This document shows positions 1 through 64,000 of a DNA stretch of 64,000 nt, in pieces (positions within the stretch are counted from its first letter, which is position 1; every line of letters starts with the position of its first letter). The notes below the pieces were generated by a model that was given only the letters and a program-made list of their open reading frames with translations, did not search any database and was not told the DNA's origin. The DNA comes from Chiloscyllium plagiosum (lineage: Eukaryota). The stretch is taken from contig NC_057740.1 in assembly GCF_004010195.1 (NCBI RefSeq), positions 33,850,793-33,914,792 on the forward strand, in the 5' to 3' direction. Both the position numbers and the translations under genes were made by a program.

Positions 1-180
1 GTCCCTCCTCCCTATCTTTTATCTTCTCCTGCTGAACACTTTCTGCTCATTCCTGAAGAAGGGCATGTGCCCGAAACGTCGAATCTTCTGTTCCCTAGAT
101 GCTGCCTGACCTGCTGTGCTGTTCCAGCAATAAAGTTTCAGCTTTGATCTCCAGCGTCTGCAGACCTCACTTTCTCCTCC
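1..180 (+). mobile_element. Penelope-like element terminal (pLTR) repeat, family A, with hammerhead motif
   Basis: CTGAAGAAGGGC..GCCCGAAACGTCG followed by GATGCTGCCTGACCTGCTGTGC..CCAGC..CTCACTTTCTCCT; the same module recurs at 17.1, 18.8, 23.6, 24.1, 31.6, 59.3 and 60.9 kb. Confidence 0.8.
49..84 (+). ncRNA. Minimal type-I hammerhead ribozyme motif (structurally intact)
   Basis: Stem I ATTC(49-52)/GAAT(81-84); core CTGAAGA(53-59)+extra A; stem II GGGC-ATGT-GCCC(61-72); GAAA(73-76); palindromic ACGT mini stem III; predicted cut after GTC (80). Confidence 0.8.
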
Positions 181-1650
181 TGAAATAAACTGCCTTACTC
201 ACTTAGAGGAGTCTTGCGTTTGGCATTGGCATTCCTGATGCTGTTTTAGCCTCCCCACAAGGTCCAAAAAGATTAGATGTAACCTGGTATGGAGTCTTCT
301 CCTGATTGGCAACTCTGCTGGAGCTGTCCCAATGGTTACATCACAGGTGATCCTATAATCGAATAGGAACCAGGACATTTTGGTATTGAGTGAAGCTGTA
401 GGCTGTTTCCGTAAGCCTGCATTCAAAGTTTGGACTGCTCTTTCTGCCAAACCATTGGACGATAGATGGTACGGAGCTGTCCTTACAGGCCGAATGTCAC
501 TCAACTTTAGAAAATACTCAAACTCCCTGCTGGCAAATGATGGCCTGTTGTCTGTGACCAACACCTCTGTGTATGCAAAAGATACCGGCAACTTTTCTAT
601 CATGATCCCTCTGTTTTTCGAATGAACTCTACACATGTCCAACCACACTGAATGTGTAATCGAGTCCAGGGTTACCTGGCCATTGCCATGAATATGAGCA
701 TCCATTTCCTGGCAACCAGACATAACTTCTCACCAACATCTTCACTTCAGAAAAGCTTGGATGACCCTGGTGGAGTTCAGCCTGTATCTGGCCAGAAGAT
801 CATCTGAATATTTAATTAGGATTTCAGTCAGACAGCCATTTTGTAATTGAAAAATGTTGAGCCAATCAAGTTGAATCTTTCTCAACAATTTCTCCCATCA
901 TACTTGGGCCTGAGTCTTTTACTACAATCAGCTGCTTCTGATAAGAGACCGGAAGCAGAGTTGTACCATTAATCTGTAAAGGTTGTCCGGCATAGGTTCT
1001 CAGCCTGGCCAAGGTCTGACACAAACTTAAGGTTTGGAGTCTCGAGTGAATTTTGGTCAAGACTGGTTCTGCAATCACTAATACAGCTGTGCCAGTACTG
1101 ACCTCCATTAGAACTAGGTCACCATTTAATCAGACCTTTATTTTGATTGGTTCTGATTTGGATGTTGCTAAGCAATATAACTTCTTCCACACCAACTGTA
1201 GGTGGACTTTCCAGGGTGTGCGCTCTCCTGGAATCTGACCTATAAGTTCTATTACTTAATTCAGGCCTAGTGGGACATTTCTGTCGTCTTGAGTTTGCTC
1301 ACCAGCAGCAACTAAAATAGCCTGCTGGCCCGGATCCTTGAGAAAACTTTAACTGTTTGGCTGAGGCTTGGCTTTGTTTTGAGGTTTTGCTCTGGACTGA
1401 CCTAGAGTTCTTCTGTTCAGGATATGTCCTGAGTGAGGCAATGCAATTTCCTTCACTCAAGTGGTGTTCCCCAAGCTCAGTTGGCCTGGCAAAGGTGTCC
1501 AGTACCGTTAGAATGCCTTATAACTCATAAGTACCAATTGCAGCATTTTCTAATGGCAAAATCAGTTGTAGCGCCTGTTGATGTCTAGTTGGGCTTCAAC
1601 GAGTAGGTGCTTTTGAATGGTCGCATTATTAATTCCACTCTCGTCCCCAC
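181..1650 (-). mobile_element. Internally deleted Ty3/Gypsy element body (gag fragment, protease, integrase; no RT/RNase H)
   Basis: Integrase core 'VTDN..FASREF...RTAPYH.SSNGLAERAVQTL' (199-723); integrase zinc-binding region 'ELHQGHPSFSEVKMLVRSYVWLPG' (~705-780); protease-like 'MEVSTGTAV..LRTYAGQPL' (866-1108); gag-like 'GINNATIQKHLLVEAQL' (~1585-1636); PBS-like GTGGGGACGAG next to LTR. Confidence 0.85.
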
Positions 1651-1885
1651 TGAAATAATTCCACGAAGGCCAGTATCCTGTCACTAAGTTGCCCTTTATT
1701 TACATGTGCATAATACATATCATTGACCCAGTTAGCTCAGAGCTGCCTCCTAGTGTGAACAGAACCCCTGACATTCCTATTTATATCTGTCAGCCAGGCT
1801 CCCTGATAGAGCCAGGTTAACAGCCCCATTCAGGGAGCTCCTATTTTAGGCGGTCCACCTAGCCGACTTTGTTCCAATCTCTACA
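1651..1885 (-). mobile_element. 5' LTR of the Gypsy element at 181-1650
   Basis: On - strand starts TGTAG, ends TTCA, contains AATAAA (1695-1700) and is followed directly by a TGGCGACGAG-like PBS. Confidence 0.7.
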
Positions 1886-2129
1886 GTGTGTGAAGGCAAT
1901 TTTTTAACTGAGCCAAAATCTTTAAACTCCTACTGATTTGAGAGGCAAGGTGTCAGCTGCGCTTTGCAAAGGAAAATGTGTAGAATGTTGAGCAGAACCA
2001 TCTACTGGCTGGAGATGGAACTGACATTTTAAAATAAAGTATGCATGGGCATGTTTGAAAATAAGCTCGACACTTGCTGCTGATAGGCTATAAAGTCCCA
2101 TTCTTAATACAGATAACACTCTTGCACCA

Positions 2130-2560
2130 CATTATAACTGGATAAATACAGAAGGCTTAATTGCCCTCGAGTCCAAATAGCGTGATAATTAATTGGAGAA
2201 AATTAAAGCAGGCTTTTGAAGATGGTAATGGACAAGTGTGAAGAATATTTCACATCACAAAATAAAATTACCTGTAAAAGACAAGTGTTTAAATCTAGTG
2301 GTGTTTCTCCAGAAGAAAGAATTGATTTGTATGGTATAATTGAGTTTTCAATGAAAAGTCAATTCTTGAATGAATTCCATTGTGGACAGCTTTATTACAG
2401 ATAATAATATAGTCATAATAACGAGTGTAAAGTCTAATAAATATAAGTTCAGCTGTCTGATGTTTTTGAAGTGGCCACGTTACAAATTTGTGTGTCATAT
2501 TTGGGATACACTTGAATTTCCCTGGGTGATTTGAGAAGGATAAATTGGCATCTCTACAAG
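2130..2560 (+). mobile_element. Ancient Gypsy gag remnant
   Basis: ORF 2216-2404 'VMDKCEEYFTSQNKITCKRQVF' resembles the gag motif 'VLxKFEEYCxPKKNxTxERxxF'; heavily decayed. Confidence 0.4.
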
Positions 2561-3380
2561 CAAATGCATCCACTCAGATATAATGATGTATATGAGACTG
2601 AATAGAGCCACCCAGTGGTCAGATGGGATGGAAGTTTTGTATTTGTATTTGTATGAAACGCACAATCATGTGTTCTGAGGCATGAGTTCATATTTTACAT
2701 GCTTCATGAAGTATCCTGGGAGTGATTAAGGTAGACAACAGACCAAACAATAGATAAGCAGGAGTTTGCATGAGAGGATGAAAGCTGCAGGGAAGAAACA
2801 GATTAGTGGTTTGAAATATTAGTAGTAGAACAATCATATAGAAATGTGCACATTCTTGTCTTCAGAAACATAAAACTAGATATGATTACCCCAGTTTTAT
2901 TCCGGTGTGATGATGTGTTGTTTTTTGACTGTATAGCAGAATTTGTTTCTTCAATCTAAAATGGAATAAAAACTTAGTGAATTAACTTCTGTGCTTTTAA
3001 ACAAGGCATTGTCACAAATCTGTAACTTGTAAAACCTCAGTTTTGAAGCATATTCGTCACTACAAAACAGAACGAGGTCTTAATTGGGCAATCTCAAGAA
3101 TGGATGCAGGAATTAGGATGTACATTAATTCCATGTGCATTGAAGGTCACACAGGCAGCACACTGATTTTGGACTGCCTGCTTATTTGAATAATTCCTTC
3201 ATGCAGCAAGTGCTAAATGCACAGTCCACTGGCTACATTTATCCACAGGGTGGCCAAGGTCAGAACATCCTGGATTTTTAAGGTGAGTCTTTACTGTTGA
3301 AATCTGGCCTTGATCAAAAGGTGCACTGTAGCTGCAGCAGATACTGTCAGCCCAGTAAAGATTGAATCTGAAACAAACAT

Positions 3381-3830
3381 GTTCTGAAGAAGATTGATAC
3401 CGGACTCAAAATGTTAACTCTTGTTTCTCTCTCCACAGATCCTGCCAGACCTGCTCTAAGTATTCTTAGATTCCATACAGTGTGGAAATAGGCCCTTCAG
3501 CCCAACAAGTCCACACCGACCCTCCAAAGAGCAACCCACCCAGACCCATTTCCCTCTGACTAATGCACCGAACACTACGGGCAATTTAGCATGGGCAATT
3601 CACCTAACCTGCACATCTTTGGATTGTGGGAAGAAACCGGAGCACCTGGAGGAAACTCACGCAGACACGGGGAGAATATGCAAACTCCACACAGACAGCT
3701 ATCTGAGCTGGGAATTGAACCCGGGTCCCTGGCACTGTGAGGCAGCAGTACTGACCACTGAGCCACCGTGCTGCCCCTTCTCTATGTTTGTTTCAGATGT
3801 CCAGCAACCGCTACACTTTGTTTTTATAAA
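3381..3830 (+). mobile_element. Penelope-like terminal fragment (family B, decayed hammerhead) split by an HE1 SINE
   Basis: GTTCTGAAGAAG...CTCAAAATGTTAAC, CTCCACAGATCCTGCCAGACCTGCT; resumes after the SINE at ~3778 (TTTCAGATGTCCAGCA). Confidence 0.6.
3466..3777 (-). mobile_element. HE1-type V-SINE
   Basis: tRNA head GGCAGCACGGTGGCTCAGTGG..GGGACCCGGGTTCAATTCC, V-domain GTTTCCTCCAGGTGCTCCGGTTTC..CCAAAGATGTGCAGG, CR1/HER1-type tail. Confidence 0.9.
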
Positions 3831-4064
3831 AATTGAAACTGATCTGGGGAAAGGAGTAGTTTAGGAGATATCAGGGTACAAAGTTTTTGAATGTTGCATT
3901 GGAGGAGCAGCTGGGAAGGTTCCTTCATCTGTCGAGTGTCAGGAATCACGCTAGGCACGCAGTCAAAGGCAAAGATTGTAGATATCTGCAGAAGTCAATG
4001 CCAGCAGTTAAACCTCAATCAGATGTAGTGCCAGAAGCAGTTCAGTAATCTTATCTGTGTCATT

Positions 4065-4330
4065 ATGGCCTATTCTTAATTGCCCACAGCACAGTAAAGA
4101 GCCAACCACATTGCTATGGGTTTGGAGTCACAAAGACTAGGCAAGAATAGCATTTTTCTTCCCTAAAAGGCATTAATGAACCAGATAGATTTTTCCTGAC
4201 AATGGTTTCACAATTATCATTAAATTCTTAATTCCAGATTTTTTTTAGTGAATTCAAATTCTAGAAACTGCCATGGCAGGATTCAAACTAGCTCCCCAGA
4301 ATGTTATCTGGGTCTCTGGATTAACACCGT
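4065..4330 (-). mobile_element. tRNA-headed SINE, second family (name not assigned); other copies at 19415-19715(-), 50350-51020(+), 52860-53030(-), 55440-55790(-)
   Basis: Shared motifs CACATTGCTATGGGTCTGGAGTCAC, TTCCCTAAAGGACATTAGTGAACCAGA, GAATTCAAATTCCACCATCTGCC and a B-box-like GGATTCGAACC. Confidence 0.7.
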
Positions 4331-4963
4331 TCTGTGAAAAAAATACCAGGCTGTCATTTCCCTGCAAACATTCCACTACAAAAGTTACATCAGCCAAACA
4401 GCATGAACACCACTCACTAACCCCTCCCTTGCAGTACAAAGTGGCAGGAGTAACTGGAAACACATTGCGTAGAGGAGATTGAGCTGGTCACTATTCACAG
4501 AAGCGTTGTTGAGGCAGAGTTGTAACCTGTGAAGATAACAGTGTCATTCCATATAATCCTATTCAATAATTCCACATCTGTCTCTTCCCACACTCTCTCT
4601 TCTGAGTTACAAGCTGCAAATGGCCTAAACATCATTTCCTACTTCCTGCACATGCTATGCCACATCTTATCCTTGCACTTTATTTCCTTTCAGATACCCA
4701 AGAGATCAATCTGGACAGGCTATGAAGGAGCACTTCCAAGAAAGTGATAATGATGGAAAAGAACTTCACCTGATTTCATACTCACAGCCATCAATTCAGA
4801 TACTAGCATCATGCGTATCTGTGTTTATCTTACAGAATAGATTGGAGGTGGGACTTGAATGTGTTCAGCACCGGGCAATGTGATCTGCAACCAGGGTAGA
4901 GGACAATTTTAACAGGAGCCAACTCAGTGGACAGGAGGGTCACACGTGGGTTTCTCTAAAGAG

Positions 4964-7775
4964 TGTTATGAAGATGTGGGTGTACTGTACCTTTAAGAGA
5001 GTTAAAAGCTAGCGGAACTATCTGACACAGCAAGAAGTGTTCTGAATAAGGTAATAATGTAACACTTGGTCGAAAGCTAGATTAGCTGGTTGCCTGGAAA
5101 TGATCAAACAGATTCATATTAGGCCAATCAGTTTAAATTATACCCCGAAAAATACCAAATTCCAATTAAGTTTGAATTTAGTATATTGACAATCTTAAAA
5201 GCCAATGACACAATCTGATACTTTGGGGACTCATCCGGGATTTGAACTGGTTTAGATAGATTTGAATAGATTTGGGGATACGAAAAATCCCACCAGACTT
5301 ACCCAAATGATTGAGATAAAGGTATCTCATTCATATTGTTTGCCATTAGTGATGCCCCAAATGAATTTACTCAGTTCACTCCCTTCGAGTTAGTGTTTGG
5401 GTATGAAGTGAGAGGCCCTTCGAAATCAATTAAAGAAAAATTGACAGGGCCAAAGTCGGAGATCTCACACTTAGATTATGTATCTCTCAAAATTATAAAT
5501 AGCATCTAAAAAGGGCACAGTGTAGAATGAAGCAGGTGATGGATAAAAGCTCTGAGACCTGGACATTTTCCTGAGGGGATGACATGTTCATACTGTTACC
5601 AGTGATAGGAGATCCCTTCAAAGCCTCGTTTAGTTGGTCGTATCAAATTGAGAAAAAGATAAGTCAGGTGAACTGTCCAGTAAAGATGCCAGATAGAAAA
5701 AAAAGTATCAAGTATGTCATGTGAACATGTTGAAACTGTATTATACTAGAGAAAAAGAACTGGAGAAACAGGTATCAGTTACTGCCCTGCAGGGTGAGGA
5801 ATCAAATTCAGATGATGTGGATTTTGAGGTGCCTCAAAATAGATTTAAGAAAGGAAGAAATCGTTGAGAAGTGGGATAGGTTAGGAAGCTATCTGCCTCA
5901 GGAGCATAGAATGCAATTGAAAGATTTGTTACTGCAGTGTAAGACATATGTAAGAATCAGATGGGGAGGACTAATGCTATTGTACATGAAGTAGATGTAG
6001 GGAATACTATTCCGATAAAACAACACCCCTATCCGCTTATTCCTTTCAAAGCCAGATAGGTCGACATAAAGGTGAAAGCTATGTTCAACGAGGACATCAT
6101 TGAGCCAAGCCAGAGCGAGTGGCTTTCGTCAATCATCTTAGTTCCCAAACCAAATGGGACTCAACAAATCTGCATGGATTAATGGAAGATCAATGCTGTA
6201 ATAAAATTGGACTCATATCCAATTCCTAGGTTGGAGGACTGTATCAAGAAAGTTGGACAAGCCAGTTACATCACCAAGTTGGACTTAATGGGCGGTTACT
6301 GGCAGGTACCTTTATCAGAGATGGCAAAAGAAATTTTTGCATTTGTAACCCCAAATGGGTTATATCAATTTAAAATGATGCCCTCTGGAATGAAGAATGT
6401 GCCCGCCATATTCCAAAGACTCATGAATAGAATTGTGGCCAGATTAGCAAACTGTGCAGTCTATTTGGATGATGTAGTAATCTTTGGTAAGTCCTGGAAA
6501 GATCACATTGGCTGAGCTCTTTGAATGACTACGAGAAGCAAAACTGGTGATAAACATAAATAAAACGGAATTTGTGAAAGCAGAAGTGATGTTCTTGGGA
6601 CATAACATCGGTTATGGAAGGTTGACCCCACGGAAAGCAAAGACCGAAGGCCATTGAGGAATTTCCACGACCAACCTCGAAGAAAGAGGTGCTTCGATTC
6701 TTAGGACTCAGTGGATTCAGCAGTGTAGTGGCACCGTTGACCAATTTGCTGAAGAAGAACACAAAGTTTCGGTGGACAGAACCATGCCACTATTTGAAAG
6801 CCATATTAACCACCAAACCAGTTTTAGCTGCACCAAACTTTTCAAAACCTTTTAAAGTCTCCATCGATGTTCATGACATTGGAGTTGGAGCGGTCCTCCT
6901 ACAGGAAGATGGGGATGGGACTGAACTGCCAGGTGGTTAATTTTTGAAGAAGATCAACATCCACTAGATGAAACACTCCACAATCAAAAAAGAACTATTG
7001 AGTTTGGTACTGGCCTTATAACATCACGGACAATGTGTCAGAGACGATTCTGTACACGGATTACAATCTGCTTACATTCTTAAAATGCTTTAAAGACAAG
7101 AATATGAGACTATTCCATTGGAGTCTTATGTTACAGACTTTTAATTTAAAAATTGTACATATTGCGAGTTGCAAGAATGTAGTCGTAGATGTGTTATCAT
7201 GGATTTACCTGATAAAGTTTAGATGAGATTTGTATTTATTTAATGTTATATAAATACAGGTATATGGGAAGAAGTTAAGATGAACTTATATTGAAGTTAT
7301 CTGTATGTTATGGTGATGTGTTTAAAATATAGGGAAAAAATGAAACCATCTTTTCATTATGATGGTTCATTTTTCTTTAGTGGGGAGGTGTTATGAAGAT
7401 GTGGGTGTACAGTAACTTTAAGAGAGTTAAAAGCTAGCAGAACTAGCTGACACAGCACCAAATGTTCTGAATAAGGTAACAATATAACACTTGGTCAAAA
7501 GCTAGATTAGCTGGTTGCTTGGAAGTGACAAAACAGATTTGAATTTAGCCAATCAGTTTAAATTATACCCCGAAAAATACCAAATTCAAATCAAGTTTGA
7601 ATTTAATATATTGACAATCTTAAAAGCCAATGACACAATCTGATACTTTGGGGTATACGACTGGGGAAAATTGAACAGTTGTTTGGTGGGGGTGAGTGGG
7701 AGGGGAGACTGCCAAGCCAATGGCATCTGCAGACTGTCCGGAGAATAGCTCTCTTAAAGATACCTTTATCGATCC
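4964..7775 (+). mobile_element. Decayed Gmr1-like Ty3/Gypsy LTR retrotransposon (order IN-RT-RNase H)
   Basis: Direct repeats TGTTATGAAGATGTGGGTGTAC.. at 4964 and 7389; PPT TGGGGAGG before the second; integrase C-term 'FTPFELVFGYEVRGP' (~5375-5419) and 'VCHVNMLKLY' (~5712-5742) upstream of RT 'DSYPIPRLEDCI..KLDL.GGYWQVP..YLDD' (YLDD 6462-6473) and RNase H 'FKVSIDVHDIGVGAVLLQE'. Confidence 0.9.
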
Positions 7776-7789
7776 ATGAGCTGCGAAGC

Positions 7790-8400
7790 ATAATACCTAA
7801 GAAAGGACTAAGTTGCATCCTTTTCCACTTTCTCCTTTTCCATCTCCTTTTCCACTTTCTCCTTTTCCATCTCCTTTTCCACTTACTCTTTTTCCACATC
7901 ATTTACCTCTTGCTCATGCTCCTGCACCTCAACTTTTCATTGTATAGACCAAGCAAAGATTGTCCTGACATGATGGCAAGGTTATGCAGCAGATTACCAT
8001 GATTGTTGACACCTGCTGTGTTGAATATTGCAGAATCCTCTCGTGTGCTCCAGGCAGTAGAAGCTTTGTTTCAGCATTGGTCATGGTTCTCATTGTATGT
8101 CCTGTATACGGTGCACATTTGCACAGATTATGCAGCAGTCTTCAGTCATGCTGTTAATGGATGATCCTTTGATTTGGCACTCTGACTCATATTCAACTGG
8201 CGCAATAGACAGTTGAAGGCATTATGACTACTGCCAGGGTTCTGGGCATTGGCCTGCATGATTCATTGCTTATGGTCACAAACCAGCTAGAGTTTGAGAG
8301 TGGAATCATTTTTGGTTGTGGTATCATTTAGATTGTTGTTGGGCACCTGCACAATGGATATGTTTTTAGTCAGTAGAACCCTCCACCTCAAGGAGGCCTA
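7790..8400 (-). mobile_element. PIF/Harbinger transposase (HARBI1-like) C-terminal remnant
   Basis: Minus strand reads 'MLKQSFYCLEHTRGFCN' (cf. LKxRFRCLDxSGGxLQY), then LLHNL, then a Glu/Lys-rich repeat (7820-7900). Confidence 0.55.
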
Positions 8401-8859
8401 AAATCCAAGAAAAACAAGTGTTGACCTCACCTGCTTTGTCTCTGGTGAGCATGAAACATAGTGAGCTCTTGTTGAGTACAGAATGTCACTGATTTCCCTT
8501 ACATAACATGGACATCAAATTGAGAGATATTACTTAAGATGGAACTAACGGCCACTATCACATTCATAACCAGTAGCAATGCGATTCGTGGCATTCTGTG
8601 TCTTTACCTACAGAAGAGGGTAGTTTTAATATCTTTACTGAGGCTCAGATGTCTCACTCATTGTTCCTCATTGTTCCTCACGAAGGTTTGTTTGCAGAAA
8701 TGTTTCCTGAACACCATAAGGGAATATTGCCTCCCATTGAGACCTCTTGTCCTGTTCATCTCCTCCCTTCTCCAGCAACTTGTTCTGCCCTGTGTGATCT
8801 CTGTTCATTTTCCAAGCTATGCTTACACCAAGGGAGATGGCTACTCTTGCATCTGTGAC

Positions 8860-9560
8860 AGGGAGCAACTGGTTTGGTCAGAAACTTTGAAGAATGCAGA
8901 GAAGTGTAAAGTGATACATTCTGGAAGAAAGTCCAAGGAAAGGCAACATAAAAGAAATGTTCAATTTTTGAAAGGGGATTCAGGAACACAGAAACTTCAG
9001 GTATAAGTGCATATGTTTGTAGCCTAAACCTAATTCCAATGTTTGCCCATGGTATTGAAATTGGCCGGACAGTTTATGAGAGAGTTTCTGATAGCATTCT
9101 CTGGACTTTATATATAGAGGCACAGAGAAAGTTTATAAAACACTGGTTTGGCCTCAACTGGACTATTGTGTCCAATTAACAAAGACATAAATTGCTGATG
9201 AAACTCTGAAGAAGGGTCATTAGATTTGAAATGTTAGCTCTGCTTTGTCTCCACAGATGCTGGCAGACCTATTGAGTTTCTCTAGCAGTTTCAGATTTCC
9301 ACCATTACAGATCTTTGTTTTATTTTCCTTTTTTGTGGCAACAAGTTAGAATCTGGAATGTACTGCCTGAAAGCATTGATAGGGCAAATTATATCTTTAT
9401 TCTTGAAAGAGAATTGGATAAGAACCATCAACAAATAAAAACCCAGGGTCACAAGAACGGTGGTGGAGTAGGAGTAACTGTATTTTTTCTTGTATGGAAC
9501 CTATACAGGTGATCTGGGCTGAATGTCCTTGTTCTTTGATGTGTGATCATTCTGTGGTAT
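8860..9560 (+). mobile_element. Old CR1 LINE 3' fragment interrupted by a Penelope-like piece (9185-9325)
   Basis: 'NAEKCKVIHSG', TATAAAACACTGGTTTGGCCTCAACTGGACTATTGTGT (YK.LVRP.LEYC), 'VRIWNVLPE'; insert has CTGAAGAAGGGTC-ATTA-GATTTGAAATG. Confidence 0.7.
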
Positions 9561-10149
9561 TATGTGAGTACTCAATCAGCACCTACCCCACAATGTTTTT
9601 CAGACTTTGCAATTTGATTCAAATATTGAAAGCACCAAACATTTAATTAGAGCAAGAGAAAAAAATAAATCAAGCAGCAACTAATGTATAAGTAGTTAAC
9701 GATCCCCTTTGGGGATGACGGTTCATGGTGGAGGGGTGAGTGTTGGAGTTCTTCCTGCTGATTAATGGATCTTCATCTTTGTGAGTATAAAACGTTAGCT
9801 GAAGGTTGAACTTCAAAAAAGTCAGCATTGTATGCCGATTGATGTGATTATTTTGCTACTCTGTATATTGCTAGTGAAAATTCACTGTGCATGTGCTAAT
9901 GCCCTCACCAAAATATGACAACTGCCTTAATTAAACCCCCACAAATGCGCACATGCCATTTTGGACTTCTAAGGCTTTTCTGTTTTCCAAAATGAGGGTA
10001 GCAATGAGCTTTATTCTTTGCTTAAAATAAGCAGATGTACAAAATTGGAGTTTTATAAAGTTGCTGTATGCTCATATTTCAACATCAATAAAGTTCAATT
10101 AAACCTGAGTGAGATGACAAGTGAGATGACAAGGATGTCAACATCTACC

Positions 10150-10585
10150 AGAAAAGAGCTTACATTTAATATCATATCTTCTAATGTCCCTCACGAAGTC
10201 TAAAATGCTTCATAATACCATAATATTTGAAATGCAGTCATTGTTTATTTAGTAATTAAGAAAAAGCCAATTTGCACAAAACAGTTTGCAGCAGCAGCAA
10301 ATGCGATGAACAACCAATTTTGTGGTAGTGTTGGTTGAAGAAGAAATTTACTGGCCATAGGGCTAGATCTCTTAAAATGGTACCAATCAGTATTTTACAT
10401 TCACTGTGTTAACCACAGCAGGCAGAAGAATCCTTGGTTCTGCATTTTAATCTGAAGATCAGCACTCTCTCACAATACAGCACAACACCGTGTTAGCTGG
10501 GAGATTGTGCTTAGGCCCTGGATAATGTTGTGAACCCATAACCTCCTGACCTGTAGTTATAGATGCTACCAAATAAGCCAGGCTT
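10150..10585 (-). mobile_element. Ancient DeuSINE/AmnSINE1-like SINE
   Basis: Reverse complement of Deu-domain-like GTGCAAATTGGC and tail; tRNA-like head GAACCCATAACCTCCTGAC..GCTACC at 10530-10580. Confidence 0.5.
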
Positions 10586-10689
10586 GTACAGACTGTCTAT
10601 TGCTTCTGAACTGCTCAACACTTAGCTTTGATTTTAAGCAGAATAGATATAACAAACAACATACAAAACAATTTTCATGCACCAGTATT

Positions 10690-11260
10690 GAAAAATCTTT
10701 TTCCTCACATCCTGTATTTCATCTCTTGTCCAAAACTTTAAATCTGTGCTCACTTGCCCTTATTCCATCTGCAAACATCTTTTCTTTGTCTGTCATGAAT
10801 AAACCTACCATAGTCATATAGACTTCTATCAAATCTAGCTTCTATCTCATTTAGTCTAAGATCAGCAACCCCAACTGCTCCAACCTAATTTTGTAGTTAA
10901 AATCTGACATGCTAGAAACCATACTGTTAAGTCATCTCTACATGTTTTTAAGGTCTTTCATATCTTTCCTAAAATGTGATGACCAGAAGCAATATTCTAT
11001 TTGTGACCAAACCAGAATTTTATCAAGGCTCACCTTAACTTGCCTGCTTCTATATTCAATATATCTACTTATGAAGCACATATATTCTGCTAAATATTCT
11101 CTCAGTATGTCCTGCCACCAACAATAATCTGTGCACATGAACCCCTCAATGCTTGCTGTATCAGTATGTCTATATTGGCTTTCCATAAGCCTTCTGTCAA
11201 AATATATCACCTCAAGGTACTCGCTATTAAATTCCATCTGCCAGTAGCCTATCCATCCTG
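10690..11260 (-). mobile_element. CR1 LINE 3' fragment
   Basis: ORF 10938-11237 'IEYRSRQV..LDKILVWSQIEYCFWSSHFRKD'. Confidence 0.75.
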
Positions 11261-11619
11261 TTAGTCCATATCACAGTATGGAAGAGACTGTTTAGCTGTG
11301 AACAATGTGGCAGATTTATAATTGCTTTGGAGGACAATTGATTCAACAGCCTAAGGACAGCACTGAATCCAGCAAGCATTATGTTCACATTAAGGCAGTG
11401 ATATCTTGGAATTCTAGTGGATTATTAATTGCGTGGTTATAGATTTTGCATCCAACTTCATTTTGTAGTAATGCAAACTCTGCAATGTGCTTAGGCTACC
11501 TCAGTTGAATGTTGTGAAGTGTATGACTGATTTCAGCATCTCAACATACTGGAGATTGAATCCAAATCCTTCTTTATCTGTTAAGCTTTAGCTACACAAT
11601 GATTAAACTCGGAGCTGCC

Positions 11620-13330
11620 CATAAGAGTATAAGAAACTGGGACAGGAGTTCGGCCCCTCAAGTCTGCTCTACCAATCAATAGGATTTTAGCTATTCTACA
11701 ATTCCACACTTCTGCTTTCCTGCATTGTTTCTGTAACCCTTGATTCCCCTATTGATCAAGAATTTATCAATTACAGCTTTAAATAGATTCAAGGACTCTG
11801 CCACAGTTCTCTATGGCAAGAAGTTCCAAAGATTCTCAACCCTTTGAGAAATGAATTTCCTTTTCTTCTCAGTCTTAAATTAGCGCTCCTTAATTCTGGG
11901 ACCATGCCCTCTGGTCCGAGACTCTCCCGTGAGGGGAAACATCCTCTCAGAATTTATCCTGTCAAGTTCCTTAAGAATCAGAAAATGGAGTCACAGGTAG
12001 ACAGGGCAGTGAAGAAGGCTTTTGGCACATTGGCATTGAGTCAGGGCATTGAGTATAGAAATTGGGATATTATATTGGAGTTGTATGTTGGTGAGGCCGC
12101 ACTTGGAGTATTGTGTTCAGTTTTAGTCACAGAGTTAGAGAATCATAGAGGTGTACAACATGGAAACAGACCCTTTGGTCCAACTAGTCCATGCCAACCA
12201 GATATCCCAACCTAATCTAGTCCCATTTGCCAGCACTTGGCCCATATCCCTCTAAACCCTTCCTATTCACATACCCTTCCAGATGCCTTCTAAATGTTGC
12301 AAGTGGACCCTTGCTATAGGAAGGATGTTATTAAACTGGAAAGAGTGCAGAAGACATTTACAAGGATATTGCCAGGACTCAACAGTCTGAGTGAGAGGAA
12401 GGCGTTGGACAAGCTAGGACTTATTTCTTTAGAGCATAGGAGACTGAGGGGAGATCTTACAGAAGTGTATAAGATCATGAGAGGCATGGATAGGGTAAAT
12501 GCATTCATTCTTTTTCCCAAGGTTGGGGAACATGGACTAGAGTGCATCAGTTTAATGTTGGAGGGTAAAGAATAAAAGGGAAACTGAGGGGCAATGTTTT
12601 TACACAGAAGGTGGTACACATATGGAATGAGCTGCCAGCGGAATGGTTGAGGTGGGTACATTAACAATGTTTAAAAGGCATTTGGACAAAGACATGAATA
12701 GGAAAGGTTTAGAAGGTTCTGGGCCAAGTGCAAGGAAATGGGGCTAGCATGGATGGACAGTTTGGGCGGCATGGACCAGTTTGGACTAAAGGCCCTGTCT
12801 CTGTGCTAGTGGAACTTTATGACTCCATGACTCTAATTCTATATATTTCAGGGAGATCACCACTTATTCTTATAATTCCAATGAATGGAGTCAAACCTGA
12901 TTAGTCTTTGCTCACAGGACAATCTCTTTATATCAGGATCATCATCGTGAATCTTCTCTGATTCAATGAAATTATATATTTCCTTAAATAAGGGGACCAA
13001 AAATGCTCATAGTAATACAGATGTTGTCTCACCCACCTCTTGTACAGTTACAAAAGACTTCCCTACTCTCATTCTCCAACACCCTTTAAATAAGGACCAG
13101 TATTCCATCAGCCTCCCTGCTCCAGCTGTGTGCTAGTTTTCTGTGTTTTATGCACAAGTACCTCCAAGTCCCTTTGTGTTGCAGCTTCCTGCAGTTTTAC
13201 TCCATTTAAAAAGTAGTCTGTTCTTTTGTTCTCCCTTTCAAATGAATGACTTCACATTTTTCCACATTGTATTCCATTTGCCAAATTTTTGCCCCTTTAC
13301 CTAACCTATCAATAACTCTATAAGCTGTCA
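11620..13330 (-). mobile_element. CR1 LINE 3' part containing an opposite-strand CR1 (11978-12835 +), itself containing a CR1 tail (12135-12305 -)
   Basis: CR1 ORF2 C-terminal motifs 'ESQVDRAVKKAFG','KDVIKLERVQK.FTR.LPGL','RRLRGDL.EVYKIM'; short-repeat tails (ATGACTCC/ATGACTCT) mark the 3' ends. Confidence 0.85.
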
Positions 13331-16300
13331 AAGAAATCTAGATCACCATCTTAGTGAAAAATTATACCAGCTGCTGTTGAAGTTCAGACTCGTTGTAAGG
13401 CTCCGCCTTAATTTCCTAGAGTGCACTTCCAATGTGAAAGCAGGAAATTCTGATCCTCAGTGCCATGGTCCTCATTCTGCATACATTAATGAGAATAGTC
13501 AGGACCCGGCAGAAGGGCCAAAAAGTGGAAGGGGAAGTTTTGATGGCGGAAATTATAAGCAAAGAGCTGTCCATGTGAGTTTCCGGCTATTAAAACATTT
13601 GCTGATCTGTTTATTGACCACTGTTGCTCAGGAAAACACAGAAGACGTTCCCCACCAGTTAACAGCAATCCGAACTATAAATCCTGACTACCATCGCAAA
13701 CTCCATATAACCAAAATGTACTACATCAACATAAATACTATTCTAAAATACTGAAGAAAAGAAACAAAATATGAGTTAAATAGCTTTGACTTGAATGACT
13801 ATCAGCTTCTTAAATACTTAATAAACTTAACTCACCATATCATCCAGTTGAGCAGAGATCACATGTTGATAATGAGCTGCCAATGTTGATTTAGCACACT
13901 CTTCGTCTGTAATGCTGTTCTGTATTAAAATTATCAATGTGATGAAGCCTATAGACCTGTGAAATACTAAAACATGAGGAAATTTCATTAGGCATTAAAA
14001 AAGTAAAATTGGGTTTGGCTGCTTAAAAAAAGTAACTCGTGTTTACCTTTCATTTTCAATGAAGACACTTTACTGCCAAATGCAAGGAGGAATCTGCAAC
14101 TAATAAATTTTAAGAAGTTGAACGGAATCCTGTCTTTGATTGTTCATTTTAATGGAGTGCAGTATATGGGTAGAAAGTAGTGATTCATGTGATGATCCTT
14201 TTTTATATCTTGCTAAATTTGACAACAGTTGGAGAAACAGGATGTCCATTTAACCATGTGCAATGCCCTCTTCCTTTTCTTAGAAAGGAGGAGTTGATTC
14301 TGACAACTCTGGCAAAGCCAATTATGACGGGAATGAGAGGAAATGCGTGAGAAAAGGCACCTGGGAATGCAACACTACTGTCACTTCCTTCTAAGCAGGA
14401 TCTAATGGGGTGAGAAGGGGAATATTTGATGAAATCATACAGTTTTAAGGAATGAAGAACGAGAGTGAGCAATGAGAATTTCGGTATAGATTATATAACT
14501 TAAAACTTATTGTGCAATTTGATGACTTCCACAGTATCTCTTGTAATGAGATGTCATGCATAAGACATAACTAGCTGTAATCCCAACTTCAGTAAAAGTG
14601 TCTCTGTGACTTGAAAGATGGTCAATTGGAACAGCTCTTGGATTTATGAATCCGAAGAGTCATAGTCATAAGATAAACATATGGATATAACTAAGACACT
14701 GCTGAATTCATTATTGAAAACAATTGAAACCCCGAAATAGTTACCTTTCAGGGATATATTTTGACAAATGGTTCCATGGTTATAATAAATACTGAATGAC
14801 ATACCTTGCATTCTTATGAAACAAAAAATAGATTACCAAGTAGTCTGAAAAAATAAATGCCAGGAGTGTTTTGTCACCTTGACTTCCTAAGGTTAAGCAG
14901 CACAGAAACTGGAATGTTGAAAATGAAAGATTTGTACGGCTATCCTTTGAAGTGTGGTCAGTTGTTATGTTGTCAATGGAAACCCTCAAAATATTCCTTA
15001 AAATTCAAGCAATAGAAATTTGTCTTGGGCAATCATCAAAGTAGGCAATATCAGCTGCTGATTAATGTCAAGTATGATTAATCAACTACTTATAATTAGA
15101 ACACCATCGGTAAATCTTACTTTTCTTCGGCGAAGTGCAAGTTGAGTTCAATTTTTTTGGATGTTTTTTTTGCTGAGAGGACAGGCAAGTTTTCTCACCG
15201 TATCTTAGCAAACTCGCCTTGTTGATTTCCTAGCCTGTCCCCACGGTGACCCTCTCATCTAATTCTAGCCTCATCTTATCATGTGCTGTTCCTGGAACAA
15301 CTCTCAATTGCCTTGATATCCCGGAATTAGCTGGCATCTCTTGCGCCCTTACCATCTTTAAAAGCCTGTTGTGCACCCAGACAAGCACTGTCAGTCCAGC
15401 GCTGACCTACATGACTCCTGACATTTGTTCCACACATGGCAGATGGGGGATATTAATGCTCCACTGTGCTGGCAAGGACTAGGAGCTCCTACTGGATTGG
15501 GTGGTGCAGATGTGGGACCTCCTGTACCCCAGGATCAGCAGTGCAAGCCTCAACACTTGGTCATAGCAGCCAGGTCTGAGGTTGCCACCCAATTAGAAAC
15601 TGCCTCAGCCATCTACAGGAATGCCCAGCACTTTGATCATGGAAGTCTACAGGACGGAAAAAGGTCCTTCTGCACCAGTTAAAAACAACCACCTGAATGT
15701 TAAGTGGAAAAAGGTCAACATCTTCTTCACGCCATCAGCCAAGGTGCCTCCACCTTCTCTCTGATATGTCATAATCACTTGGAGATGGAGCCTGATGCAT
15801 TCTGTGGGCTGTGTTCACATTCATGAGCACACAACGTCTCTGCAGCATTATGGCAATGATCATTACCAGTGCGGAAGCGTCCTGTAAGTGGATTAGAAAT
15901 GTGCCATGAGGGGTCTTAGAGGTTGGCACTTGTTGGATGCCAATGTCTTTGGAGGTGGGGTGCATGTGGGTGGTGAGCATGGAGCATCCCCTGGGTTGTT
16001 GGTGCCTTGCGTCCAACGTGGAGGCTGGTCACAGCGAGGAGATAGCTGAGTTACAAGGTGCCTGTTCTGGTTTCCAAGTCAAGATTTCTCAACATCCAGC
16101 TTGTTTGACACTTTTGGGAAGATGAGAAGCTGAATAGTGATGATGCAAGTTGGGCTACTAACAAAGTACTTAACGAGCAATAACCCCTCCGGCCACTTAA
16201 TTGGTAAGTTGCTGCTGCCCAGTGAAAAGATAAGAGATGGCATGAGATGCTCCCACTGACAAGATGAATCTCACCGGACTTCTCACCAAATTTTGAAACA

Positions 16301-16380
16301 AATCTCACCATAGCCTATGTTGCTCAGACCTCCGCAAGATTCCACCCTGAGTTTACCTTGGCTTCTTTCCAGCTATGTTG

Positions 16381-16960
16381 GGGGCAGCACGGTGGCTGGA
16401 TGGTTAGCACTGCTCCCTCACAGTGCCAGGGACCCGGGTTCATTCCCACCTCGAGCAACTGTTTGTGTGGAGTTTGCACATTGTCCCCGTGTCTGTGTGG
16501 GTTTCCTCCGGCCATGCTAAATTGCCCATAGTACTAGGTGCATTAATCAGGGGGAATGGGTCTGCACTTCGGAGGGTCGGTGTGGACTTAGATTTAAATT
16601 AGATTACAGTGTGGAATCAGGCCCTTCGGCCCAACAATTCCACACCAACCCGCCGAAGCAAAACCCACCCCTACCCCTACATTTACCCCTTACCTAACAC
16701 TACAGGCAATTTAGTATGGCCAATTCACCTGACCCTGCACATCTTTGGATGGTGGGAGGAAACCGGAGCACCCGGAGGAAACCCACGCAGACACGGGGAG
16801 AACGTGCAAACTCCACACAGTCAGTCGCCTGAGGCGGGAATTGAACCCGGGTCTCTGGCGCTGTGAGGCAGCAGTGCTAACCACTGTGCCACCGTGCCTC
16901 CCACTTGTTGGACTGAAGGGCCTGTTTTCACACTGAAGGGAATCTAAACTCATCTAACCT
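16381..16960 (+). mobile_element. HE1 V-SINE (internally deleted) with a second HE1 inserted antisense (16590-16902)
   Basis: Outer head GGGGCAGCACGGTGG at 16381; tail resumes at 16903; ACTT duplicated at 16586-16589 and 16903-16906. Confidence 0.9.
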
Positions 16961-17124
16961 AAAAGCAACTCCTACTGTGCCTCTGAGATCATCCTTCATT
17001 TACAGCACAAGGCATTCTCTAGCATTTTACTGTGTGATTGACATTTGGGTTGAATGAAGAATGCATCCATTAAGAACAGATTCCGGATTCTTCCAGTTGA
17101 AATGGAAGGATGTTGTAGTGTTGG

Positions 17125-17257
17125 TGGAGATAGTGAGGACTGCAGAGGCTGGAAAGTCAGGGCCAATAAAATGTGGAGCCGGAAAAAGTGCAGCAGATCA
17201 AGCAGCGTTAGAGGAGCAGGAGAATCGACATTTCAGGCAGGACCATTCATCAGGACT
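17125..17257 (-). mobile_element. Penelope-like terminal repeat, family A (decayed hammerhead)
   Basis: GTGAGGACTGCAGA..CAGCAGATCAAGCAGC..AATCGACATTTCAGGC..TTCATCAGG. Confidence 0.7.
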
Positions 17258-17679
17258 ATTTCATGGTGTTATTTCTGCCCTGACCAATGATGACTCATCC
17301 CATATGCTTCTCACCTCATTATCCATGCAAGCAAAATGTTGGCCATCTTAATTCATTGAATCACATGGTGAACAAGGCTGAAGTGCTTGCCACTGTCAGG
17401 ACATTATAACTACTGTGCCTCTGGAATCATATTTAAAACCCAGTGGGTCACCACTTTTAACACTGCAAGCTAGAACTACCACTCACACTATTTGCTCACT
17501 TCGAAACTATGAGTAGATGGCACAAAAGAAAAGTTAGGATTGGTCCCCACTTCAAGGAGAAAAATCTTGAGGTGCTAATTGACAAAGGGAGGTCAGTCTT
17601 CTTCCCAGTTCACCACAACAAGCGGCAACCCCTTAAGATGTGTGAATAGTTTTGCTCCCCTTGTCCAAGGTAAGATATA

Positions 17680-18160
17680 CTGTCATTGGAGACAGTCCAT
17701 GGAAAGTTCACTAGGTTCACTCCGGCTTATGGATGGATTTTCTTACGAGGAGAGGTGGAGAGTTTGGGCCTGAACTCCTTAAGGTTCAGAAATAATAAGA
17801 GGGAGCCAAGATTCTTAGAGGGCTTGGTAGGGTAGATGCTGAAATGTTTCCTCTTATGGGAGAATCTAGGACCAGAGTGTATGATCTCAGAGCAAAGACT
17901 CCATTTTAGACATAGATAAAAAGAAATTCCTTCTTTCAAAGAGTGGAATTTTTTAACGCAGAGGGCTGTTGAAGTTGATTCGTTAAGAATATTCAAGTCT
18001 GAAGTAGATTTTTAATCAATAAGGGGATTGAGGGTTATGCAGAAAAGACAAGGAAGTGGACTTGGGGATTCTCAGTTCAGCCATGAACTCATTTAATAGC
18101 GGAGCCGACTTATTGGGCTGAATGGCCTACTTATTTCCCTACATCTTATGGTATTATGGA
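17680..18160 (+). mobile_element. CR1 LINE 3' fragment
   Basis: 'FSYEER', GGGAGAATCTAGGACCAGAG, 3' end AATGGCCTACT..CTTATGGTATTATG. Confidence 0.75.
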
Positions 18161-18816
18161 TGCTTCCAACTTGGACAGAGAGAGCAGCATGAATCAATGC
18201 TACGTCCGCCATCAAAAGGGAAGGCCAGTAGTGCCTCGGATAAGTCAATGGCCTATTGTGCTCCACAAGGCCACCATCTTCTCCCTGCTACCTCAGACTC
18301 AAAAGGCCATTCACTCATGCTAACTTTGTCATTGCACAAAACATCTCATCACGGGTAATAGCATCACCCATCACATGCAAAATGGCCCCTAAAGGGCTCA
18401 CACCTTTACAACAACTAACTTCCTTCCGCTGTTCCTGTTCACTCACTGGGGACACCTCACCACCTCTTGGGTTTATATATGTTCACTAACTGTAATCTAC
18501 TCAATTCTTCTCGTTCTCTCATTGCAGGAAGAAAATGGTCCACAACCAGACTGAGAGGTCCAAGACTGGAGGGGAGGCGGCAGCCTTCAGGTTCCTTCCT
18601 CCCAATGAGGATAAGATGATTGTGTTGGTTGGGAGATCAAAACTGCTCATGTGTTAAAGGGCAGACACCAATGGGCAACTAACCCAGTCAGCTCCTTTGT
18701 GTTGTGCTCCTTTCTGATTACCAGCGATGCTAACTCACTCTTCTGCATAAGCTTTTATCCATTTTCTCCAAATAACTTCCTTTCCTGTTTTAAGCAGGCA
18801 CTTGTGACATCTGGAG

Positions 18817-19003
18817 CTGAAAAATGTGTTGCTGGAAAAGCGCAGCCGGTCAGGCAGCATCCAAGGAGCAGGAATCTGAAGAAGGGCTAATGCCTGAAAC
18901 GTCGATTCTACTGCTCCTTGGGTACTGCCTGACCTGCTGCGCTTTTCCAGCAACACATTTTTCAGCTCTGATCTCCAGCATCTGCAGTCCTCACTTTCTC
19001 CTT
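18817..19003 (+). mobile_element. Fold-back Penelope-like insertion with hammerhead core in the loop
   Basis: ~60-bp inverted arms around CTGAAGA-A-GGGC-TAAT-GCCT-GAAA-CGTC (18876-18903); TSD CTTG(T/C)GACATCT(G/A)GAG at 18801-18816 and 19004-19019. Confidence 0.85.
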
Positions 19004-20341
19004 CTTGCGACATCTAGAGATTCTCCACTGGGAAGAGGCTACAGTCTGAACCCCTCAGTGACAGCTTAACCTCTCAGACAGAAGCTTGTCAACCATCAAT
19101 CAGCTCAGAGACTTGAGTGGGTCCTTTATCTAGATTAGACTTGGGACAAAATCTGATGAACACATACTTCTCTGCAGTGAGTGTAGGAAGAAACACCCGA
19201 GGTCTTTGACACTTAGCTCCATGCAGAAGACCTGTCCCTGTTCTAAGTCATAAGTGATGTGCTTTACTTGCAGCAATAGGCACAGGAACATCAGGCTGGT
19301 GTGCCATATGTATTTGGTAAGCCGGATGATTGATAGAGGAGTCCTTCAAAGGTCTCACTATGATGGTCGTTCTGGCATACAAACGCTTAGCTGCCTCTAT
19401 GGACAGGGACTTTTAAAAATTCATTAATGGGATTAGGGTGTCGCTGGTTCAACAAGCATTTATTGCCCATCCCTAATTGCACATTGCTATGGGTCTGGAG
19501 TTACATGTATGCCAAACCAATTAAGGAAGGCAGTTTCCTTTCCTAAGGACATTCGTGAACCAGACGAGTTTTTCCCGGCAATCACCAATCGATATGTGGT
19601 CATCATTAGACTCTTATTTCCATACTTTAAAATTGAATTCAAATATCGCATCCACCATGGAGGGGATTGAACCTGGGTCTCTGGATTAACAATCCAGTCA
19701 TATTACCACTAGGTTGTTGTCTCACTGGCAGTTGCCTTGGAGGCTCAGGGCTTTTGACAGGCTCAGTGGCTGCTATACCCACTCCATCACCTTAGCCATG
19801 GGTCCTAGCATTGCCATCAAGGTGAGGATGCAAGGGATCTTGATCTCACTTTGGGTGACCTTTCCTCTCAAGAAGACAGGGCATTGCCAGTGTGCTCGCC
19901 CAGAAGGATGAGTAACACAGAAATACCCCAGCAATAGTTTCTCAGGAAACTTCAGAAGTGCTTTGCCACCCCGTATGCCCCTCAACCGCTCCCTTCCCTC
20001 TGATCCCAAAGCCAACAAGTGTTTAAGCTGAGGAGGGTGAGACTGCCTCTAGACAGCAGGCAACGAATGTACTTGTGCCCTCTAGTTCAAAAGGCACGAG
20101 GAAAACACTGCCTAGGACTTCCAAATCAACTACCAAGCAAGCTCCCTACATTTGTAGATGTTAAACCTGCATGAAGAACAGTGAGAGTCAGAAGAAGAAG
20201 AAAACATACTGACGGCATTAGGGGCATGGGTACTACATTATTGTGCACAAGCCATCAGTTTTGTCAATACATTTCCACTTACTTTGTTACAATGTCTGTT
20301 GTAGGACCTGGTTAGGTCAGATTCATGTAAGAGATGAAATT

Positions 20342-20707
20342 TTTACAGAATATTGAATGGCCTGAACAGAGTAGATGTTGGGAAGATGTTTCCATTGGTA
20401 GGAGAGACTAGGACCCAAGGGCACAGCCTTAGAGTAAAGGGAAGACCTTTTAGAATGGACATATGGAGAGAGCCTCTCAGCCAGAGAGTGGGGAATCTAT
20501 GGAATTCATTACCAGCGAAGGCTATTGAGGCCAGGCCATTAAGTGTATTTAAAACTGAGATAGATAGGTTGTTGATTGTCAAGTGGATCAAGGGTTACAA
20601 GGAGAAAGTTGGAGAATGGGGTTGGGAAACTTATCAACCATGATTGAATGGCAGAGGAGACTCGATGGGTGAATGGCCTAATTTCTGCTCCTATGTCTTA
20701 TGGTCTT
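20342..20707 (+). mobile_element. CR1 LINE 3' end
   Basis: ORF 20353-20643 'MFPLVGETRTQGHSLRV..SQRVGNLWNSLP..FKTEIDRLL'; tail TATGTCTTATGGTCTTA. Confidence 0.9.
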
Positions 20708-21814
20708 AAAAGGTAAGTGAAGCTGTGACTTTGACAGCCACCAGGAAGAGACTGACGTCCAGTCCTTGGAAGCACAAGAACTTATCCAGCAGCAAATTTA
20801 CTTCTGAAATATTGATTTGGGGCATACTCAATCTTCTGCAGCAATGTCCTGCTTTTTTCAGATAACTACAGTGATGTCTATAAACCCTAGTTCTCAATAT
20901 TTCTTTGTGTCTCTTTGGTGAAACTTGCCCTGCTGCTCTTCCCTCTGGAGGCTGTGTGGCAGCTGCTGTGGTTTTCTGTTCTTGCTGGGCTTTCATTTTC
21001 CTGTTCATTCTCAGTAGAAGCAAGGCCCCAATGTTAGCAGGTATTCTCTGGGGAAGGTTAGATGTCATGTAGCAATATTGAAGGGACATCAGAGCTCTCA
21101 CATCTGCGATAATCATGAAGATTCTCAGGGACATTCATTGTCAAGCCTTGATTTGGAACTCTGAGATATGTGACCTTACAAAATGCATGGTGAACAACCA
21201 AAGTGTCTACGTTTATGTTCCATTGCAAATAGACTTCTACCAATAAGCCACCACGAAATGCACACATCACTGTCACCCACCCATTTCCTTTCCCACACCA
21301 AAGCTCATCACACATCACAGTGAATCTCTGGATTGATACGGCAGAGAAGGAGGCCATTTGGCCCATCAGGCCTGCACTGACTGCTCTCAAGTATCATTAC
21401 CAGTCTCCTGCTTTTTCCCCATAATTTCTATCCAATACAGCCTCTCAGTGAAGCCTTGAATGCTTCATTTGAACCTGCCTTGACCACACTTGTCCTTGGA
21501 GAGTTACTTTTGTGAGTGACGATATGGCAGCTGCTGTGTATTGTCTTCCAAACTTGCTACAGATTGTCATTGTGAATTAGGAACATCAGGTTCAGTCTTT
21601 AAGTTCCTTCTCTGGGCTCTGATGGTACATTGCTAGTGTCCCTGCCTCTGGGCCTGAGGCTGAGTTTGTGCCTGAGTTGGGCTGAGGCCAAGCACTGTGA
21701 TATTGTGAGGCTGGTACTTTGCCGAGGTCAAGTTTCACGAAGGGTGCAGGAAGTATTTTCCCATTGCCCGTAGAGAAGCAGTAATTCCACATGTAAAGAG
21801 AAGCTAAATGGTTG

Positions 21815-22531
21815 TGTTACGACACAGGGTGAACCCCTCTGCTAATTCATACAAGCAACACAGAAAAAATTCAGACTGTATTATAAGCTGCTAAAATTTG
21901 AGAGGCAAAGAACTATCCCAAAAGTCACTATTTAAAGGAAAAAGGAATAGCTTTATTTTTAAAAGTCTAACAGAGAATACTAACTAGCAACTATTTATAA
22001 CTTCTTTCTCTTAAGCCTATCTTTTACCTCCCCCTCGACAGTATTGTTCAGATAAAAATCCCGATTATGATTGACAAAAGAAAATCACATTTCAAAACCA
22101 GCTTTGCCCAGTTTCCACTGTAGATATTTCCCCATAGATTTTCTCTAGGTCGGTTTCAGTGCTTTTTCTGTAAACTTCTTCTCCAGATAGGTACCTCCCA
22201 GAGAGCTCTTACCAGCAGCCTACATCTGTTGGTCTTTTGTCAGTTCTCTTTGCTGCTCTGGGTAACTGTTCAAAATGTCTGATATCTATACCCCAAAACA
22301 TCGGACCATTTCATTGGTTTAGTTGTCAAAACATTATTTTTTCAAATTTGATTGGATTTTGTTAACTTGGGACATAATTTAAACTGATTGGCCAAATTCA
22401 AACTTGTTTTTGCATCCTGGCAACACAGCTCTTAGCTTGTTATTTCAATCCACTGTTAGTTTTAGATTTGCCAGCACTCTCTGTGCTTCTCTAAGTCCTT
22501 GCTAGCTTTTTAATTCCCTTTCTTCATAACA
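21815..22531 (-). mobile_element. Solo LTR (related to the Gmr1-like element)
   Basis: TGTTA...TAACA termini, 4-bp TSD GTTG (21811-14, 22532-35); shares TTTAAACTGATTGG and GCTAGCTTTT blocks with the 4964/7389 LTRs. Confidence 0.85.
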
Positions 22532-23560
22532 GTTGGCATGTCCATTCTATGAGCTACAATGGACATTGATGGAGGGGTCAGCCTTGTTCTTGCTTTGTTT
22601 AACTGGTTATGTTTCTCAATTGTGAAAGATTGGAACTGCAATTTTCAATCTGACGAGATCAATGAGATGCAAATATGGAAAGAAGGCGAGATTATGAACA
22701 GGCCATCTAAGGTATGAGGACTGAATCAAGAAAGTACTTTTTCAGAGTGAGAGTCTGATATTTAGATAATTTCTCACATGATTAAGCTCTATCACTCACC
22801 ATCATTCTCGGCGCGTCAGAGGAGAAAATTCTATCCTGAGTTTGGATTGTCCAAATGTCTGGCACATTTTTTATACTGGCAGCCTGGGAAGACTCTGGGG
22901 TAAATTTTCTGTTGGTTTTAATGGAATTTTCAATTTGCACTAGATGGATGTGAGAGTTCTTTATGCCACAAGATATAAACTTTACCCCTGAATTCCATTC
23001 TTTGGGATGAATTTTAACTTAAATTCAAAGGGGAAAATACCAGGTTTCCCTGAGTTGCTTATTCTGTCTATCTGTTCTTGTTTCCATTTTTTTCCAAATA
23101 TTACAGTAGTTTGCCATTGCTTTCTGCAGAATGGCTGACCAGGAAACTTCCCCATTCTTACCACCTGCTATCAAGTGTACTGTATTGAAAGGATACATAG
23201 GCTAAGAATCCACTTGTTTGGCCATCTTACAAATACACATTCCATAATCAATAAGTTCTGCTGTGGGATTCAAAGCCTGTAGCTTCTGACCCAGAGGAAT
23301 AAAACATCATCACTGTGTAAAAAAGCTTTCCTGAATTGCTAATTACATACACCTTTTTCCAAATCATAGTTCTGCAAGCAGTGCTGTAAGAAATGGAATA
23401 ATTCATAGAACATCTTGAGTGTCTTGTAAATCCTGTAATGGAGGATACCACACATTTTAGTGTCAGCAAGAACCCTTTTTGGAGTCACTTTGATTAGACA
23501 CGGGAAATGCCAATAAAATATTGAAATAAGCAAGAGATGATAGGGTGATGTTTTATATAG

Positions 23561-23773
23561 GCGAAAGTGAGGACTGTAGATGCTGGAGATCAGAATCAAG
23601 ATTAGTGTGGTGCTGGAAAAGCATAACAGGTCAGGCAGCATCAGAGGAGCAGGAAAATCGATGTTTCGGACAGGAGCCCTGATGAAGGGCTTTTGCCTGA
23701 AATGTCGATTTTACTGCTCCTTGGATGCTGCCTGACCTGCTGTGCTTTTCCAGCACCACTCTAATCTTGGTTC
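23561..23773. mobile_element. Fold-back Penelope-like insertion with hammerhead core
   Basis: ~85-bp inverted arms; CTGATGA-A-GGGC-TTTT-GCCT-GAAA-TGTC at 23679-23706; TSD TGATGTTTTA(T/C)AT(A/G)G at 23546-23560 and 23774-23788. Confidence 0.85.
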
Positions 23774-24065
23774 TGATGTTTTACATGGCATTCTGGATTA
23801 TTGGTTGATACTCATCATTAGGAACATCTTTACAACAGGCATTTAAGCTTTGCTGTGTGATGTAGAAAGAGCTATGAAAATGTAATGAGATACCACTGGG
23901 TATCAATGGCCATTTTGCATTGTGTTCTTCTCTAGAGATTCCAATAATTTTCTTTACTGGGATGTTAATTGCCCTTTAAATGTATACATGTGTCCATCTT
24001 GTATAGAATTTGTTAGGGAAGTCCTGAGCCCAGGCAAAGATTCTGGTGGGAGCTCATCCAGTTTC

Positions 24066-24246
24066 GAGAGTGTAGTGCTAGAAAAGCACAGCAGGTCAGG
24101 CAGCATCCGAAGAACAGGAGAATCAATGTTTCAGGCATATGAAACGTCGATTCTCCTGCCCCTCGGATGCTGCCTGACCTGCTGAGCTTTTCCAGCACCA
24201 CACTATTGACTCTGATCTCCAGCATCTGCAGTCCTCACTTTCTCCT
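24066..24246. mobile_element. Fold-back Penelope-like insertion (hammerhead core truncated at apex)
   Basis: Inverted arms meeting at TTTCAGGCATATGAAACG; TSD AGCTCAT(T)CCAGTTTC at 24051-24065 and 24247-24262. Confidence 0.85.
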
Positions 24247-24902
24247 AGCTCATTCCAGTTTCACTGGCAAAACATGCCTTGTCTCACAATGCAGAGAAAA
24301 TTTCCAACTGTCTCCAAAATTTTGTTATTTTTTAAAACAATTGGGCCTGACCGCTTTGGTTCTCCTAGTTTTGTTATCATTTTTCAAGTGCAGACATCCA
24401 TGCCTTGAAAATTATGCCAAGTAGATTATCTATCATACCCCTTCAAATGTATCAAGTTTTATTTATTGTATTAATTTGTTTGAGACACGTTCTGAAGCAC
24501 ACACCATGCTCAAAAACAAGTAACATCCAGCTATAATTAACTTGTTCTTTGTATCTTCACTAGAATTAATTGCCATGTCACTAGGTCTCAGAATTATGGA
24601 AATTCAATTTAGAATGAAATCCTGCAAAACATTATAACAGCTCATTATTTATATAGCATTCTCCATATTAATTTTACTCTGGATCCAAATTAAGTTTATT
24701 TTTATCAGGTTAAAATTTGCGAGTGAGTGTCCATAATAAGCTTGATGTTTAATAAAATTATGAAACTGACCATAACAATACAGTTTTAAACAGTGATGGA
24801 AACATATTTTGTCTGAAATATGCTGTCATTTGTATATGAACATTTGTGAATTTGCAATGCCAGCATACTTCAGTGGTATTAACTTCAATATGGATAATCT
24901 AT

Positions 24903-25563
24903 TGTGACCATGCTGTGCCTTTATGAGATGTGTTTTGTCCTGGTTTCTTTAAAAGAGAAATCGGGGGTGGGGGGGGGGTGTTTGTGTGGGAGACCAGGTA
25001 CCGAGCAGTCTATGAGAAGATAAACAACTTGTGAACTTCTGATGCCTTATATGTTTTTTCAAAGTAGGAACATTGGAGGCAGCCTGAGTGGGTGTGGGTA
25101 GTCTCCCACACACAGATCCAGGGATTTTAATTTTTTTCAGCAGAAACTGCTGTTAGGATCTTGAAGAAGTGGAAGATATTTTTCCCTCTTTTGATTACAG
25201 CCAAAAGTTGGGATTTCTCTACCTAGGCTGCAGGATTGCATGCGAGACAAATCTGTTTCCTGAATTTGTCTTTTGCCAAGGGTATGTTTTTGGAATGTTA
25301 CTGCACTGGAACAGTTAATTAGTAATAGTTACTGTATGTATTATTCTGTTAAGTTTTCTAATAGAGTTAAGTTATCCCAAGTTCTTCTTTCTTTTATTGT
25401 ATTTTAACTATAATGTTGAATATGTTGTAGTTTGCTTAATGTTGAGTAGTTTGACCAATTGAATTACATTGGAAACATAGTGCCTGACATTTACATTTAA
25501 AATAAGAAAAAGTTAGGATCTAGGGGTATCTTGAGGGCGGGGGGTCTGATCTGGTCCATAACA
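24903..25563 (+). mobile_element. Probable solo LTR of a further family; related ends at 28758(-) and 63486(-)
   Basis: Starts TGTGACC..CCTTTA..GAG, ends CTGGTCCATAACA; reverse complement TGTTATGGACCAGACCA starts at 28758 and 63486; TSD not clear. Confidence 0.6.
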
Positions 25564-25762
25564 ATAGGGAATTTTAGGCAAATGAATGAGATATTTTTAC
25601 ATTTATTTAGTAGTTCGTCATTTAAATTAATGCAAATACAATAGAATAATTAGTAATATTTGTTTAAAGTCACAATCCAATCATGAAAATACAAACTATT
25701 TTTTTATTCCCCAAAATTTGGAAGATCCAGAAATTCAAATAAACCAATTTTAATTCTCAGTA

Positions 25763-25981
25763 CAGTCTGTTTTGCTATAACGTGGTAGTTCCGTTCTTGC
25801 GCAATCCTGTGTTATAATAAAATTGGGTAACAGCAGCACCATTTACACTAATGGGGCCGGAATCACATTATACCCAATGCATGCTTTAAAGGTTTGTGCT
25901 TTAGAGACAGTGTCCTTAATTCATTAATCATGTTGTAGTGAATTTGCATTAACGAAATGCACGTTATAGCAGAACTACCTG
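25763..25981. mobile_element. Tc1/mariner(Tigger)-type MITE
   Basis: TA flanks (25761-62, 25982-83); TIRs CAGTCTGTTTTGCTATAACGTG / CACGTTATAGCAGAACTACCTG (18 of 22 match). Confidence 0.8.
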
Positions 25982-26437
25982 TAATACAAATGGTTAATTT
26001 TATACATTCTATACCCATTAATTCATCAAATGTTTCTTTGAAAGTCCAGTTAAAGATGAAAGTCACCAACAGTTTTGTTAAATGCTTTGATTATACATTT
26101 TTATCTTTGTCTAGAGATATTATACAACTTTTTTTTAGTCATACCTACCTAAATAAATACAATGATGTAATTTATCAAGATTGTCGAAGGTCTTATCACA
26201 ATTTCTGGGGCTTGAGTAGGTCAACAATTATAAAGCACAAGATAATACTGAATCAATTGGACCTTTTTCTGATCGTGACCTCAGTATTTCTGTCTGCTTC
26301 TACCCCAACTTTACACTTTTGCTGCTGGAACTCTCACCGCCTCTTCTGACTAGCCTCCCAGCTCAAAACTCTTGGTCCTACCAAATACTGTTGACTCTCA
26401 TCAAATCCTCTGTGCTTGCTGATCTACATTGACTATG

Positions 26438-26730
26438 TTAAAAATCACATAAAACCAGGTTATAGTCCAATAGGTTTATTTGGAAGTAGTAGCTTTTGAA
26501 GCGCTGCTCTTTCATCAGGTAGCTAGTAGAGTAGGATCACAAAACACAGGATTTATAGCACAAGATCATAGTGTCATGCAACTGATACAATATATTGAAC
26601 AAACCTAGATTGCTGTTAAGTCTATCATCTTTTAGAATGGGTTGCAAGTTTTGATTCATTAATATGTAAATCCAGAACTTCTTTCAAGTCACATTCTCAA
26701 GATACCTTAAGGTTTTATAAAAAAACCCGG
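26438..26730 (-). mobile_element. Penelope-like terminal repeat, family C (decayed hammerhead)
   Basis: Minus strand ACCTGATGA-A-AGAGC-AGC-GCTTC-AAAA-GCTA (26488-26521) followed by AATAAACCTATTGGACTATAACCTGGT. Confidence 0.65.
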
Positions 26731-27184
26731 TGATTTCAACAGTTTGCAGCCAACTCAAACTCAATAAATATCAGCAGGTAAGCAGTGGTTTCCTGATCCC
26801 TCACTGGGTAAGGCCTGGATGGATGCAGCCATATACAGATAATGAAAACCCTTCATTATAACTGCCGTACGATATTTATACCACTTTGTAATTTCATGTG
26901 GAATTTGTTCCTCGAAATCCTTCCACTATTTGCTGATCTATACACCAAGCAATGTAATTGCACCCTTCTTATTCATTGTCTGTAACCCAATCAATTTTGT
27001 CCTTGAACCTTCTGAAATGAAAAGCAGACAGATGTGAAATGGAAATTGGATCTGGCCTATTGCCTGTTCACCATCAAACAGCTTCATAATATGGTGGTCT
27101 GTGCCATGTTGATCAGCTCTGCATTAAACCATCTGCTGTGGCTCAGGAGGCCCACTCTGACAAGGAGATTCTGTTACTGCAATT

Positions 27185-27911
27185 TGTTATGACATGGGAT
27201 AAACTCCTCTGCTAATTTAAACCAGCTACACAGAAAAGATTCACCTCGTGCTGTAAGCTGTTAAAATTCGAGAGGCAAAGACTTATCCCAGAGGTCACTA
27301 TTTCAAGTAAAAACTAACAACTTTATTCTTTAAGTCCAATGGAGAATATTAAAGCAACAACCATTTACAACTCCTTTCTCTTAAACCTATCCTTTACCTC
27401 CCACTCTACCATATAAAAAAATCTCAATTAAGATTTACAAAAAAAATCAACTTTCAAAACCAGTCAGCTGTCGAATCTTCTCTTTGTATCTTCCTCTGCA
27501 GATTTTCCTCTGTCGTCTTTTGGACGTTCTGCTGCACAACCTTCTTATAGCCAGGTACCTTTCAGAAAGCTGTTCTTCTGGCAGTCTGTACTTGTTGGTG
27601 GCTTGGTAGTTCTCCCTCAACTGTTCAAAAATGCCCAGTATTATACCCCAAATCATCAGATCATTGAATTAGTTTTAATATTATCAAAATACTAAATTCA
27701 AACTTGATTTGAGTTTTGTATCTTGGGGTATAATTTAAACTGATTGGCTGAATTTGAATTTGTTTTTGTCTCATGGTAACCCAGCTGCTGCTAGCTGTTT
27801 CAACCAAATGTTACATTGCTAACTTGTTCAGAATACTTTGCACTGTATCAGGCAGGCCTTGCTAGCATTTCAACACTCTGAAAGGTACAGGATCTCTACA
27901 TTTTCATTACA
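27185..27911 (-). mobile_element. Solo LTR of the Gmr1-like family
   Basis: TGTTA...TTACA termini, TSD AATT (27181-84, 27912-15); 27690-27900 is the reverse complement of the LTR at 4964-5230. Confidence 0.9.
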
Positions 27912-28399
27912 AATTGCTACAGAGGAAGACATTGGGCTGAGAAGCTTTACAATCCACTGACATCAGTTCTGTGTTTCTAAATCTCTGGAGAATTTGGAAA
28001 CAATTCTGACAGAGATTACTAATGTGACCCATTCTCAGACTGGGCACATACAAATTGAACTCTCTGGCTTGATAAAAGGATGGATAAAAGTTGACTTTTT
28101 AAAATGAGAGAAACACAAATTAGAAGTTTGTTTCAACTTTAAAGAAATAAGCATTAAAACGTAACACAAAACATCTCTTGTGTCCACATACATATGCTCC
28201 TGCACGTTTACTAATAGTGACTTATCTGACTGTCCCTTTGTTTTCTTTGTGCCCTCTTCTTGGTTAGCTGAGTTTTTCATTTCTGCTTGCCTTTTCCAAT
28301 GCCATTTCAAACAATCAGGTTTCAGAAACTGTGGCTGTCAGCGATTTTCTCCCAGTTGTCAGGGTCATTTTAGTCAATTCAATTCACTCCACATGATAT

Positions 28400-28755
28400 A
28401 TGAACATATGAATAAGGATCGGGGTAGTCATCTGACCCCTCAAGCCTGCTCCATCATTCAATAAAATCATGGCTAATTTAACTCACCTCAATTCCACATT
28501 TACACCAATCATAATAACATTTAAATCTATTATTTATCAGCAAGGTGTTTACCTTTGCCTTGTAAATATTCAAAGACTCTGCATCTATCACCATACGAAA
28601 AGAAAAGAGTTCAAAGACTCATATTCTCTGCGAGTCCTCAGTTCTCTCTTAAGTGGGTGATCCTTTATTTTGAAACTGTGACCGTTCTCTGAGATTCTGC
28701 CACAAGAGGAAATGTCCTTTCCATATCCAACCTTTCAATATTTTGTATGTTTCAG
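28400..28755 (-). mobile_element. Old CR1 3' end
   Basis: CCCCTCAAGCCTGCTCCATCATTCAATAAAATCATGGCT, AGAGTTCAAAGACTC, CACAAGAGGAAATGTCC. Confidence 0.7.
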
Positions 28756-28974
28756 TCTGTTATGGACCAGACCAAACCCCATTTAAATATATTATGAAGA
28801 TAGCCTAGATCCAAACTTTTTCTTATTTTAAAGACAGGTGCCAGGCATTGCATTCTGGATGACTCCATATTGCAGCATGGCTCTCATTGTAGACTGCTGT
28901 GTTTTTCTGAATGCATTCCTAACTGGAGCAATGAGTCATTGTTATGTGGTAACAATCACTCACTAGCTACCATT

Positions 28975-29872
28975 TTACTTGATTAGATTTGATTTGATTT
29001 ATTATTGTCACGTACTGAGGTAGAGTGAAACGTGTTGCTTTATGTGCTGCACAGGCAGATCGTACCATATGGAGTGCATTAGGTAGCAGAACATAGCGGA
29101 ATATAGTGTTACAAGCACAGAGAAGGTGCAGAGAAAGAGAGATCGACATTAACATCTGTTCAAAGGTCTGATAACAACAGGGAAGAAGCTGTTCTTGAAT
29201 CTGCCTTCAAACATGCCTTCAAACTTTTATATCTTTGGTTCAACAAAAGAGAATGAAAGAGAGTATAATCGGGGTGGGAGGGGTCTTTAATTATGTTGGT
29301 TGCTTTCTTGAGGCAGTGAGAAGACCTGATAGGATGCCTTCTATGGTGCATCTATATAAATTGGTAAGGATCTTTGTGGACATGCTGAATTTCCTTAGCC
29401 TCCTGTGGAGGTAGAGGCATTGTTGTGCTTTCTTGACATGGGTGAACCAGGACAGATTGTTAGTGATCATCACTCCTAGAAACTTGATACTCTCGACCAT
29501 CTCCACCTCAGCACCATTGATGCAGACAGGGGTGTGCCCTCCATTCTGCTTCCTGAAGTTAATGACCAGCTCCTTCATTTCGATGGAGAGACTGATGTTT
29601 TAACACCATGCCACTAAGCACTCAATCTCTTTCCTGTACTCTGTCTCATTGTCGTTTGAGGTACGACCTCCTATGGGGTGGCCTCAGCAAATGTGTAAAT
29701 GGAGTTGGGGCAGAATTTGGTCACCCAGTCATGAGTGTATAAGGAGTACCGTGGGGGGCTGAGTACATAGCCTTGCAGGACACTGGTGTTGAGGATAATG
29801 GTGGAGAGGGTGTAGCTGCCTATCCTTATTGATTGCGATCTAAGAGTCAGGAAGTCAAGGATCTGGGAACAG
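28975..29872 (-). mobile_element. Rex1/Babar-type (CR1/L2 group) LINE 3' part
   Basis: 'KELVINFRK..HTPVCINGAEVEMVESIKFLGV.ITNNLSW..KKAQQCLY..RRLRKF..YRCTIEGILSG'; 3' end GTGACAATAATAAATCAAATCAAATC. Confidence 0.85.
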
Positions 29873-30387
29873 TAATTTATCGTAAGGGGTCAAATACAGT
29901 TGGAATGTAGGAACTCTACAAAATGAAAGAATCTTGGCAGCTGCCCACATACCTGTGTGATGTTCTGCTTGAGCTTGCACACCAACTGCACATTGGGGAA
30001 GTGGAATCCTTGTCGCTTGATTCCATTGGTTACATTCAGAGGATGAGCACACATAGAAAAGTGCTTGCAGTCAATGGAATCTTACACTATGGGGGTGCCT
30101 GCAATCCATAGAAAACCTCATGCTGTCTCCACCTGCTACAATGATCTCGCTTATTAAAAAGCATGCTGTGAGGTGTTGTTTATAGTGGCAGCAATCTGAA
30201 ATGAGCCAGATGTATAAAATTTAAAAGTCACAGGCAATACTGTCTTATACGTCTATGTTCGTGCGCGCAGCAGTTGACAGATTTCATTGTTGCGTTCGTT
30301 TGCAAAGAACAGATGTGTCGTGAGTTTGGGTAGGAGAATTGCTCCCTTAAGACCTTCTGGGGTTATAATCAGCTGTTGGGTGTTATC

Positions 30388-30790
30388 GAATCATGGAGTC
30401 ATAGAGGTCCATAGCACCGAAAAAGACTCCCTGGCCCATTAAGTCTGCATAGGTCAAAAACAACCACCTAAATATTCTAATCGCATTTTCCAGCACTTGG
30501 CCCAGAGTATTGTATGCCTTAGACTTGCAACTGCACATCTAAACACCTCTTTAGATATTATGAGTATTTCAGGTTCTATTACACAGACAGTGAGTTGCAG
30601 ATTCCTGCTACCCTCTCAAAAAAACATTACCTCACATCCCCTCGAATCCTCCTACTCCTTCCCTTAATCTATGCCTCCCAATCCACAAAGGGGAAAAGTT
30701 CCTTCCTGTCTACCCTATCAATGCCCTTCTTTACTTTATAAATCTTAACCATGTATTCTCCCCCACAACAAGTCTTCTCTGCTCCTCCTT
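30388..30790 (-). mobile_element. CR1 3' end
   Basis: ATCATGGAGTCATAGAG tail repeat; TTCCTGTCTACCCTATC..TTTATAAATC. Confidence 0.75.
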
Positions 30791-31560
30791 CCTCTTCCAT
30801 CAGCTGGTCCAGCTATGTGGCCACTCTGCATCTCCTTAGCATGGTCAATATTACAAAACTGTACTGCAAACTCACTTTCTATGGAGTACTCAAACTTTAG
30901 ACAGGCTGTGGAAACTTCCAAAAAATGCATCCAATATAATAGGAACTAGAAGACAATGTCCAATAGCTAACCAATAAGTACTTCATAGTTCCATTAAATA
31001 GCACTGATTTGCAGGGATGAGGGTTCTCCACTCTGTTTAATTTGGGGTTCAGTTATGTAAAGTTAACACAGACCTTTAGCGGGAGCCTGGAATGTCAAAA
31101 TGACAGTGGCAGCTACTGATAATGTAACACACACACAATTGTGTCTTCTTCTCACTATTATGCATCCTGCTGATGGTCATTAGGCACGCAAAGATGTAAT
31201 CCCCTTTATGAAGGTGCTGTCCTACTTATTTCCTGTCGGAAGTGTGCACAAATTTCTTGGACCCTGTTATTTTTGAGTCTGTATGGCAGCCCACAAACTA
31301 AAAAGAGCTCCAAATGTATCCTTCACTGACTTCAACCTGAAAACTATGGATAATGTTGGCTTGGTAAAATGGCCAGTAGCAGCATATCTTTTAAATATAA
31401 ACATTGTGAAAGATGTAAAATGGATGCTGCCACTCATTTTGCATTATCATGCAGCATTAAAAAAGGACTCGTATTGTGATCATGTATCAAAGAAAAAACT
31501 AGTTTAAGAACATATTTGCTGCTGTTTGAACTCCTTCTTCCCAGAGTAGGTTGTTCCTAG

Positions 31561-31692
31561 AGGCAAAAGCGAGGACTGCAGATGCCGGAAACCAGAGTTT
31601 AGATCAGAGTGGTGCTGGAAAAGCACAACAGGTCAGGCAGCATCCGAAGAGCAGGTAAATTGACATTTCAGGCAAAAGCCCTTCATCAGGAA
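31561..31692 (-). mobile_element. Penelope-like terminal repeat, family A, with hammerhead core
   Basis: Minus strand TTCCTGATGA-A-GGGC-TTTT-GCCT-GAAA-TGTC. Confidence 0.8.
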
Positions 31693-32479
31693 CCCCTTAC
31701 ACAACCATTAGAAATGTCCTGGGTTTCCTCCCAAATACAGTTTAATGGTGCATTTCACTGACATAACACCGGCTGTGTTCAATCCATTTTGAAAAGAGGG
31801 GTCAAATTGCTTTGGAAAATAGTCCACTCCAAAAAAAACAGTGCACTAACTGCAGCTGAAATGGGAGAAGTTCTCATGCACTTGCATCCCATTTTGACCA
31901 GTAGCCAATAGCCAGCTGGCAAGGATTCAGCAGATCTCAGGCACCATGACAGTAAGTCAAGTGACAATTCACCTTCCTGGGGAAACTAACAACATTGCAG
32001 TGATGAAGCCAAAAAAAAACGCTAGGCCTTGGCATTGCTGGCTGCAAAAGATAGCTGTAGCAATCAAAAACAGTGAGTCAACTGCAAGAAATGTCTGGCA
32101 TGACCATGCCTAAATGTGTCATAACTGAGAGGAACTACAATCAAGAAACAAAAAGAAAATCATATTGCTCAATAACTTTACAGTCCACATGGAGGATACA
32201 AAGGGGTGAGTTCTGTATTTAACAGGCTGAGTTAGCAATTATTTAGCCCGGGACTTCAGTTCTTGACAGCATTGATCTCTAGAGAAAACATGATTAAAGA
32301 AAATCTGTTGATGGTGTTTATTGTGTCAATGGTAGAAGTAATATTGGGTCCAGGGAAGTTTTTCTATTATAATAGACCATCTTTTAAAACAAAGGCTATC
32401 AAAAGAAAACAGGAAATTAATGCAACGATTTTGAAATTGTAGAATTGGTAATTTGGCCTATAATGTCCGCGAAACACTG

Positions 32480-33235
32480 TCCAAATGACCATTTCACTTT
32501 GTGCCATCCTCTTGGCTACTCCCTGTGACCCAGCATGTTCTCCCTTTTCAAGTAAAAGTCTAACTCCATTCCGAATGGTTCAATTGAACCTGCCTCTGCC
32601 ATACTCTACGGCGGTGCATTCTAGACCATAATCAAAGACTTTCTCTGATATCTTTACTTCTTTTGACATTTACTTTAATTCTTCATCCTTGAATGAGTTT
32701 GAACAGTTTCTTCCTATCTATTCTGTTCAAACCCTCCATAATTTTTAATGTCTTTATCTGACATCTTCTCAGGCTTCTCCAAGGAAAGCAGTTCTAAATT
32801 CTCCAGTCTATCTGCATGCTAATGCCTGAATCCAGTCTTTTGGATCTCTTCTGCAATCTCTTCAATGCCTTTACAGTCTTCCCAAAGAACTGGACACAAG
32901 ACTCTACCTGAGATTGAACAATTAGCATAAACTCCTTGTCCCTAAACACATGTTAGTAAGACACAGGTACTATATGCTTTATTAACCAAACAGTCCTGCC
33001 ACCTTTCACAACATATACACACAGACACCCACATCCTTCTGTTCCTACACCCCTTTTACAGTTGTACCCCTTATGTTGTACATGTTCTTTCTCAAAGTGA
33101 AATTCCTCTGCCACCAATCTGCTCATTTTACCAACTTGTCAATGTACTTTGAAGTTCCACACTATCCTCCTCATATCATCTGTAAATTTAGAAGTTTTGT
33201 CCTGTATGCCAAGTTCTAGGACATTAATATATAGT
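32480..33235 (-). mobile_element. Old CR1 fragment
   Basis: AACAGTTTCTTCCTATCTA, AGAACTGGACACAAGACTC, TCATCTGTAAATTT (reverse complement of the FADD region). Confidence 0.65.
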
Positions 33236-33281
33236 AAGATAGTCATACAATTATACAGCAGATTGCTAGTGAAGCATAGGT

Positions 33282-33590
33282 GGGCAGCGTGGTGGCACAG
33301 TGGTTAGCAATGCTGCCTCACAGCACTAGAGATCTGAGTTCAATTTCTGCCTCAGGCGACTGACTGTGTGGAATTTGCACATTCTCCCCGTGTCTGCATG
33401 GGTTTCCTCCGGGTACTCCAGTTTCCTCCCACAGTCCAAAAATGTGCAGGTCAGGTGAATTGGCCATGCTAAATTGCCCGTAGTGTTAGGTGAAGGGGTA
33501 AATGTCGGAGAATGTGGGTGGGGGGTCAGTGTGGACTTGTTGGGCCGAAGGGCCTGTTTCCACGCTGTAAGTAATCTAATCTAAAAAAAA
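33282..33590 (+). mobile_element. HE1 V-SINE
   Basis: GGGCAGCGTGGTGGCACAGTGGTTAGC..GGTTTCCTCCGGGTACTCCAGTTTCCTCCCACAGTCCAAA..GGGCCTGTTTCCAC, TAATC tail. Confidence 0.9.
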
Positions 33591-34319
33591 CAGAAAATCT
33601 CACTTAATTCTCCCAACCTGCTTTCTCTAAGGCCTCGATTCAATTTCCCAACTTTTCTGTTTCTGCTACATTTACTCTGACCATCTTATTGTCCACACGA
33701 GTACTTTTAATAATATGAATGTGACTTTTAACTTAACTTCCCATTTCATCAACAAAAGCTTGACCCCACAGTGACCTCAAACGTATCCGGTCGGTTTCCC
33801 GAAAGTTATGACAAGAGACCATCGATCTGAAGTCTTAGCTCTGTTCCTGTGCCACAGAAATGCTGCTTGACTTTAGTATTTCCAGCATTTCCTACTTTTA
33901 TTTCATATTTTGACCGATACTATTTCCTTCTCATTAGGAAGGATTGTCCTGATTTAACTCATGTCGGGGGATTGGGACAATATTGTGCAACTACAGAGCT
34001 TTTATTTTAATTCTAGTGATTATCTTGAATAATTTTCTAAGATTTGTGTTGCATCTCCTCCTGTGTAATGTGAGGCAGCCATTATCCAGACTTCTCCTTA
34101 TAACTAATGCATGGGAGCAGCATAAGTCTGTCTATTAATTTGCTTACTTTCTTATTTTGGTCAAGTCACCATATTACAGCAGATCCACCGGTATTTTCGA
34201 AAGGTGTATGGATTGTAAGACCGAGGAAGTCAAACGCCCACTACAAAACAGATGTGTGTCTTGGTTTCATCTGGCTTGGATTCTATTAATATTGGTAGAG
34301 AGGTTGGATTACTAATGCC

Positions 34320-34810
34320 TGTCATAGAGCGTGAAAATCTTTGGTCCAACCAGTCAATGCCAACCATAATCAGTCAATAAACTAGTCCCACCTGCCTGCA
34401 CTTGGTCCATTTCCCTCCAAACATTTCTCATTCATGTACTTAACTAAATGTCTTTTAAACATTGCAACTGCACCCGCATCCATCACTCTCTCTGAAAGTT
34501 CATTCCACATGCAAACCACTCTCTGTGTAAAAAGATTTGTCTCAAGTCTTTTTTAAATCTTTCTCCTCTCACCTTAAATATATGTCCCGTAGTCTTAAAA
34601 TCCACACCCTGGGGAAAAGACACCTGCCATTATATATATATCCTTCATAATTTTATAAACCTCTATAAGGTAACCCCTTAACTTCCTACGCCTCAGTGAA
34701 AAAAGTCCCAGCCTATCCAATCTTTCCTTATAACTCAAATTCTCCATTCCCAGCAACATCCTGGTAAATATCGTCTGAGCCCTCTCCTTAAGAATATCCT
34801 TCATATAACA
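34320..34810 (-). mobile_element. CR1 3' fragment followed by CA/CT microsatellite (34811-34912)
   Basis: 'IFTRMLLGMENLSYKERLDRLGLFSLRRRKLRGYLIEVYKIM'. Confidence 0.85.
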
Positions 34811-35417
34811 GACACACATGCACTCTCTCTCTTTCTCACACGCATGTATATACACACACATACACACTCTTTCTCTCTCTCTCCCTCACGTGCACGCACA
34901 CACACATATATAGAAGTCTATGGGGTGAATTTGCGTGGGCAGTCCACACCAATAACTCAGTACAAAGATTTGGGAATTACAGAGCATGTTAATTGTTTAT
35001 TGGAGAAACCTGAAAATTCCCTTGGCAATGAATGATCATCCCCAGGGCTTGGGAAGGGACGACAATTAGTTCCACTTTTTCTGAGTATCTGAATGGTCTG
35101 CATACAGGAGCAGGGTGTTCATTAAGCTTTAGGATTCAGAGAAAATTCAGTGCGCTTTACAATATTACAATAGCTAAGGCCTTCAGAAATGAATTTTAAT
35201 CCAGTGGATATGAAATATTACAGAAGAGAAGGAAAGAAAGAGTGAAGTGGTTCAGGTAAGATTATAGTTAGTGATGGAAAACCACATGGCAATGGAACTG
35301 TTAGAGTGCATTTCTCCAAGGTTAATTGGCATTAATTATTGTTTAAACTATCTGTAAAGAAAATGATGGAGCATCATGTACTTTGTATTTACATATTGGA
35401 AAGTTACAAGGAGCAGG

Positions 35418-36457
35418 TTCCCAAGATGGTGATGGAATAGGATGCTTCAGCTGGAGCTGGACCACTCTGCTCATTCTTCTTGTTTTTCTTCTCTTTTACT
35501 CACTTCTTTGTTTTGTTTTATTCTTCTCTCCTGGCCTCCGGTCAGCTCCTGGCCTCAAGTGTGACTCCAGGACTCCGGTTCAAGTCTTGACCTCCAGTTT
35601 GACTCCAGGCCCTCCCAGCCTGGTATAGTGGCCTCCTAGCCTGGTATAGTGGTCTCCCAGCCTGGTATAGCGGTCTCCCAGCCTGGTATAGCGGCCTCCT
35701 AGCCTGGTATAGTGGCCTCCTAGCCTGGTATAGCGGCCTCCTAGCCTGGTATAGCGGCCTCCTAGCCTGGTATAGCGGCCTCCCAGCCTGGTATAGCGGC
35801 CTCCTAGCCTGGTATAGCGGCCTCCTAGCCTGGTATAGTGGCCTCCTAGCCTGGTATAGCGGTCTCCCAGCCTGGTATAGTGGTCTCCCAGCCTGGTATA
35901 GTGGTCTCCCAGCCTGGTATAGTGTTCTCCCAGCCTGGTATAGCGGTCTCCCAGCCTGGTATAGCGGTCTCCCAGCCTGGTATAGCGGTCTCCTAGCCTG
36001 GTATAGCGGTCTCCCAGCCTGGTATAGTGGTCTCCCAGCCTGGTATAGCAGCCTCCTAGCCTGGTATAGCGGTCTCCCAGCCTGGTATAGTGGTCTCCCA
36101 GCCTGGTTTAGTGGTCTCCCAGCCTGGTATAGCGGTCTCCCAGCCTGGTATAGCGGTCTCCCAGCCTGATATAGCGGCCTTCCAGCCTGGTATAGCAGCC
36201 TCCTAGCCTGGTATAGCGGCCTCCTAGCCTGGTATAGCAGCCTCCCAGCCTGGTATAGTGGCTTCCCAGCCTGGAAGACCACTCTTCTGAACATTTTATT
36301 TCTCTATTTTCAGAGATCTTGTAACTGAAGAAGATGTACCTGGGTACCTTTGTATCTAAGATGTGCTGTAAGTAGCAATGTATAAACTTTTTACTGTACT
36401 CATTTGAGTACATATGACAATAAAGTTATTCAATTCAGTTCAAATCAATTCAATTCA
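35418..36457 (+). mobile_element. Non-autonomous retroposon enclosing the minisatellite
   Basis: 5' CCCAAGATGG start; 3' TACTGTACTCATTTGAGTACATATGACAATAAA+(TTCAA)n tail resembles the Rex1-type tail at 28975-29030. Confidence 0.5.
35619..36269. repeat. 21-bp minisatellite, 31 units, consensus CCTGGTATAGYGGYCTCCYAG
   Basis: Units in exact 21-nt phase from 35619 to 36249 with no net indel; produces the (RPLYQAG/R)n ORF. Confidence 0.95.
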
Positions 36458-37107
36458 AGGCAAATAAGAGGCTGACTGAACACAGACAAGCCAGTACAGA
36501 AGAAGGGAATGAGGCTATTTGTTCTGAAGGTCAATTTGGCATTAGAGGGACATATATGCAAGAATGGGCCATTGAATAGATGAATATCACCAAAACTATG
36601 AGAGCAGGGAATGCCACCAGCAAATACAAACATTGTCTAAATATGCATGATGAGGGTCAAAAGGCAGAATCTATTGATTGTCAACATGAGCTAAATATGT
36701 GGAGGTCCAAAAAACACAGCATAAGATTTGAAACTGGCACAAGGAACTCATTTTGTAGGTGTGGAGATCTTGTAGTATTAGTCCAGAATGAGACAGAAGA
36801 CCAAGTAAAATCATGTTTTGACAAGGTTGCTAATATCATCGCGAAATTAACATTGATTGTGACATTTTAGTAGCTACTAAAAATGTGAAATCAAATAGTT
36901 AAGGACTGCCAAACAAAAAGTATTGGAAGCTGGGAAGAATTTGATGTATGAAGGACAGGCAGCCTTATTGTACAGATGGATGAGTACAGAAAAAGTGCTT
37001 CGTGAGAATACATACATGGGTAAAGCCAGACTAATAGTTCAGGTTTTGAAGCGAGACAAAGATTAAAATGCTGATACCCTGGGGAAAAGTGAACCGAAAG
37101 ATTTCCT

Positions 37108-37275
37108 NNNNNNNNNNNNNNNNNNNNNNNNNNNNNNNNNNNNNNNNNNNNNNNNNNNNNNNNNNNNNNNNNNNNNNNNNNNNNNNNNNNNNNNNNNNNN
37201 NNNNNNNNNNNNNNNNNNNNNNNNNNNNNNNNNNNNNNNNNNNNNNNNNNNNNNNNNNNNNNNNNNNNNNNNNNN
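37108..37275. other. Assembly gap (168 N)
   Basis: Run of N. Confidence 1.
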
Positions 37276-37765
37276 AGGAACTTCTGATGATAAGCTGAGA
37301 GAGGTAGGATGTTAATGAAAAATATAAATGTTCAATAATGGGTTGATAATTATTAAACTCAATGTCGAGTTTTGAAGGTGTAAGAGGCCCAGGCAGAAAA
37401 AGAGGGTTGTTCCCCCAACTTGCATTGAGCCTTGCTGGAGCACTGCAGTAAGAGAGAGAAACGGAGAGGCGAGAAAGGAACTTCTGATGATAAGCTGAGA
37501 GAGGTAGGATGTTAATGAAAAATATAAATGTTCAATAATGGGTTGATAATTATTAAACTCAATGTCGAGTTTTGAAGGTGTAAGAGGCCCAGGCAGAAAA
37601 AGAGGGTTGTTCCCCCAACTTGCATTGAGCCTTGCTGGAGCACTGCAGTAAACCAGAGAAAGAAATGTTGGGATGGAAACAGAGTAGCATAGTTCTCCTC
37701 TGGAAAAGTAACCCCAAGCTTCCAGTTGCCTTCAGTCCAAACACCATTGTGTTCCCATGCCAATA
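37276..37765 (-). mobile_element. Penelope-like GIY-YIG endonuclease C-terminal remnant (partly duplicated)
   Basis: 'SGLLQCSSKAQCKLGEQ' (ORF 37559-37747) then LNIEFNN-like CTCGACATTGAGTTTAATAAT. Confidence 0.6.
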
Positions 37766-39753
37766 TTTCTATCTCTGATCTACTGCACTGAGGAACATTG
37801 GACAGTATTCACATCTTTTTTAATGAATAAAAATAGATACTTGGTGATCAATTTGTTATATTCATCATAAAACCATGCAATGACATCTAATGAAGAATAC
37901 AGCATTAAAAGACTTGGCACCAACCACAAAATCATATATCCGCCTTAATAATATACATTAGAGCCAAGTTAACGTGTGGCATTTTAATTGGCTTTACCAG
38001 AATGTGAAAAACAAAATAGGAATTAAATAGCCTGAAACTTTAACTAAGGAGTATTTTGTTCCCAACTATGTACACATGTACATATATACATTGGCAGCAG
38101 GACGAGTTCCCAGTTACTTTCTTAGTTAATGTTTAACATGCTGTGAAAATGCAAGCATGTGGTACTCTGCAATATATATCTTAAAAGACTTCTTACCATA
38201 CATTTTGGATGTCTTGCAGGAAGTTGTAAACTCTGTAATCTGTACATCCATAGTGTGAAATCCGTTCTAATTAGTAGAAATCCTATTTTCTTTCTCTTTG
38301 TGCCTGTTGCAAGTGTAGGGTTGGTTAAGCTGTTTGAAGAAGCCAGAATCTCTCTCCATCTCTGACTGAAGGAGTTTGCAATATATCATTTACAGTAACT
38401 TATCTACAATTCTTTGAGGAGATCACATATCTCTTTCTCCAAATGGTCCCAACTGTCATGACTAATTGAACAAGAGAGTGTAAAGCAGAGATTAAACCCA
38501 GTAAAGATCCAGTCATTGACCGTGGGTACTTTAGCAATTGAGCCATTTCAGCTATGTGTTCAGTTGTCTAACACTGACACAATAAATCCTCCCAGTCAGA
38601 TCCCCCAATGAGATCATCAGCTGTCACTGTTTAAACAAATGGAATCCCAAAATAAACAGAAGTAGAAAGCTAAAACAGAAACCTAAGAGGAAATCAAAAT
38701 CATTCTGACTGCTTTCACAGAATTATGTGGGGAAAATCCTGCTGCAGTGTTTGGACTATTTTGTGTAACATTAGGGATGAACTTTTAAATCCAAATATGC
38801 AGCAGCACAAAAAGACTCATTAACATATTCAAAAAAGTTTTTCTTTCTACCAGCATTTTCTCCTGAAGAATTCATGCCAATGGAGTAAGATTCTATAGAT
38901 GCTGGTCAGCTTCTGTCTCTTTGCTCATATCCAAGACAGAACAAATGATTCAAGTTCTCGGTGAGTTCATCTGGTATGCTATCATACCTCCATGTTATCA
39001 AAAATTATCTTCACGGCTTGAGCTGCAAGAGAAGGCTTACATGTTGATGTCCATAACTGAATCATGGAGATATGCAGGCCTTCTTAAAGGAACAATGACA
39101 TTTTACTAGTTAGGTCCAAAACAGAGACATTATCTGATAGAAACACAGGAACAGTAATAGGTCATTCAGCCCCTTGTGTCTGTTTCACCTTTTAAAGAGA
39201 TCACGGCCTAACTCCAGATACCTGCCTCTGGCCCATATCTCCTCATCATTTCTTTCTGAAAATAACAGTTTGAGGCACAGTAGTGATTAAGAAGACATAT
39301 GGGATACCTACCTTTATTAGCCAAGACATAAAACTTAAGAGCAGTGAGGTTATACTGGAATTGTATGCAGTTCTGGATTCCACATTTTAGATGCCGTGTG
39401 ATTGTGCTGGAGAGGGTGCAGAGGAGATTCACAGGGATTTTAACTAGGCTGGACAGTTTTAGTCATGAAGAGAGATTGGACAGACTTGGGGTGGTGGGGG
39501 GGAGCGGGGAGACATGATGGAGATATATAAAGTCATGAGGAGCCCAGATAGGGTAGTCAGGAAGAGACTTTTACCCTTGATGGGGGGATCAGTGAGCGGG
39601 ATCATAGGATTATGTAAGGTGCAAGATGTTCAGAGGAGATGTGAGGAAAAGTTTTTTCACCCACAGGGTGGTGGGGAATCTGGAATTCAAATCCTTAAAG
39701 TGTGGTAGAGGCAGAAACTCTCTCAATGTTTGAGAAGTATTTAGATGTGTACT

Positions 39754-42700
39754 TAGAGTTATAGAGTTACAGAGCTGTACAGCATGGAAACAGACTCTTT
39801 GTCTAATTCGTCCATGCTGACCAGATATACAAAATAAACCTAGTCCCATTTGCCAGCATTTAGCCTTTGTATTCATATACCCGTCCAGATGCCTTTTAAA
39901 TACTGTAATTGTACCAGCCTTCACCACTTCCTCTGACAGCTTATTCCATACATGCACCACCCTCTGTGTGAAAGATTTGTCCCTTTTAAATCTTTCTCTT
40001 CTCATCTTAAACATATGCCCTCTAGTTTTGGACTCCCCTACCCTTGGGAAAAGACCTTGATGATTCACCCTCTCCGTGCTCCTCATGATTTTATAAATCT
40101 CTATGAGGTCACCCCTCAGACTCCGAACCTCCAGAGAAAATAACCCCAGCCTATTCAGCATCTCTGTATAGCTCAAACACTCCAACTCTTGTAAATCTTT
40201 TCTGAACACTTTCAAGTTAAACAATATCCTTCCTACAGAAGGGAGACCAGAATTGCATGCAGTATTCCAAAAGTGGCCGAACCAATATCCTGTACAGCCA
40301 CAACATGACCTCCCAATTCCGAACGTCAATGTACTGACCAATAAAAGCCAGCATACCAAACACCTTCTTCACTATCCTGTCTACCTGGGACTCCACTTTC
40401 AAGGAACTATGAACCTGCACTCCAAGGTCTCTTTGTTCAGCAACACCTCCCAGGAACTTTCCATTAAGTGTCGAAGTCCTGCTCTGATTTGCCTTTCCAA
40501 AATGCAATAGCTCACATTTATCTCAATTAAACTCTGTCTGCCACTCCTTGGCCCATCGGCCCATCTGATCAAGATCTCATTGTACTCTGAGGTAATCTTC
40601 TTTGCTCTCCACTATACCTCCAATTTTGGTGTCATCTACAAACTTACAAACCATATCTCTATGTTCACATCCAAATCATTTATATCACTTATGAAAAGAA
40701 GTGGGCCCAGCATGATCCTTGTGGTACACTGCTGGTCAGAGGCCTCCAGTCTGCAAAGAAACCCTCTACCACCACCCTCGGTCTTCTACCTTTGAGCCAG
40801 TTCTGTATCCAAATGGCTATTTCTCTCCATATTCCATGTGATCTAGCCTTGCTAACCAGTCTATCACAACGACCCTTGTTGAACACCTGAAGTATGTAAA
40901 GATCACGTTCACCACTCTGCCCTCATCAATCCTCTCCATTACTTCTTCAAAAAACTCAAGTTAGTGAGACACCATTTCCCACTAACAAAACCATGTTGAC
41001 TATCCCTAATCAGTCTTTGCCCTTCTAAGTACATGTAAATCCTGTCCTTCAGGAGTTCCTCCAACAAATTGTCCACCACTGATGTCAGGCTCACTGGTCT
41101 ATAGTTCCCTGGCTTTTCCTTACCACCTTTCTTCAATCGTGGCACCAAGTTCGGCAACCTCCAGACTTCCAGCACCACACCTGTGATTATCAATGATGCA
41201 AATATCTTAGCAGGGGGCAATCAATCACTTCCCTAGCTTCCCACAAAGTTCTAGAGTATACCTGATGCGCTCCTGGAGATATATCCATCTTTATGTTTTA
41301 AGATGTCTAGCGCCTCCTTTTTTCTAATAAGGACATTTTTCAACATGTTGCTATTTATTTCCCCACATTCTCTATCTTCCACAGTCTTCTCCACAGTAAA
41401 CACTGATGCAAAATACTCATTTGGTATCTCCCTATCTCCTGTGGTTCCACACATCGGTGGAGTTGATAATCTTTGACGGGCCTTATTCTCTCCTGAGTTA
41501 TTCTTTTGTCATTAATGTATTTGATTAATCCCTTTGGATTCTCCTTAACCTTATTTGCCAAAGCTATCTCATGTCCCCTTTTTGCCCTCCTGACTTCTCT
41601 TTTAAGTATACTCCTACTGTCTTTATACTCTTCTCGGGAATCACTTGATTCCTGCTGTCTATACCTGACATATGCTTCCTTCTTATTCTTGATCAAAACC
41701 CCAATTTCTCTAGTCACCTAGCATTTCCCACACCTACCAGCCTTGCCCCTCATTCTTTCCATTTTCCAGCTGTCCCTTTATCTGCAAACCTTTTGGAACA
41801 GTGGGGCAGCACGGTGGCAGTGGGGCCGCATGGTGGTGCAGTGGTTAGCACTGCTGCCTCACAGCACCATGGACCTGGGCTCAATTCCAGCCTCAGGTGA
41901 CTGTCTGTGTGGAGTTTGCACATTCTGCCTGTGTCTGCATGGTTTTCCTCTGGTTGTTCGGGTTTCCTCCCACAGTCCAAACATGTGCAGGTTAGGTTAA
42001 TTGGTTAATAAATTGTCCACAGTGTTCAAGGATGTGCAGGTTAGGTACATTAGTCAGGGGTAAAAATAGAGTAGAGGGGGAATGGGTCTGGGTAGGTTAC
42101 TATTTGGAGGGCCGGTGTGGACGTGCTGGGCCGAATGGCCTGTTTCCTTACCATAGGGATTCTATGATACTGCCTCTGGACTCTAGTTATCTCATTTTTG
42201 AAAGCTTTCCATTTTCAGCTGTCCCTTTATCTGTGAACTTTTGAAAGTTTTTACCTAATATCAAAACTGGCCTTTCTCCAATTTAGACCTTTAACTTTTA
42301 GATCCAATCTATCCCTTTCCATCACTATTTTAAAACTAATAGAATTGGTCACTGGCACCAAAGTGCTCCCCCAAAGACACCACAGTCACCGACCCTGCCT
42401 AATTTCCCAAGAGTAGTTCAAGTTTTGCACCTTCTCTAGTAAGTACATTGACATACTGAACCAGAAAATTTTCTTATACACACTGAACAAATTCCTGTCC
42501 ATCCAAGCCCTTAACACTATGGCAGTTCAATCTATGTTTGCGAAGTTAAAATCCCTTACTATAACCACCCTATTATTCTTACAGATAACTGAGGTGTCCT
42601 TACAAATCTGTTTCTCAATTTCTGGCTGACTATTGGGGGGGTCTATAATGCAATCCCAAAAAGGTGATCATCCTTTTCTGATTTCTCAGTTCTACCCAAA

Positions 42701-44320
42701 TAACTTCCCTGGACATATTTCCAGCAATATCCTCCCTAAGTATAGCCTCAATGTTATCCTGAACCAAAAACACCACAACATGTCTTCTCGTTCCCCCTTT
42801 TCATCCTTCCTATAGCATTTACACCCTGGAACATTAAGCTGCTGGTCCTGTCCATCTCTGAGCCATGTTTCTTAATTGCTATGGTATCCAAGTTCCATGT
42901 TCCAAAACAATGCCCTGAGTTCATCTTCTGTACCTGATAGACCTCTTGCATTAAAATAAATCCAGTTTTATGTCTCAGTCCTATCTCATTCTCTGCTTTG
43001 TTCCTGCCTCAACTGACTGTTTGACTTAACTCCTTTTCCCATTGCACCAGTTTCAGACTGATCTCTTTTCTCACTGTATCCCAGCACGCCTCTCCTCCCT
43101 CACACCTAACTCCCCAATTAGTCTAAATCTTTACGAGCTCAGCAAATCACCCCTTCAGTATAATAGTCCTCTTCCAATTCAGGTGCATCCATCCTTTTTA
43201 TACATGTCATTTCTACCGCAGAAGAGATTCCAATGATCCAAAAATGTGAATCCTTCTTCCCTGCACCAGCTCCTCAGTCACACATTCATCTGCTCTATCC
43301 TTCTATTTCTACCCTCACCAGCTCACGGTACCAGGAGTCATCCAGATATTACTACCCTTGAAGGCCTACTTTTTAAATTCCTGCCTAACTTCCTACATTC
43401 TATCAGAATCTCATCCCTTTCTCTTCCTATGTTGTTAGTTTCAATGTGTACAAATGACCTCCTGCTGGTCCCTCTTTCAGATACCCTTGATCTTGGCACC
43501 AGGGAGGCCACACGCCATTCTGATGTCTCTTGTCGGCTGCAGAAACATCTGTTTGTGCCTCTGACTAGAGTCTTCTGTCACAATTGATTGCTCGGAACCT
43601 GACATACCCCTCATTACAGTAAAGCCAGAAACCTGGCTGTCAGTGCAACATTCCCCTGAGGGTGCATTACCTGCTACATTTTCCAAAACAGCATACTTGT
43701 TTGAGATGGGGATAGCCACAGGAACTCCTGCACTTTCTCCCTTCCACTCCTACCTTTCCTGGAGGTAACCCATCTAACTGACTCTATCTTCCTGCAATTG
43801 CCATCCATCACATACCTTAACTTCTGTAAATTCCTCATTTTCTCTAACTCCAACTGATTCATGTGATCCATTAGGATTTGCAACCAAACACACTTCCTGC
43901 AGACATAATCATCAGTAACATGGAAACTGTCCCTAATTTTCCACATCTGACAGGAAGAACACATCACTCCACTCAAGGCCATCTTGCACCTTAACAATCT
44001 ACAGATCTAGAGAATAGTGCAACCTTACTGGTCTATAAAACATTGCTGCAGTTTAACTTAGTACCTATGTTTTACATTTTTAAAGCTTAATCAAGAGACA
44101 GATCTCCATAAAACATATAATCAAAAAAGAATACACTCTCCTCACTATTGTAGATTTAGGGGAAAAACGCAGTAAAATTAAACTTTAAAACTAGCTATTT
44201 AGTTGCTCCCCCACACAGATTTCTCCAAGGTCAGCTGTGAATTTCACTGTTTGTTTAATTTTCTTAGAACAAACTCAGATGCCCAAAGATACTTGAAACC
44301 AAACAGCAGAGGCAGTCAGT
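39754..44320 (-). mobile_element. Near full-length decayed CR1 (HER1-like) LINE: ORF1 zinc finger+esterase, APE endonuclease, RT, 3' tail
   Basis: ORF1 'CSSCQMW..DDYVCRKC' (43674-43997) and 'IVTEDS..RDIRMACGLPGAKI'; ORF2 'PGNYRPVSLTSVV..QHGFV.GK.CLTNL', 'VPQGS', 'LVRPLLEYC', 'LRGDLIEIYKIM'; many stops and frameshifts. Confidence 0.92.
41803..42168 (+). mobile_element. HE1 V-SINE inserted in the CR1
   Basis: Doubled head GGGGCAGCACGGTGG/GGGGCCGCATGGTGG, V-domain, tail GGGATTCTATGAT. Confidence 0.9.
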
Positions 44321-44372
44321 TCTGAGGTCAAGGCATACAAGGGCCATGTGCTGGAAAATGGGATTAGTATAG

Positions 44373-44957
44373 TGTTACAAAGTTGAAAGCATGTATGGTC
44401 ACTTTAAGATAGAAAGTGCTTTTCTGAATTTAAAGTGCAGACACATTTGCCAGCAAAAGGTCAGGCTGTTCCAAAAGTAACAATTGGCTGATAAAGGATA
44501 CCTGAGCTTCTTTGTTGTTTCGATAACAAATCAAACTTTTCCAAATTGTTTAAATTATACCCAGGATACCAGGAGCCAATTGAAATTTATTATTTTGACA
44601 CCTGGAAACCAATCAAATTACAAGAGCTGAATGTGTCATGGATGGTACATAAACCCGGTATTTTGCAAATTAGAGGGAGAACAACTGCCATCGAAGAGCA
44701 AGTAACTGCTTTAAAGTCGGAGAGCTAACTGCCCATCTCACGTCCTGCAATCAAAGAAATTAGAGAACATTCTTAGGTTTATGAATAGTTTTTGTTTAGT
44801 GTTCACTATTAAAGTTAGGAAAATAAAGTGTTATTTTCTTTAAATAGTGGAATTTAGGAGTTCTCTGTCACTCATATTTTAACAGATAATGAGGCGAGGT
44901 GAGCTTTTCTGGATATTTGGTTTAATTAACAGAGGGGTTCTCCTCTGTGTCGTAACA
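44373..44957 (+). mobile_element. Solo LTR (Gmr1-like family relative)
   Basis: TGTTACA...GTAACA termini; flanks ATAG/ATAC; 3' end AGAGGGGTTC..TGTGTCGTAACA is the reverse complement of the 21815 LTR start. Confidence 0.8.
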
Positions 44958-47569
44958 ATACATGCGTTTTCCAGACTGGCACAGACTTGATGAGCTGAAG
45001 GGCCTTTATCTGTACTGTAGACCTCTATGACTCTATGACAGTATGAGTAAGTTGAAACATGACATGTTTTTCTGTAATTACTTTAATGTAATAAATAAAG
45101 GAACATAATCAGACAAAATTGATGCCTAACCAAAGAAGCCAGTAATAAGCTAAAAGTGTGGCCAGGGAGATAGATTTCAAGGCATATCATAAGATTGGGA
45201 GAGTGTGATGAAGACAACTGGAAATGGAATTCTAAAACGTGAGACCTAGATAGTTTAAGGCACTATTGGTGGTGGTGAAGATTAAGATGGGGAACGCTGG
45301 AGTTGGAGGAGCAAAATGTCTGCAGAGGATTTTAGGGCTGGAGGAGGTCACAGAAATAGACTGAAGTGAGGTCATGGAGATAGACTGGTGAGGTCACAAA
45401 GGTAGACTGAAGTGAGGTCATGGAGGGATTTGCAAAAGGGCACAAATGATAAAATCAAGGGTCGCAATTGTCCCCTCCCTGAAATTGCGACAATAATGGT
45501 GAGCATGCTGACTTAATTGGGTGAGAGTCTAAAAAAATCAGATTCTGATTATTGAATTAATCTGTTTTAAGTAACTTCTTCCTCCTTAGATGGTAAGATC
45601 AAATTCTCACCATCAGGTGCCAAGAAACATATCAGCATGTATTTGCATCTCATTAATCACGCAACTCACTTTGCTAATGTTTTCTTCCCAACTGACTTCT
45701 GCCCAATCTCGAAACTCCCTTCAAAAACATGCTGATGGAAACTGATTCAATTCTATTCTGTTGGATCGTCTGCCTGGACTCTGGATCAATTCACCACTGT
45801 GCCAGCCATCTTCCTTCTCTTCACTTTAGATGGAACCACTCCAGCTGCAGTTGGTCCCTCCTTGGTCTATGGTAAAGAGCAGCCAGTAACCTTTGGCTCA
45901 AGGTCGATCTTTAGGACAGAGTGAAAAGCAGCCAAGTTTCTGGCTCAGAGATAGAACTTCAGAACAGATGGAAAGGCAGGTATTCAGGCAAGTTGTCCTG
46001 CTAACTCAGTCCAGGGTGGGATAGCTGGGGAGGGGGTCTGCAGTCAGAGTGGAGAGGTTGATCTGAGCATTTTTCAGCTGTGATTCATTAAGTCTGTGAC
46101 ATACTCAAGTCTGGGTCACATTGTTTCTGGTTGCAGAGGGAATGGTAACAACTATTGGAGGCAATTGCAGACAGCAGAATGGGACCTGGTAATTTATCAT
46201 ATGAGCTTCTGTGGTCTTGAAGTGGCTGTTAAGGCAAGTAATGGTGAATTTGGCTTGGAAATTGGTGTGGGTGCTGGATCAGCAAGTACATTGGAACCTT
46301 AACAGTCATGTTTTGCAGCGGTGCCTTAAACTGCCTAGGTATAAAGGTCGGTCCATTTATGATAATGCAAAGGGGCTTAACTGAATCAGGGTTATCAGAG
46401 GCACAAGTATAGGAACATACTTATTAAGAGTGAGGGATAAATCATGGGTCACGGTAGAGCATGCAAGTCACACACATGAATGCAAATTTGTAACCTTGCC
46501 ATTTGGGTCAAAAATCAACTGCACAGTATGGGCTCAATGTGCAACAAACAGCATCCAAACTGGGTGGGGTTAACAACCATGTTTCCAAAGAAAGCAAAAT
46601 GTAGCTTTGGAATGTGGGCCTTCTAAGGGGCTATAGCAGTCATCATGACTCCAATGATTAAACAATGCTATTCATTTGTTTTCAATTCGCAGGTCATCTG
46701 AATGTCAACATTCGTCCGAGTATCCAATTCTGAAATACACTTATGAAAGAATAAATGTGAGTAAATTCTGGCAACTAATTGCCAAAAGTATCAACAACTC
46801 AATCTTCTCAGTTGTCCTTGCCACATAGGTCTGGACATTGTTCTTATCAACTTGTTCAGATTGTTATGACACACCTGTGAAGCAGGTGGGACTTGAATCT
46901 AGACCACTTAGACCACAGATAGGGACATTCACACTGTGCCACAACAGCCCCCACCACATAATTCCAATGACTGTAAACCAACATGTTACAGCTGCTCTAT
47001 CCTTACAAGCCACAAGAAGACTGGAAAAAAATGACTACTGAGATAGAATGGGGGGTCGGTGGTACTGACAGTTATTTCATATCAAAGGAATATGTATATA
47101 CATATATAATATATATACACACATTTTAAAAAAAAACTCATTTGTGACTGTAACTGCCAGATTTTTCAGATCTGTGCTAGATATCCAAGGAGCCACTGTG
47201 AATCGTATGCACTGTCCTTCTCCGGCCAGCTCAATGACTCTGTCCTCAAGAGTTCAGAAACTTCATATCCAGCTGGACTTTTAATGTGGTAGCAGAGCCT
47301 TTGAGCCCAGTAGGTCACACCAGTAACATACAATTTGCCAAGTAACTTGCGTAACATCTCGCTTACGTACACAAAGAGCTAAAAAAAAGTGTTCGGGTGA
47401 GATAAATTGCTCTAGCCATTGGTTGATATGACACCAACCAATCACACTTTTTCAATAATTTACATTCAAATAGGAAAATTTCATCTGAGTTGTTGGTGGA
47501 CCAGGAACCAGTGAAGGCCAGCAAGTGAAGAGCTTTTGACTGTATAGAACAGTCCAAATTAGGAATCCA

Positions 47570-48360
47570 AGTCAGAAAGTTGTAAGTTCAAGGCACACTC
47601 CAGGTACTTGTCTGTAGTAAAGATTGGCACTTTTGTATCACATTTACAAGGTGTGGACTGTCAAAGGTGCTGCCTTATTGCTAAGCCCATATATTTCCCA
47701 CTCACATCAACATAAAAGATCCTAAGTTACTAGCAAGTTTTGAGAAGATTTGTAGCTCAGGTTGAGGTTCTGAATGTAGGTTTGTTCGATGAGCTGGAAG
47801 GTTCATTTTCAGATGTTTCATCACCATACTAGGTAACATCATCGGTGAGCCTCCAGATAATTCCTAGAAGCATGGCATTCTAACAGGAACCCTATCAACA
47901 AACACATTGACTTGAATCCCATTTACCACCTCCTGAGAAAAAGAACAGGAAATGACATCACCAACCCAAGGAAACCTAAACGTACAAATAGAAAGCAGGC
48001 CATGCCACCATTGCTTCATCCGGACGTTCACCGATGATGTTACCTAGTATGGTGACGAAACATCTGAAAACGAACCTTCCAGCTCAGCGAGCAAACCTGC
48101 ATCCAGATCCTAAGGTAATTCCCAAAAAAGGTCAACAGAACTCTTCTTGGTGTTCTGGTTAACTTTTAACCTTGATCAATTGTACTAATACAGGTTAATT
48201 AGTCATTATTACATTGGTGGTCTTGTGGGATCGTGCTGTGCAGATTTTTGATTGCTCTGCTTTTTAAAATGAAAAAAAGACAGTGATCACACTTCAAAAG
48301 TACTTCACTGATTTTAAAGTGCTTTCCGATGTCCAGAGGTCTAGAAATGCAAATTGTTTT
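47570..48360 (+). mobile_element. DeuSINE/AmnSINE1-like SINE interrupted by a Penelope-like insertion
   Basis: TGTGGGATCGTGCTGTGC..CAGTGATCACACTTCAAAAGTACTTCACTG..AAAGTGCTTT..AAATGCAA. Confidence 0.55.
47727..48104 (+). mobile_element. Penelope-like 3' end (family D) with inverted pLTR, two hammerhead cores and GIY-YIG tail
   Basis: 'FLEAWHSNRNPINKHIDLNPIYHLLRKR' (~47861-47945); arms ~47770-47857 vs ~48018-48106 inverted; TSD AGATCCTAAG at 47717-26 and 48105-14. Confidence 0.85.
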
Positions 48361-49282
48361 CTTTGATAATTTTTCTGTAGAGAGGTGTTCACAGAGAATC
48401 TTGCAAAATTGCCATTCAGCTGTTGTTCAGAAAACAGAAACTGCAAAATAAGGCAAGAGAATGAATAATTAAAACTATGAAAAGATATCTGAATTGTTTG
48501 CAAGGATGAATTAATCTACTTAGTAAGTACATTTTAATTTATAGTAAATTAATTATGTCTGACACTACAGTGTAATTAGAATGAACTGAATGAGAGAAAT
48601 GTTGCATGAATTCCAGCTTCACACGAAGATTATTTGTGTTCAAGTACTTTTAAGTTAATTTATATTAAGTATATATTAAATTGGTCAATTTAATGAGTTG
48701 AAGCCCATCAGCATGGAAAGAAATTGATTAAATAGTAATGATGAATTGATTTATATCATTTCAGAATTGGAAAACTATTTATTTCTAACTATTAAAATTT
48801 AAGTGGTGTGTTTGAATTTTCTGTTACTTAATAAGAAATTAATGCACTAGGAATCAATTAGATTTATTACTGATGAATATGAAATGCTGCACATTGAATT
48901 TAGTAAAGCAAATTTATTGACATTTTGGTGTGAAAAACCTCAAAGGAAATATTTCATTTCAATATATGACCTTGCCCAAAGCATAATTTTACAGTAGGGT
49001 GACAATTTGAAGATGTTAATTCAGGATTTTTATGTAAACCTATAATTCTTTAGAATGATTTTAGACATGAATTGTGTTAAATTTATCATTGTTGTTTCAA
49101 AATAATAAATTTCCAAAAATGACACTAATTCAATAATATTAATTGAAATGTATCAAAATGTTCTTTCTCTGTCTGCCCTCCATCCATTAAAGCTCTTTCT
49201 TTCACCCTGCATCCTGAGTTAGCTCTATGAATTCTATTACCTTAACTTGACCTGGCATTTTCTTCTTCTTGTTGATGTTTAT

Positions 49283-50245
49283 AGTGTCACAGACTCCGAG
49301 AGATGTACAGCTGGAAACAGACCCTTCGGTCCAACTCATCCATGCTGACCAGATATCCTAGATAAATCTAGTCCCATTTGCCAGCATTTGGCCCATATCC
49401 CTCTAAACCCTCCTTATTCATATATCCATCCAGATACCTTTTAAATGTTGTTTTTGCACCCGCCTCCACCACTTCCTCTGGCAGCTCATTCTATACTCAC
49501 ACCACCCTCTGTGTGAAAAAGTTGTCCCTTAGGTCCATTTTAAATCTTTCCCTTCTTACCTTAAAACTATGCCCTCTAATGTTGGATTCCCCCACCCTAG
49601 GGAAAAAACCTTGTCTATTTACCCTATCCACGCCCTTCATGATTTTATAAACCTATAAGGTCACCCTCCAGCCTCCGACGCTCCAGGGAAAATAGCCCCA
49701 GCTTGTTCAGCCTCTCCCTATAGCTCAAACCCTTCAACCCTGGCAACATCCTTGTTACCCCTTTCTGAACCCTTTCAGGTTTCACAACATCCTTATGATA
49801 GTGTGGAAACAAGAGTTGCATGCAGTATTCCAAAAGAAGTGGCCTAACCAATGTCTTGTACAGCTGCAAAATGACCTCCCAACACTTATACTCAATGCAT
49901 TTGACGAATAAAGGCAAGCATACCAAATGCCTTCTTCACTATCCTGTCTACCTGTGACTGTACTTTCAAGAAACTATGAACCTGTGCTCCAAGGTCTCTT
50001 TGTTCAGCAACACTCTCCAGGACCTTACCATTAAGTGTATAACTCCTGCTCTGATTTGCCTTTCCAAAAAGCAGCACCTCACATTTATCTAAATTAAGCT
50101 CCATTTGCCACTCCTTGGCTCATTGGCCCATCTTAGCAAGAGTATGGTAACCTTTTTTGCTGTTCACTAAACTTACAAGTTTTATGTCCCATCTGCAAAT
50201 TTACTAACCATACCTCCTATGTTCACATCCAAATCATTTATATAA
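49283..50245 (-). mobile_element. CR1 3' ~1 kb
   Basis: 'NLDKCEVLLFGKAN..QRDLG..KKAFGMLAFI','YKTLVRP..EYC','LFSLERRRLEGDL'. Confidence 0.92.
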
Positions 50246-50610
50246 AAGCTAGTCTACTGTCTAGTTGTTTCTTCTCACCTGTGCTGGGTGCTAGACTTTG
50301 ACACCCCTCTTTAAATCTGGTAAATTATATGGAGATGGGGGAGAGGACGACCTATGGTATTATCACTGGACTGTCAATTCAGAGACCGATGTAATATTCT
50401 GGGGACCCATGTCAAAATCTTGTCATAGCAGATGGTGGAATTTGAATTCAATGAAAATCTGGAATTAATAGTCTAATGTGAACCAGATAAGTTCACATCA
50501 TGAATTTGTTCTCAATTGTCGGGAAAAACTTATCTGGTTCACTAACCTCCTTTAAACTGCCTTCCTTATCTGGTCTGGCATTCATGAAACTTCAGACGCA
50601 TAACAATGGA

Positions 50611-50935
50611 TCATATAATCCCTACAGTGCAGATAGAGGCCATTCAGCTCATGAAGTCTGCATCAACCCTCCGAAGATTATCCCACTTATCCCCGTAACA
50701 TTTAACATGGTTAACCCACCTAGCCTGCATATCCCTGAACACTACGAGCAGCAGCCAATCCACCGAACCTGCACATCTTTGGGCTTTGGGAGTAAACCAG
50801 TGCACCCAATGGAAATCAATACAGATGCAGGGAGAATGAGCAAATGCAACATAGACAGTCGCACAGGCTGGAATCAAACCTGGATCCCTGGCACTCGGAG
50901 GTGCCAATGCTAACCACTATACCATCATGCCAAGC
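50611..50935 (-). mobile_element. Diverged HE1 V-SINE nested in a tRNA-SINE
   Basis: ATCCCTACAGTGCAGA..CCTGCACATCTTTGG..GCTAACCACTATACCATCATGCC. Confidence 0.8.
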
Positions 50936-52362
50936 CAATGTGGTTAACTCTGGGCAATTAGGGATGGGAAATAAACGCTGGCCCCAGCAACACCCTCATC
51001 CCATGAATGAATAAAAAAAGTGGGGAAATATTATTTTGCAAAACTGATCAATTAATGAGGAGCAGGAACCGAGAAAGCCATGAGCCTGAAAGCATTTTTC
51101 TCTCCTCTTTAACCTCATTAATAAATCAAAATAGATGAAACCCCAGTTCAATATTATATTGAAGCATTACTGAAAAATGACGCAGATGCTACCATGTACA
51201 TGTGTTTTCTGTCTACAAGGGAAAAAGCTCTATGTATTAATATATGTAGCTTCCAGTACACATGTGTGCCACATTGCAGGCCCAAATGAGAATTCTAAAT
51301 TAGTTGTCAACTTGTTTCAACTCAACAAAGTAGATGACATCCATTTGTCGGATTATGTCTTGGGGTTATGACTTGACCAATTTATGTCAACCAGCCTCAT
51401 TTAAAATTTAAACATCTCCTGGCAGTTAACTGTCAATCAGTAATAATAGGTGCATTCTCCATGGCAATGCCTCTACCAGTCAGTCTCTACTTGCTCACCA
51501 TTCAGTACTGTTCAGTGTGTATGTTGTATTTTTCCTTTGCATTTAGTAACCTTGAGAATTGTCCTGATGTGTACAAGATGAAAAGCTTTGACAAAACGTG
51601 TCTTGTTTTTACAATACTCAGGTTTGGATATTTTTGTAGCTTATCAGAGAAGAAAAATACATCTTTCAAATATGACTTTTTAAAAGAACTTTGGATTCCT
51701 AAAATTGAGCTGAGAGACAGAGTGAACTAGTTGAATCGAATTTCTCTCCTCATTGACTATCTGAGCTTTTGATTTGATTAAAAAATTATTTTAGACATTC
51801 CAATGGTTTTAAAGATTTTTGAAGGAATTTAAGGACCTAAAACATTATTGGAAGATTAGTGAACTGGACTAGAAATAAACTGGTTAGAAACAGAAGTTCA
51901 ATAATCAAATAAATCCAGTTCTTTGTCATGATCAGATTTCTTAAGGATCCTTACCATTCACATGATTCATAGAAATGGTAGCAATTGTTAAATTACAAAA
52001 TTTGCTATCATGAACAAGCTATAGGCTCATTATAAATTGAAGTTGTTAGTGTTCACTTAGAAGGGACAAATTAAGCACATAATGAAAAGTAGATTGATGC
52101 AACCTTGATCATCGTATTTTCTATATCCTATCTTGCGTGTTCCCCCCATGAGGAACATTTACACTTTGAAATATTAAATTTTTTGTTTATTATATCTTTT
52201 GGATTAATTCTCTTGTATGAGCTTTTGTTTTTATACTTTTTTAAAATGCCTGATCAAATCTAAAACTCAAATTTACTTGTGATAATGATCAGAACTTCGT
52301 TTCTCTTTAATTTATTTGTGGGATACTGTTCAACCCTGTCACTTTGAGAAAGTTGCAATAAA

Positions 52363-52792
52363 AGAATCATAGAATCCCTACAGTGTGGAAGCAGGCCCTT
52401 CGGCCCAGCAAGTCCATACTGACCCTCTGAAGAGTAACCCACCCAGACCCATTCCCCTACCCTATTACTCTACATTTACCCGTGACTAATGCATCTAACC
52501 GACACATCGCTGAATACTACGAGCAACTCAGCATGGCCAATTGACCTAACCTGCTCATCTTTGGATTGTAGGAGGAAACTGAAGCACCCACAGGAAACCC
52601 ACAAAGGCACAGGAAGAATGTGCCAACTTCACAAAGACAATTGCCTGAGGCTGGAATGGAACATGGGTCCCTTGCACTGTGAGGCAGCAGTGCTAACCAC
52701 TGAACCACTGTGCTCCCACCATTCGCCCCACTACCTCCCCCCCCCCACCCCNNNNNNNNNNNNNNNNNNNNNCCCAACCACCGTGCTGCCCC
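52363..52792 (-). mobile_element. HE1 V-SINE with a 21-N gap (52752-52772) in a C-rich head duplication
   Basis: Standard HE1 motifs; ends ACCACCGTGCTGCCCC. Confidence 0.9.
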
Positions 52793-53114
52793 ATCTTAGC
52801 TGCTGCAGTCGGCAGCTGATGTTCAATGATATTTTTATGGGACTATTTTGGATAGTGATAGGTTCCTTTCCTGAAGGCAATAGTGAACTAATCTAATGAT
52901 AAAGTAACAGCCATGTGGTGACTTTTACTCATACCAACTGTGTACTTCAAATCTCAAATTACCATGGTCGTAACAAAACTGCCATCCAGATTATTATGCC
53001 AGCTTTGTGGTTTACTTGTCCAGTAAAATACGTCTCTACGATACCTTATCTGATTTTAAATCGTAAGTATGTTTCAAATCAGTTTTCAAGATAACAGACA
53101 GACAGTAAAATATA

Positions 53115-53285
53115 TTCAGAAATTGGTGGAAAAGTTCAGCAGGTGTGGCAGCATCCATGGAGGAAAGCAGAGTTAATGTTTCAGGTCCAGTGACCCTTCT
53201 TCAGAACCAAAAACTCTGCTGGGTTTTTCCAGCAATTTCTGATTTTGTGTCTGGTTTCCAATATTTGCAATCTTTGTTTTTTTTA
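53115..53285 (-). mobile_element. Penelope-like terminal repeat, family B, with hammerhead core
   Basis: Minus strand GTT-CTGAAGA-A-GGGTC-ACTG-GACCT-GAAA-CATT-AAC (53172-53207). Confidence 0.75.
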
Positions 53286-53379
53286 AGCAAACATATTCAC
53301 TGTTTTGACTTGTATTTCCATCAACAGGATTGTGGCATTAACTATTGTTACTTTAGCCATTTAGTCACATAATTCCGTG

Positions 53380-53750
53380 AATCACATAGAATCCTAGAGT
53401 GTGGAATTAGGCTATTCAACTCATCAAGTCGACACTAACCTTACAAAGTGCACCTTACCCAGATCCAGCTCCCTACCCTATCCCTGTAAACCGGCACCTA
53501 ACATGGTGAATCCACCTAACCTACACATCCCTGTACACTATGTACAGTTTAGCATGGCTAATCTCCCTAACCTGCACATTTTTGGATTGAGAGACAAAAC
53601 CAGAGCATCCAGAGGAAACTTACACGGGGAGACTGTGCAAATTCCACAGACAGTTACCTGAGGCTGGAACTGAGCCCAGGTTCCTGGTCTGTGAGGTAGC
53701 AGTGCTAACCACTGAGCCACAATGCTGCCCATAAAGCTACTGTGCTGCCA
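53380..53750 (-). mobile_element. HE1 V-SINE
   Basis: CCTAACCTGCACATTTTTGGA..GCAGTGCTAACCACTGAGCCAC. Confidence 0.85.
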
Positions 53751-56700
53751 ATTGATCCACCATGTCATCCATAATGTTTGCAGAGGGCTAGAATATATTT
53801 CACTTACTTTTCAATAACCAGAGAACTGCCCCACTGCCCTTGCTTATAAACCTCACCTTTTATCCCCACGATCATGACCTTACAAGTTCCCCTCTCCATA
53901 TCCAACACACTCTCCTATTTCTTGGTCAGTCATCCATTAGGAATCTGGGTGTATTGTATTGGCCAAGACTTTCTGTTTGACCTTCTCAAGAATACCAATT
54001 CAAAGGAAAAAACATTTACACTGCTTGAGCGGAGTGCACTGAATGATGAACAAGAGAGGCTGATAGGTAAAGGCATTGTCACTGAAAATGCACCATTAAT
54101 GCTGATTGACAGTTAACTGCCAGAATTTGTTTAAATTTTAAACTGGACAAGTTGACATAGATTGGTCAAGGCATTGCCCCAAGAGATAATCCAGCAAATG
54201 GATGTCATCCATTCTGTTGAGTTGAAATAGGTTGACAACTAATTTAGAATTGTCGTTTGGGCTCGCAATGTGACATACATTTCTGTATTGGAAGCTACAT
54301 GTCTTAATATAGAATACACAGAGCCCTTTCCTCTGTAAACAGAAAAAACACGTATGTGTACAGCATTGGAGTCATGTTTTTAGTAATGCTTTGATATTAT
54401 TGGACTGAGGAGTCATTTATTTTGTTTTGTTCATAAGTTTAAAGAGGAGAGAAAAATACTAAGATGTTATTTAACTCATGGCTTTCTTAGTTCATGGTCC
54501 TCTTTCTTTGATCAGTTTTGCAAAATAATGCCTTCCTACTTTCTTTTTAGCCAAGTGCTAGAGCTGCCAGTGTTTGATCAGCCAGCATCAGTTGGTGAGT
54601 AATCCTTTTCTCAATCAAGTTCCCAATCTCCATGACTTGCCTGTTGGTGCCTGACTGCCATAAGATCCAGAGTTTCCCCCTGCTAATCTCTCCCATTTTT
54701 GGATTTAGTGATTCTGCACTATGTGGTCATATCATCTGCTGAATGCTGTTCTTTATTGTTCTGGTCCTACACAATTATATATAATATACAAGTTACGTTT
54801 ACAGGGCACTATAACGATGCTAAAGGACAGATTATTTAATGCTCATTTTAATTGAGGTAACTCCTTCATCAAAATAGGAAAAGAAGGAATTTCAACAAGC
54901 AGTAAGTAGAATTGAGCATAATCTTAAGGGCCTGGAGTTTGTAATTTAGAAAAAAACAACACTAATTCTCTGGATGAAATTATTGATTCCTTTTGGCTTT
55001 CTCTTGCAGTGCAGATCAAAACGTTGAGTTAAAAAACTGCACTGCACTCTGTCAGTAAATGCATAGTTTGCATGTTAGGTTAGTTGTTAGACCTAACAAA
55101 CTTGTGTAATAATGGTAATAAAATAATTCCATGTCCAATTATTATATATTCTGTGAACAAACTAATTTATGTCTGATGCCAAATGATGGTACTGCAGAAG
55201 GTATAGTATCATTGATTAGAGTGTGTTATCATCTGACACATTGGGCTCACAGTGTAGTTATGTTCTTCATGACAGAGTCAGAACAATAACTTAAAGCAGC
55301 TGAGTTCAACTGACAGATCCTCTCAGCTTTCACACCTGAATTTGGGATTGAAGACAGGTGTCCACTATTCTCAGAATTGCAACCTTTCTTTTGACTATAG
55401 CTCTCTTTTCTGGTGGTGGGTGCTACCTGGCTTATTTATTTTTATTCATTTACAGGATGCGGGCATCACTGGTTAGGCCAGCAATTATTTTCTATCACTA
55501 ACAGCCGAGAGAACGGTTAAGAGTCGACCACATTGCAGTGGATCTGAAGTCACGTGTGGGCCAGACAGGGTAAAAATGGCAGATTACTTTCCCTAAAGAA
55601 AATTAGTGGACCAAATGCGTTTTTCCTCATAATCAACACTGGTTTCATGATTATCATTATACTCTAAATTCCAGATCTTCAATTGAATCAAAATTCCACC
55701 ATCTGCCATCAGGATTCAAACTTAGGTCTCCAGATCATTATCAGAGACTCTGGATTAATAGCCCAGCAATAATACTACTAAACCATTGCCTTGCCGTTAT
55801 CAAGGAAGATAGAAGTGGTGCATGTTGTTTTATGAATAACTTCGTTGAAAATAACCCAGGATTTTGGTCAAAGTTGTTCTTGAAAAATGTTTAGCCATTG
55901 TTACGACCAGGTGAGGAGGGATGATCGGCTCCCCTCTTTTTTTTTTAACCCCCTTTTGATCAAGTAAATATTCTGTTAGTGAAAGGGATGACAGCTGTAT
56001 TCATTATTAAACTAAAAAAAAGGAAATTGCAACATTTTACAGTCACACAACATGGGTAACAAGGGGAAAGTGTCTGTACAGATTGGAAGGTATAGGCAGT
56101 TGATATTTACACCTTTTAAAGTCCTTGAGCTATGAGAGTGAAAGCTGAGTCTCAATGGGCTAGCTGTTGTCTTGTTCCCTCAGGAGGGGCAAAGCTTAGA
56201 GATACCTGAGATTTCTCAGTAAATGATTTCTTGTTTATCACTTTGTGTTCCCAGCAAAAAAAAAGTTATTTAATTTGTGATATATATTCACTCTTGTTGT
56301 AATTTGTGAGTGTATAAAGAATGGGTAATTCTCAATGCCGGTTGTATGTAAAAAGAAGTGCCACTATGCGTTTGATATGTTGAAGCCAAATTAATATATT
56401 CATGAGTGGAAGTTTCACATGTGCAATCTCATTCGCCAAAAGAGGGAAAGCTCAATATTTTTGATGAGGTTACACCAACTCAGAATACAAGGGAAGGTGA
56501 CAGGGCACCTGAATGAATCAGCATGGAACTATTTGAAAGCCTTTCAGTGCAAGGTATGGAGAAATTGATTTGTAATGTAGTTGCAGAATAGATATGCCAG
56601 GTGAGATAAGATTAGTTTGAACAAGAGAAAGAACTTCATAGTTTTCCATAGTATTCCTCCATATTTGAATTAAAAACAGATGGAAGAAAGAAAGAAATGG

Positions 56701-57361
56701 AAGTTCTAGTTGCCAACATTTTCTTTACTTTAAGATGACTCAGAGACTACTGCTTTGAGTTTACCTGTTACATTTGTAATCTTACTTCTATTAAAGTAAT
56801 TGACCATACAGAAAAGCAAACCAGTTTGTGCAACGTACAAGGTACTGTGTGTACAATGTCCTAGTTGAATTGCAAACAAAGCAATTCCAAAATTCAAACT
56901 GAAAAACTGAATTAATACTTTGGGACATTCCAAAGCACTTCACTATCAGTGGATAATTTTGAAGTGTTGTCACATTTGTTGCAGAGACAATTTGTGCCAC
57001 AAGCAGCAGGTTGATCAATAGCTCATTTATTTTGGTTAAGGAATTAATGATGACCATCAAGCTAGTCGACCTCCAATGCCATTGGGTCTTTCACATCAAG
57101 CTTATCAGGGTAAATCTAAGCCAACTATCACCTCAGAAGCCTGTCTCACTTGTCAGCAAAATAATAGGAGTCATCAGTAGTGCTATCAAGGTGCATACTC
57201 ATTAACAACCTGCTCATGATGCTTGGTTTGGGTTCCGCCAGCTCCAAAATGAAAGCGAAATACTGCAGACACTGGAAATCCAAAACAAAAATATGAAACG
57301 CTGGAAACATTTATTAACCCAAAGGATTGGGCAGAATTTTGTTATGGCATCAGGTGTCTTG

Positions 57362-58395
57362 CTTAAGACCATAAGACCATAAAAAAATTGGAATAAGTGT
57401 AGGCCATTCAGCCTCTCGCACCTGTTCTGCCATTCAACATGATTATGGCTGATCTGACTTTCCTCATATCCACTTTCCTGGCCTTTTCCCATCACTCTTG
57501 ATTCCCCTACTAATCAAGAATTTAGCGATCTCAGTCTTAAATATATACAAAGACTATGCCCTCACAGCTCTCTGTGGCAAGGAGTTCCAAAGGATTACAA
57601 CCTCTAAGAAAATAAATTCTTCATCCTCTCAGTCTTAAATTGATGCCCCTTTATTCTGAGATTATGCCTTCTGGTCCTACACTCTCCCATGAGGTGAAAC
57701 ATTCTCTTAGCATTTACCCTGTCAAGCCCTTTAAATATCCAAAATATTTCAATGAGATCACCTCTCTTTCTTCTAAACTCCAATGAGTAGAGTCTCTTTG
57801 CTCATAAAACAACCTCTCCATGCCTAGTGATCATCCTATGGACTTTCTCTGAACTGCCTCCGATGAAATGATATCTTTCCTTAAATAAGGGGACCAAAAC
57901 TGTTCAGAGTAGTCCAGATGTGGTCTCATCAGCATCCTGTACAGACACAGTAAGACTTGTCTACACTTATATACAACTTCCTTGAAATAAGGACCAACAT
58001 TCCATTAGCCTTCCTGATAACTTGCTGTGCCCGTGTGCTAGCTTTCTGTGTCTCATGTACAGATCCCTTTGTGTTGCAGCTTTCTGCAGTCTTTCTAAGT
58101 AATATTTAAATAATAAAGGTTTAGAGGGATATGTGCCAAACGCTGGCAAAAGGGACTGGCTTAGTTTAGGAAACTTGGTCAGCAGGAATGAGTTTGGCTG
58201 AGGACCTGTTTCTTCTGTATACCCTTATGACTCTATTCTGTTCTTTTGTTGTCCCTTCCAAAATGAACAACTTTGCAATTTCCCACATTATACTCTATTA
58301 TGCTCCAACTTGTTGCCCACTTCCTTAACCTATCAATATCTCTGTAAATTGTTTGTGTTCCTCTCAAATATGTGCCTTGCCAATTATTTTAGTGT
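57362..58395 (-). mobile_element. CR1 3' part with nested sense CR1 tail (58105-58235 +)
   Basis: TAAGACCATAAGACCATA tail; same subfamily as 11620-13330. Confidence 0.85.
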
Positions 58396-58429
58396 CAGGA
58401 GACTTGGACTGCCTCTTTTTAAAAAGATC

Positions 58430-59215
58430 TATAAGACCATAAGACATAGGAGTGGAAGTAAGGCCATTCGGCCCATCGAGTCCACTCTGCCATTCAATCA
58501 TGGCTGATGGGCGTTTCAACTCCACTTACCCTCATTCTCCCCGTAGCCCTTAATTCCTTGTGATATCAAGAATTTATCAATCTCTGCCTTGAAGACATTT
58601 AGCGTCCCGGCCTCCACTGCACTCTGCGGCAATGACTTCCAAAGGCCCACCACTCTCTGGCTGAAGAAATGTCTCCGCATTTCTGTTCTGAATTGACCCC
58701 CTCTAATTCTAAGGCTGTGTCCACGGGTCCTAGTCTCCTCGCCTAACGGAAACAATTTCCTAGCATCCACCCTTTCCAAGCCATTTATTACCTTGTAAGT
58801 TTCTATTAGATCTCCCCTTAATCTTCTAAACCCCAATGAATACAATCCCAGGATCATCAGCCGTTCCTCGTACGTTAGACCTACCATTCCAGGGACCATC
58901 CGTGTGAATCTCCTCTGACACGCTCCAGTGCCAGCATGTCCTTCCTGAGGTGTGGGGACCAAAACTGGACACAGTACTCCAAATGGAGCCTAACCAGAGC
59001 TTTATAAAGTCTCAGTAGCACAACGGTGCTTTTATATTCCAACCCTCTTGAGATAAGTGACAACATTGCATTCGCTTTCTTAATCACGGATTCAATCTGC
59101 ATGTTTACCTTTAGAGAATCCTCGACTAGCACTCCCAGATCCCTTTGTACTTTGGCTTTACGAATTTTCTCACCGTTTAGAAAGTAGTCCATGCTTGTAT
59201 TCTTTTTCCCAAAGT
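58430..59215 (-). mobile_element. Young 5'-truncated CR1
   Basis: ORFs 58881-59192 and 58516-58962 give an almost uninterrupted ORF2 C-terminus ('QRDLGVLV..LVRLHLEYCVQFWSPHLRKD','RRHFFSQRVVGLWKSLP'); CpGs retained. Confidence 0.93.
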
Positions 59216-59296
59216 GACCAAGTTACAAGCCAATCAGTACGTGGTGAAGTCACAGATGGTTTTCCCCTGAAATCAAAATACCAAGTGTGATGTCTT

Positions 59297-59426
59297 AGGC
59301 ATGTGAGGACTGCAGATGCTGGAGATGAGAGTCTAGATTAGAGTGGTGCTGTAAAAGCACAGCAGGTCAGACAGCATCCGAGGAGCAGGAAAATCGACAT
59401 TTTGGACGAAAGCCCTTCATCAGGAA
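59297..59426 (-). mobile_element. Penelope-like terminal repeat, family A, single arm
   Basis: Minus strand ATTCCTGATGAAGGGC-TTTC-GTCC-AAAATGTC; perfect 11-bp TSD TGTGATGTCTT at 59286-96 and 59427-37. Confidence 0.85.
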
Positions 59427-59454
59427 TGTGATGTCTTGCCTACTGATAATCCCT

Positions 59455-59645
59455 GCATGGTTAGCTGGATGGCTTGTGATATAGAGTGACACCAACAGCA
59501 TGGATTCAATTCCTGCACTGGCTGATGTCACCAAGAATGTCTTGCCTTCTCAACCTCTCTTTGCCTGAGGGATGGTGATCCTCAGGTTAAACTCAATCTC
59601 TGTAATGCGAGATGAGCCCTATGGTCCTCTAGGTCTCTGGTGACG
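59455..59645 (+). mobile_element. Old tRNA-derived SINE (unclassified)
   Basis: B-box-like GGATTCAATTCC; CTGAGGGATGGTGATCCTCAGG hairpin. Confidence 0.45.
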
Positions 59646-60761
59646 ATTATTTATCCAAGCACTTCTAGCAAATCAGTGGTGGCAGTTCCTGTGCACAATA
59701 GTGACACTGGAGTGACCATGACTACTAGTGGAAGGACAGGCTCAGGGTTTCAGAATGATAGAACGACCCAGGCAATAGGTAGTTTATGTGTGTGGTTGGG
59801 TGGAGTTCACAGAGTGGGGCTTCACAAATAAGGGCAGGGGCAGGACAGAGTAGCCCTTAGTGGGGTCCATTTCCTGATATTTGTGCCTGGCACTGAGTGT
59901 CTTTGATCAAGAGACACCACCACTCTGATCCCTCCCTCCATGCTGGGCCGAATGTGACAAACTGGCCACACAGTTACAGCAGTTGTGCAGACCATGCATG
60001 GCTGCTGCTGGGTTAATTCAGCAGCGTGAGATAAGGCCTATAAGAAGTTATTAATTGGCCAATTAAGGACCTCAATTGCAACAGAATGGAAGATCGACCT
60101 TTTGCTTTTCCCAGCCAGAACATAATTGTGAGTTCAGGCATGACCCCACCTTGTCTAATTAAATGCCCTTCCCACCTACAAGCTTGGCATCAATAACAGC
60201 AGGAGATGCTAATGGCATTGAATGTCAAATGAAGGTAGTTATGTTCTCTTATTGGAGTTGGCCATTGCCTGATACATGTCTATAATTTATAGTAGTATTT
60301 AGGGTAGTAATTATCATTTTTCATTCCAAGTCTGGATGTTGTCCAAGTCTGGCTGCACCGAGCATGGATTTTATTTTAATCTTGAGAACTATAAATGGAG
60401 CTGAACTGTATGCAATCATTGGTGAACAGCTCAAATTCTGACCTGTAGGATCTGCCAGATCTCTTCCCACAGTTGATGCCAGACCTGCTGAATTTTTTTA
60501 TATACAGTTCCAATTGTCATTTCAGCTTTGATCCAAACACAGACACAGAATGAACTCTGGGGCTGAGGTGAGAATGATTCCCTCCCTTACATCCAGGCAA
60601 TATTTCACTGAGTTTGGCAACAAGGGGCCTTAATGAAAGTAAAATTAATGATGATTGAGCAAAGGTTAATATGCAAATTGGGGCCATTTCAGCCCAGAAC
60701 TTTGCTGTTTTCCCTTTGATTAACGTTCTAGGGTTGACAATTATTACTACTACATCAGTCT

Positions 60762-61440
60762 TCCTTGCAGGTTATAAATTGGGCTGTTCACTGACTACAA
60801 CTCCATTTACAGTTCTTAAGAAACAGTCCATGCTCCTGTGCAGCAGTCCTGGACAACATCTAGGAGAAAGTGAGGACTGCAGATGCTGGAGATCAGAATA
60901 GAGAGTATGGTGCTGGAAAAGCACAGCAGGTCAGGCAGCCTCCGAGGAACAAGAGAATCAACATTTTGGCCATAAGCCTTTTCCTGTTTCATTCCTGATG
61001 AAGGGCCTATGCTTGAAACATTGATTCTCCTCCTCCTTGGATGCTGCCCAACTTGCTGTGCTTTTCCAGCACCATGCTCTCAACTCTGGACAACATCTAG
61101 GCTTAGAATGAAAAACAATATGTGCTATCCATGCTAGGCAAGTGTCAGGCAATGGCCAACTCTGAAAAGAGAACATAACTACCTTCATTTGACATTCAAA
61201 TGCCATTATCGTCATGGTGTCCCACATTATCATAATCCTAGAAGTTGCTATTGACCAGAAACTGACTAGAACCAACCAGATAAACATAATGCTTGATGAG
61301 GCTTGATTTTTTACAGCAACTGGCTAACTGGACTCTCATAGCTTCTACATCTCTCAAAGACACGTTAGTGTGATTGCATTGTCTCCGTTTACCTGGATGT
61401 CTGCAGTTCCAACATGAAGAGAGCTCAGTACTCTCCAGAT
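60762..61440 (+). mobile_element. Old CR1-group LINE RT fragment (inverted partner at 60210-60450)
   Basis: CTGGACAACATCTAGGCTT..CAAGTGTCAGGCAATG (KCQAM)..ATTGACCAGAAACTG (IDQKL). Confidence 0.65.
60865..61085. mobile_element. Fold-back Penelope-like insertion with hammerhead core
   Basis: ATTC-CTGATGA-A-GGGC-CTAT-GCTT-GAAA-CATT (60991-61022); ~75-bp inverted arms; perfect 16-bp TSD CTGGACAACATCTAGG at 60849-64 and 61086-101. Confidence 0.9.
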
Positions 61441-63485
61441 CTACTTCAATCCATCAAAGGAAGAGGACAATTAACAAAGAAAGACTCTAGTTTAGGACTT
61501 CAATTAATCCATACCATAATTATAGGTGGAATAAGTTTAACAAATTTAATTTGAACTTTAAAGATTTGATTGGTATGGGGAGATTTTTAAAGATCTTATT
61601 AACAAATCACTAAGTAAGGTAAGGTAGTATGGATAGAAAGTGTCATGGCATTGCTTATCAGGAAAATCCTATATCTGTTTCTTTAAGCAGGTTCCACAGG
61701 CAGCATACATTACAAGATCACGGAAAAAGTGTAACTTTTATTGAACTTTGAATAGTATACCAGATCAATGCAACAGAAGAGTATTTGCAAATTGTGGGAA
61801 GAGGAAGAGAATATAACAGGTGGAGAACATAGACCATTAGAAACTGGAACAGGAGTAGGCAATTCAGCCCCTTGAGCTTGCTCTGCCATTCAATAGATTC
61901 ATAGCTAATCCAACACTCCTCACATCCACTTTTATTGAACAAAAAGACTAATTCTATATCCAGCATTGGGCCAGAGAATGTGGACTGCAATGTTTGAAAT
62001 GTCTCTTAACTCAGTTCATGTTCAGTGATTCAAATATGTTTCAGATGACTAAGGCACCCAGTTGCTTGACTGGGAACATACAATCCTGCATTACCTGGTC
62101 TAATAGACAGATAACCTCTTAAACACAGAGAAGCCAATGAGCAAGTGGAATAGAAGATGTTACAGTAAGGATGTCCAATGTTTATTGACACCTTGATGGT
62201 AGTGTGTAGTCTTGGGAAATTTCACCACTGTACTTTTATGGGAACAGATAATTATGATAGTAAACTAGCCATGATCCACCAGCTCTCCATTTCAGTGGGG
62301 AGTCAGATCTGGATCTGCAGTCCGACCCCTATAGTTACTCTAATGCTCTTGTGCATCAGAAACTACAGAAAGTGGTAGTGTAGTTTCAGACTGAATGTTC
62401 TGGTGATATTAACACATCTAAATTGAATTTACTCAAACTTCATAATGGTACTATGTTTATCCGTTTATATAAATAAGAAGTTAATTTTATATCTAAGTGA
62501 AATAGTCTCAAAAATGTATAAGCAATATAGTCTGAGTTATTCCCTGGTTTATAAGTGAAACACTTCAGAATCAATTGATCTGTGAAGTGTAATATTTGGA
62601 AGTTCAGGGTAACAGCATTCTTGGTGAATATTGTTTATTATTTTAGATCCCACTTAGTGTAATAATTTCTCAGATTAAAACAAAAAACAAACCTGTGCCT
62701 ACATTTCCATCTTGTGGATAAAAATAAATTTAACATGTCCTCTGATTCTGTTGAGGCCTTTCTGACATTTTTGGGCCAACTTTCTAAGTTTATACTGATG
62801 CCCTGGGCTTTGTTCACTTATTAATTACATGCATGAGTTTTCTTGGTCTATAGAAATTGGCAGACAGGCAGGTGAGGCTAACCAGATGAAATTGAAAATT
62901 CAGCTCTTATATCCCATATAAACAGGTGTAGCCAGTTTGAATTGCAGTTAGGTGTTAATGGCCTTTCCCAGTACTATTGGTCGAATTGCTAAAGAGGTAG
63001 GAAAAGTTCAACCAAATAATCTTATCTCATTCTAAAAGCAAACTGTGTGCTGTGATAAACATACTAAAGCTTCAAAAAAAGCAATTTTGTTGCAATAGCT
63101 TATGAATTTAATAGTTTGTTTAAAGTATTGTCTGTCATCTTCAACAATGATGTTTTACTAAATTAATTATCTTGAACAATAAACATTGGCACACTCTCAG
63201 AGTAAATTCATTCACTTTCCTCAATGTTATATAAAACAAATGCTACTCTGCATTCGTGCCATTCAGATGTTTCTGCTGTCTTTCAGTGTTTCTCTTTCTT
63301 CCATCTTGTAACTTAACAAATAATCTAAACAATTACCTCAAAATTTACAACTTGCTCACCCTATTTTCTTGTTCTTCCAGTCTATAGTTGCTGTATCATT
63401 CAGGCTGGTGTTCAGGTCCACAAATAACACCAACTTTCTGGTATTCGATCCATTTAGCTACAAGTGTGATCCTGATATTTAGTAT

Positions 63486-64000
63486 TGTTATGGACCAGAC
63501 CAGACCACCTCAAAATAGTTTAGGAAGGTGTAAAAGCAAATGTAAAGTGTATGTTCCCAATGCAATGCAACTGGTCAAACTACTTGATGTGAAGGAAAAC
63601 ACAATTTATTTAACCACTGTAGTTAAGATGCAACCAAAGAAAGAGGAATTTAGAATAACTTACCTCCATTGGAAAACATAACAGAATAATAGATGCAGTA
63701 ACTATTACTAATCAACTGTTCCAGTATAGTGACAATGCATTAACACAACCGTTGGCAAAAAAGGAAAATTCAGACAGATTCTCATATGCAGCTCTTCAAT
63801 TCAGAAGGAACACGTCCAGAGAAAATTCTGAGAGAGTAGTTGCCAGGAGACATTCACTGAAGCTTCCAACTCTTTTGAGACCCCAATAGCTTCTGATACT
63901 ACTCAGAAATCTCCTGATCTGTGAGAGCTGGCCACATCCATTCAGGCTGCATTAAAAAAAAATCCAAGGCTTTCCAAGCTGTTTACACAAGTGGTCTTAA
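63486..64000 (-). mobile_element. LTR-like repeat running off the window end
   Basis: Begins TGTTATGGACCAGACCAGACC, reverse complement of the 25563 terminus; shares TAACTATTACTAAT.AACTGTTCCAGT block with 25300-25335. Confidence 0.65.

Follow-up and report, generated by a model that had tools for sequence, protein, structure and literature searches.

The question raised by this locus is whether the hammerhead-like sequence near the start of the shark DNA analysed here encodes a live self-cleaving RNA, or serves the element that carries it in some other way. The first-pass annotation of the window (the whole stretch of 64,000 nucleotides) had described an apparently intact minimal type-I hammerhead in a Penelope-like repeat at positions 49-84, and had singled out that copy as a notable candidate for self-cleavage. 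The reading that we favour, at a probability of roughly 0.7, is that the hammerhead stands at the extreme 5' end of the element's RNA and that this RNA is reverse-transcribed uncut.

The motif itself is real and complete. Read directly on the forward strand, it consists, in order, of ATTC, CTGAAGA, A, GGGC, ATGT, GCCC, GAA, ACGT, C and GAAT (Table 1); G61-C72 is the G10.1-C11.1 pair, and CpGs occur at 72-73, 77-78 and 80-81. A purpose-built descriptor of the minimal hammerhead gave 21 hits in 386,729 unbiased bases, compared with none or one in each of 20 shuffles, and the extra base between 9 and 10.1 was found in all 21. With the palindrome and a stem I of at least 4 bp, there were no descriptor hits in 200 dinucleotide shuffles of the window. 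Within the 64 kb there are seven descriptor hits and 13 hits to the family, and only 49-84 keeps the palindrome, stem II and a 4-bp stem I together. The earlier description of a complete motif therefore holds against shuffled controls, as does its status as the sole fully intact descriptor hit in the window, although its CpGs number three and not two. A scan with hammerhead models had been proposed; the Rfam models gave no match in the window, either at the gathering threshold or at E<=10, and a search of positions 1-300 returned only four weak unrelated hits. Rfam is blind to this motif because its hammerhead models require helix III.

Table 1. Features of the hammerhead-bearing pseudo-LTR, in window coordinates. 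pLTR = pseudo-LTR, ORF = open reading frame, TSD = target-site duplication.
Feature	Position	Strand	Basis or remark
3' UTR part of the 3' pLTR, upstream of the hammerhead	1..48	+	Identity of 95-100% in young copies; runs on from the GIY-YIG frame in L043 and L091
Initiator-like TCATTCC, putative +1 at A49; hotspot of insertion 5' ends	47..53	+	55/100 young copies start at 46-55
Stem I, 5' strand (ATTC)	49..52	+	Sequence; pairs covary between families
Catalytic core C3-A9 (CTGAAGA)	53..59	+	Sequence
Extra A between 9 and 10.1	60	+	A in 118/118 family A hits; agrees with PMC4209133
Stem II GGGC/GCCC (61-64/69-72), loop ATGT	61..72	+	Pair probability 0.92-1.0 in all folds
G12 A13 A14	73..75	+	Sequence
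Palindrome ACGT, A15.1-U16.1; stem III in dimer only	76..79	+	Sequence; AGCT in family C
C17; predicted cut after 80	80	+	Sequence
Stem I, 3' strand (GAAT)	81..84	+	Sequence; older subfamilies have GATT, a U.U mismatch
AATAAA, possible poly(A) signal	129..134	+	Young subfamily only; older copies are without it
Two 3' end sites (~140-143 and ~177-181) bounding the PLE tail; putative RT start sites	140..181	+	Bimodal ends; PMC11167929
Right TSD copy CTCCTGAAATAAACTG; ends overlap element ends	177..192	+	Identical 16-letter sequence bounds the insertion on the left (L031)

At least four families share the core and differ in their stems, with 118, 8, 28 and 2 hits for families A, B, C and D, respectively. 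In the same order, the pair 2.1-1.1 is C-G, T-A, C-G and A-T, and the pair 2.2-1.2 is T-A, T-A, A-T and C-G; the palindrome is ACGT in A, B and D and AGCT in C. Read with the proviso that stem II was preset in the family search patterns, as was the 3' side in those for B and C, and that D comprises two hits, these differences indicate that the hammerhead structure is under selection between lineages. Markers matched 722 times genome-wide for family B and 11,057 times for family C. A sense EN-like hit lies upstream of one of 30 family B copies (E=5e-15), and a weak one upstream of one of 30 family C copies. Decayed copies of family B, which has a 5-bp stem II and a UU cleavage site, occur in the window at 53169-53210 (-) and 9200-9241 (+). 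Family C, with its AGCT palindrome and UA site, occurs at L086:326-366 (-) and L226:9072-9112 (+), and a fourth family, with a 7-bp stem II, at L218:9723-9768 (-).

Judged from related copies, the carrier of the motif is the 3' pLTR of a young Neptune-type Penelope-like retrotransposon (PLE). The RT and GIY-YIG domains were read in sibling copies, the body of the window's own copy being N. The RT-EN frame of these siblings ends about 150 nt before stem I and includes RVT_1 (PF00078, E=1e-7) with a DKG motif, a C-X4-C-X2-C linker (CNRRRCNTC / CARRRCNTC) and GIY-YIG (PF01541, E=3.5e-5). One copy (L139) holds a single open frame of 588 codons from the RT through the C-terminal GIY-YIG, and in two others (L123 and L081) the exact 36-mer lies behind ORF pieces. 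The siblings thus bear out the earlier call of a Penelope-like repeat, and the closest proteins its shark origin: they come from Chiloscyllium punctatum (83%), Rhincodon (74%), Stegostoma (73%) and Mobula (72%), followed at about 50% by unnamed and marine-invertebrate proteins. An RT, a CX2-5CxxC linker and, at the C-terminus, GIY-YIG are traits of the Neptune clade (PMC8557442), the linker fitting Neptune or Nematis, and among the PLE groups in 35 genomes the vertebrate ones are Neptune and Poseidon (bioRxiv 10.64898/2026.07.22.740005). The placement in Neptune is a probable one, made from the linker and the vertebrate distribution. In a sister subfamily the arrangement is pLTR-ORF-pLTR, with two direct pLTRs 3,425 bp apart, one hammerhead in each (L409), and a likely start ATG about 36 nt behind the tail.

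The insertion at the window start opens on the left with a 16-bp TSD, followed by an inverted short pLTR with an identical hammerhead and by a piece of the ORF in forward orientation that matches L141 at 100% over 175 bp. Next come about 2.3 kb of N, the pLTR of the window with its tail, and the second TSD. Stem I lies about 2.49 kb from the ORF piece, against about 2.46 kb in a sibling, which leaves little room for a second direct pLTR, though the N run hides the middle. One sense and one antisense hammerhead are seen, with no same-strand partner for a cis-dimer outside the N-filled middle, and the window copy is 5'-truncated. Several repeats and relics were also noted. A tandem repeat with a period of roughly 21/42 bp has been captured between the pLTR copies of young insertions (L034:8985-9514, L032:6462-6973 and L108), and a 213-bp N-terminal piece of the ORF is tandemly repeated at least 13 times in L172-L184 (C1, ~136.15 Mb). 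Internal deletions that bring ORF pieces up against the 3' end abound in the family (L076-L165); the 17 junctions mapped are scattered and suggest frequent template switching. In the window, a minus-strand relic resembling LTR-retrotransposon pol, judged by eye, adjoins the insertion at ~400-1900, and a 21-bp tandem repeat of 31.6 copies (93% matches) lies at 35611-36274.

The exact 36-mer occurs 1,354 times in the genome (661 + 693; control 0), and there are 90,002 intact cores of the family in 3.556 Gb. One intact copy in the window is unremarkable because this density predicts about 1.6 per 64 kb; the copy at 49-84 is not special, and an identical inverted motif lies just upstream of the window. 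A 30-mer diagnostic of the young subfamily was counted 22,164 times, and the whole motif with a 4-bp stem I was present in 30 of the first 100 copies with this marker. In the unbiased stretches the variable sites are N7, loop 2 (the part that varies between subfamilies), position 1.3 and the three CpGs; G12 has become A in 7/59 copies and the palindrome G has become A in 15/60. Older copies decay at all three CpGs, including G12, so that intactness at 49-84 probably marks youth, and individual hammerhead copies would decay after insertion. The commonest subfamilies are mismatched in stem I, with T.T at 2.3-1.3 in 44 of the 118 family A hits. As to the loop itself, in the ATGT subfamily its ATG opens a 14-codon frame (window 65-109), which in the sister subfamily is the frame of the main ORF; in copies with a TTAT loop the ATG stands in another frame, a possible upstream ORF control.

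Insertion ends were mapped against a natural copy in the first 100 of the 22,164 young copies, all on one contig (C1) and picked by the 3' marker 111-140. Fifty-four were paired, 13 had an inverted piece upstream and 33 were solo; one had a same-strand neighbour within 3.5 kb. Besides the 55 5' ends at the hotspot (46-55), 15 lay farther upstream and 30 at 57-110, so that 55 of the 89 copies ending within 1-110 end there (p about 1e-34 against a uniform distribution). None of the 100 started at the cut site, position 81, and three started within 79-83; there were minor clusters at 62, 71 and 77. The same peak was seen in the solo copies, where 18 of the 29 ending within 1-110 fell at 46-55 (p=2e-12 under a uniform expectation), and a TSD of at least 7 bp adjoined the junction in 13 of these 18. 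Families B and C gave comparable boundaries by hand count, 19/30 copies stopping 0-7 nt and 15/30 stopping 0-12 nt upstream of C3, respectively, although these families are older, the counts rougher, and upstream divergence can mimic a 5' end. The Initiator consensus is YYANWYY, and the family B boundary, TCAGTT, is also Initiator-like. A49 is our putative transcription start. A G preceded the junction in 1/6 solo and 4/9 total copies starting at 49, which is no clear sign of a cap-derived G. Two further ideas were dropped. Splicing to an acceptor in stem I, on the D. virilis pattern, lacks an AG before 49, and TSDs abut the junction; the spacing of a possible DPE was not constant across families.

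The 3' ends of the 100 young copies were bimodal, 50 at 140-153 and 50 at 174-186, and all 27 inverted pairs combined one short with one tailed end. This arrangement matches the two RT start sites and two-strand priming observed in vitro with the Anolis element (PMC11167929). Many inverted junctions use TTC/GAA microhomology. In a search for template jumps at 49 into ORF pieces, 1/17 junctions lay at 44-56 and one at 77-85, to which a further copy (L407) adds one; it begins at position 50 and runs through the pLTR and tail into the ORF start. At L407:4552 a 3' pLTR piece begins at 49 and is fused directly to a point midway in the EN domain, the product expected of a jump after run-off. The window also holds four head-to-head fold-back pairs of older pLTR copies (18815-19005, 23559-23755, 24073-24246 and 60862-61071), with junctions in or near the hammerhead.

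Insertions that cross the cut site and run off at a 5' end argue that most templates were uncut. The replication cycle would then proceed as follows. The pLTR-ORF-pLTR element, whose units in the sister subfamily measure about 3.4 kb and have one hammerhead in each pLTR, would be transcribed from an internal promoter starting at about A49; in the D. virilis Penelope, an internal promoter without a TATA box lies in the pLTR (PMC2377424). The RT-EN protein would nick both target strands and prime at about 143 and 180 of the pLTR RNA, as the lizard in vitro work and the bimodal ends suggest. Most cDNAs would cross 80/81 and end at 46-55, giving the observed solo or fold-back copies of 90-135 bp with TSDs. 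Cleavage would need pairing through ACGU with a second hammerhead, and probably also the protein of the element, and would be a conditional, minor event. The genomic copy at 49-84 would be a 5'-truncated passenger, with no same-strand partner seen, and would decay like the older copies. The 15/100 copies that extend upstream of 46 would need tandem read-through, a template or strand jump, or a circle. In Anolis, unprocessed RNA is the dominant insertion substrate and no RNA-seq ends fall at the cut site (PMC11167929).

In RNA run X18, whose organism may be a related species, 686 reads fell on window 1-400 and 1,634 on another copy (L072); run X19 gave none. The X18 reads came from both strands, their depth tracked genomic copy structure, and starts and ends did not pile up, in a library that cannot map 5'-OH ends; we regard the signal as passive read-through, uninformative on cleavage. 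Sixty RNA reads had an A-rich loose end at 140 with an agreement of 0.57, weak support for a poly(A) site. From a start at 49 and with the AATAAA, a solo copy could give a polyadenylated RNA of about 100 nt.

The alternative that survives best, although we consider it unlikely, is that the two hammerheads of one transcript, 5' and 3', pair via ACGU and cleave after C80, whereupon ligation closes the unit into a circle, as proposed in PMC4209133. Only the circle would let the RT copy the ORF, because the RT starts about 95-130 nt from the RNA 5' end, and the short copies would be abortive products of linear RNA. Direct pLTR pairs such as those of L409 exist, tailed ORF-bearing insertions, including the window's, need a priming site downstream of the ORF, and selection on the fold in active lineages follows from the covariation. 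A template that was cut and then religated or bridged would likewise be copied across 80/81. A circle, however, gives no reason for L407, with its 5' pLTR and ORF start, to stop at 50. Indel scars at 80/81 are absent from the young copies, and one possible ATGT/CTGT subfamily chimera across 80/81 in 195 young copies leaves a cut-and-ligate exchange unsupported. Catalytic mutants had no effect on insertion in vitro (PMC11167929), and the same products would come from tandem read-through or from a strand jump across the pLTR repeat. A combined version, in which the hammerhead is both the first 36 nt of the transcript and the internal promoter region, is doubtful. In that version, linear RNA would give mostly abortive hammerhead-headed mini-copies because the RT primes only ~95-130 nt downstream, and protein-gated dimer cleavage with a circle would license the rare ORF-length copy. 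If such a switch is true, tens of thousands of insertion junctions are a readable record of the PLE replication cycle.

The boundary at 46-55 might instead be a stall or fold-back point of the RT at the end of the stem II/stem I region, set by microhomology and not by transcription. The TTC/GAA junctions, the small clusters at 62, 71 and 77 and the unclear cap-G excess fit this idea. We judge it improbable, since the same peak occurs in solo copies with TSDs directly at 49-53 and the boundary recurs in families with different stems. RT usually stalls 3' of a hairpin, and here the stop lies behind it. Still less probable is that the motif persists as a promoter or as a binding element for protein, or travels as a parasitic passenger, with catalysis irrelevant. 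It does lie at the putative +1 to +36, where internal promoters lie (PMC2377424), Naiad PLEs thrive without canonical hammerheads (PMC8557442), and the T.T mismatch is carried by the commonest subfamilies. Against this, compensatory changes in stem I, stem II and palindrome around a fixed catalytic core point to RNA catalysis, and the lizard motif does cleave with protein, a C3G/G8C rescue being reported (PMC11167929).

Folding of 49-84 was unremarkable (z = -0.80) and gave no support beyond stem II. Helix III, part of the canonical type-I hammerhead of the Rfam kind, was absent from every fold, and the loop 1-loop 2 contact has no counterpart in the minimal motif. The pairing probability of stem I was 0.00 with bases 1-48 included and 0.06-0.5 without them, and the stem is predicted not to form in its sequence context. 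By nearest-neighbour energies, which carry little weight as evidence for hammerheads, the swapped dimer as modelled (-14.5 kcal/mol) offers no gain over two monomers (-15.6) and lies far above an inactive duplex (-26.4). At an alternative cut, C48/A49 (CUC), neither stem pairs on checking by hand. That the copy yields an efficiently self-cleaving RNA alone or as a simple dimer, as the first-pass annotation had it, is very improbable despite its intact core bases and 4-bp stem I and the presence of the family in RNA reads: stem III is absent, neither stem I nor the dimer is favoured by the models, the only partner seen is antisense, the copy is one of 1,354 identical ones whose intactness reflects youth, no young insertion among 100 begins at 81, monomers were uncut and dimers weakly cut in PMC4209133, and the lizard hammerhead cuts only with protein and can be lost, by mutation of the catalytic core, with in vitro insertion unaffected (PMC11167929).

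The function of PLE hammerheads is still called unclear (PMC8557442). The 22,164 near-identical young insertions record in vivo where reverse transcription starts and stops, and their end pattern gives an exact prediction of the transcription start. Neither hammerheads of shark PLEs nor 5' ends at stem I came up in the literature searched, where the supplements of the 2014 and 2024 papers and the bioRxiv tables could hold either.

Compared with known systems, the shark element shares with metazoan non-LTR retrozymes a type-I hammerhead, a high copy number and a derivation from or link to PLE pLTRs; retrozymes reach up to 120,000 copies in axolotl and are reported in one chondrichthyan (PMC7229834; bioRxiv 10.64898/2026.07.22.740005). 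The shark copies, in contrast, are dispersed singles or head-to-head pairs of a minimal motif and not tandem arrays, and there is no short head-to-tail hammerhead array at 49-84. With the Neptune EN+ PLEs (Craig et al. 2021, PMC8557442) it has in common the RT, the CX2-5CxxC linker, the C-terminal GIY-YIG and the DKG motif, as well as partial tandems, inverted 5'-truncated copies and a tail; the single RT and GIY-YIG ORF (in sibling copies), the tandem or inverted pLTRs and the 30-40 bp tail are all features of EN+ PLEs.

By its sequence features the motif belongs to the kind of minimal hammerhead described in metazoan PLEs in 2014 (Cervera and de la Pena, PMC4209133), and its cleavage is predicted. 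At 49-84 are found the core CUGANGA...GAAA...UH, the closed stem II, the palindrome, the extra base and the pLTR location. Both groups share the type-I fold without helix III, the palindromic 15.1-16.1, the extra base at 9/10.1, G10.1-C11.1 and a short stem I, and occur mostly as single truncated copies, with inverted pairs and several families per genome. The dimer action and the tolerated extra base, on which the first-pass annotation had relied, are both stated in that paper. No shark is named in the available text of that paper or in its supplement file 2. The 90,002 intact cores here compare with ~4,000 in coelacanth and ~9,000 in Xenopus, counted there with different descriptors, and stem II is 4 bp compared to 7-8 in Schistosoma.

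The nearest experimental system is the Poseidon element PAc of Anolis carolinensis (Frangieh et al. 2024, PMC11167929). It differs in having no Zn-finger-like linker, which the shark element has, and in a start codon within stem II, the shark's likely lying about 36 nt behind the tail; clustering of 5' ends at stem I is unreported for PAc in the available text of that paper. The two have in common a hammerhead in the pLTR, two RT start sites bounding a tail of 30-40 bp with both strands primed, and unprocessed RNA as the probable main template. The shark pattern, with two start sites and a stop at stem I and not at the cut site, thus supports, with genomic evidence from a different clade, what the lizard element showed in vitro.

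Follow-up and report, generated by a model that had tools for sequence, protein, structure and literature searches.

Hammerhead motifs in the 64-kb window

The window analysed here, a stretch of 64,000 nucleotides from Chiloscyllium plagiosum contig NC_057740.1, contains a hammerhead frame at all 13 of the sites listed in a preliminary description, which had counted about 13 cores (Table 1). These motifs belong to 12 insertions, as the two family D motifs are the arms of one head-to-head insertion. That the motif might be equally frequent in shuffled sequence was not borne out: a strict descriptor (CTGANGA, one extra base, 4/4 pairs in stem II, GAAA-NN-T-H) gave seven matches in the window and none in each of 12 dinucleotide shuffles, a small control, and with one mismatch allowed there were 17 matches, compared to a mean of 3.1 and a maximum of 8 in the same number of shuffles. 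The extra relaxed matches at 5042, 38863, 47726 and 57907 are at chance level and fit no family profile.

The core is unchanged in 8 of the 13 motifs and the palindrome is retained in 3, and only the copy at 53 combines an intact core and palindrome with both stems; decay of the copies is largely through loss of CpG. The hammerhead fold of this intact copy is its minimum-energy fold (−8.4 kcal/mol), with cutting predicted after GUC at 80. Copies of window positions 1–170 elsewhere are 95–100% identical, two of them at 100%, and the 900 bases viewed upstream of the window are N. The CTGA(A/T)GA..GAAA frame described for all sites does recur, but both family D motifs read CCGATGA. Similarly, the GGGTC/GACCT stem II assigned to family B is exact at 53204 but not at the other B sites, and the TTCA/TGAA stem I assigned to family D is exact at 48027 but not in the other D motif.

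Table 1 Features of the window, with the position of C3 in each hammerhead core.
Feature	Coordinates	Strand	C3 of core	Remarks
Young family A (Neptune-like) pseudo-LTR, 3' end	1..190	+		Runs off window start; near-identical copies; relatives behind GIY-YIG frame
TATA-like TTTTATC, putative promoter	17..23	+		31-32 bases upstream of A at 49, where short family copies start
Only fully intact minimal hammerhead	49..84	+	53	Stem I ATTC/GAAT, extra A, stem II GGGC/GCCC, palindrome ACGT
Family B short copy	3378..3482	+	3384	G12 changed, stem II weakened
Family B short copy	9201..9300	+	9206	Palindrome decayed; start ~4 bases before core
Family A short copy	17159..17258	-	17253	Stem II shortened
Family A head-to-head insertion	18810..18973	+	18876	Palindrome kept, stem I lost at junction
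Family A head-to-head insertion	23588..23777	+	23679	
Family A head-to-head insertion	24059..24216			First half of core missing in both arms; absent from preliminary description
Family C copy, long upstream part	26427..26718	-	26518	G12 changed, stem I broken, palindrome AGCT
TATAAAT upstream of family C core	26557-26551	-		
Family A short copy	31591..31693	-	31689	
Family D (Poseidon-like) 5'-truncated insertion with inverted arm	47741..48111	+	47845 (-), 48031 (+)	
GIY-YIG frame, C-terminal end, family D element	47861..47944	+		FLEAWHSN...INKHIDLNPIY
Family B copy with short inverted arm	53111..53242	-	53204	Stems I, II kept; palindrome decayed
Family A short copy	59326..59429	-	59423	G12 changed
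Family A head-to-head insertion	60893..61088	+	60995	

Motif anatomy and Penelope-like elements

In all four families CUGANGA...GAAA-NN-UH is the commonest base at every core column, and G-C is the commonest II.1 pair (G10.1-C11.1). An extra base, A in families A–C and U in D, lies between A9 and G10.1. Helix III is replaced by a palindrome in which positions 15.2-16.2 are GC in 24 of 26 C copies and CG, or the products of its CpG decay, in A, B and D. Helix I is short, with 3 bp in B, C and D and compensatory swaps there; young A has 4 bp, and the commonest A form has 2 bp and a U-U mismatch (40/65). A check for covariation revealed two-sided pair swaps between subfamilies at stem I.3 (10 UA and 7 CG in D, 19 CG and 4 UA in C), at I.2 in B (18 UA, 5 CG) and at II.2 in A (53 GC, 7 AU), and one B subfamily has a U3/A8 core. 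This anatomy matches the published Penelope motif and points to minimal type I hammerheads. An Rfam scan of the window gave no hammerhead family at E values up to 1, which would be expected for motifs this small; its only matches were weak ones to microRNAs, on the palindromes. Head-to-head copies already yield false microRNA matches of this kind. Folding of a natural tandem gave −44.0 kcal/mol for the dimer, −47.0 for two monomers and −54.8 for the free fold; because the free fold lies below both hammerhead forms, there is no energetic support for either.

The four families had been taken to be unrelated. However, A and B have a common downstream tail (74.7% over 83 nt, E about 1e-7) and thus are related, leaving three lineages in the window. 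The suggestion that the motifs are of Penelope type was strengthened by what lies upstream of them: among core-spanning copies, 13/89 in A, 4/40 in B, 1/33 in C and 4/12 in D have Penelope-type GIY-YIG/RT protein sequence within 1.2 kb on the same strand. Pfam GIY-YIG scored 23.2 bits for A (cut-off 22.6) and 22.5 for D, and the broken frames of both carry what we take to be reverse transcriptase motifs followed by GIY-YIG; longer D copies include the start of the GIY-YIG domain as well as the RT motifs. The RT stretch of the recovered elements had no Pfam match, and a genome-wide Pfam search for GIY-YIG gave one weak match, which was set aside. A CX4CXXC linker precedes the endonuclease in young A, is absent in D, and is found only in decayed form in C. 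Judged by these motifs, A and B appear to form one Neptune-like lineage, C is probably a second, and D looks Poseidon-like.

The motif is positioned in the terminal repeat of the element. Tandem 286-nt repeats were found at 4 of 29 young A loci, and such tandems can hold two intact motifs; outside the window, two-unit tandems lie at the 3' end of coding elements. Head-to-head pairs are frequent (80 of 189 A/B, 34 of 47 C and 8 of 13 D matches), and partial tandems, an inverted 5' arm and an optional tail of 30–40 bases were all found, as for EN+ Penelope-like elements. Neither a full-length intact ORF nor a full-length young element was recovered, the longer copies running into N. We consider it very probable that the 13 motifs are minimal type I hammerheads in the terminal repeats of three Penelope-like lineages, mostly as decayed, 5'-truncated copies.

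Abundance, decay and the ends of insertions

The expectation of a large genomic repertoire, made on the condition that the window is typical, held up: a profile search of 765 kb of sampled sequence found 160 core-spanning copies, or 1 per 4.8 kb, the same density as the 14 matches in the 64-kb window, and extrapolates to about 740,000 copies. Exact counts over the genome gave 79,576 copies of the A form and 16,311 of the C form (controls 0), together about 96,000 in which core, stem II and palindrome are all exact, and in at least 24,475 copies a 3-bp stem I is exact as well. Decay has affected most of the repertoire, with the strict frame kept in the equivalent of 41 of the 160 sampled copies, and palindrome and 3-bp stem I kept besides in 12.

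The persistence of one fold in different sequences had been interpreted as selection. The compensatory swaps between subfamilies agree with this, but outside CpG sites the cores of C (18/260 vs 76/1177 in the tail, p 0.78) and D (11/179 vs 18/494, p 0.20) diverge like their tails, and 12–48% of CpG columns are changed. Family A has a less diverged core (34/649 vs 215/2563, p 0.007), as measured with a profile trained on perfect-core copies, and the core of B is more diverged than its tail (p 0.006), partly through the U3/A8 subfamily. Because the compensatory changes separate subfamilies, the likely target of selection was the active parent elements rather than the copies now in the genome, and those in the window likely do nothing where they are located. 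It is very improbable, in our estimation, that selection has maintained a share of the copies as host ribozymes for cutting pre-mRNA. The many fully exact copies, their transcription in at least one RNA run and the less diverged core of A could be read in that way; the intact copies, however, are young subfamilies with relatives 98–100% identical, C and D decay as described, published assays found no cleavage by single minimal motifs, and RNA reads do not pile up at the cut site.

A tally of the 5' ends of insertions covers core-spanning A–C copies, in which alignment ends can overshoot by chance; family D provided too few for it, with 8 copies of which 5 belong to another family. In 52 of 114 sampled insertions the copy starts within 10 bases before the core, with ends at −10..0 in 24 of 56 A, 17 of 32 B and 11 of 26 C copies; the next 25 bases contain 9, 6 and 5, respectively. 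An excess of ends at the cut site, considered as a sign of cleavage, is absent, with starts within 2 bases of it in a single one of the 113 A matches and in none of the 59 B matches. The cluster lies ~30 bases downstream of a TATA-like box; upstream sequence differs among A, B and C, but each has an AT-rich box at about this distance, which in A is a non-canonical TATA (TTTTATC). A splice acceptor at the boundary was rejected, as the commonest A form has no AG there and there is no common upstream sequence. The 3' ends of A cluster at +85..99 (18/56) and +125..139 (13/56). One RNA run has 89 reads whose divergence begins exactly at −4. The reads are in both orientations and mostly 90–95% alike, and therefore represent copies inside other transcripts and not the element's own start; there was no site among them at which many molecules begin, nor any ends at the cut site.

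Because 5' ends fall near the core and almost never at the cut site, the copies likely derive from uncut RNA. In A–C, the motif would likely form the first ~35 bases of an RNA initiated from the TATA-like box, and reverse transcription would likely start at either of two internal sites ~95 and ~135 bases downstream. A start on the first repeat would run to the RNA 5' end and leave stubs of 100–140 bases, often two head to head. Such internal starts would account for the very large number of copies, with no selection needed on the copies themselves. Self-cleavage of an active parent, by analogy with other Penelope-like elements, is predicted to be weak and would likely need an element protein or a second copy, the latter through pairing of the ACGT or AGCT palindromes of two motifs. 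That the hammerhead is the 5' RNA leader of Neptune-like elements, with hundreds of thousands of stubs as run-off cDNAs of uncut RNA marking transcription start, is a proposal for which we judge the chances to be even.

The sharp boundary might instead reflect RT stalling, template jumping or self-priming on an antisense template. This would touch only the transcript-start step, and we regard it as possible, if somewhat doubtful. Self-priming on antisense template was proposed earlier for head-to-head Penelope structures (PMC3846280), and in Drosophila the promoter of Penelope lies inside the element and lacks a TATA box (PMC2377424). However, a fold would be expected to stall the enzyme at its 3' side, not just past its 5' side, the AT-rich box recurs in three families that differ in upstream sequence, and short copies have no exon-like upstream sequence in common. 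Alternatively, the short copies could be non-autonomous retrozyme- or SINE-like elements that replicate themselves via hammerhead cutting and circularisation, as their abundance, shared ends and the 286-nt tandems with two intact motifs might suggest; Penelope-repeat-derived retrozymes are also known from one cartilaginous fish, according to the available text of 10.64898/2026.07.22.740005. We think this improbable, since the upstream TATA-like box is missing from the short copies, their 5' ends precede the core instead of falling at the cut site, at which cut or circular units would be joined, and no arrays of more than two units turned up among the loci examined.

Known systems and the role of the hammerhead

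Both the motif class and its Penelope arrangement are already known. Published minimal Penelope hammerheads likewise have only a palindrome for helix III, the extra base 9/10.1, a short helix I, a U3-A8 core variant, several covarying families per genome, and mostly single copies or opposite-strand pairs. Stem II is 4–6 bp here vs 7–8 bp given for Schistosoma. Published counts are about 4,000 for coelacanth and 9,000 for Xenopus vs the at least 24,475 exact intact motifs, or about 96,000 judged on core, stem II and palindrome, found here with different descriptors; we found no shark-specific hammerhead count in the literature searched. As far as the available text of Craig et al. 2021 (PMC8557442) describes the Neptune clade, it shares with our elements the C-terminal GIY-YIG, a CX2-5CxxC linker (family A), partial tandems, an inverted 5'-truncated arm and an optional tail, our assignment being by motifs alone, without a tree against its named elements.

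In the accessible part of Frangieh et al. 2024 (PMC11167929), protein-assisted cleavage is shown for Poseidon of Anolis carolinensis, whereas families A–C here are Neptune-like. The 3' ends of A resemble the two RT start sites of that anole element, for which the same part of the study reports no counterpart to the 5'-end cluster at the motif edge seen here. Non-LTR retrozymes, from what is available of Cervera and De la Pena 2020 (PMC7229834) and Li et al. 2026, also place type I hammerheads in Penelope-derived repeats, with an axolotl count of 126,247 similar in size to ours. They are tandem arrays, with canonical motifs and circular RNAs in axolotl; in contrast, the window copies are minimal motifs scattered singly or as head-to-head pairs, and no retrozyme-type tandem units each with a hammerhead were found within the 64 kb.

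The role of the hammerhead in Penelope-like elements is described as an open question in the portions of PMC8557442 and PMC11167929 available. In this genome, a young family carries intact motifs within natural tandem repeats, compensatory variants (U3/A8 among them) occur naturally, and the ends of a very large number of insertions are preserved, a record which suggests that uncut RNA was usually copied. Head-to-head copies would form long hairpins once transcribed. If the hammerhead is indeed the RNA leader, no other genome among the counts compared would have as dense a hammerhead repertoire (about 54 strict motifs per Mb), and what cleavage does in Penelope transposition could be tested directly on the young tandem-repeat family.

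Hammerhead motifs of the window

All 13 hammerhead motifs of the preliminary description are present in the window. The strict descriptor matched seven times there and in none of 12 dinucleotide shuffles, and a relaxed version allowing one mismatch gave 17 matches against a mean of 3.1 in 12 such shuffles; these 17 comprise the 13 named motifs and four others which fit no family profile. The core is unchanged in 8 of the 13 and the palindrome after GAAA is kept in three, with core, palindrome and stems all retained solely in the family A motif at position 53. Folding computations gave the hammerhead as the minimum-energy fold for two of the 13 (53 and 53204), and an Rfam scan of the window returned no hammerhead match. 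Of the four families proposed earlier (A to D), A and B share the tail downstream of the motif, and thus the window holds three lineages. Both D motifs are the two arms of a single insertion. Because an ATG overlaps the D motif, this probably also serves as the beginning of the reading frame, as in an anole element.

Further features of the window (window positions; minus strand where indicated)
Position	Feature	Remark
199-729 (-)	Open frame	Presumably resembles an LTR-retrotransposon integrase fragment
16433-16935	Nested inverted repeats	Sequence presumably SINE-like
23620-23745, 24085-24188	Head-to-head insertions	Weak matches to Rfam microRNAs (mir-671, E 0.0013, under the gathering score)
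33807-33898, 60458-60511	Two weak B-like remnants	Heavily decayed
35611-36274	21-base minisatellite	31.6 copies with 93% matches; several frames are open
37276-37651	Exact 200-base tandem duplication adjoining a run of N	Could reflect an assembly artefact
39610-40368, 58516-58989 (-)	Open frames	Presumably resemble CR1/L2-type LINE 3' ends
48037-48111	Family D	ATG overlaps A9, the extra base and G10.1

Carrier elements

The motifs had been read as Penelope-type hammerheads, and this agrees with the presence of reverse transcriptase (RT)/GIY-YIG endonuclease sequence upstream of copies in all four families (A, 13 of 89 copies; B, 4 of 40; C, 1 of 33; D, 4 of 12); family C has only ~30% identity to the A protein probe. 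The copy at 53 is part of a young subfamily, with 40 places 95-100% identical to its first 140-170 bases and 40 places at 98-100% identity to an upstream coding stretch. This stretch encodes RT, a CX4CXXC linker and GIY-YIG, a predicted layout that fits Neptune as described in PMC8557442. The D insertion includes the end of an endonuclease frame, and longer D copies have RT motifs followed by GIY-YIG and lack the cysteine linker, which fits Penelope/Poseidon. The RT motif names in the carrier frames are presumptive, and the RT stretch of the carrier element had no Pfam match. Tandem repeats of 286 nt (4 of 29 young loci), head-to-head pairs (80 of 189 A/B matches, 34 of 47 C, 8 of 13 D) and two preferred 3' ends among copies are structures typical of the Penelope-like class, to which the carriers almost certainly belong. 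Hairpins of the head-to-head kind might be mistaken for microRNAs in annotation. A fifth hammerhead family, Poseidon-like, absent from the window and seen in sampled stretches outside it (L057:6803, L187:5246, L192:6884 and 7585), has stem I GCA/UGC, a third stem I pair.

The minimal hammerhead class of Penelope-like elements is described in PMC4209133, and shark terms are absent from two of its three supplements. A 2026 preprint reports Neptune and Poseidon elements from five classes of vertebrates, and retrozymes in the one cartilaginous fish that it covered; a whale shark preprint reports expanded Penelope-like elements. The accessible parts of PMC6155905 and PMC7936874 hold nothing on sharks, and a literature search covering few subscription papers found no paper on shark Penelope hammerheads.

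Insertion ends and a proposed transcript start

With one arm of each tight palindrome removed, the 5' ends of 114 sampled A-C insertions were tallied relative to the core cytosine C3: 52 lie at most 10 bases before it, 20 within the adjacent 25 bases, 41 beyond these on the upstream side and a single one in the core itself. Starts at the predicted cut site numbered 1 of 113 A matches and 0 of 59 B, and an inverted left arm was present in 36 of the 114 insertions. In long copies, an AT-rich box lies ~30 bases ahead of the boundary; it reads TTTTATC in A, CATAAAA in many B copies and TATAAAT in C. From RNA sequencing run X20, 985 reads in both orientations were aligned; in 89 of them the similarity breaks off exactly 4 bases ahead of C3, and molecule ends did not pile up at any site. 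These reads most likely derive from genomic copies within host transcripts, and thus they confirm the boundary, not the start site. On balance we lean towards the boundary being the 5' end of the element RNA. A rotifer element has been suggested to possess a TATA box along with an initiator-like sequence (PMC3846280), whereas the Drosophila Penelope promoter is internal and TATA-less (PMC2377424).

According to PMC11167929, two internal sites serve the anole Poseidon protein for initiating reverse transcription; the protein extends both strands and favours uncut RNA, and the anole hammerhead cuts only with protein. By analogy, priming on the first repeat would copy 100-140 bases up to the RNA 5' end; if both strands were primed, two such copies would become joined head to head.

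Selection and genome-wide abundance

The proposal of selection on ribozyme structure is partly supported. In its favour, two-sided pair swaps set subfamilies apart, affecting stem I for B, C and D and stem II for A. However, in families C and D the core has a non-CpG divergence similar to that of the tail (C, 6.9% vs 6.5%; D, 6.1% vs 3.6%, with 18 of the 30 loci picked solely for their coding sequence). In A the core diverges less than the tail (5.2% vs 8.4%, p 0.007, with a bias from the use of perfect cores in training), and in B it diverges more (15% vs 9.1%). CpG decay falls on G12 and the palindrome. Stem I of the most frequent A form contains a U-U mismatch, and one B subfamily has a U3/A8 double core change (L043:5964, L056:5589, L194:1279). 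Because the swaps are a handful of events, each passed to many copies, p-values overstate them; we infer that they reflect selection on the parent elements.

Sampling covered 79 segments of 10 kb each, taken from large contigs at round coordinates (764,717 called bases). They contained 160 core-spanning copies and 41 strict frames, in which the palindrome was accompanied by a stem I of at least 2 bp in 29 cases and of 3 bp in 12. Extrapolated to 3.56 Gb, these correspond to ~744,000 core-spanning copies (633,000-869,000; Poisson intervals only), ~191,000 strict frames, and ~135,000 and ~56,000 of the two more complete forms. Exact whole-genome counts of copies with core, stem II and palindrome reached 79,576 in A and 16,311 in C, or 12,132 and 12,343 when a 3-bp stem I was also included, with 0 in reversed-pattern controls. 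The very large hammerhead repertoire anticipated from the window is thus borne out. Published counts, which rest on descriptors other than those used here, are ~4,000 in coelacanth and ~9,000 in Xenopus (PMC4209133); in axolotl, 126,247 motifs of type I were reported (PMC7229834). The motifs of this shark genome are real, very abundant, mostly decayed, and of an already known kind.

Follow-up and report, generated by a model that had tools for sequence, protein, structure and literature searches.

Short fold-back insertions in Chiloscyllium plagiosum are pLTR ends of Penelope-like elements, probably made by two-ended target-primed reverse transcription of uncleaved RNA

Introduction

A window of 64,000 nt of Chiloscyllium plagiosum contig NC_057740.1, the whole stretch of DNA analyzed here and the reference for all positions below, contains short palindromic insertions that carry a hammerhead motif and are bounded by TSDs, which raises the question of what these units are and how they are made. 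The layout of an inverted copy plus a tail is already published (PMC3846280, PMC8557442, PMC11167929): canonical endonuclease-positive Penelope-like insertions are described as consisting of a pLTR, an adjacent inverted 5'-truncated copy, a tail of 30-40 bp at one end, and a TSD (Arkhipova et al. 2013, PMC3846280; Craig et al. 2021, PMC8557442). How inverted pLTRs and one-sided tails arise is described as unresolved in two of these papers (PMC8557442, PMC11167929).

Fold-Back Units in the Window

Positions within arms are given in a coordinate q, with zero at C3 of the hammerhead CUGA box (q0) and the predicted hammerhead cleavage point at q27|q28; arm boundaries come from local alignment and are accurate to ~3 nt, less so in a few cases. 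All six units of the preliminary description, with TSDs of 10-16 bp, were confirmed in the window; the coordinates and TSD alignments bear out its five fold-back units, each with its own TSD, and its single-arm unit with an 11-bp TSD is present as stated.

Four of the fold-backs belong to family A. In unit 18817, an inverted tail-less arm (18814..18873, minus strand, q33-92), from which the segment q-2 to q33 was likely deleted between a pair of 5-nt repeats, is followed by a tailed arm that starts at the hammerhead CUGA box (18876..19003, plus strand, q0-127), between 12-bp TSD copies with one mismatch (18801..18812 and 19004..19015). Unit 23561 comprises a tailed arm (23559..23680, minus strand, q7-127) overlapping by 3 nt a tail-less arm with a complete hammerhead motif (23678..23775, plus strand, q-1 to about 96), and its 13-bp TSD copies (23546..23558 and 23774..23786) also differ by one mismatch. 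In unit 24066, the inverted tail-less arm (24066..24139, minus strand, q13 to about 90) adjoins a tailed arm without the CUGA box (24140..24246, plus strand, q19-127); the TSD copies, read directly from the letters, measure 15 bp (24051..24065) and 16 bp (24247..24262) and differ by one indel. Unit 60865 has a tailed arm (60865..60981, minus strand, q6-127) and a tail-less arm (60989..61085, plus strand, about q-6 to 93) with a complete hammerhead motif at 60995; some letters of its 16-bp TSD (60849..60864 and 61086..61101) are common to the element end. All four units have their apex within the hammerhead motif or at its edge, in keeping with the preliminary description, which had placed them at the hammerhead, but none coincides with the cut site, and seven of the eight arms retain sequence upstream of the predicted cut.

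In the family B unit 47727, where the apex falls outside the hammerhead, an inverted tailed arm with a hammerhead motif (47727..47858, minus strand, q-13 to 111) is paired with a long tail-less arm (47861..48104, plus strand, from about q-175; motif at 48031) that starts within the C-terminal end of the endonuclease frame, flanked by a 10-bp TSD (47717..47726 and 48105..48114). Unit 59297 is a single tailed family A arm (59297..59426, minus strand) starting just 5' of the CUGA box, with an 11-bp TSD (59286..59296 and 59427..59437). Four additional arms, absent from the preliminary description, were found: a tailed family A arm (1..178, plus strand) that extends into the element 3' UTR and leaves the window at its start, two single tailed family A arms with no clear TSD (17126..17257, the older, and 31562..31692, both on the minus strand), and an older related arm with a hammerhead-like motif (53122..53204, minus strand).

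The window arms match the minimal type I hammerhead pattern, namely, a CUGANGA box, helix II, a GAAA box, an NUH triplet, and helix I. This assignment is based on the motif pattern and on the description of minimal hammerheads in PMC4209133, with which the arms share the CUGANGA box, an extra base before helix II, palindromic positions 15.2-16.2, and mostly solitary motifs; opposite-strand hammerhead pairs 100-700 bp apart are reported there in Schistosoma. Self-cleavage is putative. Compared with minimal type I hammerheads, helix II is short (about 4-5 bp in family A); helix I spans only 2-4 bp by eye. An Rfam scan of the window gave no match at the gathering score.

Autonomous Parent Elements

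Autonomous Penelope-like elements with RT+GIY-YIG exist in this genome, and the window arms are their pLTR ends; the best genomic matches of the arms continue upstream into 3' UTR, GIY-YIG, and RT sequence. The Penelope-like origin claimed in the preliminary description is borne out by ends common to RT+GIY-YIG copies, and the autonomous partner with the same terminus that it called for was found. The family A partner (L147) has a 725-aa open frame with an RT followed by a C-terminal GIY-YIG domain; RVT_1 matched residues 253-437 (E 2.8e-6, 27.6 bits, below the 29.6 cutoff), GIY-YIG matched residues 671-704 (23.8 bits, above the 22.6 cutoff when excised), and a PDB sequence search with the 725-aa frame gave no match. 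The N-terminal part of family A was found only in copies other than L147, with no single complete ORF among the copies, and the lengths of ten early long-frame candidates had been inflated by N runs. In another copy (L240), the ORF ATG lies 38 nt after the tail, an arrangement of partial tandem pLTR leading into the ORF start, and the 141-nt tail-to-ORF junction recurs identically at 39 further places.

A CX4CxxC motif directly before the GIY-YIG domain in a family A frame (P0001) conforms to the CX2-5CxxC zinc-finger linker described between RT and endonuclease in the Neptune-type clade (PMC8557442), whereas family B has a weak GIY-YIG match (E 0.057) and no linker motif in the upstream frame. 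Family A is putatively Neptune-type and family B putatively Penelope/Poseidon-type. Body-linked copies exist for all five subfamily classes, the 3' UTR or ORF is reached by 9 of the 51 units, and multi-kilobase arms have the same layout, so that the earlier proposal of a separate non-autonomous system is not supported.

Layout and Abundance across the Genome

The fold-back census covered 1.42 Mb of this genome and yielded 52 fold-backs; arm stops and apexes were compared in 51 independent units (102 arms). One tailed and one tail-less arm were present in 49 of the 52, with no tailed-tailed or tail-less-tail-less pairs and three unclear cases; family B showed the same pairing in 5/5. The 3' ends of arms are bimodal, at about q84-98 and q123-127, and the tail has a median length of 34 nt, close to the 31 bp of Pen2a_Av. 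TSDs at the call threshold (score of at least 9) flank 41/52 fold-backs versus 2 of the 600 mismatched flank pairs used as control; they are 10-23 bp long, with 34/50 at 13-16 bp, in contrast to 8-10 bp in rotifer examples. Single arms mostly lack a TSD (18/120 score at least 9). Six tail-less single arms each carry their own adjacent TSD, and q90 is therefore a priming end even without a hairpin.

Units measure 90-2475 bp, and kilobase-scale fold-backs with a TSD were found (L155, L159). The commonest fold-back, at 90-240 bp (41/51 units), has no element body, unlike canonical insertions, from which the copy number, extrapolated from 1.42 Mb to about 130,000 fold-backs, also sets the units apart. 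Shared with canonical insertions are the head-to-head inverted copy, the one-end tail, the TSD, and the partial tandem. Two of the eight nearest neighbors of unit 18817 (L302, L303) break the rule of one tailed and one tail-less arm, combining a tailed inverted arm with a sense arm that reaches 70-130 nt beyond the tail. Head-to-tail mini-arrays also occur elsewhere in this genome.

A strong target consensus was sought at the insertion sites, and only a weak bias was found. In raw counts, many targets have 1-3 nt in common with the element end. A search of two contig sets of unrecorded kind, one RNA read set, and one guessed-RNA contig set against positions 23200-24500 gave no bridging contig and no empty site, reads from other copies swamping the stretch.

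Arm Stops 5' of the Hammerhead Core

Arm stops are concentrated tenfold at q-7 to -1, immediately 5' of the hammerhead core. Of 36 young pLTR-to-ORF junctions, 27 do not belong to the array group at -31 to -37, and every one of these ends at or 3' of q-12. The two arms of a unit pass the peak together: both did so in 5 units, one only in 1 and 2, and neither in 20 (Fisher p=0.0012; 28 units only). This coupling of arm lengths tentatively suggests that the RNA starts immediately upstream of the hammerhead, and the pile-up of arm ends may reflect such a 5' end or a short template. Some multi-kilobase arms (L166, L235, L236) also have as their partner a short arm that ends at the peak. The peak is absent from family B, where one arm out of 15 ends at q-12 to 9, so that stopping 5' of the hammerhead core is not general; a sharp q-2 peak initially assigned to family B came from arms of a third family with a different upstream sequence.

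Other sources of the peak were considered. Unrecognized body sequence was rejected, with only 3 of 58 short single arms having upstream body sequence; where short single arms share upstream sequence, they represent missed inverted arms or duplicated loci. The peak might in principle stem from endonuclease cleavage at the ATT that directly precedes the CUGA box, a reading ranked low because host targets show no ATT bias. RNA reads and guessed-RNA contigs over 23200-24500 displayed no pile-up of RNA ends, but the RNA library is single-cell polyA and its reads stem from many copies, so that they say nothing on RNA 5' ends.

Probable Two-Ended Priming and Its Alternatives

The units are pLTR ends that arose, with good probability, by target-primed reverse transcription from both target ends, with uncleaved element RNA as template. 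The element protein would place one nick in each target strand, at a spacing of about 13-16 bp, and create two 3' ends, one of which would prime at the far start site (about q127) to give the tailed arm and the other at the near site (about q90) to give the tail-less arm in opposite orientation, both probably copied from a single RNA bound by a protein dimer. Both cDNAs would usually end just 5' of the hammerhead core, where we lean slightly toward an RNA that begins there over an enzyme stalled by folding. The cDNA ends would then be joined head to head via microhomology or a few filler nucleotides, and gap filling would produce the TSD. The order of steps and the dimer are inferred, no intermediate having been observed.

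The closest biochemical parallel is PAc (Poseidon of Anolis carolinensis), which is reported to nick and extend both target strands in vitro (Frangieh et al. 2024, PMC11167929). In the same account, two RT start sites bound the tail, the protein is a predicted dimer and needs about 55-60 nt past the far start, and the template is mainly uncleaved RNA (PMC11167929). The units probably resemble this system in the two start sites bounding the tail, in both strands being cut and extended, and in the dispensability of hammerhead cleavage. They differ in that the PAc ORF starts inside the hammerhead whereas that of family A starts after the tail, and in that PAc prefers ATT and primes without homology.

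The strongest alternative, although an improbable one, is self-priming, whereby the cDNA would fold back near the hammerhead, copy itself, and be resolved at the tail boundary, with later partial loss of the palindrome center. Palindromic inverted junctions are so read in PMC3846280, the tail is ascribed to endonuclease resolution in PMC8557442, and snap-back with lopsided loss of the center would likewise yield coupled lengths and arms of the same subfamily, as seen in 37/37 classifiable units (chance expectation, 0.25). The stop peak also coincides with a possible hairpin centered near q-1, but only in part of the subfamily copies is this the top-ranking fold. The arms are not simple copies of each other: of the 51 units, 15 have the tailed arm extending farther 5', 28 have the tail-less arm doing so, and 8 show no difference. 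In those 28, up to about 300-1100 nt of the tail-less arm have no counterpart in the tailed arm, which argues against self-priming, as do the tail-less single arms with TSD and the finding that both ends are RT start sites in vitro (PMC11167929).

Far less probable is that some fold-backs were copied whole from transcribed master stubs, as a SINE-like non-autonomous family; such Penelope-like families are described elsewhere (PMC8557442, PMC9977147), and among the eight nearest neighbors of unit 18817, six form two trios with identical apex strings. One trio, however, varies in subfamily letters and tail-less ends, and its shared apex is as expected of convergent microhomology joins, whereas random units share neither arm limits nor apex string (51/51 apexes differ). 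Body-linked copies in every subfamily also speak against masters. Moreover, stubs ending at q127 would be without the protein-binding region farther downstream on which PAc depends and are, therefore, probably dead on arrival. The one-tail layout, the TSDs, and the distinct apexes together support the earlier view that the palindromes are made anew during integration.

Marginally weaker still, and very unlikely, is the mechanism of the preliminary description, in which the hammerhead cuts the RNA and a short 3' product, a ribozyme-processed mini-RNA, serves as template. The family A apexes in or beside the motif, and the 7 of 220 arms that end at q26-30, would fit it. Self-cleaved RNA would start at q28, yet at least the GAAA box is retained upstream of that point in 47/51 units, 83 of the 102 fold-back arms extend 5' beyond the predicted cut, and both arms lie downstream of it in only 4/51 units. 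There is no excess of stops at q26-30 (0.70 versus 0.71 per 100 nt at q10-25), none of the 36 pLTR-to-ORF junction copies ends there, and PAc hammerhead mutants are reported to insert normally (PMC11167929). Fold-back centers lie ~30 bases before the predicted cut, so that the RNA was probably not ribozyme-cut. For the bulk of the units, a ribozyme-cut template is largely refuted. An apparent cut-site peak in the first 1.06 Mb (six arms at q27-29) did not exceed the neighboring rate in the full set; at least one of those arms is an internal deletion across the motif.

A DNA-transposon MITE, which the short, palindromic, and very abundant units might suggest, has next to no probability: identical apexes and a fixed short TSD were looked for, and we found distinct centers, TSDs of variable length, unit sizes that range widely (90-2475 bp), arms unequal by a tail, and continuity with RT-coding copies, in agreement with the retro-type, non-MITE mobilization proposed earlier.

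Other Comparisons

The arms also recall L1 twin priming, in which both target ends prime cDNA, leading to an inversion with a TSD. The twin-primed arms of L1 copy different parts of the RNA, whereas both arms here copy the same 90 nt or more. A search of mostly open-access papers, outside Repbase/Dfam, found no account of short fold-back copies in sharks or of twin priming in Penelope-like elements, which does not prove that there is none.

Non-LTR retrozymes, as described by Cervera and de la Pena (2020, PMC7229834) and Li et al. (2026, bioRxiv 10.64898/2026.07.22.740005), are similarly short, non-coding, hammerhead-bearing, and pLTR-related. Retrozymes are head-to-tail repeats of at least two hammerhead units, whereas the window units are all head-to-head or single, with at most one complete sense motif per strand.

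Significance

As elements, the units are ordinary; their value is as data on mechanism. The pairing of a tailed with a tail-less arm (49/52), the coupled arm lengths, and a stop peak that lies 30 nt upstream of the predicted cut, with none at the cut itself, set testable limits on how such insertions form, and the counts agree with the in vitro finding of uncleaved RNA as template. More tentatively, the ~130,000 fold-backs could be the fossil record of a single reaction, in which a dimer on one RNA primes once per start site from two target ends, the family A template being a short pLTR transcript or an mRNA 5' end that starts at hammerhead helix I and is set by transcription start, not by self-cleavage. 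If true, this reading would account in one step for both features of Penelope-like elements, the inverted pLTR and the tail at one end. The palindromes may be filed as MITEs by repeat annotators, and, at their extrapolated abundance, such short inverted repeats could give rise to double-stranded RNA within transcripts.

Fold-backs in the window and across the genome

The six insertion units that the preliminary description had placed in the window are all present there, each with its own direct repeats of 10–16 bp. Family A, one of two Penelope-like element families supplying the pLTR arms, accounts for four fold-backs (units 18817, 23561, 24066 and 60865, named by window position) and the single arm at 59297, and unit 47727 is a family B fold-back; four additional arms were found in the window beyond these units. 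Positions within arms are given on a scale q, with zero at C3 of the hammerhead CUGA box and the predicted cut at q27|q28. The hammerhead motif was identified by pattern and agrees with the minimal hammerhead of Penelope-like pLTRs (PMC4209133), and an Rfam search of the window returned no match at gathering score.

By eye, a stretch at 18528–18610, between an AG-ended pyrimidine tract and a GT, resembles a short coding exon; if it is one, unit 18817, which follows after ~190 bp, would be intronic. Other repeats in the window, whose repeat content looks shark-like, include an inverted pair at 16381–16904, consisting of two opposite copies of an abundant short repeat that we take to resemble a shark SINE; an inverted pair at 12131–12834, in which one fragment of a common LINE-like repeat is nested within a second fragment; a tandem array with a 63-bp period at 35611–36274; and a 186-bp direct repeat (98%) adjoining an N run at 37276–37661.

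The census covered six regions on six chromosomes of the 3.56-Gb assembly containing the window (1,415,781 non-N bases; one region surrounds the window). BLAST yielded 274 family A arms, 221 of them at an alignment score of ≥70, of which 220 were used for rates after removal of one artefact row. At a cut-off of 60, the arms resolved into 52 fold-backs and 135 singles that still include at least five fold-backs with very short inverted arms; removal of one duplicate of a neighbour left 51 fold-backs. Regional densities of 20–53 fold-backs per Mb extrapolate to ~130,000 genome-wide (Poisson range 98,000–171,000, with regional spread ignored). TSDs scoring ≥9 accompany 41/52 fold-backs, as against 18/120 singles that could be tested and 2/600 mismatched controls; at scores of ≥10, their length was 13–16 bp in 34/50 (range 10–23), counting 1–3 letters common to the element ends.

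Support for de novo formation of the fold-backs

The proposed de novo, retro-type origin of the palindromes is borne out by the diversity of the 51 units, among which no pair has both arm limits in common and no apex string is shared (for apex strings, the 28 closest pair comparisons were inspected by eye). Of the two arms, the tailed one extends further 5′ in 15 units and the tail-less one in 28, with 8 level, so that neither arm is a simple copy of the other. Both arms belong to the same subfamily in all 37 classifiable units (chance 0.25; 14 not classifiable), and arms are slightly more similar within a unit than to arms of other units of the subfamily (91.6% vs 89.9%; 34 units, p=0.043). 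The fold-back layout with a TSD also occurs at the kilobase scale (loci L155 and L159), and ORF bodies are directly joined to short inverted arms at seven further loci (L166, L176, L177, L183, L235, L236 and L241).

A small master lineage copying fold-backs as units retains slight plausibility, given that, among the nearest 8 neighbours of unit 18817, one apex string occurs in three and another in three, both only one or two bases off that of unit 18817 itself. These neighbours, however, had been selected from 3,975 candidates for their closeness, and the subfamily letters differ among the members of one trio; we therefore read the apex sharing as convergence via the 5-nt repeat flanking the hammerhead. 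In some arms exactly the hammerhead core is missing, the gap being bounded by two short repeats (q-2 to q33, or q4 to q31), which gives the impression that the motif was skipped or deleted while folded (window 18860–18880; L299–L301; L304–L306; a census unit at position 405830 of region C31).

Pairing of tailed and tail-less arms

The 3′ ends of family A arms form two groups, at ~q84–98 (tail-less) and q123–127 (tailed). A tailed arm is paired with a tail-less one in 49 of 52 fold-backs and two alike in none (three are unclear), the ends differing by a median of 34 nt, and the same pairing holds for 5/5 family B units. The tail matches the one-sided 30–40 bp tail already published for Penelope-like insertions (PMC3846280, PMC8557442). 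According to PMC11167929, the two RT start sites of the in vitro system of PAc, the Poseidon element of Anolis carolinensis, coincide with both borders of the tail. A staggered cut of the kind that yields TSDs would leave two 3′ ends, and priming from both would give a left antisense arm and a right sense arm; such two-ended priming, suggested by the geometry, would produce the antisense-left/sense-right layout that is observed. Six single arms of the tail-less type, each directly next to a TSD, show that the near start site is usable alone. Exceptions to the pairing are L302 and L303, where the inverted arm is tailed and its sense partner extends 70–130 nt beyond the tail. Early stops (q45 or later) affect tailed arms in 8/51 units vs tail-less arms in 2/51, as if far-primed cDNA sometimes halted at the near-primed one, with a possible detection bias for short arms.

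Partner elements

Of the 30 loci examined for the 59297 arm, several extend on the upstream side into C-rich 3′ UTR sequence as well as GIY-YIG and RT frames. A genome search with a 94-aa RT piece gave 36,355 first-look candidates, of which 150 were scored. The linker sequence of the family A partner points to the Neptune type (PMC8557442). At L240, the ORF ATG comes 38 nt after the tail of the arm, and this junction is identical in 40/40 scored places; this identifies the arm as the pLTR in a partial tandem and shows that one of the subfamilies is very young. Family B arms continue into a different GIY-YIG frame, within which the long arm of unit 47727 starts. Census regions C2, C12, C16, C22 and C31 also contain a third family, whose hammerhead-like end is ~72% like that of family B and whose motif is preceded, at a distance of ~45 nt, by a TATA-like box.

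Ribozyme cleavage and the stop peak

A self-cleaved template would start at q28. The suggestion that the palindromes derive from a ribozyme-processed RNA is not supported, since 83 of 102 fold-back arms keep upstream sequence, reaching q24 or further 5′, and the stop rate at q26–30 equals background. The GAAA box is retained in at least one arm of 47/51 units, and 9/51 units extend beyond q-20. Among the 220 arms, stops per 100 nt at risk amount to 0.70 at q26–30, 0.71 at q10–25, 0.82 at q-40 to -13 and 0.76 at q-100 to -41, with a peak of 4.07 at q-12 to 9 (7.73 at q-7 to -1); this peak coincides with the 5′ strand of helix I and precedes the predicted cut by ~30 nt. In the PAc experiments, mutating the hammerhead left insertion normal, and none of the RNA reads ended at the cut (PMC11167929). 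The peak was not found among family B arms (1/15).

A check of upstream sequence ruled out hidden body sequence as the source of the family A peak. Folding stall or microhomology joining is an explanation that also predicts a peak, as structure first sets in here, beyond a C-rich UTR that lacks it, and a hairpin with its centre near q-1 is predicted for some copies. By a slight preference, we regard the peak as the putative RNA 5′ end, near q-5; on this reading, the two arms of a unit should either both pass it or both fail to, and 5′ pLTRs linked to an ORF should end at it. In the 28 units with both arms reaching q9, both pass in 5, one in 3 and neither in 20 (p=0.0012). Of 40 young pLTR-to-ORF loci, 36 remained after exclusion of four with adjacent N; 11 stop at q-12 to 9, 16 further 3′, and nine at q-31 to -37, all nine within head-to-tail mini-arrays.

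Such retrozyme-like mini-arrays, with units of ~250–310 nt, occur in the youngest family A subfamily, each unit running from q-8 to -90, via hammerhead and tail, to ~q225–275 (L253, L254, L257, L261, L264, L270, L280 and L283, on several chromosomes of the genome). One junction is identical over 71 nt at 18 places on many chromosomes; one mini-array place sits on the 3′ side of an ORF hit at a distance of ~2 kb, so that the mini-arrays may form the terminal part of an autonomous master.

What this analysis adds are the coupling and junction-locus tests, both small. As to the separate non-autonomous system initially envisaged, it finds no support; the units are stubs of the known Penelope-like insertion architecture, and very numerous ones.
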